Virus record (IMG/VR): IMGVR_UViG_2859810971_000007
DNA from: a virus
Lineage: Duplodnaviria; Heunggongvirae; Uroviricota; Caudoviricetes
Reading direction: 5' to 3' (one strand)
Length of the DNA stretch: 64,000 bases
Of the stretch, positions 1-64,000 are shown piece by piece (positions within the stretch are counted from its first letter, which is position 1; every line of letters starts with the position of its first letter). A program made the translations under genes and the position numbers. The notes below the pieces were generated by a model that did no database searches, was not told the DNA's origin, and was given only the letters and a program-made list of their open reading frames with translations.

Positions 1-471
1 ATCGGGATTTTCACCACATCAATGGGGTAACGATTTTTGCCGTCAATACGCCGCATCACATGCCAGCGACCATTCGCCAGTTGCTGAATAAACGCATCCC
101 GGAAAAGGTATTTCCCCACTTTCAGTACGCTGCCACGATGACGTGAGTTGCTGCCATGCCGGGAGCGGGCCAGTCTGACCTGTGCGGTACCCAGCTTAAT
201 GGCGGGCAGGTTACCCCGGTTAACACGCATGCGGGCATACATTTTTCCTGAGGGGCTGGCTTTAAGCAGCCTGACACGCTCCCTGACCGTTTTCAGGGGA
301 ATACCTTTCACCTGGTTATCCCCGGCAACGGTATTCTGCGCAACCTGCCGTGTGGCGACAGAAACAATCTTTGCCGCCACACGGTTTACCGCCCATGCGC
401 TGGTCTGTGGCACCATGCGGGTATCGAGGCTGTTCAGATTGCGGATGGCATTCTCAAGTCCCTTCATCATA
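1..471 (-). CDS. Z: Phage tail protein Z-like (lambda gpZ), partial; 3' end beyond window start
   Basis: Minus-strand translation from ATG at 471 (MMKGLENAIRNL...GKNRYPIDVVKIP) matches lambda gpZ; position downstream of FII; absent from ORF track because no stop in window. Confidence 0.6.
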
Positions 472-830
472 TCGCCTCATTCTGGCATTATTCTGTGGGG
501 CAGGACTGCCCCGCCTTAACCGGATATAACAGCATCCCCCGTCATCCGGAGTAATACGATCCACAAAGAAAGAATCATCCCCGATAGTTAACGTATCCTG
601 ACGGCGTAACTGCGATATATCTGCCGTTTTCACAAACAGGCACGGTGAGGAATCCTCAAGCCGGATCCCCCGGCAACAAAAGAAATACTTTCGGGATCAT
701 CAAAAACCCCTGTCAGGTGTGTCCCCTCAAGTTCTCCGGACGTAATGACGGCGCTGATCCCCATATCACGGAGAATGACTTCATTGACACCGGCAAGCGC
801 AGCATCAAACAGATTATCGAAACCGTCCAC
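452..830 (-). pseudogene. FII: Head-tail joining protein FII-like, frameshifted
   Basis: N-term MDGFDNLFDAALAG.. (ORF 630..830) and C-term LFVKTADISQLRRQDTLTIGDDSFFVDRITPDDGG in another frame; shift falls in C5 run 667-671. Confidence 0.55.
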
Positions 831-841
831 GACATCTCCTG

Positions 842-1228
842 TTACTGCCTTTTTGCCAGACCACCTGCCGCCATGCTGGCAGCCACCTCAGCAGAAACAC
901 GAAACGACGTTCCCGGTGAAACAAATATCACTGAACCATTACATTTTGTATGCAGTGTCGCCAATGCCACCACCGTAACCTGCCCCGTTTCGTCTCCGGT
1001 AACAATGCCTGGCTGTTCAGGAACTGACTCGCCTTTATGCGCGGTCGGATCATCTTTCGATGGTGAGTACGTATCCGGCTCTGCGACCTCCCCCGCATCT
1101 CCAAGCTCTTCCTCCAGTTCCGCCACTCGCTGCGCAATATCTGCCGCACTACCGGAGACATCCGGTTCACGCCCCAGCCTCTCAGCCAGCTCACAAAGAC
1201 GTTTCAGGTTTTCTTCTTTCGTAGCCAT
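842..1228 (-). CDS. FI: DNA packaging protein FI
   Basis: MATKEENLKRLCELAERLG... ...VTVVALATLHT..PGTSFRVSA resembles lambda gpFI; AGGAG RBS upstream of ATG at 1228. Confidence 0.7.
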   Translation of the reverse strand: MATKEENLKRLCELAERLGREPDVSGSAADIAQRVAELEEELGDAGEVAEPDTYSPSKDDPTAHKGESVPEQPGIVTGDETGQVTVVALATLHTKCNGSVIFVSPGTSFRVSAEVAASMAAGGLAKRQ

Positions 1229-1279
1229 ACCCGCTCCTGATTGAATGAAAAACGGGAGCATTTAGCTCCCGCTCACGGA

Positions 1280-2308
1280 TTATTTCACCTGCACCACCAC
1301 AAACTCATCCGGATCCGGCAGCACCATCAGCGGCGCGGACTGCGTCATGGTGAATTCACGCGCCGGATCACCCACGGTCAGCCAGTGTTTCGGATAACGG
1401 GAAGACGCCACCACGCCTTCAGACAATGCCTGCGCATCCTGAATGGCACCGTAGCAACGAATACCCTCTGCGGCCGTATTTCCCAGTACCAGTGTGCCGT
1501 CCGGCAGATAACGTTTTTCGGTACCGTCCTCTGCCACATAGGACGTTTTTGCCACCACGATTGCCAGATCACCATAATACCCTTTGAAGGACACCACCGC
1601 CCCCAGGTCTTTCACTGCCGTTTCCAGCTGTGAATTTGAGCCACGACGGGTATCCAGTTTTTCGCGGAACAGCTTAAAGCCATTCAGCAGACGCCAGACC
1701 TTACCATCCATAATGGCAATATTGATGGTGCCGGAAGCAAAATCACAGTACGCATCCAGATCATGCGTCGGATCAAAGGTATCGCGGTCCTGAGCGCTCC
1801 ACTCCGTCCCTCCTGCCTGCGTAATGTTATTTCCCACCGACCGGCCAAAATCGACCTCAACAGTTTCAAACTGCTCTCCTTCCATGGTGTATTTGCCATA
1901 CAGCACGGCATTCACCGCCTGCATCTCTTCCACCTGGACAATGGCGTGCTCTTCCTGTTTGAGGTTATCGGTGATGATACGCAGGCGACGGTAAGCCGGG
2001 TCGTTCAGCTGGGCCGGATCTTCACCGGGAAGACGATCCACCGCCTGCTGGTAATTAAATTCGTGTTTCGGCTTAACGTAGCCCGGGCGCAGTACACGAG
2101 TTTCACCGCCACGGTGACGCAACACCTTTCCTTCAACAACCGGGGAGACATAGGCCGCCACCGGCGTTTTTCCGGTAATTTTGTCCAGCATTACCTCTTC
2201 GGTATGGAAATTCACCGTACGGCGGAAAAACAGCTCCAGAAACAGCGCACGAAATTTAACTTTTTGTTCGGTATAACCGAGTAACTGGCGGGTCGTAAAC
2301 AATCCCAT
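1280..2308 (-). CDS. E: Major capsid protein E
   Basis: 342 aa; near-colinear with lambda gpE (LFLELFFRR..., KDLGAVVSFKGYYGDLAIVV, TVGDPAREFTMTQSAPLM). Confidence 0.85.
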   Translation of the reverse strand: MGLFTTRQLLGYTEQKVKFRALFLELFFRRTVNFHTEEVMLDKITGKTPVAAYVSPVVEGKVLRHRGGETRVLRPGYVKPKHEFNYQQAVDRLPGEDPAQLNDPAYRRLRIITDNLKQEEHAIVQVEEMQAVNAVLYGKYTMEGEQFETVEVDFGRSVGNNITQAGGTEWSAQDRDTFDPTHDLDAYCDFASGTINIAIMDGKVWRLLNGFKLFREKLDTRRGSNSQLETAVKDLGAVVSFKGYYGDLAIVVAKTSYVAEDGTEKRYLPDGTLVLGNTAAEGIRCYGAIQDAQALSEGVVASSRYPKHWLTVGDPAREFTMTQSAPLMVLPDPDEFVVVQVK

Positions 2309-2365
2309 AAATCAGTTCCTTTCATTCAGAAATCAGTCAGGCTACCGCAGTGACCTGATAAAATG

Positions 2366-2713
2366 TTACGGCAGCGCTGCGTGACTCAGGGCACTGCCGG
2401 CAAAGGCATTCGCCTTTTTGTGTGTATCCACTCTCTCAGGCCAGTGGATGGCCTCCATCGCAAAGGTCCCCGACTTGTAATACGTCAGCACCGTCTCTGT
2501 ACCTTCAAGCGGCAGTACCAGTATGCCAACCACATGGCCTGCCTTCTGTCCGTCCCAGACCACCAGTTTCCCGGTATCCTCATCCAGCATCAGGGGCGTC
2601 AGAGCCGGTGTTGCCGAGGAAATCCCGCAGCTGCCTGTGGCGGTATGGGCCGGATCATTACCGGCAAAAATACGTACTTCCGCACGCTGTTCAGTGATGG
2701 TTTTCGTTACCAT
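2366..2713 (-). CDS. D: Head decoration protein D
   Basis: 115 aa; NDPAHTATG...TPLMLDEDTGKLVVWDG...YYKSGTF matches lambda gpD. Confidence 0.8.
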   Translation of the reverse strand: MVTKTITEQRAEVRIFAGNDPAHTATGSCGISSATPALTPLMLDEDTGKLVVWDGQKAGHVVGILVLPLEGTETVLTYYKSGTFAMEAIHWPERVDTHKKANAFAGSALSHAALP

Positions 2714-2749
2714 ATTGTAAAAACCTCATATTGATGGTCAGCACTGACT

Positions 2750-4255
2750 TCATGGCATGGCCATGAGCATTTTCACGTCCGCATCACCGTCTGCTGACGT
2801 CTGTGGCACGCCACCCTGTACCGCTGCCGGTGAATGGTTCGCCATGAAATGTTCAAACATGGCGGTTGTGGATGCAGAAACCGGTTCTGCCCTGCCTGAG
2901 GCTGCCGCCAGTACAGCCCGGGCATTCTCCACGGTCATCCCCGGACAGGCCGCCAGTTTTTCAGCCTGCGCCTCTGCCCCTTTTGCCTCATCCAGGGCCA
3001 TAATCTGATCACGAAGTGAGGGTCCGGCATTCGCCTGCGGTGAAGCAGCCAGAATCGGACGGGCTTTTTCCACCGTCATCTCCGGCATCGCCGCCAGCGT
3101 TGCCGCCAGTTGTTCACGTCCTTTCGCCTCTTCACATGCCATAATGCGATCGGCTTCACTCTGCGCAGATACACCAGATTGTTGCGGTGCCGCCACGGCC
3201 AGAATCGCCCGGGCCTGCTCAACGCTCATACCCTGTTGCCCTGCCAGCATCGTGGCCAGTTGTTCACGTCCTTTCGCTTCCTGACACGTCAGGATCCCCA
3301 TCACTCGCTGGTTCTCCTGCGCGGCAGCCTCCGTTGCAGTTAATTGCGGCATAGTGCCTCCTGTATCGTGTGTGTTCAGCGTCGCAGCCATCACGCTGAT
3401 GGCGTCCGACGCATTGATTAATTCATCCGCCAGTTCGGCCTCAATACCGGACTGACCTTCAAAAACGGCGGCCTCTGTTCCCATAACCGCATCCACAGAT
3501 AAACCGGTATACATCGCCACTTTTTCAGCAAACATCCGGCGCGCCGCATCAATGCGCTGCTGCATGTCCTGGCGAACCTTTGCTGGCAGGGATTCAAACT
3601 GATTGCCATCCACCTTGTGCGATCCGGCGTAAATCAGCGTGATATCCACACCGGCCTGTGCCAGATGACCGGCATAGCTGACATGGCCCATCATCACCCC
3701 AATGGAGCCGATACGGGATGTCTGGGTAACCAGCCGTCGGGAGCAGGCCGATGCCAGTAACATGGCGGCTGAACAGGCCGTGTCATTGCACAGTGCCCAG
3801 ACAGGCTTCAGCTGCCGGAGACGGTAAATCATGTCAGCGCAGTCAAACGCGCCGGTGGCCTGCCCGCCAGGACTGTCAATGTCCAGCAGTACGCCCCGTA
3901 CCTGAGTGTCCGCCATTGCCTGCTGAAGACAGGCGACAATGCCGTCATAGCCAGTCATTCCGGAAAATGGCCGCATGCCACCCAGCCGGTGTACCAGCGT
4001 GCCGGTCACCGGCAGTACAGCAATACCGTTCACCACCCGGTAAACACGGGCAGGTCGTTTGCCTCCGGCCATGTACTCGTCCGTTTCAGCCAGCATCCCG
4101 GGAGCGTCAAGCTGTACCAGCTGTTGCGGTACCGAAAGGCTTGCTGCGCCCATCTCACGCCCGAGCGCGCAAAAGAAAACCCGCGCATAGGCGGGCTCCA
4201 GAAGCAGCGGCTCATTGAATGCCGCAGCGATAATATGTGAAAGATTACGTCTCAC
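2750..4255 (-). CDS. C: Head maturation protease C (S49/ClpP-like) with Nu3-type scaffold repeats
   Basis: 501 aa; S49 peptidase-like core (VLLDIDSPGG) followed by repeated QEAKGREQLA / EEAKGREQLA / DEAKGAEAQA scaffold motifs. Confidence 0.75.
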   Translation of the reverse strand: MRRNLSHIIAAAFNEPLLLEPAYARVFFCALGREMGAASLSVPQQLVQLDAPGMLAETDEYMAGGKRPARVYRVVNGIAVLPVTGTLVHRLGGMRPFSGMTGYDGIVACLQQAMADTQVRGVLLDIDSPGGQATGAFDCADMIYRLRQLKPVWALCNDTACSAAMLLASACSRRLVTQTSRIGSIGVMMGHVSYAGHLAQAGVDITLIYAGSHKVDGNQFESLPAKVRQDMQQRIDAARRMFAEKVAMYTGLSVDAVMGTEAAVFEGQSGIEAELADELINASDAISVMAATLNTHDTGGTMPQLTATEAAAQENQRVMGILTCQEAKGREQLATMLAGQQGMSVEQARAILAVAAPQQSGVSAQSEADRIMACEEAKGREQLAATLAAMPEMTVEKARPILAASPQANAGPSLRDQIMALDEAKGAEAQAEKLAACPGMTVENARAVLAAASGRAEPVSASTTAMFEHFMANHSPAAVQGGVPQTSADGDADVKMLMAMP

Positions 4256-4310
4256 GTGATGTTGTCTCCTCTTCCGGCCTGCGACTCTCCGCTATCTGCT
4301 GCTGATACGC

Positions 4311-5838
4311 CTAGGCTATCCACACCGGACGTGAGAGTCCGGCTTTTTCGCGCTCTGCGGATTCCCTGACCTGCTGGCGGAAAATGTCCTGATAATCTTC
4401 GCCCATCAGTGCCAGTTCTTTCTCATACGTGCTCAGTCCGGCCTCAATGCGCATCACCGATTCCTGGACCTCCTTGAGCCCGTCAATGGCCATTCTTCCG
4501 GAGCCAATCCACTCTGCCCGTGACCAGGCTGAACGCGCCTGGTAAAAATCAAAACGCGCCCGTGGCGGACGAATAATCCCCCGAAGAAGCGCCTCTTCCA
4601 GCCAGCAGGAAAACATCTGCGTGGCCAGCCGGGCCGCAATAAATTTTCGCCGCCCCATAAAATAGCGCCACGACTCATTGGCGGAGGCGCGGGCACTTGA
4701 GTAACTGACCTTCGAGTAATCACGGGACAACTGTTCGTAGGAAACGCCAAGACCGGCTGCAATATACCGCAGCAGCGCCTGTTCAAGCGCCGAAAATCCA
4801 TTGTCTGAATCCTGCGCTGTCTGCAGGTTCAGCGCATCGCCAGGAAAAAAGGTGCGGAATTTTAACACCGCCCAGCGTCACGTTATTCGTGTCATACCAG
4901 CGGGTGAACTTCTCCAGAATATTAATAAGCGGATTATCCTGCTGACCTTGCGGTGCCCCCGCGATATATTCAAATGCCTTTTCGGTATCAAGTTCACTTT
5001 CGATTGTGGCTGCATACATCGCCTTCACAATGGCCGACTGAAGCTGCGTGGCCTGCAGGGAGTCCAGCATCTTCATCCGCTCCATTACGCTGTAAAACTG
5101 ATTAGCCCCACGGGTCTGCCCGTCCTCCACCGGCTCAAAAATATGCAGCATGGCCGGACGCCCGGTGGGAAGCTCACGCGGGATCCGCTCCCAGCGTCCG
5201 GCACCAGAGAACGGAAAATCATCCTCACAGATATGGTACGCAATCGCCCGCCCATACCGATCGACCTCAACCCCGGCCCGCAGAAAGTGGTTCCCCATAC
5301 CGTGTCCTGGCGTGTCCACCCGTTTCGGACTCACGGCTTTAAAACGCGTACGGAATAACTGCGTGGTTTCCGTATCCCAGACCGGCTGCACAAAGATTTC
5401 GCCGTTAAAGGCATGCACGCCCACCCCTTCACGGATAAATTCCGTAAACGTGCGTTTCCCTTCCACGTCGATCTCGCCAAACATTCCTTCTGCGTATTCC
5501 GACCAGGCTGCTTCCACCTCCCCGACAAAACTTTTTGCCGTGGTCTCCCGCATCCCCAGCCAACGCCAGTTCAGACGGTAGCTGATAAGAAACATGTGCC
5601 CGACGATATGATCCTTATGCAGGGCCACCGCATTAGCCGCGATACCGTTATTGCGCACCAGATCATCTGCCCGGGCATTCCCCAGACGCAATGCAGGCAA
5701 CAGGGCCGCATCGGCACTCTGCGCCGGTGGTAACCACTCTGCCATTTGCCCGCCAAATCCTGCGCCGCCTCCGTTGTAGCCGAGACTCTCACGAAGCGGA
5801 ACGCCGTTCACATCAATCAGGACAGGCGTTCGTTTCAT
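4311..5838 (-). pseudogene. B: Portal protein B, frameshifted
   Basis: N-part (ORF 4783..5838) and C-part (ORF 4311..4868) both align to lambda gpB; frames join if one base is removed from the A6 run at 4845-4850. Confidence 0.75.
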
Positions 5839-6038
5839 AACCTCACTCCCAGCGGTCGGCGGCGTCGGGTCGTACCCAGAACCGACTCCGCATCGTTGAT
5901 CGCACGGTTAAGCTCATTCAGGGACGCTGCCGTATATTCGATCCTGCGACCGTCTTTCTGTACCAACACAACCCGTTTACCGGTTAATAAATCAAGGCGC
6001 GCCTGACGCAGCGCCTGCAGTTCAGCGACTGTAACCAT
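5835..6038 (-). CDS. W: Head-tail connector protein W
   Basis: 67 aa; ELQALRQARLDLLTGKRVV.VQKDGRRIEYTA matches lambda gpW; lies between A and B. Confidence 0.7.
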   Translation of the reverse strand: MVTVAELQALRQARLDLLTGKRVVLVQKDGRRIEYTAASLNELNRAINDAESVLGTTRRRRPLGVRL

Positions 6039-7950
6039 TCACTCCTCCGGACAGCTTCGCTGCCAGTTCTTCAAGGGTCGGTTGTTCAGTTGCATCCTTG
6101 CGGGATGCCGCCAGCACAGCCAGATCAAGTTGCCAGCGTTGCACGGACACACGTAATGCCGCATAGGCATACACCAGGCAGTCCAGCGCTTCGTTACGCC
6201 GCTTTTTGTTATCCCACAACAGACGCATCTTTCCTTTTTCCCACTTTTCCACCAGTTCCTCCGCCACCAGTTGTTGTGCCTCTGTCTGCGAAAAAGTCTC
6301 CGGATTATCAGGAAAGCGGATGGCATACGATGTGGCCTCATTCACAGGGGTGGGATCGGCCTTCATTCGGGCATAGAGAATTTCTTTTGCGGTATCCGTC
6401 CCCACCTCACACAGATACACACCCCGCTGATTGCGGGTTTTCGGCATGGTGATCACCGGCTTGCCATAGACAGAGGCACCTTTTACCGGCAGTACCCGGA
6501 AAACACCGTGTTTTTTTGACCTCTGATACACGATTTCGCCATCGATCCCCCCGATATCCCAGCAGACACGGGAAATGGTCATTTCGGTACCGTCTGCATG
6601 GCGGTATTTTTTATTGATCGCCGCATCCACACGTAACAGCGTCTCTTCCTCATCAGGACGTCCCATGATGATGATTTTATCCACCAGAAAGGCTTCCTCT
6701 CCCGGAGCCCACCCCCAGACATACATCTCAAAACGGTTTCGCTGCGAGTCAATGCCCGCCGTCAGATAAACCACCCGGACAGGCACCGTTGCCGTGTAAG
6801 GCACAACCTTATCCATCAGTACCTGGTGATCGAGTTTTTCGCCCACGGCCTCTTCCCAGGTCTCGCCCAGCGTGGTGTTCACAAAAGTTTTCACGCCGTT
6901 GGGATCTTTCAGTGCATCCAGCCAGTCACAGACTATCTGTACCCAGGTGGTGAACGGACTGTACGCCGTCCATATATGGAAAGTGATGGAGCGCGGCGGC
7001 GGAATTTCATTACCCGAAGCACTGAAAAACGTCAGACCGTCACGCGTCCACATCCCGGTATTGTCACAAATCCAGCGCCCCCCGGTCTGATCAAGTTCAG
7101 ACTGACGGATCACGCAGCCATTATGTTCACACAGGTAATACACCGTTTCCGGTTTACCCTTCTCCCATTTCAGGCCAAACGACGTCGCATCATCGCCAAA
7201 CTTCAGATACTGCTCCTCCCCGCAATGAGGGCAAGGGACATAAAACCGCATGAAATGCGCAGATTCATTCGCAGCTTTTTCAATCTGACAGGAGCCTTTA
7301 ATTTTTGGCGTTGAACCGCGTATGGATTTTGGCCATACCGAACCTTCAATACGTTTATCGCCAAGCAGTGTTGGCGAACCTTCTTTTTCCACATCCGGTT
7401 CAAACGAGGAGAGTTCGTCATAGCAGACCACATCGACAGATTTTTCACGGTAGTTTTTGGCAGCAGCACCACCCAAACACCAGAACCCCACACCAGAGGA
7501 AAAACGCTTCAGTGTGAGCGTATTATCCCGGTGTTTCCGGCCCAGCCAGGGAGAAAGTTTTTTCAGGCAAGGAACATCACGAATTGTTGCTTCCACGTGA
7601 GACTTCATAAAATCTTCAGCAGCTGAGTCCGTCGGCTGAAAAAGAAGAGTGTTGCGGGATTTGTGCTCAATAAAATACCCGATCACACCAAGCACCATTT
7701 TTGTATAACCAACACGGGCAGATTTAATCAGGTTAACTGTACGAATCTCGTCATTGCCCATGCAGTTCATGATGGCGACCTGAAACGGCAGCGTTTTCCA
7801 TTCCCCCTCACCGTATGACGATTCTTTAGGCAGGTAATAATTTTGATCGGCCCATTCTACAGCCGTCACCGGCAATACCCTGACCAGTGGCTGCAGTGCG
7901 ATAGTGACTGCCACCATCATATTACTCAGTTGTTGTTCTGATATATTCAT
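6022..7950 (-). CDS. A: Terminase large subunit A
   Basis: Colinear with lambda gpA (TAVEWADQNYYLPKESSYGEGEWKTLPFQ...); start taken at MNISEQQ (ATG 7950); longer ORF start at 8007 also possible. Confidence 0.85.
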   Translation of the reverse strand: MNISEQQLSNMMVAVTIALQPLVRVLPVTAVEWADQNYYLPKESSYGEGEWKTLPFQVAIMNCMGNDEIRTVNLIKSARVGYTKMVLGVIGYFIEHKSRNTLLFQPTDSAAEDFMKSHVEATIRDVPCLKKLSPWLGRKHRDNTLTLKRFSSGVGFWCLGGAAAKNYREKSVDVVCYDELSSFEPDVEKEGSPTLLGDKRIEGSVWPKSIRGSTPKIKGSCQIEKAANESAHFMRFYVPCPHCGEEQYLKFGDDATSFGLKWEKGKPETVYYLCEHNGCVIRQSELDQTGGRWICDNTGMWTRDGLTFFSASGNEIPPPRSITFHIWTAYSPFTTWVQIVCDWLDALKDPNGVKTFVNTTLGETWEEAVGEKLDHQVLMDKVVPYTATVPVRVVYLTAGIDSQRNRFEMYVWGWAPGEEAFLVDKIIIMGRPDEEETLLRVDAAINKKYRHADGTEMTISRVCWDIGGIDGEIVYQRSKKHGVFRVLPVKGASVYGKPVITMPKTRNQRGVYLCEVGTDTAKEILYARMKADPTPVNEATSYAIRFPDNPETFSQTEAQQLVAEELVEKWEKGKMRLLWDNKKRRNEALDCLVYAYAALRVSVQRWQLDLAVLAASRKDATEQPTLEELAAKLSGGVNGYSR

Positions 7951-8229
7951 CGAGTAAATCCGGTAATTTATCCCCCGCACGCGCGCACTGATTCGCTCCC
8001 TTAGCAATAAGGATTTTCAGATGATCAATATGACGCGGCGTTAAATCCGGGAACTGTCGTTGCATGGACAAAGGAATGGAGTCAAGCGTACTGGATAAAG
8101 CCATCGCCAGCTTACTAAGGGCAAAAATACAAAATCCGGTATCGATAAGATTTCCTTTTGACACCTGATTTTTTAACTGCTGTGCGACAGCCTGTTCTGC
8201 GGTCAGTTCCCATCTGGCAATGAGTAGTT
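7922..8229 (-). pseudogene. nu1: Terminase small subunit Nu1, C-terminal fragment truncated by IS600
   Basis: Translation ...GFCIFALSKLAMALSSTLDSIPLSMQRQFPDLTPRHIDHLK matches lambda Nu1 C-terminus; N-terminal part replaced by IS600 end at 8230. Confidence 0.6.
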
Positions 8230-8271
8230 TGAGGTGTACTGGCAATAGCGGACACTACCATTTGTTCTTTT

Positions 8272-9090
8272 TTAAGCAGCCATCTGATGATATTTTTCCC
8301 TGAAGGCTGCCGGGGAGATATTCCCCAGACGAGAGTGACGACGCTGACGATTGTAGAAAATCTCAATGTATTCCCGTATTACTGAGATGGCTTCATCCCG
8401 GTTATTAAAACGATAGTGGCTCAGGCTCTCATTTTTCAGCGTTCCCCAGAAGCTTTCCATCGGAGCATTGTCGTAACAGTTACCTTTACGCGACATTGAT
8501 GTTTTCAGACCAAACTGCTCCTGTATGACCCGGTAATCGTATGCGCAGTACTGTGAACCTCGATCAGAGTGGTGGATTAGCCCGGCAGGTGGGCGCTGGC
8601 TCCTGAGCGCCATAAACAGGGCTTTACCTGTCAGCTCTTTTGTCATGCGCTCTCCCATGGCGTAGCCGACAATTTCGCACGTATAAACATCTTTGATGCC
8701 AGCGAGGTACAACCATCCCTCCTGTGTGGCAACATACGTCAGGTCCGCCACCCAGACCTGATTTGGTGCTGTAGGAGCGAACGTCTGGTTCAGCAGATTT
8801 GGCGCAACTGGCAGATTGTGGTTCGGGTTCGTAGTCGCTCTGAACTTGCGTTTCTGCTTACAGCGTAGCCTCAGCTCCTTACGAAGACGTGCCAGTCGGT
8901 CACGACCAACGATGATGCCATTCTCTGCCAGCTCCGTCTGGAGCCGCCGGGTTCCATATGTTTCGCGAGTGCGGATATGTGCCACCTTAATCTCCAGTTT
9001 TAGCCGCTCATCACTTTGTTTTCTGTCTGAGGGTTCATGCTGTACCCAGTTGTAATAACCGCTCCTGGATACACCAAATACCTGACACAT
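8272..9090 (-). CDS. IS600 OrfB transposase (DDE)
   Basis: 272-aa ORF near-identical in all five copies; IS3-family integrase-core motifs. Confidence 0.9.
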   Translation of the reverse strand: MCQVFGVSRSGYYNWVQHEPSDRKQSDERLKLEIKVAHIRTRETYGTRRLQTELAENGIIVGRDRLARLRKELRLRCKQKRKFRATTNPNHNLPVAPNLLNQTFAPTAPNQVWVADLTYVATQEGWLYLAGIKDVYTCEIVGYAMGERMTKELTGKALFMALRSQRPPAGLIHHSDRGSQYCAYDYRVIQEQFGLKTSMSRKGNCYDNAPMESFWGTLKNESLSHYRFNNRDEAISVIREYIEIFYNRQRRHSRLGNISPAAFREKYHQMAA

Positions 9091-9366
9091 CGCTTCAATG
9101 GGAAATTGTTGTCGCCATTGTTCGATTAACGCGTATTTTTCAGCGACTCCTGTGCAAAATACGCTGTTGCTTTTTTTAATATATCGCGCTCAAGGCGAGC
9201 TTCATTTAACGCCTTACGCAGTTGCAGAATTTCAGATTCCAGTTCAGCCACCGTGCGGGAACCAGGAGTACCGAGCCCTTTTCTGGCGGCGGTAACCCAT
9301 TGTCCTAAAGTGTGAACCGCCCCGGGAATCCTGGAGACTAAACTTCCTGAGAAAGAGGTAAACAGG

Positions 9367-9689
9367 ATGACTAAAAATACTCGTTTTTCCCCCGAAGTCC
9401 GTCAACGGGCAGTCCGTATGGTTCTGGAAAGTCAGGGCGAATATGACTCACAATGGGCGACAATTTGTTCCATTGCCCCAAAGATTGGCTGTACGCCGGA
9501 GACTCTGCGTGTCTGGGTTCGCCAGCATGAGCGGGATACCGGGGGCGGTGATGGAGGGCTCACCACCGCTGAACGTCAGCGCCTGAAAGAGCTGGAGCGT
9601 GAAAATCGTGAACTGCGCCGCAGTAACAATATCCTTCGCCAGGCTTCCGCTTATTTTGCGAAGGCGGAGTTCGACCGCCTCTGGAAAAA

Positions 9690-9693
<4 letters not shown>
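9367..9693 (+). CDS. IS629 OrfA
   Basis: 108 aa [30 protein letters not shown]... HTH plus leucine zipper typical of IS3 OrfA. Confidence 0.8.
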
Positions 9694-10576
<883 letters not shown>

Positions 10577-10800
10577 GTTCACAGATAAAACACTCTCCAG
10601 GAAACCCGGGCGGTTCAGTGCCTTCAGGAAGAGATAATCGGGAAGCGCCTTCACTGATCGAAAGTTGATTTTCAAGAACCGTTCTGACAGCTTCGGCTTT
10701 GAACTCTTTAGAGTAACGTTGGGTTTTTCTGCTCATTATTAGCTCCTTCTGATGCCATTCTATTTCAGGAAGGAGTGTCCGTTAAACTCAGGCTACCTCA

Positions 10801-10881
10801 CTGATCCAACCACTGCAAAAACCAGTAGCCGGCACTGCCGGCGGAGGTGCCGTAGGCAATGCCTGTTGATATTTTTTCCAT
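10801..10881 (-). pseudogene. Holin N-terminal fragment, truncated by IS600
   Basis: Minus-strand [27 protein letters not shown] matches N-terminus of the holin at 47216; cut at IS600 end 10800. Confidence 0.45.
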
Positions 10882-11567
10882 CTGATACATATCCCGCCCC
10901 CCGACAGACCTGTGCTATCGGAAAGAAAAAAGGCCATCAGCAAAACTCTGATGGCCTGAATCACCTTTACCAATATTGTATGAAAAAACACGCACGACTA
11001 ATTGACAATAATTTTCATTTCCATTAAAAAAGATCGCGCAGCATTCTTAATTCATGAGGAACTTTACCCGCCAGCAATCTGAGTAGCGAAAGCTGTTCAT
11101 CCCAATGTTTTTGCTGGCGGGTCCTTTTTTCTACGGTCCTCCTCCCCGGAGGGGCATTTCATTATTTTTCTAATCGTTACTGGTGAGAAGGCGGAAGAAA
11201 AAGCCAGTTCTTCGCCCCTAAATAATAGCATGATTCCAGTCCATGCAAAATCTGATTTCCAGCTCACACATACCGAGCACTGTACAAAAAACCGCCAACC
11301 AAGGCAGTTAAGAGTGTGTTCCCGGGGTTTGCTTAGAATATTTTGTAAGTTGTCCGAAGAGATATTTACAACACCAGAATGATGCATTATCAGTCCCCTG
11401 CCAGAGGTTCACTACGTAACCTGACCGACAATGCACCATTCTGGTGCTGAAAAAAGAGCACTGGAACTGCAACAAAACAACATCACAGAACAGGAGATGG
11501 TAAGGAGTCAGACATTCCCACACAATATTGTGTCAGTGCAAATAACAACCTTCGTCTCAAATCTCGC

Positions 11568-11642
<75 letters not shown>

Positions 11643-11645
11643 ATA

Positions 11646-11720
<75 letters not shown>

Positions 11721-11722
11721 GC

Positions 11723-11799
11723 TGGCCCACCACCGAGGACTCGAACCTCGCACCGTCAACTTAGAAGGTTGATGCTCTATCCGGATGAGCTAGTGGTGG
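11723..11799 (-). tRNA. tRNA-Arg (anticodon TCT)
   Basis: 77 nt; anticodon loop CTTCTAA; acceptor CCACCAC/GTGGTGG; identical to plus copy. Confidence 0.75.
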
Positions 11800-11800
11800 T

Positions 11801-11877
11801 TGGTGGCCCTTGCTGGACTTGAACCAGCGACCTGGCGATTATGAGTCGCTCGCTCTGACCAACTGAGCTAAAGGGCC
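11801..11877 (-). tRNA. tRNA with CAT anticodon (ileX-like, Ile2 or Met)
   Basis: 77 nt; anticodon loop CTCATAA; sequence close to E. coli ileX as recalled. Confidence 0.75.
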
Positions 11878-11961
11878 GGAGGCAGAATAATAACCATATG
11901 TCATCACATCTGCAAACTCATCTGATCACCAGCACGTTTAACGTCCTGTGCCGTTTTTCAG

Positions 11962-11990
11962 GTATAAAAAAAACCGCATAAAGCGGGCTC
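11962..11990 (-). terminator. Candidate tR'-like intrinsic terminator downstream of Q-like gene
   Basis: Minus-strand short hairpin CCGC..GCGG followed by T8 run, between Q-like gene and tRNA array. Confidence 0.4.
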
Positions 11991-12066
11991 TTTCAAATGT
12001 CCATGTCTGCTATTCGCCTCGCGGTACAGCTTTGCGATGCGTACAAGAATTGAAGCAGTTTTTACG

Positions 12067-12621
12067 TCAAAAAGCAATAACTTTTTTCTCTATACCAAAA
12101 GCCATAACCATTGGTTTGTGCAAAATAAATTCTGCCACCTTTAGCCAATGCTCAATGCGTCTTTCACAGGTTCTTAAACTCCATTTCGGGTGTGCATCAT
12201 TCAGCAGTTCAGCCATTTTGCATTTGGTCATCCCCCGCCCCTCATACCGTTGCCGAAGGACGCTAATCAATCCTGGATGCTCTGCCAGCACCTCACTTAT
12301 GACCCGATCAATACATAACGCCTCTGCATCAGTACAATGCGCCAGCCAGCTCTTTTGCTTACCGTTAATCATATCCCGCAAAAAAGCCTCAAGTTCAGAC
12401 TTGTTCAGACCTGCTTTTTTCATCCTCCGGAGCGCCTCGTTAATTGCCGTTTTTGTCAGCTTTTTAGAGGTCAACATCAGGTTAAACATATTCCCCGTCT
12501 TACCGCCACCAATATACGACCAGCGCCCCCACATACGTAGTTTTCCCTGAATCCAGACACTTTCCAGCGTGGTGAGACGAAGGTGTTCTCCGCTTTTTCC
12601 TGTATTCGTTGGGTAAATCAT
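12067..12621 (-). CDS. Putative late-gene antiterminator (Q-like)
   Basis: 184 aa from MIYPTNTGKSGEHLRL; immediately upstream of terminator and tRNA array, the position Q occupies; family assignment by context. Confidence 0.45.
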   Translation of the reverse strand: MIYPTNTGKSGEHLRLTTLESVWIQGKLRMWGRWSYIGGGKTGNMFNLMLTSKKLTKTAINEALRRMKKAGLNKSELEAFLRDMINGKQKSWLAHCTDAEALCIDRVISEVLAEHPGLISVLRQRYEGRGMTKCKMAELLNDAHPKWSLRTCERRIEHWLKVAEFILHKPMVMAFGIEKKVIAF

Positions 12622-12908
12622 AAATATCCATCCTTTCTCCAGATTTCTTGTGTGCGAAAAACACCTTCTGCATGCATCAGGCGTAATTCTTCTTTGGTGT
12701 AATCGCTGGTTTTTACCCGCCCGTCGATTAAATCGTGGCACGAGCTACAGGCAATCGCTGCCTGCATATCGTGTGGCTTTATCGCTGTTCCGCACGTTCC
12801 CGCCAGTCGGTAATGCGCCAGCACAGACGTTTCCGGAGCGTGATTGCAGTAGCCAGGAATTCTGACGGTGCACATCTGCCCCCGCGCCGCTTTAAGTAAA
12901 TCCACCAT
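12618..12908 (-). CDS. YbcO-like (DUF1364) prophage protein
   Basis: 96 aa with Cys-rich motifs (MCTVRIPGYCN..., IACSSCHDLID) resembling DLP12 YbcO. Confidence 0.5.
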   Translation of the reverse strand: MVDLLKAARGQMCTVRIPGYCNHAPETSVLAHYRLAGTCGTAIKPHDMQAAIACSSCHDLIDGRVKTSDYTKEELRLMHAEGVFRTQEIWRKDGYL

Positions 12909-13507
12909 TACGCAAACTCCAGCAGCTGCGCGGCCACATTTTCGACTTGTTCCGGAGAGGAAAATTTACGGAACAGAATCCAGTTCCACAGCACATTCAG
13001 TACAGATTTATAAACCTGCTGAAACTCGGTTTCGTCCATATTCGCAAACGCGATAGATTTCGCCCGACACCCACGGCTACCGTCCGGATAAAAATGCTCG
13101 GTGTAAAATCCGGCCTGAATGGCTACCCACTCGCGGAAAGCCTCAAACGACTTTAGCAATGCCGTATCACGGGTTCTGCGTGTCGCAACTGTATTCAGAT
13201 ATTGCTCTGCGGCTTCGCTCAGAGCTGGCGTATGTTCCCGGCCTACTGATTCACACAGGTAATCAACGAAACCGGACACCAGTTTTCGTTCGCGAGGCGT
13301 GATCGCCCCACCGACCGGAGTCCAGTAATCGAAACCCAGTTGCAGGAGTTTGAAAAAACGCTTGTGGAATGCGTAGTTACGCACACGCTTAAAGTCTGCG
13401 TGTATCCACTCACCTATTTTGATTTGATGCAGAAAATCGCAACTCTCCGGCGTCGCCGGGAGAAGTAATCCGGAAGAGGTTTGTTTGACCAGTTGTATAT
13501 GTGCCAT
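12908..13507 (-). CDS. DUF1367-like phage protein
   Basis: 199 aa from MAHIQLVKQTSSGLLLPATPESCDFLHQIKIGEW; nin-region position. Confidence 0.4.
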   Translation of the reverse strand: MAHIQLVKQTSSGLLLPATPESCDFLHQIKIGEWIHADFKRVRNYAFHKRFFKLLQLGFDYWTPVGGAITPRERKLVSGFVDYLCESVGREHTPALSEAAEQYLNTVATRRTRDTALLKSFEAFREWVAIQAGFYTEHFYPDGSRGCRAKSIAFANMDETEFQQVYKSVLNVLWNWILFRKFSSPEQVENVAAQLLEFA

Positions 13508-13545
13508 CGGCTTTCTCCGGTGGCACGGTGTTACACAGCAGGAGT

Positions 13546-13833
13546 TCAATCCTGCTCAAGATTGTAGATGAGTTTATTCTTCAGCAAAAGCAGAAAACCA
13601 GCCTTAAAACCAATCTTTTTCAAAACCCGTAATGATGTGACAAATTCGTCCTCACGCAAAATAAAACCGTCCGTCAGAAGTCCATTACAAAAATAAAATA
13701 ACACAGCACCGCTCTTCCTTTGTTGAGATTGCAAACATCTAATGCGGCAATGGCTGACAATCGCTCCATTCTCAACGCGCACAGCATAGAGGCCATTTTC
13801 ACTAAAAATTTCACGCAATTCTTCGATTTTCAT
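13546..13833 (-). CDS. Hypothetical prophage protein
   Basis: 95-aa ORF with coding-like composition next to hok; no family recognised. Confidence 0.3.
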   Translation of the reverse strand: MKIEELREIFSENGLYAVRVENGAIVSHCRIRCLQSQQRKSGAVLFYFCNGLLTDGFILREDEFVTSLRVLKKIGFKAGFLLLLKNKLIYNLEQD

Positions 13834-14082
13834 CTTCAGAATCCTTCCAGATAAATAGCTCTCCCCTGTTCGGGGTCCATCCCTCTTCTCCCTGCGCGCT
13901 ACTTAAGTGAGTCGATTCTATCTGCGAAGGTGCGCGAATCAAATTCACCGGAAATAAACAACAAAAAACCCGCCGAAACGCTGAGAGATCACAGCGATGG
14001 GCGGGTTAAGTGCGGGTGCGTTGAGGATGCCTGACACATCAGAGGTGGGCGGGGATGGGATCAGCTCCCCACCCGGTCACTC

Positions 14083-14238
14083 TTACTTCCTGGATTCGTA
14101 GTCTACGAAGACAGCGACCTCCGTCTGGCCGGTTCGGATTCGTACCTCACAGAGGTCTTTCCTCGTTACCAGTGCCGTCACTATGACGGTTAAACAGATG
14201 ACGATCAGGGCGATTAACATCGCCTTTTGCTGCTTCAT
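14083..14238 (-). CDS. hokD: Hok/Gef family type I toxin (HokD/RelF-like)
   Basis: 51 aa MKQQKAMLIALIVICLTVIVTALVTRKDLCEVRIRTGQTEVAVF...; in-frame upstream extension in ORF track is probably not translated. Confidence 0.8.
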   Translation of the reverse strand: MKQQKAMLIALIVICLTVIVTALVTRKDLCEVRIRTGQTEVAVFVDYESRK

Positions 14239-14465
14239 AGCCTGCTTCTCCTTGCCTTTCGGCATGTAAGAGGCTAACCTACATGTGCAAAGCATGAAAT
14301 TGGCCTCAGATTAATGTTAAGCGTCTTGCCGGACGCGTAATGTTAACTGGGGCTTTTCTCTATCTGCCTTTTGGTGTTCATGCCTGAAGCAGATAGCCTC
14401 AAGCACCCGCAGTCATTCTACTTACCTCGCCAATATGAAATCAATCAGAAAGGTGCCCCATAAAA

Positions 14466-15152
14466 TCACTCCTTCTCTTCTTTACCGTAGTGGAGTTGAC
14501 CAATTTTGATAAGAGGGCGTCCCTGAGATTTGCGGTGTAGATTGGTATCGCGCAGAGAATACACACAGCCACAATATTCCTGCTGATAGAATTTTTCGCG
14601 CTTGCTGATTTCAATCATACGGGACGAGCCGCCCTGCTTGCGCCAGTTATAATCCCAGTACACCATGCCCGGATAATGCGCGACGGCTCGCCGCCCACAG
14701 TCGTTAACCTGCTGCATATTTTTCCAGCGTGAAATGCCCAGTGAACTGCTGATCACACTGAAACCATTTTCAGCGGCGTACAGCGCTGTCCGCTCAAAAC
14801 GCATGTCAAAACACATGGTGCAACGGATCCCTCGTTCGGGCTCCCATTCCATTCCTTTGGCTCGTTCAAACCAGTTGTCTGTGTCGTAATCAGCATCAAT
14901 AAACGGCACGCCGTGTTGTTCAGCAAAGCGAATATTCTCATCCTTACGAATTAAATACTCTTTCTGAGGATGAATGTTCGGGTTGTAGAAAAAGATGGTG
15001 TAGTCGATTCCCGAGGCCTGAAGCGCCTCCATCACCTCACCGGAACATGGAGCACAGCAAGAGTGCAGTAGTAGTTTGTTTGCCCCGTTTGGGAGCTCCA
15101 ATTTGGGCCGTTTGAAATCAGCAACTGTCATAAATATGTTTATTGAGGTCAT
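14466..15152 (-). CDS. DUF208 / QueH-like protein (putative epoxyqueuosine reductase)
   Basis: 228 aa with N-terminal HSCCAPCS plus CTMC and CGCVYS cysteine clusters characteristic of QueH/DUF208 as recalled. Confidence 0.55.
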
Positions 15153-15299
15153 AAAAATATCAAAGAGTGTAGCATTAGAACGGGGCTATCGGAAACAGAT
15201 GTGTGACTGCTCCCCGCCCTTTCGGGCGGTCTCCTGATGATTTGAGGGTGCAGAAATCCCTCCGGTTAAGGATTAAATTTTTAACAGTGCTAAATTTAA

Positions 15300-15656
15300 T
15301 TATTCAGTTCTGGATTTTGTCGCCCTGCGTATCCGCGCTTTCGCGTTACGCTCAATCTGTATCAGCTTTTCTATATTTCTCCGCCTTTCCTGTTCCTCCT
15401 GGCGCAATAGCCTTACATCATCTGCCAGTCTGGTTTCTCTTTTTGCCACAGAGAGCATCCAGTCAAACGGCTCCACAACCGCACCGCAGATTTTACAGCG
15501 GACCTGACGCTCTTTTTCGTCAACCCGTACAGAGGCGTGATGGCAATATGGTCTTTCCGATGGCTTATAAAGAAAATTAACCTGATTACGAGGGTCATCC
15601 TCTTTTATCGGAAATAAAACGATATTGCTTAACTCATCTTCTGGTTTTATTTCCAT
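15300..15656 (-). CDS. Hypothetical zinc-ribbon protein
   Basis: 118 aa from MEIKPEDELSN; CHH...CKIC cysteine pairs; GGAGAGG RBS before ATG 15656. Confidence 0.4.
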   Translation of the reverse strand: MEIKPEDELSNIVLFPIKEDDPRNQVNFLYKPSERPYCHHASVRVDEKERQVRCKICGAVVEPFDWMLSVAKRETRLADDVRLLRQEEQERRRNIEKLIQIERNAKARIRRATKSRTE

Positions 15657-15713
15657 GCTCCTCTCCTTTGATGTGAATGCCAGCGGTAATTGAAGCCTGA
15701 TAGCTAATTTCAT

Positions 15714-16136
15714 TCACAGTATCGCCTCCTGAAAATTACCCTGATAGAAAGCCAGTACACGCTGCATAGCTTCGCTCTTCCGGCACTCGCGACAGATTAT
15801 ATTCAGGCGCCTGTCGTAGCGGCGTATTTCTCCGTCAGGTAATGACCAGATAAGGTCCGGATCAACAACAACCGGTTTCCTCACCTTTACTCTCGAGAGT
15901 TTTTTGCGGGCGCTTTGCCAGTCCTTGCGAGCCTGTTCAGACGGGAATAAGCCGTAGCCAGAATTATATACATCACCACTTGCGACCAGTTCTATGCATA
16001 AGCGACCGACAGACGCACGACTGATACCTGTTTCATCGGACAACTGCCGAATCGTGACCCGACCGTCCTGATGCACGAGTTCCACAATTCGCGTCTTCAG
16101 TTCTTCCCGCTGTTCGGGAGTAAAAGGTTTCGCCAT
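15714..16136 (-). CDS. Hypothetical HTH DNA-binding protein
   Basis: 140 aa; helix-turn-helix-like segment RQLSDETGISRASVGRL. Confidence 0.4.
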   Translation of the reverse strand: MAKPFTPEQREELKTRIVELVHQDGRVTIRQLSDETGISRASVGRLCIELVASGDVYNSGYGLFPSEQARKDWQSARKKLSRVKVRKPVVVDPDLIWSLPDGEIRRYDRRLNIICRECRKSEAMQRVLAFYQGNFQEAIL

Positions 16137-16150
16137 AAATCCTCCTGAAA

Positions 16151-16897
16151 CTACTTAACAACCCTCGAATGGCTAACATTCGGACGCCAGCTCTCCCAGT
16201 TAAAATTCACCCAGCGCCCGCCGTTCATGACCATGCGATCCATCACCCGCTCGCCGAGCAATGTTTTCATCACCTCATAGTTCAGGTTTGTCAGCATCCC
16301 CACGCTACGCATCGACGCTGTCCGGCGATCAACAATCTGGTGCAGCACCACCTGCTCGTTTTTCGTCTCGCGCTGAATGCCAATTTCATCAAGAACCAGC
16401 AGATCCACTTCGCACAGCTCCCGCAAAAATTTTTCGCCTGACTGCCCGTCGTCATAGCTGGCGTGCAGGGCGCTCATAACATCAGCCACGGTAACCACAA
16501 TCACTGTCTGACCGTCTTTCAGCAGGCGATTCCCGATAGCTGCCGCTAAGTGATTCTACCCGGTATCAGGTTTTCCGCTGAACGCAAAATTTGTACACCC
16601 GGTCATCAGTTCATCGGCGATGGATTTCGCCTGGCTTAACGCGTATCGCTGGCCGTCGTTCTGCACCTGGTAATTCGCAAACGAGCATTTACGGTGCAAC
16701 GGCTGGATGCCTGAGCGATTCAGAATTTTTTCCACCCGCAACTGGCGATTCAGGCGGTTGATCTCCTCGCTACGTTTCTGGCCTTCAGCAAGTTGCCACT
16801 CGCGCCACTCCGCTACCGTTCTGAATGGGGCGGTTACATGTGGCGGGGTCAGTCGGCGGATGCGTTCCAGAACGCCGCCTGTCGCAATATTTTTCAT
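16151..16897 (-). pseudogene. DnaC-like helicase loader with in-frame amber codon
   Basis: Colinear with E. coli DnaC; single frame reads FSGKPDTG-TAG-NHLAAAI; TAG at 16556-16558 sits where the Walker A lysine is expected. Confidence 0.7.
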
Positions 16898-16903
16898 GGT
16901 CCG

Positions 16904-17674
16904 TTACCCCCTGAAGCCTGGCGGGATCGCACTGTCCGGCAACGAGACGGTGTTAACCTGTCGGAGCAACGTCTCAGGCCGAACACCTTTCGGCGCGAAC
17001 AGGCCCTGGTATTCATTGGCGATGCTGTGTCGAATCACCTGCTCAGGTGTAAAACCCTGCTGACGGAATTTTTCCAGTTCCCGTATCGCCCTGCTCCGTT
17101 CGAATCGGTTTTCGCAATGCCTGTCTGAACCGGACCCACTCATGCCAGAGTGTTTCCGGCAACCAATCGGGCAGCTCAATAGCCTCCGGCTCGAATTTTT
17201 TAGACGCTCGTTTTTGGCGAGGGGATTTAGGGGGAGATCAGTATTTAGATCTTCCTCTTCCACTGGTAACGCTTTTTGATCCGTTTGTGTAACGCTGGCA
17301 GCGTTACCTTTTCGTTTCAGTTCGCGTATTTTTGTTACTCGCTCGTTTGTAACCGCCCGTTTTTTAGAGCTTTTTCCGTTATGACGTTCAAAGTTAGGTA
17401 GAGAAAGCCCACCGTCATTTTCGACCAGCCATCCAACCTGAATTAACGTATCAGCAAAACCAGACATAAAAGTGATGCGATCTATTGCACTTTTTGTAAC
17501 GCCGCGAGCGTTACAATCTGCATTACCGTCTATCATTTGTTGATCCGCCCATGCCCAGAAGCGAATAACCTTCCCTAATGCGGCATCTGGATCAATATTC
17601 AGAATCTCAGCAAGCCTGAATATTTCCGGCTTATCCGGCGTAATAACCTCGAGCTTTATCCAGTTTGAAGCCAT
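16904..17674 (-). CDS. Replication initiation protein (O-like / YdaU-like)
   Basis: 256 aa directly upstream of the DnaC-like gene; contains GTAACGC-N5-GCGTTAC palindromes in its 5' part. Confidence 0.45.
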   Translation of the reverse strand: MASNWIKLEVITPDKPEIFRLAEILNIDPDAALGKVIRFWAWADQQMIDGNADCNARGVTKSAIDRITFMSGFADTLIQVGWLVENDGGLSLPNFERHNGKSSKKRAVTNERVTKIRELKRKGNAASVTQTDQKALPVEEEDLNTDLPLNPLAKNERLKNSSRRLLSCPIGCRKHSGMSGSGSDRHCENRFERSRAIRELEKFRQQGFTPEQVIRHSIANEYQGLFAPKGVRPETLLRQVNTVSLPDSAIPPGFRG

Positions 17675-17751
17675 TTGTTTTCACCTTGTAACGCTCGCAG
17701 CGTTACATTTAACTGATACCGAACAAAACAATCCGGCACGATTAATTTCAA

Positions 17752-18174
17752 TCAATGCACTACGACAGAATCGCCGGGCGACCCACCACCGCTGAAATGT
17801 GCTTTCCGGTAAACGGCCTGGACAGCATCATCATGCGCATCAATTGCCGTACTCAACGCTTCCTGCGCCGCCAGTAATGCACGGCGTTCCAGGGTATCGA
17901 AGATACAGAGTCGGTGACGCAGCTCACGCGGAAGAATTGCCAGAACCGCAGGGATCAGTTTCTGAATTTTTTCCCTTTGCGCTTTCGTTTCACCTTTCAA
18001 CCAACGGTGATAGATATTCTGCTGATTGTTCCAGTCCTTGCCTGGTACCAGAGACAATTCGCCGCCCCCCTGCCGCAGATATTCTTCAGTAATTGCGTTA
18101 GCGACCCACGCCTGCCCTTTTTCGGCTGCCAGGGCTAACAGCACTGATTCGATGTGCTCATGCCTGATTTTCAT
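17752..18174 (-). CDS. ydaT: YdaT-like prophage protein
   Basis: 140 aa MKIRHEHIESVLLALAAEKGQAWVANAITEEYL... resembles Rac YdaT. Confidence 0.55.
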   Translation of the reverse strand: MKIRHEHIESVLLALAAEKGQAWVANAITEEYLRQGGGELSLVPGKDWNNQQNIYHRWLKGETKAQREKIQKLIPAVLAILPRELRHRLCIFDTLERRALLAAQEALSTAIDAHDDAVQAVYRKAHFSGGGSPGDSVVVH

Positions 18175-18385
18175 GAATCACCTTCCCAGGTCGTTTTGCC
18201 TTACGATATTCGTCATAAACTTTGGGGTCGTACTGAAGTTCCCCGCCAGATGCCTCTTGCAGGCGCATCGCGCGACCTTCAGGAACCAGTTCCCCCCATG
18301 CAGCAATGCTTGCCAGCCTAACTCCTGCGGCATTGGCAAGCTTTGTTTTGCTGCCAAAAAACGCTATAGCATCAATTTTCAACAT
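18158..18385 (-). CDS. ydaS: YdaS-like Cro-type HTH regulator
   Basis: 75 aa; divergent from racR-like gene; HTH segment. Confidence 0.55.
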   Translation of the reverse strand: MLKIDAIAFFGSKTKLANAAGVRLASIAAWGELVPEGRAMRLQEASGGELQYDPKVYDEYRKAKRPGKVIHENQA

Positions 18386-18461
18386 ATCGAGCTCCTTAGA
18401 TTTTCCTAAGGAAACTAGACCGTAGAGAAACCTAAGTCAAGAAAAATTAGAATTCCCTAAT

Positions 18462-18869
18462 ATGAAAAACGAAACCTTCGGTGCTCGCCTCTTACATAGG
18501 CGTAAAAAATTAAAACTGTCTCAGGCCGCATTAGGTAAGCTGGTCAAAGTGGCTCACGTAACAATTTCTCAATGGGAAAGAGATGAAACACAGCCGGCGG
18601 GGAAAAGATTATTCGCACTGAGCCAAGCGCTTCAGTGCTCACCGACTTGGCTTCTTTTTGGGGATGAAGATAAACAACCAGGCGAACCGATCCCGGATAA
18701 TCAGCCAGCCATTCTGACAGAAGATCAAAAAGAGTTACTTCAACTGTTCGACGCACTGCCTGAGTCAGAGCAAAAGGCCCTGTTGTCAGAGATGCGTGCT
18801 CGAGTTGAAAATTTCAACAAACTTTTTGAAGAACTACTCAAAGCTCGCAAAAGAAGCGCAAACAAATAA
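18462..18869 (+). CDS. racR: RacR-like CI-type repressor
   Basis: 135 aa; N-terminal XRE HTH (LKLSQAALGKLVKVAHVTISQWERDE); divergent arrangement with ydaS/ydaT. Confidence 0.6.
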   Translation: MKNETFGARLLHRRKKLKLSQAALGKLVKVAHVTISQWERDETQPAGKRLFALSQALQCSPTWLLFGDEDKQPGEPIPDNQPAILTEDQKELLQLFDALPESEQKALLSEMRARVENFNKLFEELLKARKRSANK

Positions 18870-19071
18870 TCCCCTTTTTTCTCCACACCCTGTAATAAAA
18901 AGCACAAACTTTCAAACACTTGTGTTTTTTACATCAAAAAACTTAGGTTTTTCTACACAAAAATCTTGATCACCCTCCTTAGGTTATTCTAAATTTTATT
19001 CATCAAGACACCGCACGGTGTTCTCAGCAAACAGTTCCGCTACCCCGGCGTTAAGGGGAAATGGGGTCAAC

Positions 19072-19227
19072 ATGAATACTATCGATCTTGGCAACAACGA
19101 ATCTCCGGTGTACGGCGTGTTCCCCAACCAGGACGGCACATTCACCGCCATGACGTATACCAAAAGCAAAACGTTTAAAACCGAAGCTGGCGCACGTCGT
19201 TGGTTGGGAAGACATTCAGGTGAGTAA
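19072..19227 (+). CDS. ydaF: YdaF-like small protein
   Basis: 51 aa MNTIDLGNNESPVYGVFPNQDGTFTAMTYTKSK... Confidence 0.45.
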   Translation: MNTIDLGNNESPVYGVFPNQDGTFTAMTYTKSKTFKTEAGARRWLGRHSGE

Positions 19228-19432
19228 AATGAACGAGACAGAATTAAAACACGTTATCGCTCTACTCCTAGAAGATGCAAAACGCCTCCAGCAACTGGAG
19301 CCAAATGCAGGCACTGGGGCACGCATCTGGCTGGCTAAAGAAGCGCTGGAATCTGGCGATTATGATAGCGAAGAAGCCTTCTACAAAGCAGAAGGCCGTG
19401 CAGGATATTCACCGGGTCTTGGCGGGGTATAA
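19220..19432 (+). CDS. YdaG-like small protein
   Basis: 70-aa ORF overlapping ydaF-like stop; MNETELKHVIALLLEDAKRLQQLE. Confidence 0.35.
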   Translation: MSKMNETELKHVIALLLEDAKRLQQLEPNAGTGARIWLAKEALESGDYDSEEAFYKAEGRAGYSPGLGGV

Positions 19433-19673
19433 ATACCATGCGCATTGACTGAATTCGCAAACAAAAACAGACGCGCGATACCCGGATAGTCGGTCTGCAT
19501 AGTCAGATATCTGGCTGCGAATTTGATAAATATCACCGCCCTTTTCGGAAACATAAGTTCCGTCCGGGAGTTGATTATACGAACCATCTCCATGGGGGAT
19601 CGTTCTCCTGAATCCTAGTGAGAGCATATATTTATGAAGCCCTTCGTAATCCTCTGGCTCAGTGGATTTGCCC

Positions 19674-20579
19674 CTATATTTCCAGACATCTGTTATCACT
19701 TAACCCATTACAAGCCCGCTGCCGCAGATATTCCCGTGGCGAGCGATAACCCAGCGCACTATGCGGATGCCATTCGTTATAATGCTCGAACGCCTCTGCA
19801 AGGTTCTTTGCTGCCGTTAACCCGTCTGGTTTGGGCATGATACTGATGTAGTCACGCTTTATCGTTTTCACGAAGCTCTCTGCTATTCCGTTACTCTCCG
19901 GACTCCGCACCGCCGTGTTCTTCGGTTCAAGTCCCAACATCCGGGCGAACTGGCGTGTTTCATTAGCCCGGTAGCATGAACCATTATCCGTCAGCCACTC
20001 CACTGGAGACGACGGAAGATCGTTGCCGAAGCGGCGTTCCACCGCTCCCAGCATGACGTCCTGTACTGTTTCACTGTTGAAGCCGCCGGTAGTCACCGCC
20101 CAGTGCAGTGCCTCACGATCACAGCAGTCCAGCGCGAACGTGACACGCAGTCTCTCTCCGTTATCACAGCAGAACTCGAACCCGTCAGAGCACCATCGCT
20201 GATTGCTTTCTTTCACGGCCACTCTGCCTGTATGTGCCCGTTTCGATGGCGGTACAGCAGGTTTTCGCTCAAGCAACAGCGCATTCTGGCGCATGAGCCG
20301 GTAAACACGTTTGGCATTGATCGCAGGCATACCATCAAGTTCTGCCTGTCTGCGAAGCAGCGCCCATACCCGACGATAACCATACGTGGGCAGCTCTCCG
20401 ATAACATGGTGTATACGGAGAAGCACATCCGTATCATCAGTGTGACGACTGCGGCGGCCATCCATCCAGTCATCGGTTCGTCTGAGAATGACGTGCAACT
20501 GCGCACGCGACACCCGGAGACAACGGCTGACTAAGCTTACTCCCCATCCCCGGGCAATAAGGGCGCGTGCGCTATCCAC
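19674..20579 (-). CDS. insD: IS2 InsD transposase (OrfB)
   Basis: 301-aa ORF; DDE integrase core. Confidence 0.85.
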
Positions 20580-20902
20580 TTTTTTGCCCGTCCATATTCA
20601 ACGGCTTCTTTGAGGAGTTCATTTTCCATCGTTTTCTTGCCGAGCAGGCGCTGGAGTTCTTTAATCTGCTTCATGGCGGCAGCAAGTTCAGAGGCAGGAA
20701 CAACCTGTTCTCCGGCGGCCACAGCAGTAAGACTTCCTTCCTGGTATTGCTTACGCCAGAGAAATAACTGGCTGGCTGCTACACCATGTTGCCGGGCAAC
20801 GAGGGAGACCGTCATCCCCGGTTCAAAGCTCTGCTGAACAATTGCGATCTTTTCCTGTGTGGTACGCCGTCTGCGTTTCTCCGGCCCTAAGACATCAATC
20901 AT
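20537..20902 (-). CDS. insC: IS2 InsC (OrfA)
   Basis: 121 aa from [19 protein letters not shown]6 slippery run near its end. Confidence 0.85.
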
Positions 20903-21303
20903 CTGTTCTCCAATGACTAGTCTAAAAACTAGTATTAAGACTATCACTTAAATAAGTGATACTGGTTGTCTGGAGATTCAGGGGGCCAGTCTACTCAGCA
21001 TTATATAGTTCTACTCTGGCGAGATACGTTGGCATATTCATTTCCTTACTGGTTGTGTGAGAACTTCAGTAAAGATACCACCAAAGCCCGGAAGTGGTGA
21101 AATAAAACCGGGCACAACACGAAGGCGCATTTCCGGTATCCATAAAGAGTCGGTCTTGTCTGTGAAATTTAAATGGTGGGAGTGCGCTTCCGGTTGTAAA
21201 TAACGACATTGCTGTGTGAAGTACCAGTTGGCGGCATCGGTTTAATTGCTGGCTGATGTCTGAGGTGTACTGGCAATAGCGGACACTACCATTTGTTCTT
21301 TTT

Positions 21304-22122
21304 TTAAGCAGTCATCTGATGATATTTTTCCCTGAAGGCTGCCGGGGAGATATTCCCCAGACGAGAGTGACGACGCTGACGATTGTAGAAAATCTCAATG
21401 TATTCCCGTATTACTGAGATGGCTTCATCCCGGTTATTAAAACGATAGTGGCTCAGGCTCTCATTTTTCAGCGTTCCCCAGAAGCTTTCCATCGGAGCGT
21501 TGTCGTAACAGTTACCTTTACGCGACATTGATGTTTTCAGACCAAACTGCTCCTGTATGACCCGGTAATCGTATGCGCAGTACTGTGAACCTCGATCAGA
21601 GTGGTGGATTAGCCCGGCAGGTGGGCGCTGGCTCCTGAGCGCCATAAACAGGGCTTTACCTGTCAGCTCTTTTGTCATGCGCTCTCCCATGGCGTAGCCG
21701 ACAATTTCGCACGTATAAACATCTTTGATGCCAGCGAGGTACAACCATCCCTCCTGTGTGGCAACATACGTCAGGTCCGCCACCCAGACCTGATTTGGTG
21801 CTGTAGGAGCGAACGTCTGGTTCAGCAGATTTGGCGCAACTGGCAGATTGTGGTTCGGGTTCGTAGTCGCTCTGAACTTGCGTTTCTGCTTACAGCGTAG
21901 CCTCAGCTCCTTACGAAGACGTGCCAGTCGGTCACGACCAACGATGATGCCATTCTCTGCCAGCTCCGTCTGGAGCCGCCGGGTTCCATATGTTTCGCGA
22001 GTGCGGATATGTGCCACCTTAATCTCCAGTTTTAGCCGCTCATCACTTTGTTTTCTGTCTGAGGGTTCATGCTGTACCCAGTTGTAATAACCGCTCCTGG
22101 ATATACCAAAGACCTGACACAT
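21304..22122 (-). CDS. IS600 OrfB transposase
   Basis: 272-aa ORF. Confidence 0.9.
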   Translation of the reverse strand: MCQVFGISRSGYYNWVQHEPSDRKQSDERLKLEIKVAHIRTRETYGTRRLQTELAENGIIVGRDRLARLRKELRLRCKQKRKFRATTNPNHNLPVAPNLLNQTFAPTAPNQVWVADLTYVATQEGWLYLAGIKDVYTCEIVGYAMGERMTKELTGKALFMALRSQRPPAGLIHHSDRGSQYCAYDYRVIQEQFGLKTSMSRKGNCYDNAPMESFWGTLKNESLSHYRFNNRDEAISVIREYIEIFYNRQRRHSRLGNISPAAFREKYHQMTA

Positions 22123-22157
22123 CGCTTCAATGGGAAATTGTTGTCGCCATTGTTCGA

Positions 22158-45837: not shown

Positions 45838-46041
45838 TTGATGAGCGTCAAAATTCAAACGATACCGGAACTGCTTATCCAGACACGAGGTAATATGACC
45901 GAAGTTTCACGAATGCTGAACTGTAATCGCGCCACGGTAAGAAAATATGCTGAAGATAAAGAGGGCAAAGGGCACGCCATTGTTGATGGTGTTCTGATTG
46001 TTCATCGTGGATGGGACAGGGGTAAAGACAGTGATGCGTGA
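45838..46041 (+). CDS. ninH: NinH-like protein
   Basis: 67 aa; ...[41 protein letters not shown] resembles lambda NinH. Confidence 0.55.
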
Positions 46042-46363
46042 TATTCAGCAGGTTCTTGAGCGCTGGGGCGCGTGGGTGGCTAATAATCATGAGGATGTGA
46101 CCTGGTCGTCCATTGCTGCCGGTTTTAAGGGATTAATCCCTTCAAAAGTAAAATCCCGCCCGCAATGCTGTGACGATGACGCGATGGTTATATGTGGGTG
46201 TATGGCCCGCCTTAACCGGAACAACAACGATCTACATGACTTGCTGGTTGACTACTACGTGTTTGGGATGACATTCATGACGCTGGCGCGGAAGCATGGA
46301 TGCTCAGATGGTTATATAGGAAAGAAGCTACAAAAAGCCGAGGGGTGGTGGAAGGAATGTTGA
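46034..46363 (+). CDS. quuD: Late-gene antiterminator Q (QuuD/phage-82 type)
   Basis: From [26 protein letters not shown]...[17 protein letters not shown], close to DLP12 QuuD as recalled; followed by terminator and late genes. Confidence 0.7.
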
Positions 46364-46501
46364 TGATGTTGGGTGTCCGGTTAGAAATGGACAAATATAT
46401 TGAACATCCCTGATGGTAAGGGGCGACTTTCTAGAAAATATTTTACGTACGTAAAAAACGGGATATTCTGTTAAGAGTGGTTGCTTCGCCACACAGCTTA
46501 A

Positions 46502-46525
46502 ACCCGCCTCCGGGCGGGTTTTTTA
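46502..46525 (+). terminator. tR'-like intrinsic terminator
   Basis: CCCGCC-TCCG-GGCGGG hairpin followed by TTTTTTAT. Confidence 0.6.
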
Positions 46526-46612
46526 TGCCTGAAAAACGGTACAGGACGTTAAACACGCTGGTGGTCAGATGAGTTTGCAGATGTGATGACATATGGTTAT
46601 TATTCTGCCTCC

Positions 46613-46689
46613 GGCCCTTTAGCTCAGTTGGTCAGAGCGAGCGACTCATAATCGCCAGGTCGCTGGTTCAAGTCCAGCAAGGGCCACCA
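46613..46689 (+). tRNA. tRNA with CAT anticodon (ileX-like, Ile2 or Met)
   Basis: 77 nt ending CCA; cloverleaf by hand; anticodon loop CTCATAA. Confidence 0.75.
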
Positions 46690-46690
46690 A

Positions 46691-46767
46691 CCACCACTAG
46701 CTCATCCGGATAGAGCATCAACCTTCTAAGTTGACGGTGCGAGGTTCGAGTCCTCGGTGGTGGGCCA
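46691..46767 (+). tRNA. tRNA-Arg (anticodon TCT)
   Basis: 77 nt; anticodon loop CTTCTAA. Confidence 0.75.
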
Positions 46768-46769
46768 GC

Positions 46770-46845
<76 letters not shown>

Positions 46846-46848
46846 TAT

Positions 46849-46923
<75 letters not shown>

Positions 46924-47215
46924 GTCAGAGTCTTTCAGTCTGCGATGATGGGAAATCCCGGAGTGACTGAAAGACGTTTAAGTTATGAATGATAGCCTTT
47001 TTTTGCAAAATTGCTGTGCAGAAATACTAACCTTCGGGCGTGCGATCATTCATAAGCACTCTGCTTTTATTCCGATTAACTGTGGGTGGTTTGTTGGATA
47101 GAGTGCTTTCCTTACTGTATATATCGTTTCGCCCGCTTTTGCGTTTTTTTCTTTTCAAATCCCTTTCATTTCTCAGTGTAAAACTACTCCATCCGTTATT
47201 TGCGGAGGTGAGGCT

Positions 47216-47431
47216 ATGAAATCCATGGACAAAATTTCAACGGGCATTGCCTACGGCACCTCCGCCGGCAGTGCCGGCTACTGGTTTTTGCAGTGGTTGG
47301 ATCAGGTCAGGCCATCACAGTGGGCTGCGATTGGTGTGCTGGGAAGTCTGCTTCTGGGGCTTCTGACTTATCTGACGAATCTGTATTTCAAAATAAGAGA
47401 AGACAAGCGTAAGGCTGCACGGGGAGAGTAA
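47216..47431 (+). CDS. Holin (phage-21 S-type)
   Basis: 71 aa with hydrophobic segments and charged C-terminus [13 protein letters not shown]; first gene after Q/tRNA region. Confidence 0.7.
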
Positions 47432-47434
47432 ATA

Positions 47435-48028
47435 ATGAAGCATGAAGAAATGAATCAGCGATTCAATCACCTGGAAAATGAAATCACTGAGCTTAATAAA
47501 AAATTGTCGGCGTTGGTGAGTTCTGAAGATGAAAACAAACGCCGCGATGAGCATTATGCGGCGATTTACGATTACTGCCACAAAGTCGCTCACGAGACTT
47601 TTATGAAGTTTTTGCAGGAAAAGTTTTTACCGGCCGCATTGTCAGAAAAAGAGGCGGCTTACCTGCGGCCTGAGTACGTCATTACGGTTAACAGTGCCGG
47701 AGAGGAAGAGCATAAAAGTGATTTTATTGCGTCTGCACCGGATAAAGACCAGGAACCCCATCGGCCTTTCAGGGTTTCCTGTGAAGAGGGTGAGTTCGTC
47801 GTTTATGAGAACGGAAAACCTGTCCGGGCATCGCATCATCACTGCCTGAAAATTATTAATCTCGCTATCAGATGCCTGAAAGACGAAAACACCAGAGTTA
47901 TGAAACGCATTGGCCGTTGCATGGGGTATTTGCAGGTGGCGGCAGAGATTGAAGCACTTGCCAGTGGTGCAGACATGGATGCTGCGGTGCGGGAGGCTCT
48001 TCTTCGTGATTTCAATACTCCCCTTTAA
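47435..48028 (+). CDS. Hypothetical protein between holin and endolysin
   Basis: 197-aa ORF starting 4 bp after holin stop; no family recognised. Confidence 0.4.
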   Translation: MKHEEMNQRFNHLENEITELNKKLSALVSSEDENKRRDEHYAAIYDYCHKVAHETFMKFLQEKFLPAALSEKEAAYLRPEYVITVNSAGEEEHKSDFIASAPDKDQEPHRPFRVSCEEGEFVVYENGKPVRASHHHCLKIINLAIRCLKDENTRVMKRIGRCMGYLQVAAEIEALASGADMDAAVREALLRDFNTPL

Positions 48029-48128
48029 GAAAGAGCCTGATGACTGGATCCAGCCGGGGCTGACTTATCTTAAAAGGCGTATATAAGTTGGCTCGTTATT
48101 TGTTGCCGATAAATCCTGATAAATATCC

Positions 48129-48653
48129 ATGAGCGCAAAAATCAAATACGGCCTGTCGGCTGCTGTTCTGGCGCTGATTGCCGCAGGCGCGTCTGCTCCC
48201 CAGATACTTGACCAGTTTCTGAACGAAAAAGAGGGTAATCACACAACGGCATACCGTGATGGTTCTGGCATATGGACCATCTGTCGTGGTGCCACAATGG
48301 TGGATGGTAAGCCTGTCATACCGGGAATGAAGCTGTCGAAGGAAAAATGTGACCAGGTTAACGCTATTGAACGTGATAAGGCGCTGGCATGGGTGGAGCG
48401 CAATATTAAAGTACCTCTGACCGAACCCCAGAAAGCGGGTATAGCGTCATTTTGCCCCTATAACATTGGCCCCGGTAAGTGTTTCCCGTCGACGTTTTAT
48501 AAGCGGCTGAATGCCGGTGATCGTAAGGGCGCATGCGAGGCGATTCGCTGGTGGATAAAAGATGTTGGGCGCGATTGCCGCATACGTTCAAATAACTGCT
48601 ATGGACAGGTTATTCGTCGTGACCAGGAAAGCGCATTAGCCTGTTGGGGATAG
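48129..48653 (+). CDS. Endolysin (lysozyme family with N-terminal signal-anchor)
   Basis: 174 aa; hydrophobic N-terminus then lysozyme-like core ([21 protein letters not shown]). Confidence 0.75.
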
Positions 48654-48657
48654 ATCA

Positions 48658-49266
48658 ATGAGCAGAGTCACCGCGATTATCTCCGCTCTGGTTATCTGCA
48701 TCATCGTCTGCCTGTCATGGGCTGTTAATCATTACCGTGATAACGCCATTACCTACAAAGAGCAGCGCGACAAAAACGCAAGAGAACTGAAGCTGGCGAA
48801 CGCAACCATTACTGACATGCAGCAGCGCCAGCGTGATGCTGATGCACTCGATGCTAAATACACGAAGGAGTTAGCTGATGCGAAAGCTGAAAATGATGCT
48901 CTTCGGCGCAAGCTTGATAATGGTGGTCGGGTGCTCGTCAAAGGAAAATGCCCTGTGCCATCCTCAGCCGAAACCTCCAGCGCCTCCGGCATGGGCAATG
49001 ATGCCACCGTCGAACTCTCTCCAGTTGCTGGACGAAACGTTCTCGGTATCCGGGACGGAATCATCAGCGACCAGACAGCATTGAGAATGCTTCAGGAGTA
49101 CATCAGGATCCAATGCCTTGGGGGTAGCGGTAATTTTACTCATTATCCTTCAAATCAGATTCTGTTGTCAGAGGAATGGGGGAAGCTGGATTCGCAAGAG
49201 CTTTTTATGGGCAGTTTAGCTAAAAAAAGGCAACACGAAGCTAAAACTACCAACATAAAGTGCTGA
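48658..49266 (+). CDS. Rz i-spanin, apparently C-terminally extended
   Basis: N-terminal TM plus coiled coil typical of Rz; ORF runs about 45 codons past the expected end and overlaps the convergent gene. Confidence 0.6.
48878..49084 (+). CDS. Rz1 o-spanin lipoprotein embedded in Rz
   Basis: 68 aa in +1 frame inside Rz; lipobox VVGCSS; proline-rich. Confidence 0.6.
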
Positions 49267-49728
49267 CCAGCTAGCAGCTGAAATCAGACTCACTGTATAC
49301 ACTTTCACTGGATGAAGTTGCAACATTCCTGCCACCAAAGGAGCAATGTAACGCAGCACGGCGATAAAGCGCGAAGTGAAAAGTATTGACACAGAGTTAT
49401 TTTGCAACTGAAGGCGAACCCGTTCTATTGTATTGGAACGGCTCGATATTATACATGCAAGTTGAGGGATATGCCCAATTATTATACCAAGATGGTAATT
49501 AACGATAGTACCGCACCATGCGCCACTCATGACCGTGATTCCAGCTTCCCATGGTGAAAGAGTCGTCTTGCTGACTGTAATGACAGTGGCCATCATAATT
49601 GATGCTGGTGGCAATATCGCCGAAATGAGTAAAGTGGATTTTGTGAACGCTATTATAAAAAGAAGCCCCCATAGGCGATATGGATGAAGTACAAAATAGT
49701 TCATCAAAGCATTTATCCACTCCATCAA
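49216..49728 (-). CDS. DedA-family (VTT-domain) membrane protein
   Basis: 170 aa, multiple TM segments; [17 protein letters not shown] resembles the DedA signature. Confidence 0.45.
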
Positions 49729-49921
49729 TGTCTTTCCTTCTGTGAATTTTTCTTTGCTATTTAACCGTGATACGACTTAATTTAGGCTTAAACACCTTAC
49801 ATTTACAAGATACTCCTGTGGGGGCCCTGCCACGGAGAGTCGCAGGAGTGAGTGATGAGGAAGAATTAAAGCAACCTATTGTGACAGGCAGCGATAACAG
49901 TAAATCACAGGAAGCATAATC

Positions 49922-50685
49922 ATGGCAAAACCGGACTGGGAGGCCATCGAATCGGCATACCGGGCCGGAGTCCTTAGCCTCCGTGATATAGGCGAGAAAT
50001 ACAGCGTTACAGAAGGGGCTATCAGGAAGAGGGCCAAAAAGCTTGATTGGGCACGCAGTGGCGGTACGCAGGTTTGCAAAAATGGTACGCAAAAAAGGAA
50101 AGTGCGTACCAGCAGAAAGCCTGCCATTACTGGCCTTACACAAAAAAGTACGCAAATAAAAACAGAATCTACACCGGATACGAAACCGATACGCGGAATG
50201 CGTACCGATCCCCGACTAACCCATTCCAACCCGGTAACCAGCAGGCATTAAAACACGGTGGTTATGCCCGTCGCCTTCTGCTCAAAGATGAGGTGATAGA
50301 GGACGCTAAAGCGTTGACGCTCGAGGACGAATTATTTCGCCTTCGTGCTAACAACCTTGTCGCTGCAGAGAATATTGGTCGGTGGTTGGTGTCGCTGGAA
50401 GATGCTAATGGGGACCAGGAAAGGAAGATGCTGATTGAAAATATCAGCGCCGCCGAGAAAGCAATGATGCGCAATACAGTTCGTATTGAGTCCATCGTTG
50501 GCACGCTTGCGACGGTAGGAAAAATATTTGCTGATACAGCCTACCGCAAGGCCGCCACTGATAAGGTGTCTCTGGAGGCTGATCGTCTTCGCCGTGATGC
50601 AGGTATTGATGATGGCAATGGAGAGCGTGACCTCAATGACTTCTACTCTGACATCCAAACCGACGCTGAATCCGGCTTTACGTAG
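49922..50685 (+). pseudogene. Terminase small subunit, frameshifted
   Basis: HTH N-terminus in ORF 49922..50251, C-terminal domain (TNPFQPGNQQALKHGG...) in ORF 50047..50685; join lies in A-rich repeats 50090-50160. Confidence 0.5.
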
Positions 50686-51394
50686 TTTCTGGACTATGCG
50701 GGCACGTAACAAAGTGCTTTATGGTGGTCGGTCATCGTCAAAATCATGGGATGCCGCTGGCATTGCCATATTTCTGTCGAATAAATACACCCTGCGTTTT
50801 TGTTGTGCCCGTCAGATCCAGAATAAAATCGAAGAGTCGGTGTATACCCTGCTCAAAATTCAGATAGACAGGTTTGGTCTGCGGCACCGTTTCCGTATTC
50901 TGAACAACAAAATCATTAACCGGGTTACTGGCTCGGAATTTGTTTTTTATGGATTATGGCGCAACATCGAAGAAATTAAGTCACTGGAGGGGATCGATGT
51001 GTTGTGGCTGGAAGAAGCCCACGCACTGACGGAATACCAGTGGAAAATTCTGGAGCCAACGATCCGTAAAGAGGGTTCGGAATGCTGGTTCATATTCAAC
51101 CCCGGACTTGTTACTGATTTCGTCTGGCGCAACTTCGTTGTTGATCCGCCCGAAGGCACTCTCATCCGCAAAATTAACTATGACGAAAATCCGTTTCTGT
51201 CTGACACCATGCTTAAGGTTATCGACGCGGCGCGACGCCGTGATCCGGATGGTTTTAAACATGTGTATGAGGGCGTTCCGGAGTCTGATGATGATGCGGC
51301 AATTAGACTGGCCCCCTGAATCTCCAGACAACCAGTATCACTTAAATAAGTGATAGTCTTAATACTAGTTTTTAGACTAGTCATTGGAGAACAG

Positions 51395-51826
51395 ATGATT
51401 GATGTCTTAGGGCCGGAGAAACGCAGACGGCGTACCACACAGGAAAAGATCGCAATTGTTCAGCAGAGCTTTGAACCGGGGATGACGGTCTCCCTCGTTG
51501 CCCGGCAACATGGTGTAGCAGCCAGCCAGTTATTTCTCTGGCGTAAGCAATACCAGGAAGGAAGTCTTACTGCTGTGGCCGCCGGAGAACAGGTTGTTCC
51601 TGCCTCTGAACTTGCTGCCGCCATGAAGCAGATTAAAGAACTCCAGCGCCTGCTCGGCAAGAAAACGATGGAAAATGAACTCCTCAAAGAAGCCGTTGAA
51701 TATGGACGGGCAAAAAAGTGGATAGCGCACGCGCCCTTATTGCCCGGGATGGGGAGTAAGCTTAGTCAGCCGTTGTCTCCGGGTGTCGCGTGCGCAGTTG
51801 CACGTCATTCTCAGACGAACCGATGA
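51395..51826 (+). CDS. insC: IS2 InsC, altered C-terminus
   Basis: Reads ..[17 protein letters not shown].. instead of ..LLPGDGE-stop because of the G3 run at 51746-51748. Confidence 0.6.
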
Positions 51827-52622
51827 CTGGATGGATGGCCGCCGCAGTCGTCACACTGATGATACGGATGTGCTTCTCCGTATACACCATGTTATCGGAG
51901 AGCTGCCCACGTATGGTTATCGTCGGGTATGGGCGCTGCTTCGCAGACAGGCAGAACTTGATGGTATGCCTGCGATCAATGCCAAACGTGTTTACCGGCT
52001 CATGCGCCAGAATGCGCTGTTGCTTGAGCGAAAACCTGCTGTACCGCCATCGAAACGGGCACATACAGGCAGAGTGGCCGTGAAAGAAAGCAATCAGCGA
52101 TGGTGCTCTGACGGGTTCGAGTTCTGCTGTGATAACGGAGAGAGACTGCGTGTCACGTTCGCGCTGGACTGCTGTGATCGTGAGGCACTGCACTGGGCGG
52201 TGACTACCGGCGGCTTCAACAGTGAAACAGTACAGGACGTCATGCTGGGAGCGGTGGAACGCCGCTTCGGCAACGATCTTCCGTCGTCTCCAGTGGAGTG
52301 GCTGACGGATAATGGTTCATGCTACCGGGCTAATGAAACACGCCAGTTCGCCCGGATGTTGGGACTTGAACCGAAGAACACGGCGGTGCGGAGTCCGGAG
52401 AGTAACGGAATAGCAGAGAGCTTCGTGAAAACGATAAAGCGTGACTACATCAGTATCATGCCCAAACCAGACGGGTTAACGGCAGCAAAGAACCTTGCAG
52501 AGGCGTTCGAGCATTATAACGAATGGCATCCGCATAGTGCGCTGGGTTATCGCTCGCCACGGGAATATCTGCGGCAGCGGGCTTGTAATGGGTTAAGTGA
52601 TAACAGATGTCTGGAAATATAG
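51783..52622 (+). pseudogene. insD: IS2 InsD, N-terminally truncated
   Basis: InsD frame is closed by a stop upstream of 51783 as a result of the same 1-nt difference. Confidence 0.6.
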
Positions 52623-53373
52623 GGGCAAATCCAGCAATCATCAAACTGTCTTGGATAGAAGCCGCAGTGGATGCGCACAAAACGTTAAATTTCGAACCCA
52701 GTGGAAGAAAGCGTATTGGCTTTGACGTGGCTGACAGTGGTACAGATAAGTGCGCTAACGTTTACCGTCACGGATCCGTTGTTTTCTGGGCCGACGAATG
52801 GAAGGCCAAAGAAGATGAATTACTGAAGAGCTGCCAGCGTACTTATCAGGCGGCGCTGGAGCGTGAAGCAGATATTGTTTACGACTCTATCGGTGTTGGT
52901 GCGTCTGCCGGTGCTAAATTCTCTGAAATTAACGCTGACCGGAAGAGCGAGAACGCATACGCGCGACGTGTGAATTACCAGAGGTTTAACGCCGGTGCTG
53001 GTGTGCATGAGCCAGATGACGAGTACAACGGCATCCCCAACAAAGACTTTTTCGCAAATCTTAAGGCTCAGGCATGGTGGCTGGTGGCTGACCGTTTCAG
53101 AAATACGTTTAACGCCATTAACAACGGAGAACAGTATCCTGTGGATGAGCTGATCAGCATAGATTCTCGTTGTCCGTTGCTTGAAAAGCTGAAACTGGAA
53201 CTGACAACACCTCATCGTGATTTCGACCGTAACGGACGTGTGATGGTCGAAAGTAAAAAAGACCTCGCAAAACGCGAGATACCGTCACCAAACGTTGCTG
53301 ATGCATTCATTATGGCCTTCGCGCCAATCGATACATCGCTGGATATCTGGGAACAGCTGGGGAGACAGGCCTG

Positions 53374-54840
53374 ATGGCACGAAACAAACAAGCCCTGCGG
53401 CGAACTGTGCAGGCCACAGCTGATGGTTATGAGAATTTTATTGCCCGAGTAGGGATGCAGACACCTAACCAGCACTCAGCATCCACCTACCGGGCTAATT
53501 TCACCAGTCGTAACCGCATGCTGGTGGAATGGTCCTATCGTTCATCCTGGATCATCGGCGAAGCAGTCGATGCTATCCCGGATGATATGACCCGCAAAGG
53601 CATTCGCATCACTTCGGAAATTGATGCAAAAGATCGTGGCATTCTCGAATCACAACTGGATGAGTTGCAAATCTGGGATGCGCTGAATGACGTGCTGAAA
53701 TGGTCGCGCCTCTACGGCGGCGCGGTGGGTTTCATCATGATTGAGGGGCAGGCACCAATGACCCCGCTGCGACCCGAAACCATCGGTAAGGGCAAGTTTA
53801 AGGGGATTCTCCCGCTCGACCGCTGGATGGTCGACCCGGCACTGACCCGCCGCATTAAAGATATGGGGCCGGACCTGGGTAAACCTGAGTTTTACGATGT
53901 GGTGACCACAGCAACGGGAATTCCTGCCTGGCGCATTCATCACAGTCGCCTGATTCGCTTTGATGGCGTCACGTTGCCATTTCAGCAGAAGATGACCGAG
54001 AACGAATGGGGAATGTCGGTTGTAGAGCGTATCTGGGATCGTCTTACCGCGTTCGACAGCGCTACTGTCGGCGCGGCGCAGCTGGTCTACAAGGCGCATT
54101 TGCGTACCTACAGCGTGGAGAAGCTACGCGAGCTTATCGCACTTGGTGGTCCTGCGTATGAAGCGTTGCTGAAGAATATCGACCTGATTCGACAGTTCCA
54201 GAGTAATGAAGGCATGACGCTCATGGACTCGCGGGATAAGTTTGAAACCCATCAGTACAGCTTCAGTGGTCTGGATGACATCCTTTCGCAGTTTGCAGAA
54301 CAGATTAGTGGCGCTGTTGGTATCCCACTGGTGCGGTTGTTCGGACAGTCCCCGAAAGGATTTTCTACCGGTGATGCAGACCTTGCCAACTATTACGATC
54401 GCATCAGTTCGTTGCAGGAGAGGCGTTTACGTCTTCCGGTGCGGCGGATACTGGACATCATGCATCGTTCGGAACTTGGCAAGCCGCTGCCGGACGATTT
54501 CACGTTTGAGTTTAACCCGCTCTGGCAAATGTCTGATGTCGATCGCTCAACGGTGGCGTTAAACACCACCAACGCAATCAGTACGGCGCTGGGTGATGGT
54601 CTGATGACACTGAAAGCCGCTATGACTGATTTGCGAGAAAATTCTGACGTAACCGGCATAGGGGCATCCATTACCAACGAGGACATCGAGAATGCCGAAG
54701 ATGAAGCGCCGCCCGGCATCGGCGAACCTGATGACGAACCGCAGGAGCCGTCAGGCGGAAATCCGGTATCGAACCAGCCTACGCAGGATAGCGAGGGCGG
54801 TCGGAGACATCGTAAATGGTCGCTACGATGGTTCAAATGA
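53374..54840 (+). CDS. Portal protein (Mu gp29 / DUF935-like)
   Basis: 488 aa directly after terminase large subunit (ATGA overlap); acidic C-terminus. Confidence 0.65.
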   Translation: MARNKQALRRTVQATADGYENFIARVGMQTPNQHSASTYRANFTSRNRMLVEWSYRSSWIIGEAVDAIPDDMTRKGIRITSEIDAKDRGILESQLDELQIWDALNDVLKWSRLYGGAVGFIMIEGQAPMTPLRPETIGKGKFKGILPLDRWMVDPALTRRIKDMGPDLGKPEFYDVVTTATGIPAWRIHHSRLIRFDGVTLPFQQKMTENEWGMSVVERIWDRLTAFDSATVGAAQLVYKAHLRTYSVEKLRELIALGGPAYEALLKNIDLIRQFQSNEGMTLMDSRDKFETHQYSFSGLDDILSQFAEQISGAVGIPLVRLFGQSPKGFSTGDADLANYYDRISSLQERRLRLPVRRILDIMHRSELGKPLPDDFTFEFNPLWQMSDVDRSTVALNTTNAISTALGDGLMTLKAAMTDLRENSDVTGIGASITNEDIENAEDEAPPGIGEPDDEPQEPSGGNPVSNQPTQDSEGGRRHRKWSLRWFK

Positions 54841-55473
54841 CAGTATCACGGAAATTATTGCGGCGCTGGAGCGTTACAGTGAAATCATCACCCCTGGGCG
54901 ACAAAGGTCGCGGAAAACTTTACTGCGGACCTAACCCGGCAGAACGAGAAAGTTTGGCGGCAACACAGCAAGAACATCAGTCGCGAGCTCCGCAATCTTG
55001 TGGAAAGCGCTCCTGTGGGCCAGGTGATGCAATCCATCATCGCCGAACAGGTCAAGTACATCAAATCTCTGCCTCTCGAGGCCGCAGACAGGGTGTACGA
55101 CATCCAGAACAAAGCGATAGAGGCTGTTGTCACCGGTGGTCGGGCGGAGCAGTTTGCTAAAGAGATTGCATCTACCGGCGATGTTGCTAAGTCTAGGGCC
55201 GATCTGATTGCCCGAACGGAACTGGGAAGAGCAACGGGCGCGCTGGATATGGCCCGAGCGATAGCTATTGGCTCGGATGGTTATATTTGGCGTACAGCCG
55301 ATGATGGCGATGTCCGAGATTCCCACGATCACATGAAAGGTAAATTCGTCCGCTGGGATTCACCTCCAACTTTGGACGGCATGACCGGCCACGCGGGCGA
55401 GCTGCCAAACTGCCGCTGCTATAAAGAGATCGTGTTTGTTCGCGTTCCATTCGCAATGAAAAGGGCAGCATAA
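54692..55473 (+). pseudogene. Head morphogenesis protein (Mu F-like), frameshifted
   Basis: C-part ORF 55000..55473 (..DGDVRDSHDHMKGKFVRWDSPP..); upstream part in another frame; frames join if one C is added to run 54891-54894; start uncertain. Confidence 0.5.
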
Positions 55474-55476
55474 CCC

Positions 55477-56592
55477 ATGAAATACTTTTTTGAGACCAGG
55501 CTCGGGGAAACCCGATACCGCCTGGCTGACGGCTCGTTGCTGTGCAAAGACGTGCCGATAGGACGAACAGGTAAGCAGCTCTATGGTGCTGATGACCTGC
55601 CAAAACTGAAACCCGATAAGTTCGTTGAAATAGTCGTCACGCGTTCTCCTGAGCAGGTATTCCATCCGGCCACGCTTGCCTCATTCGAAGGGATGAGCAT
55701 CACGATCCTGCATCCTGAAGATGAAAACGGGAATGTGCGGCTGGTAAATCCCGAGAACTGGAAAGTGCTTGCTGTCGGGCACCTCCAGAATGTCCGGCGC
55801 GGGACGGGTGAGCAGTCTGATTTGATGCTGGCTGACCTTATCGTCAAAGACGAAAGCGCCATTCAGCTTATCGAAGATGGCCTGCGCGAAGTGTCGTGCG
55901 GCTATGACGCGGAGTACGAGCAGACCGAGCCAGGTAAAGCCGAGCAGGTCGATATTACCGGAAACCATGTGGCTCTTGTCCCTAAAGGCAGAGCCGGAAA
56001 TCGTTGTGCAATTGGAGACAGAGACACAATGGCAAATCAAAAGAAAAACTGGTGGAACCGCATGCGTGCGGCCATCAAGACAGGAGATGCCGACACCATG
56101 AACGAACTGGTGGAGTCGGCTCCCGCATCGGTTACAGGAGATGAGGGGGATTTGCCGCAGGGCGTTAATCTCAACATCAACCTGTCCCCGCAGCAACCAC
56201 TACCGGACAAAGCACCAGAGATGGGCGGAGATCCAACCGGTGACGGCGAGGACGATGAAGAGGAAACCACGATTACTGGTGACTCAGCCTGGCGTGCCGA
56301 AGTTATCGTTCCGGGTATCGATCTGAGCCGTAAGATGAAACCGACCGCGTTCAAACGCGAGGTTCTGGCTTCTGCTGACAAAACGCTGGTTCGCCAGATA
56401 GTCGGTGATGCGGATATCCGCAAATTACCGAAACAATCGGTCGACATGGCGTTTAATGCCGTGTCTGAGGTTGCCAAAGGGCGAAACACCCGCGCCACCA
56501 CCGGCGATGCACAGCGCCTAAACATGGGCATGACCAGTATCGCTTCCCTGAACAAACAAAACGCTGAATTCTGGGCAAACCGTAAAGGGTAA
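55477..56592 (+). CDS. Putative prohead protease/scaffold protein
   Basis: 371 aa between head-morphogenesis and capsid genes; acidic low-complexity C-terminal region. Confidence 0.4.
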
Positions 56593-56595
56593 AAA

Positions 56596-57081
56596 ATGAA
56601 TAATGTATTTCTGTACCGGATGCCTGTTGGCATTGCCGGGGCTGTCTCTCGCCCGCAGGACTTAACCGTCGAACCGGTGGTCCTTAAATCCGATAACGCC
56701 TTCGCTGCCTATGGCCTGGCTGGTAAATACGATGATGACGTTTTTTTCGTGCCGCTGGCAGATGGTGATACCGCAGACAAGGTGAAGGGGATCTACGTGC
56801 GCCCTTATCCGACCACGTCGCAGCCGGACATGGTTCGCCAGGTGGGAACAGGCAAGAACTTCCCGGGCGACGCCATGAAGCGTGGCTACGTGACCGTTAA
56901 TCTCGGTTCTGATTTTGATGCCAGCACTATCAAAAAAGGCGATCCGGTATACGTTGTCGTCTCCACTGATGAATCCATCAAAGTGCCTCTGGGTGGATTC
57001 ATGTCCACGTCAGTCAGTGGCAAAAACGTGGTGCTGACCAACGCTGAATTCACAGGTGCCGGTGATGCTGACCAACGCTGA
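56596..57081 (+). CDS. Head-associated protein with C-terminus altered by tandem duplication
   Basis: 161-aa ORF ends ..GAGDADQR; without the second 34-bp repeat it would end ..GAGDADGNAEISWKI. Confidence 0.45.
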   Translation: MNNVFLYRMPVGIAGAVSRPQDLTVEPVVLKSDNAFAAYGLAGKYDDDVFFVPLADGDTADKVKGIYVRPYPTTSQPDMVRQVGTGKNFPGDAMKRGYVTVNLGSDFDASTIKKGDPVYVVVSTDESIKVPLGGFMSTSVSGKNVVLTNAEFTGAGDADQR

Positions 57082-57100
57082 ATTCACAGGTGCCGGTGAT
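57033..57100 (+). repeat. Perfect 34-bp tandem duplication (2 copies)
   Basis: GCTGACCAACGCTGAATTCACAGGTGCCGGTGAT at 57033-57066 repeated at 57067-57100. Confidence 0.9.
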
Positions 57101-57147
57101 GCTGACGGCAATGCAGAAATTTCCTGGAAGATTTAAGGAACAGACGA

Positions 57148-64000: not shown

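Follow-up and report, generated by a model that had tools for sequence, protein, structure and literature searches.

Reductive evolution has a textbook example in the genomes of Shigella, whose pseudogene counts serve for the comparison of lineages. A stretch of 64,000 nt of a Shigella flexneri chromosome (the window), rich in prophages and IS copies, carries several genes that are broken by single-base indels in short homopolymer runs. Do these breaks reflect real decay or errors in the assembled sequence? The window matched CP026810.1, a 4.53-Mb chromosome of the S. flexneri type, at 100% over 7.1, 21.3, and 18.5 kb. The six indels listed in a preliminary description, which had left sequencing artefact and genuine Shigella pseudogenization as alternatives, were all present, each as a run 1 nt longer or shorter than in intact relatives. 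At least ten more one-base deletions were found beyond that list (positions 10903, 11104, 11155, 11652, 17225, 46342, 48020, 48646, 49120, 49820, 50210, and 58101). Among the 18 single-base indels of the window, 2 were inherited and 16 were private to one assembly. The comparison with close genomes that had been proposed as a check showed that both alternatives hold, at different sites: the lesions in FII and the portal gene are genuine, while artefact is likely for ybhJ, the intein, IS2 copy B, and the Mu F-like gene. Judging from these comparisons, we consider it very probable that the FII and portal indels are true lineage mutations and that the approximately 16 others are long-read consensus under-calls of short G/C runs.

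The two classes were separated by looking up the exact truncated products and their repaired counterparts across public assemblies and by counting indels versus substitutions against the nearest relatives. In the remnant of FII (454 to 830, minus strand), a lambda-like head-tail joining gene, the C5 run at 667 to 671 (G5 on the coding strand) derives from the ancestral C6 observed in intact relatives with 99.9% identity. Fifteen contigs encode the exact 66-amino-acid N-terminal fragment, among them Logan contigs assembled from short reads, AKNF01000088.1, and the contigs of two further complete genomes, and the repaired 125-amino-acid protein was found on more than 1,000. In FDAARGOS_943 the FII sequence is the same as that of the window and is annotated as "frameshifted." Slippage in nature yields the same type of change as that seen at the private sites, and FII offers a genuine example, having lost one base of a C run. 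The lambda-like portal gene (4246 to 5838, minus strand) contains an inherited A5-to-A6 change at 4845 to 4850 (T6 on the coding strand), the run being A5 in intact E. coli relatives. Its exact 351-amino-acid N-terminal fragment was found on 20 contigs, including CP026810.1, LPTO01000133.1, and Logan ERR216996, SRR11588744, and SRR34861790, whose DNA was 99.95 to 100% identical to the window with the same A6. At position 4582, the short-read assembly SRR11588744 has C4 and the window has C5; therefore, polymorphism in C-run length also occurs outside long-read data.

The portal gene also carries an amber codon (CAG to TAG; 4311 to 4313, minus strand) 22 codons ahead of the normal stop, common to relatives. 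The site reads GCCCAGGCG in two relatives versus GCCTAGGCG in the window and three relatives, and the change falls on the inner C of a CCAGG site. The lesions were nested in their distribution, with FII broken and the portal gene intact in SRR31555793 and FDAARGOS_943 and with the FII frameshift, the portal frameshift, and the amber codon together in the closest relatives. Since the exact truncated products recur in independent assemblies, short-read ones included, the FII and portal frameshifts are genuine. At the other 16 sites, neither the exact-product lookup nor the aligned genomes revealed the lesion in independently sequenced isolates. The two inherited frameshifts adjoin other real lesions, namely, the portal amber codon, insertions of IS600, IS1, and IS2, and slippage deletions of 81 and 105 nt, and both would have arisen in dead prophage genes by normal replication slippage and become fixed in the lineage.

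The frameshift formerly attributed to the terminase small subunit does not exist: the 3' two-thirds of nu1 (7922 to 8230, minus strand) lies in a segment (7800 to 8230) that matched a genome with intact nu1 at 100% and free of gaps, and the gene is cut at 8230 by IS600 (8229 to 9491). The 5' end of nu1 was not found past IS600. The DUF2213 gene has lost 105 nt in frame between 14-nt direct repeats, with the junction at 56231 to 56244 (plus strand); this deletion is genuine and lineage-wide, and independent assemblies encode the 371-amino-acid product on at least 24 contigs. In the Gp24-like cement gene, a private 34-nt tandem duplication (57028 to 57095, plus strand) lies at the 3' end, with TGCTGAC microhomology at its bounds; no homopolymer event is involved.

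The ybhJ remnant (28396 to 30208, plus strand) had been said to carry its indel in an A4 run at 28453 to 28456; the actual lesion is the shortening of the adjacent G run (28449 to 28452) from G5 to G4. All other S. flexneri genomes examined have G5, with five complete genomes encoding a 726-amino-acid YbhJ, and in E. coli the site reads GGCGGCGGC. The 5' truncation of the gene is real and is associated with an IS1 copy (27626 to 28395, plus strand) and a deletion of the form ybhD'-ybhH-ybhI-'ybhJ. Thus, the first 367 nt of ybhJ are gone along with ybhH and ybhI, which are kept in other S. flexneri genomes, and in the alignment across IS1 the coordinate of the relative leaps from 2100 to 5788. 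A 167-amino-acid open reading frame (27877 to 28380) considered as the N terminus of YbhJ was rejected, as it corresponds to insB of IS1.

In the intein of the phage primase-helicase gene (34181 to 36772, plus strand), the private G3 run at 35669 to 35671 lies within a LAGLIDADG motif. The run is G4 in three close E. coli and enteroinvasive E. coli (EIEC) genomes, and S. flexneri partial proteins read through the site as ...SLLGDGSL.... The gene itself is interrupted at 36773 by an IS3-family element. IS2 copy B (51304 to 52633, plus strand) has G3 at 51746 to 51748 versus G4 in copy A, giving lengths of 1,330 and 1,331 nt, respectively. The short run is private at this locus, the same-locus IS2 being G4 in CP049606.1, AMKF01000016.1, and five other genomes. 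The indel lies 30 nt downstream of an intact A6G slippery site, and therefore both OrfA and OrfAB are disrupted. The 143-amino-acid OrfA variant with G3 was also present on 29 contigs of unrelated genomes; this recurrence could point to a hot spot of mutation and not to a repeated error. Programmed ribosomal frameshifting was discarded as an account of the site, as the two copies already differ in their DNA, by 1 nt.

The private deletions were densest in the prophage at 46 to 58 kb, where all of them lie on the plus strand. The Mu F-like head morphogenesis gene (54731 to 55473) has C4 at 54891 to 54894, compared with C5 in 8 of 8 close relatives, five of which show no substitutions over 4.4 kb. 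The 254-amino-acid, terS-like gene upstream of the terminase large subunit (49922 to 50685) has C4 at 50210 to 50213 and C5 elsewhere; a Logan ERR200328 contig without a single substitution in 2.3 kb nevertheless has C5 at this site, and the repaired 254-amino-acid product is present elsewhere. Private runs one base shorter than in other genomes were also observed in the antiterminator Q gene (G4 instead of G5 at 46342 to 46345; 109 versus 126 amino acids), near the 3' ends of a 209-amino-acid gene (C4 instead of C5 at 48020 to 48023) and of the phage lysozyme gene (G4 instead of G5 at 48646 to 48649), in the Rz-like lysis gene (G5 instead of G6 at 49120 to 49124), and in the intergenic region downstream of the major capsid gene (C4 instead of C5 at 58101 to 58104). 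A further intergenic run (G5 at 49820 to 49824; G6 elsewhere) is short in one other assembly only, CP026765.1, of the sister series.

Outside this prophage, a Rac-like replication gene (open reading frames at 16556 to 17674, minus strand) has a private G4 run at 17221 to 17224, the site being G5 in eight other S. flexneri genomes. Four more one-base G/C losses were observed between 10897 and 11651 in a gene-poor prophage remnant: C6 versus C7 at 10897 to 10902, C3 versus C4 at 11101 to 11103, G4 versus G5 or G6 at 11151 to 11154, and C1 versus C2 at 11651. These four deserve lower confidence, since the comparison involved only two other genomes, neither of them a near-identical relative. No near-identical relative was found for the sites at 10903 to 11652, 17225, 28449, and 35669, which makes a real lineage-specific mutation harder to exclude there.

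Taken together, the private indels were markedly one-sided. All 16 are deletions; 15 of them fall in G/C runs with a true length of 4 to 7, and the remaining one is a C lost from a CC pair. The idea that homopolymers are the common denominator was well founded, the association being far beyond chance: approximately 12 of 59 G/C runs of at least 5 nt were shortened, versus 0 of 285 A/T runs (Fisher P = 2e-10). The contractions were also clustered, affecting 8 of 12 such G/C runs within 45.5 to 58.3 kb versus 4 of 47 elsewhere (P = 8e-5). Over the 15.9 kb covered by its closest relatives, the window has 5 one-base deletions and only 2 substitutions. All other genomes aligned at the private sites had the longer run, with the sole exception of 49820 in CP026765.1. 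In a search of about 15 billion proteins, the broken primase (505 amino acids), terS-like (109), YbhJ (583), and Rac-like (256) products, as well as the Gp24-like product with the duplication (161), were found only on a 4,531,304-bp contig. As a control, five other S. flexneri genomes were compared across 11.3 kb of the same region, and none had private G/C deletions of this kind. Two assemblies of the sister series were clean across 11.3 kb of that region, as was a third across 5.8 kb in the Rac-like region; therefore, a series-wide defect is not evident.

Given the G/C-only, deletion-only pattern and its excess over substitutions, we read the private sites as under-calls rather than natural decay, and we infer that they are errors and not very recent mutations. 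In this reading, a long-read-only assembly would have called short G/C homopolymers one base too short at some 16 positions. To attribute every indel to slippage in the neutral prophage G/C runs of an old culture-collection strain, as part of normal Shigella decay, appears unlikely, even though the region is visibly decaying (five IS600, two IS2, and IS1 copies, several IS-cut genes, the amber codon, and the 81- and 105-nt deletions) and FII proves that real C-run deletions happen in this lineage. Furthermore, consensus errors do not typically take the form of the 34-nt duplication or the IS1-associated deletion, both private, which indicates that the strain carries some real mutations of its own. 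However, neutral E. coli spectra contain far more substitutions than indels, the reverse of what the near-identical relatives gave; A/T runs are untouched and insertions are absent, while about 20% of the G/C runs of at least 5 nt in the 64-kb window are affected; and the broken proteins occur in no other sequenced isolate. Nor is a pattern of selection visible, with two sites in intergenic DNA and several others at the ends of genes. The converse proposal, that every indel including those of FII and the portal gene is an artefact of this assembly, may draw on the likeness of the FII change, a G/C-run deletion, to the private ones, but it is refuted for practical purposes by the presence of FII C5 and portal A6 in many independent assemblies, from short reads and from other projects, and by the shared nonsense substitution that accompanies these lesions.

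A mismatch-repair-defective mutator, or a local burst of error-prone replication in the 46- to 58-kb prophage, would make the deletions real and would account for their clustering in one prophage; homopolymers, including 5-bp G:C runs, are indel hot spots of mismatch-repair-defective E. coli (PMC8510543). Such lines, however, accumulate approximately 6 to 7 times as many substitutions as small indels (PMC8510543), whereas the window shows the opposite, with 2 substitutions versus 5 deletions (binomial P = 9e-4). A mutator would also be expected to act genome-wide and not in one 12-kb block, and to produce insertions and changes in A/T runs, neither of which was observed. We therefore hold this explanation to be very improbable. 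The narrower proposal that the sixteen private deletions are real and stem from a localized slippage burst in one cryptic prophage of a single historical strain appears equally improbable. Error-prone replication during abortive induction could give an indel-only, G/C-only signature; to our knowledge, no E. coli mutational process makes one, and we know of no mechanism whose deletions would be restricted to G/C runs of 4 to 6 nt in one prophage.

With under-calling as the preferred reading, nine genes or gene remnants of the window are frameshifted by probable consensus errors versus two by real mutations, and pseudogene tallies drawn from CP026810.1 would therefore be inflated several-fold. 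Tallies from similar unpolished long-read records are possibly inflated too, and the comparison illustrates a cheap, read-free separation of both classes. The finding is of an ordinary, already known kind; it is relevant to pseudogene counting and does not change known biology.

Three known systems offer points of comparison. Programmed -1 frameshifting of IS3-family elements resembles the IS2 case in that the indel falls within the orfA/orfB overlap, at which the element normally changes frame, but differs in that a G4-to-G3 difference exists in the DNA and the slippery A6G upstream is unchanged. Shigella cryptic-prophage pseudogenization accounts for the FII and portal frameshifts, the amber codon, the IS600, IS1, and IS2 interruptions, and the slippage deletions, nested in many isolates, but its pattern fits only 2 of the 18 single-base indels. 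The accessions neighboring CP026810.1 belong to CDC S. flexneri strains, and we take the CP0267xx to CP0268xx Shigella records to be the CDC "historical strains" PacBio set of Kim et al. 2018. From this accession series, we infer that CP026810.1 was probably sequenced on the PacBio RS II. A finished PacBio RS II genome of Clostridium autoethanogenum contained about 240 false one-base deletions, confirmed by Sanger sequencing, more than 90% of them in homopolymers longer than 4 (PMC4687164), and Quiver is known to be weak at G runs, as in the G-run frameshifts of Xanthomonas tal genes (PMC4853030). Under-calling by PacBio RS II (HGAP/Quiver) shares with the private sites the restriction to one-base deletions in runs of approximately 4 to 8, the spurious frameshifted "pseudogenes," the absence from short-read data of relatives, and the large excess over substitutions. 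It differs in that here all but one of the deletions fall in G/C runs and, instead of being evenly distributed, they cluster in one prophage.

Over stretches of 7.1, 21.3 and 18.5 kb, the window was 100% identical to GenBank CP026810.1 (GCA_002949455.1; 4,531,304 bp), whose proteins bear the name Shigella flexneri in the sources. Besides ipaH and a chromosomal pgl-ybhC segment, it holds lambda-like head genes, a Rac-like remnant and a second prophage whose head genes include Mu F-like, DUF2213 and Gp24 genes. Five IS600 elements, two IS2 elements and IS1 are also present.

The homopolymer indels listed in the preliminary description are real and nonrandom, and a one-base length difference from intact relatives was found at each of its six positions. 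FII contained C5 at 667-671 (C6 in intact relatives), the portal gene A6 at 4845-4850 (A5), the intein G3 at 35669-35671 (G4), and the Mu F-like gene C4 at 54891-54894 (C5), while IS2 copy B had G3 at 51746-51748, unlike copy A and the corresponding IS2 of other genomes, which had G4. For its part, ybhJ had indeed lost one base, not from the A run to which the loss had been ascribed but from a G run at 28449-28452 (G4 here, against G5 in five other S. flexneri genomes), and its supposed N-terminal open reading frame (ORF) proved to be insB of IS1. E. coli has GGCGGCGGC at this position; a C-to-G substitution in S. flexneri turned it into GGCGGGGGC (28446-28452), thus giving rise to the run of five G from which one base then appears to be missing in this assembly alone. 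The shift proposed for the terminase small subunit does not exist, since positions 7800-8230 aligned without gaps with intact nu1; it is IS600 that truncates the gene, at 8230. Twelve single-base deletions had escaped the earlier list (10903, 11104, 11155, 11652, 17225, 46342, 48020, 48646, 49120, 49820, 50210 and 58101).

The two causes originally offered, artefact and genuine pseudogenization, each apply, but to different sites: comparison with close genomes distinguished 2 inherited indels from about 16 private to the CP026810.1 assembly. The inherited ones are the frameshifts of FII and the portal gene, which are genuine pseudogenizing mutations. Their exact truncated products were sought in a collection of ∼15 billion proteins, and the encoding DNA was then retrieved. 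The portal N-terminal fragment (351 amino acids [aa]) was found on 20 contigs, including a draft genome and three Logan short-read assemblies, the encoding DNA being 99.95 to 100% identical and bearing the same A6. The FII fragment (66 aa) was found on 15 contigs, among them several Logan runs, S. flexneri 1235-66 and two other complete genomes; FDAARGOS_943 also carries the broken FII. In one run FII was broken and the portal gene intact, which gives the two lesions a nested order in time. The portal gene also has an amber codon (CAG to TAG, 4311-4313, minus strand) at the inner C of a CCAGG (Dcm) site, a classic hot spot of 5-methylcytosine deamination, and this change is genuine too, since the closest relatives have it. 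The many independent contigs, the nested order and the common amber codon thus establish both frameshifts as genuine. Elsewhere in the portal gene, the run at 4578-4582 was C5 in the window and six other assemblies and C4 in CP026846.1, CP026776.1 and Logan assembly SRR11588744, three different sequence backgrounds, so that this run-length change is homoplasic.

From the sequence comparisons, the approximately sixteen private deletions are most probably assembly errors. The broken products of the primase-helicase (505 aa), the terS-like gene upstream of the terminase large subunit (109 aa), ybhJ (583 aa), the Rac replication gene (256 aa) and the Gp24-like gene (161 aa) occurred on the CP026810.1 contig only, whereas a Logan assembly encoded the terS-like protein in its repaired form, complete with the residues specific to the window's lineage; the 2.3-kb contig in question showed no substitutions relative to the window and longer runs at 49120, 49820 and 50210. 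A 105-nucleotide (nt) in-frame slippage deletion in the DUF2213 gene (56231-56244, at a 14-nt direct repeat), present on at least 24 contigs, marks one lineage. All eight relatives with this deletion had C5 at 54891, and the seven of them that reach 58101 had C5 there; five of the eight showed no substitutions over 4.4 to 5.7 kb. At 46342, 48020, 48646, 49120, 49820, 50210 and 51746, the longer run was found, where covered, in two of those relatives and six other genomes, except that CP026765.1 had G5 at 49820, as in the window. Eight genomes had G5 at 17225, and at 35669 there was read-through in the DNA of three close E. coli/EIEC genomes and in partial proteins of S. flexneri.

The site at 35669 lies in a phage primase-helicase gene (34181-36772, plus strand) that an IS3-family element also interrupts, at 36773. 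Its 342-aa intein occupies residues 372 to 713 of the repaired protein, within the Walker A loop (GVNGHGK|T), beginning with Ala (ACPLNEP...) and ending in ...VATHN, followed by Thr; the G3 frameshift falls exactly on the LAGLIDADG motif (SLLGDGSL). Intein-less alleles of 626 aa were present in other E. coli prophages, and a search for a close relative of the intein segment through the 35-aa upstream ORF returned intein-less E. coli alleles only. The repaired 894-aa product had no match in the protein collection, nor had the repaired 593-aa ybhJ remnant, which suggests that the IS1 junction is unique to the CP026810.1 strain.

Protein lengths alone would falsely imply a widespread frameshift in the Mu F-like gene, whose 152-aa fragment occurred on more than 1,000 contigs, including that of strain 301. 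This was ruled out because the DNA of two such contigs (L020 and L024) had the intact C5. The intact 247-aa gene (54731-55473) is often annotated as 152 aa from an internal GTG, a choice of start codon that avoids a 110-nt overlap with the portal gene. In orfA of IS2 copy B (51395-51826), the 143-aa variant resulting from G4 to G3 was also encoded in unrelated genomes (29 contigs; E. coli and S. flexneri 4c), and either long-read assemblies repeatedly go wrong at this run or IS2 is especially prone to mutate there.

Each of the 16 private indels was a one-base deletion, 15 in G/C runs and one a C lost from a CC pair, with no strand bias (nine G and seven C on the plus strand). Among runs with a true length of at least 5, about 12 of 59 G/C runs were contracted versus none of 285 A/T runs (P = 2e-10). 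Extrapolated to the whole genome, a share of about 20% of these G/C runs would correspond to several hundred one-base corrections, with a similar fall in the genes annotated as frameshifted. Against the closest relatives (15.9 kb covered), the window had five private one-base deletions and two private substitutions, a split with P of ∼9e-4 under the ratio for mismatch-repair-defective E. coli, ∼6 to 7 substitutions per small indel (PMC8510543). Contractions were clustered between 45.5 and 58.3 kb (8 of 12 runs versus 4 of 47 elsewhere; P = 8e-5), which might reflect a locally poor consensus, for example if few reads mapped uniquely to a repeated prophage. No private G/C-run deletions were found in five other complete S. 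flexneri genomes over 11.3 kb aligned in the ybhC-ipaH region.

The private deletions could instead, with lower probability, be real slippage mutations, and several points call for caution. Genuine slippage yields the same kind of change, as in FII; the IS2 G3 variant recurs in unrelated genomes; at 4582, a short-read assembly (SRR11588744) has C4 against C5 in the window; and a near-identical relative was lacking for 10903-11652, 17225, 28449 and 35669. The assembly also has two private lesions that look like real strain-specific events. One is a 34-nt tandem duplication (57028-57095) with TGCTGAC microhomology at its borders, which alters the C terminus of the Gp24-like cement protein; confined to CP026810.1 and not a homopolymer event, it is probably a real slippage mutation. 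The other is a deletion associated with IS1 (27626-28395), in which ybhH and ybhI were lost along with the 3′ part of ybhD and the first 367 nt of ybhJ. As other complete S. flexneri genomes have kept the genes, this loss seems peculiar to the strain or to a narrow lineage. Other repeat changes were also seen: an 81-nt in-frame slippage deletion in ybhJ (29736-29744, 9-nt direct repeat; 726-aa product) in all S. flexneri genomes examined, and an in-frame hexanucleotide repeat in the Rac-like replication gene (minus strand, about 17250-17262; TCTTCC on the plus strand) with two copies in the window and three, four or five in other S. flexneri genomes.

As to the origin of the probable assembly errors, a Dam/Dcm-linked nanopore error was considered, as 667, 4845, 50210, 54891 and 58101 adjoin GATC or CCWGG, and was discarded: the 16 private sites had no consistent motif. 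The unaffected A/T runs of 6 to 7 also count against nanopore chemistry. Accessions neighbouring CP026810.1 are CDC S. flexneri strains, and we take the CP0267xx-CP0268xx Shigella records to be the CDC "historical strains" PacBio set (Kim et al. 2018). Two assemblies of this series proved clean across 11.3 kb in the ybhC-ipaH region, as did a third across 5.8 kb in the Rac-like region. CP026776.1 (locus L046, about 7195, outside the window) had its own G5-to-G4 contraction, splitting the tape-measure gene within a block without substitutions relative to the window's genome, and CP026765.1 shares G5 at 49820. A series-wide defect is suggested, on evidence too thin to call.

Both lineage pseudogenization and long-read under-calling are well known, and the result serves the quality control of pseudogene counts, without new biology. 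The private class looks as homopolymer under-calling is known to look in consensus sequences built from long reads alone. In a finished PacBio RS II genome, Illumina and Sanger sequencing showed that about 240 one-base deletions were false, >90% of which lay in homopolymers exceeding 4 bases, with spurious frameshift annotations as a result (PMC4687164), and Quiver has a documented weakness at G runs (PMC4853030).

Follow-up and report, generated by a model that had tools for sequence, protein, structure and literature searches.

Queuosine (Q) is made on the tRNA itself: in tRNAs whose anticodon is GUN, Tgt introduces preQ1 at position 34, QueA turns it into epoxyqueuosine (oQ), and either QueG or QueH then converts oQ to Q (PMC5372724, PMC9508795). 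QueG is cobalamin dependent (PMC5175355, where Frey et al. 1988 is cited for a cobamide requirement of this step in E. coli and Salmonella); QueH is treated as a cobamide-independent alternative (PMC6461909). With respect to phages, Hutinet et al. 2019 reported that homologues of QueA, QueG and QueH were absent from the viruses analysed there (PMC6884629), and our literature search for prophage-borne QueH found no paper. Here we analyse a queH gene carried by a Caudoviricetes sequence from IMG/VR (record IMGVR_UViG_2859810971_000007), of which the whole 64,000-nucleotide stretch is called the window.

The prophage gene encodes a member of the QueH family

The minus-strand ORF at 14466..15152 encodes 228 aa and contains HSCCAPCS and YCGC, as well as the further Cys pairs C111/C114 and C194/C196 (228-aa numbering). 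The initial annotation had described this ORF and its Cys clusters correctly and had recognized in them the signature of QueH/DUF208. We searched the protein with the Pfam profile PF02677 (QueH, formerly DUF208) and obtained a full-length match (E=1.9e-65, 220.6 bits for a cutoff of 23.5, profile positions 1-174 of 175), which by its score is far beyond chance, and the Cys motifs align within the QueH family. The Pfam scan detected no domain besides PF02677 and, in particular, no cobalamin-binding domain, while in the NCBIfam scan no model matched, which is uninformative either way. We also looked for a second queH copy, a fragment or another QueH-like ORF in the window and found none.

The start codon probably has to be moved. 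The ATG at 15152 is not conserved, and in a related prophage allele (locus L010) it is absent and an in-frame stop is found. The second Met, at 15131 of the window, is the start used in RefSeq and in all chromosomal orthologues and gives a protein of 221 aa. As the start at 15131 is conserved and the ATG at 15152 is not, we took the gene as 14466..15131 on the minus strand (221 aa plus stop); the 228-aa version is longer by 7 codons and reaches to 15152. In an intact relative prophage (locus L001), RefSeq lists an identical protein under the name 'epoxyqueuosine reductase QueH'.

Structural comparisons gave the same assignment. A sequence search of the PDB (phmmer) matched three distinct QueH sequences, all from Thermotoga maritima, at E=5e-22. 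An AlphaFold2 model based on a 31-sequence alignment had a mean pLDDT of 95 and a pTM of 0.91, and its top five Foldseek matches in the PDB were all T. maritima QueH (target TM 0.90-0.92, rmsd 1.2-2.0 A), with a target TM of 0.92 and an rmsd of 1.2 A on 7LC5. Far lower scores were obtained for the folds that came next, among them TtuA and LarE (only 0.3-0.4) and other proteins of the PP-loop type.

We then considered the conserved residues. Aligning the protein with 30 relatives (31 sequences, down to 35% identity) revealed invariant columns that are all present here, namely C25, C26, C29, N52, E58, R62, E99, R103, C104, C107, R111, K137, Q184, C187, G188, C189 and S192 (221-aa numbering), and column counts over 86 family representatives clustered at 50% identity agree with this alignment. 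All seven family-conserved cysteines are present, and the metal-ligand framework of the family, CCxxC(D) ... RCxxC ... YCGC, is complete. In a pairwise alignment Cys29 faces Asp13 of T. maritima (CCAPC here, CCAPD there), a position that the structure depositors mutated (9DCO, D13N). Among the 73 of 86 representatives with a residue in the final column of CCAPC, 71 have Cys and 1 has Asp; judged from these counts, Cys29 instead of Asp is no defect and T. maritima is the exception. By analogy with 7LC5, the conserved residues presumably bind a [4Fe-4S] cluster and an adjacent single iron. Taken together, the Pfam profile, the homology to solved structures, the predicted fold and the Cys set all agree on the identity proposed in the initial annotation, and we see in the protein an ordinary representative of an enzyme family that is known and already annotated.

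queH occupies a cargo slot in the early region of a Rac-like prophage

The gene order around queH runs along the minus strand. Downstream of cI-like and Cro-like regulators come the replication genes, with a YdaT/CII-like gene (17752-18174), a YdaU-like replication initiator (16904-17674) and a DnaC/YdaV-like gene (16151-16897) that is split in two here. They are followed by a DUF977/Ren-like winged-helix protein (15714-16136), a small zinc-ribbon-like protein (15300-15656) and queH. Directly downstream of queH we found a mok/hok type I toxin gene (14083-14295; PF01848, 9.8e-23; annotated hokD in L001), then a Rem-like gene (13546-13833), a DUF1367 gene (NinB/Orf-like in PHROGs), YbcO and a DUF1133 Q-like antiterminator (12067-12741). 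After the antiterminator lie four tRNA genes (11568-11877) for Met/Ile-CAU, Arg-UCU, Thr-UGU and Gly-UCC. This order fits the nin region of a Rac-like prophage, where the gene had first been placed between replication genes and hok-Q-tRNA; the locus is an early region of the Rac-like type, and queH fills its nin-type cargo slot.

The two small genes previously said to flank queH are indeed there, both of them on its upstream side instead of one on each side. The description of both as uncharacterized applies to one: 15300-15656 matches phrog_1621 (5.6e-56), marked 'unknown function', and its match to Zn_Ribbon_TF (2.3e-4) is below the cutoff. The helix-turn-helix gene at 15714-16136 belongs to the DUF977 family (PF06163, 1.1e-33) and matches phrog_142, 'Ren-like exclusion protein' (2.7e-44). 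It lies upstream of queH also in L001, L008, L010-L012 and 7 of the 10 loci L013-L022, and is a conserved phage gene ahead of the variable cargo slot. The mok/hok gene is a cargo module separate from queH and is missing in some queH contexts.

The prophage of the window is defective and IS-riddled: its DnaC-like gene is broken and IS copies are scattered through the window. In a matching public locus (L016), no lysis genes were called between the tRNAs and the next IS. The window also contains an IpaH-type NEL E3-ligase gene (23323-25149), and the host is therefore Shigella- or EIEC-like.

queH moves as a short cassette together with a promoter-like element

To define what travels with the gene, we aligned five prophage contexts chosen for their different upstream and downstream genes. 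Similarity extends from about 75 bp on the upstream side of ATG 15131 to about 4 nt beyond the stop, delimiting a mobile cassette of about 740 bp (14462..15202, minus strand) with a sharp downstream border just past the stop codon. The surroundings of queH are highly variable, with 24 upstream and 19 downstream contexts in the 94 copies sampled. On the upstream side the neighbour may be the zinc-ribbon gene, a methyltransferase remnant or a small hypothetical ORF on the opposite strand (L010), and in L011 DUF977 directly precedes queH with no intervening cargo gene. On the downstream side we found hok, a Dcm and NgoMIV-type restriction-modification pair (O157:H7 Z1832) or a DUF1971 gene. As in a moron, the cassette is a discrete insert, present or absent between conserved phage genes.

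The comparative alignment also revealed a conserved leader that moves with queH (15132..15202, minus strand), in which positional conservation is at least 0.9 out to about -77 (29 unique upstream sequences). Within it, GATGCTACAC is invariant across all five prophage contexts and yields a promoter-like extended -10, TGCTACACT (15166..15174, minus strand), 35 nt upstream of ATG 15131. Of the 7 closest loci, 6 have the same motif (TGCTACAMT or TGCTACCCT) at -42 to -44, namely one E. albertii prophage copy and five chromosomal orthologues whose upstream sequence is otherwise not alignable. Over a wider sample, 21 of 79 loci had an extended -10, compared with 4.5% for random 100-nt windows.

The candidate came from the comparative alignment only, as TGCTACACT is a consensus match without a good -35 that the generic sigma-70 scan did not flag; that scan, run together with a terminator search around queH, gave nothing convincing. 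No terminator of its own is predicted downstream of queH, where conservation ends about 4 nt past the stop. We read the extended -10 as a candidate native queH promoter that was carried along with the gene.

queH is common in E. coli and differently labelled in genome and phage annotation

We asked how common the gene is. The 687-bp gene (at least 90% identity) is present in 995 of 5426 complete E. coli genomes, almost always in single copy and on the chromosome, whereas some part of the 2.2-kb flanking region is matched in 4821 of them. Carriers include E. coli C, an E. coli B derivative, O157:H7 strains and O7:K1 CE10. In a large assembly collection, 5483 blocks contain exactly this 221-aa protein, and 212 viral contigs of IMG/VR encode a QueH relative, of which the best 80 are 99-100% identical to the window protein. 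The gene is not a rare one.

All 5426 complete genomes contain queG, in agreement with the earlier statement that E. coli uses QueG at this step. Therefore, QueH in E. coli proper is always a second enzyme and never a replacement. The suggestion that a prophage queH is unexpected was overstated, given the 995 carriers and the RefSeq label of the E. coli copies, 'epoxyqueuosine reductase QueH'. Phage resources present another picture: the complete GenBank genome of Escherichia phage HannyBb has queH at the same position, annotated as 'hypothetical protein', and the PHROGs family phrog_3217, which matches the protein at E=1.7e-138, is marked 'unknown function'. Genome annotation thus knows the identity of QueH and phage annotation does not.

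The protein has been maintained by purifying selection

We compared five distinct prophage queH alleles and obtained pairwise dN/dS values of 0.025-0.076, with dS of 0.15-0.45 in all pairs except one closely related pair. The reading frame was intact in each of the 94 copies sampled. In several Shigella-like genomes the prophage has been mostly lost to IS elements, and all of them still encode the identical QueH protein; some have an IS 168 bp ahead of queH, and others have different genes in place of those downstream. The dN/dS values indicate, at the sequence level, that the QueH protein has been under long-term, strong purifying selection.

This result has to be weighed against the idea that queH is a neutral passenger, kept by a recombination-prone cargo slot beside the addictive hok/sok and not by its usefulness. 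In the window, as in many related loci, hok is in fact the gene next to queH, and the host always has queG, making QueH formally redundant. We nevertheless regard this as very unlikely, since dN/dS of this order over dS of up to 0.45 means selection on the protein and no copy of the 94 is broken. Moreover, queH occurs without hok in O157:H7 Z1832, which has the restriction-modification pair instead, and in strain 200177. The adjacent hok module could contribute to the retention of the region but cannot explain the protein-level constraint on queH.

The phage gene appears to be an old capture from a chromosome

Outside Escherichia, the closest relatives by protein identity are those of Scandinavium (92%), Kluyvera (91%), Enterobacter (89-90%) and Symbiopectobacterium (87%), followed by Erwinia (86%), Providencia (84%) and Photorhabdus (80%). 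In the loci inspected, the genes sit among housekeeping genes: Erwinia queH is between purL and glrK, that of Providencia adjoins tmcA, that of Enterobacter is near pseudouridine synthase and chorismate mutase genes, and that of Scandinavium is near an SDR gene and a metallo-beta-lactamase-fold gene. Markers of this prophage were absent from all the non-Escherichia queH loci inspected. As these relatives are found in housekeeping settings without prophage markers, we take the phage copy to be a housekeeping gene captured from an Enterobacteriaceae-like donor.

Synonymous sites are saturated against the chromosomal orthologues, and a compositional signature of recent transfer is absent, the GC content of queH (0.49) being that of the early region 12067-18869 (0.49). 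Both observations argue that the capture is not recent; because of the saturation, the donor cannot be dated.

What the phage QueH may do

The initial annotation had suggested that the gene could relate to modification of tRNA or of DNA with 7-deazaguanine. We considered whether QueH might act on another substrate than tRNA-bound oQ, either in making 7-deazaguanine in phage DNA, in salvaging free epoxy-queuine or its nucleoside, or in protecting Q-tRNA from anticodon nucleases. Such chemistry on DNA is known in phages (PMC6884629), and a crystal structure of QueH with free queuosine exists (9DEU). [quoted passage not shown] A second QueH-like ORF was not seen in the window, the protein shares 80-92% identity with housekeeping QueH and does not diverge from it at conserved sites, and in the DNA-modifying viruses analysed by Hutinet et al. 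no QueA, QueG or QueH was seen (PMC6884629). A role of queH in DNA modification was rejected because no partner genes are annotated in the intact relative L001, which leaves the DNA alternative of the initial annotation without support. We give hardly any credence to a substrate of this kind.

A conventional activity fits the protein better. Most likely, the phage QueH would convert oQ to Q on host tRNA without cobalamin; activity on tRNA is suggested by the 80-92% identity to chromosomal QueH together with the intact conserved residues. To our knowledge, neither E. coli nor Shigella makes B12 de novo. Our main reading, to which we assign a probability of about 0.72, is that the locus encodes a functional QueH, captured by a phage with its own promoter, borne on a cassette and finishing Q without B12 in lysogens.

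In more explicit terms, QueH would be a small single-domain iron-sulfur enzyme that reduces oQ to Q at wobble position 34 of the host tRNA-Asp, -Asn, -His and -Tyr, as a non-orthologous, cobalamin-independent counterpart of the host QueG. A lambdoid phage would have taken queH and its own promoter from an Enterobacteriaceae chromosome, and the cassette of about 740 bp would now move as cargo of the variable slot that separates the replication genes from the Q antiterminator. In the lysogen, host Tgt and QueA would make oQ-tRNA, which either B12-requiring QueG or phage QueH could complete, so that the lysogen may finish Q when B12 is scarce or QueG is limiting. As the host always has queG, QueH would be redundant whenever B12 is available; independence from B12 is the benefit on which selection may have acted. 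The conserved candidate promoter suggests expression independent of the lytic programme, and in lysogens queH would be transcribed from the conserved -10, while by its orientation queH may also be read with the early operon after induction.

It could be argued instead that QueH works in lytic growth only, through delayed-early transcription from pR, and that Q on tRNA serves the translation of late genes. In favour of this, queH always reads in the same direction as the replication and Q genes on either side and has the position of the early rightward operon, the complete phage HannyBb carries it at the same place, and Q levels rise in one Shewanella phage infection, according to a review (PMC13191261). 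Against this, the extended -10 common to the closest chromosomal orthologues argues for phage-independent transcription, queH is intact in remnants no longer capable of lytic growth, and late genes show no bias in Q-decoded codons. We consider that a lytic function on its own is unlikely, even if expression in lytic growth and in lysogens are not mutually exclusive.

We also looked for a direct benefit of Q to the phage. No NAU/NAC bias was detected, the NAU fraction being 0.53 in prophage genes and 0.56 in a host sample, and no link to the phage tRNA array emerged, as none of its four tRNAs is a Q substrate.

Returning to QueH acting in lysogens, the cassette might represent a lysogenic conversion of the tRNA epitranscriptome, by which about a fifth of E. 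coli strains and the Shigella-like genomes finish Q without B12 while K-12-type strains without B12 stop at oQ, and in Shigella the gene might be effectively domesticated by the host. We offer this extension tentatively, at somewhat less than even odds. In Shigella, Tgt (VacC), an enzyme of the Q pathway, has been linked to VirF expression and virulence (PMC1950534, PMC5041530). Considering that (i) Shigella queH has outlived its decayed prophage and (ii) VirF is reported to depend on Tgt, the host may have domesticated queH; a link between its retention and Shigella virulence is speculation.

If QueH is active in lysogens, the Q or oQ state of four tRNAs would be set by prophage content and B12 supply, and the locus would illustrate in a simple way that a temperate phage can carry a tRNA-modification gene of the housekeeping type. 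Common laboratory lineages would also differ from K-12, as queH is present in E. coli C and in a derivative of E. coli B, and its carriage bears on studies of tRNA modification and on work with queG mutants.

Comparison with known systems

Relative to the literature searched, three observations are new: queH is a common mobile phage cargo in E. coli and Shigella, it has kept its native promoter-like element, and, as judged from allele comparisons, strong purifying selection acts on it although queG is universal. They mend two gaps, left by the 2019 survey, which had no QueA, QueG or QueH in its viruses, and by the 'unknown function' label in PHROGs that leads to hypothetical calls.

Among the closest known systems is QueG of E. 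coli, which depends on cobalamin and a [4Fe-4S] cluster and catalyses the same reaction on tRNA, oQ34 to Q34 (PMC5372724, PMC5175355). It belongs to an unrelated family with another cofactor set, and its gene lies on the chromosome in all 5426 complete E. coli genomes; queH is an accessory gene (995 of 5426) borne by prophages. The closest in structure is T. maritima QueH (PDB 7LC5/7LC7/9DEU), of the same family and fold and with the same CC...CxxC...CxC Cys framework. The two proteins are only about 30% identical, and that of the window has short N- and C-terminal extensions.

In sequence, the nearest counterparts are the chromosomal QueH proteins of Enterobacterales, near-identical and of the same length, the closest of which share the extended -10 about 43 nt upstream. 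They are found amid housekeeping genes without phage markers, while queH of the window is carried by a phage whose host has a QueG of its own. The phage clusters of DpdA with FolE/QueD/QueE/QueC (Hutinet et al. 2019) are likewise phage-carried genes of the queuosine/7-deazaguanine pathway. Their products synthesize bases of the preQ0 type and incorporate these into DNA; here we see a lone, late-pathway, tRNA-specific gene without a transglycosylase.

Finally, the lambdoid nin-region morons, such as hok and restriction-modification pairs, are likewise present or absent among similar prophages between conserved early genes. The queH cassette comes with a candidate promoter of its own, and differs from morons in having neither its own terminator nor a compositional anomaly. 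Its cargo is a housekeeping-type tRNA-modification enzyme and not a toxin, a defence or a virulence factor. In conclusion, the locus is not a new kind of system, and the gain lies in the biology of a known enzyme and in the context in which it is carried.

Borders of the queH cassette and the cargo of its slot

Directly upstream of the queH cassette border (cassette 14462-15202, minus strand), and just 3' of the zinc-ribbon gene, there is a GC-rich hairpin without a U-tract (15214-15229; minus-strand sequence CCGCCC-GAAA-GGGCGG). Among five aligned prophage contexts, this hairpin was found only together with the zinc-ribbon gene upstream, indicating that it is part of that neighbour and not of queH. 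On the downstream side, the locus of E. coli O157:H7 Z1832 (L011, 5872-7882) carries two genes directly after queH, one for a DNA cytosine methyltransferase, the other for a restriction endonuclease of the NgoMIV family. As this pair takes the position that hok holds after queH, the queH slot also accepts defence cargo.

The PHROG profile of the family, phrog_3217, begins at QueH residue 34, and 14 of the 150 listed database representatives start at an internal Met (MEALQAS...). Gene calls from phages and metagenomes are thus in many cases N-terminally truncated and devoid of the conserved Cys motif CCAPC. The loss of this motif may be the reason why the label "unknown function" has lasted in phage databases.

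Prophage decay and a second remnant

The DnaC/YdaV-like replication gene, a single gene of 248 aa in related loci such as the intact relative prophage (L001) and L014, is in two pieces in the window, as minus-strand ORFs of 117 and 113 aa (16151-16504 and 16556-16897). This split is one sign that the queH-bearing prophage is defective. Another lambdoid prophage remnant is present in the window, with a second tRNA array (46519-46924, plus strand; Met/Ile-CAU, Arg-UCU, Thr-UGU and Gly-UCC) and the adjoining DnaC-like (43217-44104) and DnaB-like (44101-45492) genes. Its array is inverted relative to the first one (11567-11971, minus strand), to which it is 98.5% identical over 406 bp. In the window, queH is absent from this second remnant.

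Insertion sequences and possible rearrangement around the prophage

LRR_TTSS and NEL domains (E=2.5e-75) identify a 608-aa protein (23323-25149, minus strand) as a type III effector E3 ligase of the IpaH type; its gene is flanked by IS copies, a few kb away from the prophage early region. Further on, a Toprim-like-domain ORF (34181-35698, plus strand, 505 aa) adjoins a LAGLIDADG-like-domain ORF (35647-36864, plus strand, 405 aa), a pair that might represent a primase-type gene beside a homing-endonuclease-like neighbour. An aconitase gene (28457-30208), which is 5'-truncated and begins directly after an IS copy, neighbours a pectinesterase-like gene (30349-31632), possibly ybhC. This arrangement looks like distant chromosomal regions brought together beside the prophage by IS-mediated rearrangement.

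Three sets of insertion sequences, with copies 99.4-99.9% identical inside each set, are found in the window: five copies of about 1265 bp, one of them truncated (8227-9312, 21258-22524, 32704-33969, 41456-42720 and 58327-59592), two mutually inverted copies of 1331 bp (19663-20993 and 51304-52633), and two copies of at least 753 bp (27628-28380 and 63248-64000). Shigella-like genomes typically show such an IS density.

Follow-up and report, generated by a model that had tools for sequence, protein, structure and literature searches.

The open reading frame (ORF) at 47435..48028 of the window, as we call the whole 64,000-nucleotide stretch of viral DNA that was analyzed, is an ordinary member of an uncharacterized protein family and is already held in databases as "hypothetical protein" or as phrog_1085. 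We consider it probable, if by no great measure, that three statements hold jointly, namely, that the gene belongs to phrog_1085, that the copy in the window is degenerate, and that the family encodes a dispensable cytoplasmic accessory protein of the late phase.

An internal gene of a lambdoid lysis cassette

The ORF lies on the + strand, starts with an ATG at 47435, ends with a TAA at 48026-48028, and encodes 197 aa (Table 1). The coordinates and the Pfam matches of the adjacent genes bear out the earlier note, which had placed a 197-aa ORF between the holin and endolysin genes and had it begin right after the holin stop; 3 nt (ATA) separate the holin stop codon (TAA 47429-47431) from the ATG. 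The position of the Shine-Dalgarno sequence suggests that translation of the ORF is coupled to that of the holin. On the + strand, a consensus scan detected nothing resembling a promoter or terminator from 47432 to 48128, and the sole terminator-like site that it did find sits within the holin gene. Thus, the Q-dependent late operon appears to include the ORF as one of its internal genes. Antiterminator Q drives read-through of the late operon. Given the lack of a promoter or terminator of its own and the coupling to the holin stop, the ORF is expected to be coexpressed with the lysis proteins, and its product would be made together with them from the Q-dependent late transcript.

Table 1. Features of the lysis region of the window
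Feature	Coordinates	Strand	Evidence or remark
Antiterminator Q gene, 121 aa from a G5-to-G4 contraction at ~46341	45998..46363	+	PF06530, 1.8e-48; annotated as antiterminator Q family protein in locus L001
Four phage tRNA genes (Met/Ile-CAT, Arg-TCT, Thr-TGT, Gly-TCC), downstream of Q and upstream of the lysis cassette	46613..46923	+	ARAGORN
S21-type class II holin gene, 71 aa	47216..47431	+	PF04971 (P21 holin S), 5.5e-35; phrog_9876/phrog_20 holin
GGAG Shine-Dalgarno sequence of the ORF	47423..47426	+	Inside the final codons of the holin gene, 8 nt upstream of the ATG; read from the sequence
ORF as read in the window, 197 aa, N-less phrog_1085 member (long-YdfR C-module family), frameshifted C terminus	47435..48028	+	
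Residues 1-64, two long coiled-coil-like helices, conserved LENEIxELNKKLS and EDEKKRRDEQFAAFYDYC	47435..47626	+	AF2, alignments
Residues 65-108, variable indel-rich middle, missing from 185-aa relatives	47627..47758	+	Alignment; pLDDT below 50
Residues 109-196, conserved C-terminal domain, beta-hairpins, SHxH, MKRIGRCMGYLQVAAEIEA	47759..48022	+	Invariant or near-invariant columns, dN/dS
C4T3 homopolymer tract, point of frame loss	48020..48026	+	
Out-of-frame remnant of the conserved tail, FKKEPDDWIQPGLTYLKRRI plus stop, +1 frame	48024..48086	+	Matches the P0003 tail; tblastn of the C-domain tail to 48021-48074
SAR-type phage lysozyme (endolysin) gene, 174 aa instead of 177, G5-to-G4 contraction at ~48645	48129..48653	+	PF00959, 5.1e-24; phrog_7
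Rz spanin gene	48658..49118	+	PF03245, 2e-29; homology to relatives stops at ~49118
Embedded Rz1-like lipoprotein ORF	48878-49084		VVGC lipobox

The element that carries the ORF is a defective lambdoid prophage of the Shigella flexneri type. An IS3-family element interrupts its terminase large-subunit gene, the 3' end of Rz has been replaced, and the prophage as a whole is riddled with IS elements. The same tRNA block is annotated in locus L001 and in phage PhiR47_1. As read from the translation, the N terminus of the window lysozyme is Gly/Ala rich and SAR-like.

The ORF belongs to a real, yet taxonomically narrow, family

Searching 5.8 billion proteins with the single sequence retrieved 137 homologues at an E value of ≤1e-3, every one of E. 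coli or Shigella origin. A second search, with a profile derived from distant members, yielded 526 proteins, now with many from Salmonella enterica besides those from E. coli and Shigella, and an exhaustive HMM scan of 1.84 billion cluster representatives gave 43 matches only. When one genome per species was scanned, 3 loci were found (S. flexneri, E. coli, and an Escherichia sp.), a count obtained with restrictive peptide patterns that miss part of the Salmonella members. By these homologies, the family is real, yet its range is narrow, comprising prophages of Escherichia, Shigella, and Salmonella. The most conserved segment of its C-terminal domain is carried by 787 of 5426 complete E. coli genomes (about 15%), and several Stx-converting phages carry full-length members.

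For the earlier note, a lack of conservation would have marked the ORF as spurious; it is conserved and hence not spurious. A spurious ORF that yields no product would fit the missing functional annotation and the poor structure prediction described below. We regard the probability of this reading as negligible, as it is ruled out by hundreds of homologues that fall into conserved length classes, by the conserved synteny, by the good Shine-Dalgarno sequence, and by dN/dS ratios well below 1. These ratios were calculated by the Nei-Gojobori method between the window gene, repaired in silico, and 12 relatives, and they amounted to 0.24-0.50 for the whole gene and 0.18-0.29 for the C-terminal domain, with a still lower dN in the tail.

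A modular family at the YdfR locus

The ORF product matched phrog_1085, a family annotated as of unknown function, with an E value of 4.6e-69 (234 bits) over positions 117-275 of the 296 positions of the profile. Altogether, it matched six PHROGs, every one annotated as of unknown function. The fragment families phrog_36381, phrog_26186, and phrog_15975 stand beside phrog_1085. Pfam and NCBIfam scans of the ORF recognized no family. Weak Pfam matches to EzrA, Relaxase_C, and YqeY were not common to 68 diverse members and were discarded as coiled-coil or helical noise. The statement of the earlier note that no family could be recognized thus holds for characterized families, with negative Pfam, NCBIfam, PADLOC, PDB, and fold searches, but not for catalogued ones, given the entry as phrog_1085.

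Many relatives are 268-333 aa long, carry PF07041 (DUF1327) at the N terminus, and are entered in NCBI records as "YdfR family protein" or "DUF1327 domain-containing protein." The window ORF is homologous to the C-terminal two-thirds of these long YdfR-family proteins, which comprise a coiled coil and a C-terminal domain, and it is 82% identical to residues 120-333 of the intact relative P0003. P0003 scores 6.6e-35 against PF07041, whereas the window ORF gave no match to it even at an E value of ≤1. In alignments, the modules run from an optional DUF1327 through a linker to a coiled coil marked by LENEIxELNKKLS and EDEKKRRDEQFAAFYDYC; then come a spacer, variable and rich in indels, and a C-terminal domain of about 110 aa with beta-hairpins, SHxH, and MKRIGRCMGYLQVAAEIEA, which ends in the tail PPFKKxPxxWxxPGxxYLKxRI. 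In the Salmonella relatives, an analogous beta-beta-beta-alpha domain takes the position of DUF1327. The C-terminal domain (residues 109-196 in the window) is without a Pfam model, and the region that encodes it is the part covered by the whole-library HMM matches.

At this slot, the family occurs as DUF1327 only (short YdfR, 104 aa, in mEp460 and PhiR47_1), as DUF1327 plus the coiled coil (211 aa, in PhiR5_1), as the full-length form, and as an N-less form of 185-222 aa, which is that of the window gene. Judged from these alignments, short YdfR, long YdfR, and the N-less form are alternative modules of one locus.

The slot between holin and endolysin is a recurrent site for extra genes

The gene lies between the S21 holin and the lysozyme in 80 of the 80 IMG/VR loci retrieved with the E. 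coli-type profile, 9 of which also have DUF1327. S21-type holins are present in 438 phage records; 106 of these include at least a portion of a YdfR-family gene, and the C-terminal domain is found in only a handful. The premise of the earlier note that holin and endolysin genes are usually adjacent is therefore weak for S21-type cassettes, and its remark that this position commonly holds extra genes is confirmed, the slot being a recurrent extra-gene site in cassettes of this type. In PhiR47_1, the tRNA, holin, and lysozyme flanks are ~95% identical to those of the window but enclose the 104-aa short YdfR, and mEp460 carries a short YdfR in the same holin/lysozyme flanks. Since near-identical flanks carry either gene, the gene behaves as an exchangeable cassette. 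At a Salmonella locus (L003), the family member is flanked by Q/HicAB on one side and, on the other, by an HP1-type holin, from which just a convergent 105-aa gene separates it. On another contig (L006), the family member is found one or two genes upstream of an S21 holin. The endolysins of both loci have Gly/Ala-rich, SAR-like N termini.

Roughly one in four of the examined loci has a further gene of 105 aa (phrog_1853), in convergent orientation, between the ORF and the lysozyme. In an Stx2a phage and in Salmonella, its sequences share 53% identity, and a further copy sits downstream of a metagenomic homologue. As the window and some three-quarters of the loci lack it, phrog_1853 is rejected as an obligatory partner. 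The convergent gene of PhiR5_1 is unrelated to phrog_1853.

The conservation of this partner between E. coli and Salmonella would suit a cargo gene unrelated to lysis or RNA, with an antidefense, superinfection-exclusion, or toxin-like function and possibly forming a two-gene cassette with phrog_1853, that is present here only because the region is highly expressed and tolerates insertions. The family is mosaic and indel rich, with shuffled modules; its presence differs between near-identical phages; the GC content of the ORF is 46.6%, versus 51-52% in its neighbors; and the region downstream of Q is the classical site of morons, locus L002 having stx and nanS-p upstream of the holin. However, PADLOC gave no match for the ORF product or for the phrog_1853 protein, the partner is absent from most loci, and the ORF has neither the promoter nor the terminator by which a moron is defined. 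The invariant residues of the family alignments include no toxin-like or enzymatic motif. We thus consider a cargo function unlikely.

Constant adjacency to a holin and a SAR endolysin, together with translational coupling, suggests instead a cytoplasmic role in the timing of lysis. Such a regulator might bind the pinholin at its cytoplasmic C-terminal tail or the membrane-tethered SAR endolysin at its cytoplasmic face and so delay or sharpen triggering, as the soluble lysis regulators T4 RIII and P1 LydB do. The family is always found beside a class II holin and a SAR-type lysozyme, be it between the two in the E. coli-type loci, just upstream of the HP1-type holin in Salmonella, or near the S21 holin of L006, and the SAR-like endolysins of L003 and L006, the start of the ORF 3 nt past the holin stop with its Shine-Dalgarno sequence inside the holin gene, and the lack of a promoter or terminator of its own by consensus scan all accord with timing. 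Set against this, the product has no membrane segment and no similarity to PHROG or Pfam lysis families, so that the check proposed in the earlier note for homology to a known lysis accessory protein found none. Moreover, the gene is swapped for short YdfR between 95%-identical flanks and hence shows no visible coadaptation with holin or endolysin, the C-terminal module is missing from most S21 cassettes, the position relative to the holin varies, and broken copies are common. A lysis-timing regulator is possible, in our view, but rather doubtful. Adjacency to holin and endolysin across three cassette types fits lysis timing and the dispensable late accessory protein that we favor equally well.

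Properties of the product and a possible link to RNase E

By its sequence, the product is soluble and acidic, with a maximum 19-residue Kyte-Doolittle hydropathy of 0.76, a GRAVY of -0.61, and a pI of 5.7. No transmembrane domain, signal peptide, or lipobox was found in it, and its N terminus is not hydrophobic. AF2 models were obtained for a standalone 217-aa relative with 23 sequences and for a 333-aa fused relative with 68 sequences. The mean pLDDT was 57 and 62, respectively, and ranged from 53 to 80 for blocks of the C-terminal domain. The only confident fold was that of DUF1327 in the 333-aa relative, a domain missing from the window. Helices 3-27 and 31-64 had block pLDDT values of 78 and 85 over the first 20 residues and of 55-64 thereafter. 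The layout, predicted at low confidence, consists of two long N-terminal helices, a low-confidence spacer, beta-hairpins, and a helical bundle. Three fold searches returned generic helical matches only, and a PDB sequence-profile search returned nothing below an E value of 0.15. The product would be a soluble, acidic, oligomeric protein of the cytoplasm.

In the literature, we found no functional study of DUF1327 or YdfR except one RNase E interaction screen. In this 2026 screen, residues 1-72 of E. coli K-12 YdfR (DUF1327) interacted with RNase E 1-597 in a bacterial two-hybrid assay, copurified RNase E 1-598, and carried RNA, and overproduction of YdfR had little effect on the transcriptome (PMC13232886). 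The long relatives have the C-terminal module tethered to DUF1327, for which binding to the catalytic half of RNase E has been reported, and because this fusion extends across much of the diversity of the family, it suggests that the C-terminal module acts in the same pathway as DUF1327. The window product would then probably be the effector or partner-binding half of the YdfR system, and the family a dispensable late-phase modulator of host or phage RNA turnover that rides in the lysis cassette without belonging to the envelope-disrupting machinery. Taken by itself, a mechanism linked to RNase E, which draws on the domain fusion in relatives, is a tentative proposal. The window gene is without DUF1327, which speaks against the link, as does the small effect of YdfR overproduction on the transcriptome.

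A bolder and improbable idea is that the C-terminal domain with its proline/aromatic tail is an unrecognized domain and that, with DUF1327 and the coiled coil, it forms a modular lysis-cassette system of Stx-converting and other lambdoid phages of E. coli, Shigella, and Salmonella through which the timing or yield of lysis is linked to host RNase E or RNA turnover or to a different target in the cytoplasm. If this were true, the family would represent a class of cytoplasmic lysis-cassette regulator not yet described, and its frameshift alleles could be natural loss-of-function or slippage-rescued variants.

The window copy has lost the conserved tail by a frameshift

Intact relatives end in ...DFNTPPFKKEPDDWIQPGLTYLKGRI, whereas the window protein ends in ...DFNTPL*. 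An ORF at 47910..48086, which ends in PFKKEPDDWIQPGLTYLKRRI*, exposes the tail residues, about 20 of them beyond the stop of the window ORF. By comparison with the intact relatives, 48028 is a nonancestral 3' end and the ancestral end of the gene lies at 48086, so the ancestral gap to the endolysin gene was 42 bp. The 100-bp gap described in the earlier note is exact for the sequence as it stands (ORF end to lysozyme start at 48129) but does not reflect the ancestral spacing, as the tail is now out of frame.

The homopolymer tract at which the frame is lost reads C5T4 in intact genes, C5T3 in a common S. flexneri allele, and C4T3 in the window. The C5T3 allele encodes 209 aa ending in ...PPLRKSLMTGSSRG; besides being common in S. 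flexneri, it occurs in six complete E. coli genomes. We scanned 90 sequences, including the window, and left out one without the core motif; the tail was in frame in 75 of the remaining 89 loci, and the 14 exceptions were the window itself and a single 209-aa lineage. Of the 11 invariant columns in the divergent alignment, 5 fall within the tail, so loss of the tail probably disables or changes the protein. Through this loss, the window copy is most likely a disabled or attenuated allele. Since apparently complete prophages carry the 209-aa tail-less allele, some activity might persist without the tail. Elsewhere in the family, broken copies are frequent, and PGAP marks one of them "frameshifted" and another "incomplete."

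In a collection of 15 billion proteins, the exact 197-aa protein was found on a single 4.53-Mb contig only. The window is 99.4% identical to E. coli CFSAN029787 over 6.4 kb, and each of the three indels in this segment, located in Q, in the ORF, and in the lysozyme gene, shortens a run of G or C from 5 to 4. This pattern suggests homopolymer undercalling in the assembly, superimposed on a genuine 209-aa allele, and the length of 197 aa may be partly a sequencing artifact.

The frameshift could also be bypassed by ribosomal slippage, with full-length protein still being made. The window tract, CCC CUU UAA G, resembles a prfB-type +1 site (CUU followed by a stop), and the 209-aa allele, C CCU UUA, is formally an X XXY YYZ -1 heptamer at which a slip would restore the wild-type tail exactly. 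In addition, the out-of-frame tail agrees with the P0003 tail, and the 209-aa allele is widespread in otherwise complete prophages. We nonetheless deem slippage very unlikely, for several reasons. No Shine-Dalgarno-like stimulator was seen upstream of the tract, and the RNA downstream of it showed no stronger folding than shuffled controls (z = 0.10). Intact alleles elsewhere have no need of slippage, and the lineage is at least 99% identical, so that an undecayed tail points to a recent mutation. Finally, the other two indels of the region share the 5-to-4 homopolymer pattern, which argues for error or decay.

Significance

As a truncated copy in an IS-riddled, defective Shigella-type prophage, the window instance matters little by itself. 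Its family has wider relevance in that it travels with cassettes of a pinholin-type holin and a SAR endolysin and contains a conserved domain without a Pfam model. If the family tunes lysis or late RNA stability, it could influence the release of Shiga toxin, because stx is part of the same late transcript. The practical outcome is a corrected gene model with an ancestral end at 48086, the recognition of short YdfR, long YdfR, and the N-less form as modules of one locus, and the flagging of likely homopolymer errors in the assembly.

Comparison with known systems

Within phrog_1085, the window protein shares its profile with the Salmonella and metagenomic relatives, but it is without the N-terminal DUF1327 part and the last 21 profile positions. 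The latter correspond to the conserved tail, which is out of frame in the window, in contrast to 75 of 89 loci.

YdfR, the DUF1327 (PF07041) protein of the E. coli K-12 Qin prophage and of phage mEp460, occupies the same slot, after an S21-type holin and before the lysozyme. The YdfR-family proteins of 268-333 aa hold the sequence of the window protein as their C-terminal two-thirds. However, DUF1327 is missing from the window ORF, and short YdfR contains nothing of the sequence of the window ORF, so the two are alternative or combinable modules of one locus and are not homologous to each other. The sole experimental data on YdfR, which describe binding to RNase E and to RNA, concern DUF1327 (PMC13232886).

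The product differs from antiphage defense and toxin-antitoxin systems in having no PADLOC match, and the phrog_1853 partner gene is absent from the window. Its closest functional analogues would be T4 RIII and P1 LydB, which, like it, are small, soluble, cytoplasmic, expressed late, and encoded beside the holin. Unlike them, the window product has no similarity to any PHROG lysis family, although three neighboring genes matched lysis families in the same searches, and its gene is exchangeable and often broken. Compared with the morons of lambdoid late operons (stx, nanS-p, and bor), the window gene is without its own promoter and terminator, is located within the lysis cassette, and is, by the position of its Shine-Dalgarno sequence, probably coupled translationally to the holin. 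It resembles these morons in being accessory and variably present, in its location in the highly expressed region downstream of Q, in a GC content slightly below that of its neighbors, and in its replacement between near-identical phages, as exemplified by the 104-aa YdfR within the 95%-identical flanks of PhiR47_1.

Homopolymer contractions and slippage motifs

Across the 6.4 kb over which the window and the E. coli prophage of CFSAN029787 are 99.4% identical, only three indels separate them, each a contraction of a G or C run from 5 to 4 in the window. The contractions shorten Q (121 aa in the window versus 126 aa in CFSAN029787), the lysis-cassette ORF (197 versus 209 aa) and lysozyme (174 versus 177 aa). 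Together, they look like systematic under-calling of homopolymers in the window assembly.

At the shortened end of the ORF, CCC CUU UAA G resembles a prfB-type +1 site. The 209-aa allele carries C CCU UUA, an X XXY YYZ -1 heptamer at which a -1 slip would give back the exact wild-type tail. No stimulatory element turned up. Both frameshift alleles thereby carry textbook slippage motifs by happenstance.

Genes around the lysis cassette

About one-quarter of the loci examined carry the convergent phrog_1853 gene. They include Stx2a phages of E. coli, prophages of Salmonella and one metagenomic contig (L007), in which it overlaps the family gene at that gene's 3' end; the window is without it. 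It belongs to a PHROG of unknown function, has no Pfam domain and is conserved (53% identity between E. coli and Salmonella copies). Its product could be a functional partner of the family protein.

Downstream, the match of the window Rz to its relatives ends at about 49118 and the frame continues beyond, while the embedded Rz1-like ORF is intact. The VTT/DedA gene, lying between the Rz and terminase genes on the strand opposite to theirs, stands where CFSAN029787 has a ParDE/KilA-N block and may be lysogenic-conversion cargo. The IS3-family element truncates the terminase large-subunit gene, and the window prophage cannot be packaging-competent. A second late region, broken up by IS elements, retains an S21-type holin reduced to its first 30 codons. 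The repeated 862-bp IS segment is typical of Shigella.

Coordinates of features in the window, unless another record is named
Feature	Position	Strand	Details
Run contraction, Q	46341		versus CFSAN029787
Run contraction, 197-aa ORF	48020-48023		versus CFSAN029787
Run contraction, lysozyme	48645		versus CFSAN029787
+1-like motif	48017-48029
Region with -1 heptamer, 209-aa allele	L090:4064-4090
Four tRNA genes	46613-46923		between Q and holin; ARAGORN
phrog_1853 gene	L002 (Stx2a phage):4777-5091; L003 (Salmonella):4808-5125; L007:585-902	-	104-105 aa; convergent to family gene 3' end
Rz	48658-49266		202 aa; 155 aa in CFSAN029787
Rz1-like lipoprotein ORF	48878-49084		within Rz; VVGC lipobox, proline-rich
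VTT/DedA membrane protein gene	49216-49728	-	170 aa; PF09335, 9.2e-14
Terminase large subunit, truncated	50528-51319		PF04466
IS3-family element	51350-52622		HTH_Tnp_1 and rve integrase ORFs
Second lambdoid late region	8261-12300	-
tRNA block copy	11567-11971		in second late region
Holin remnant	10801-10890		in second late region
862-bp IS segment	~8261, 21292, 32737, 41488, 58360
YdfR-like coding region	AF034975.3 (H-19B) 16464-16799		no annotation

Comparison with related phages

In many Stx1a and Stx2c phage records (H57-H79), the stretch that separates holin from endolysin contains a YdfR-like coding region to which no feature has been assigned; the gene in this slot is systematically under-annotated. 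The DUF1327/YdfR N-domain, missing from the window gene, was predicted with high confidence (pLDDT ~79-97) in residues 1-75 of the intact relative P0003 as a three-stranded sheet packed on a single long helix. The Pfam DUF1327 model finds no match in the N-domain of Salmonella family members, which is analogous to DUF1327. In the tRNA block, ARAGORN assigned the first gene as tRNA-Met (CAT); the CFSAN029787 equivalent is tRNA-Ile in RefSeq, a label that presumably reflects a lysidine-modified CAT. The block of phage PhiR47_1 differs at the second position, which is Lys there and Arg in the window.
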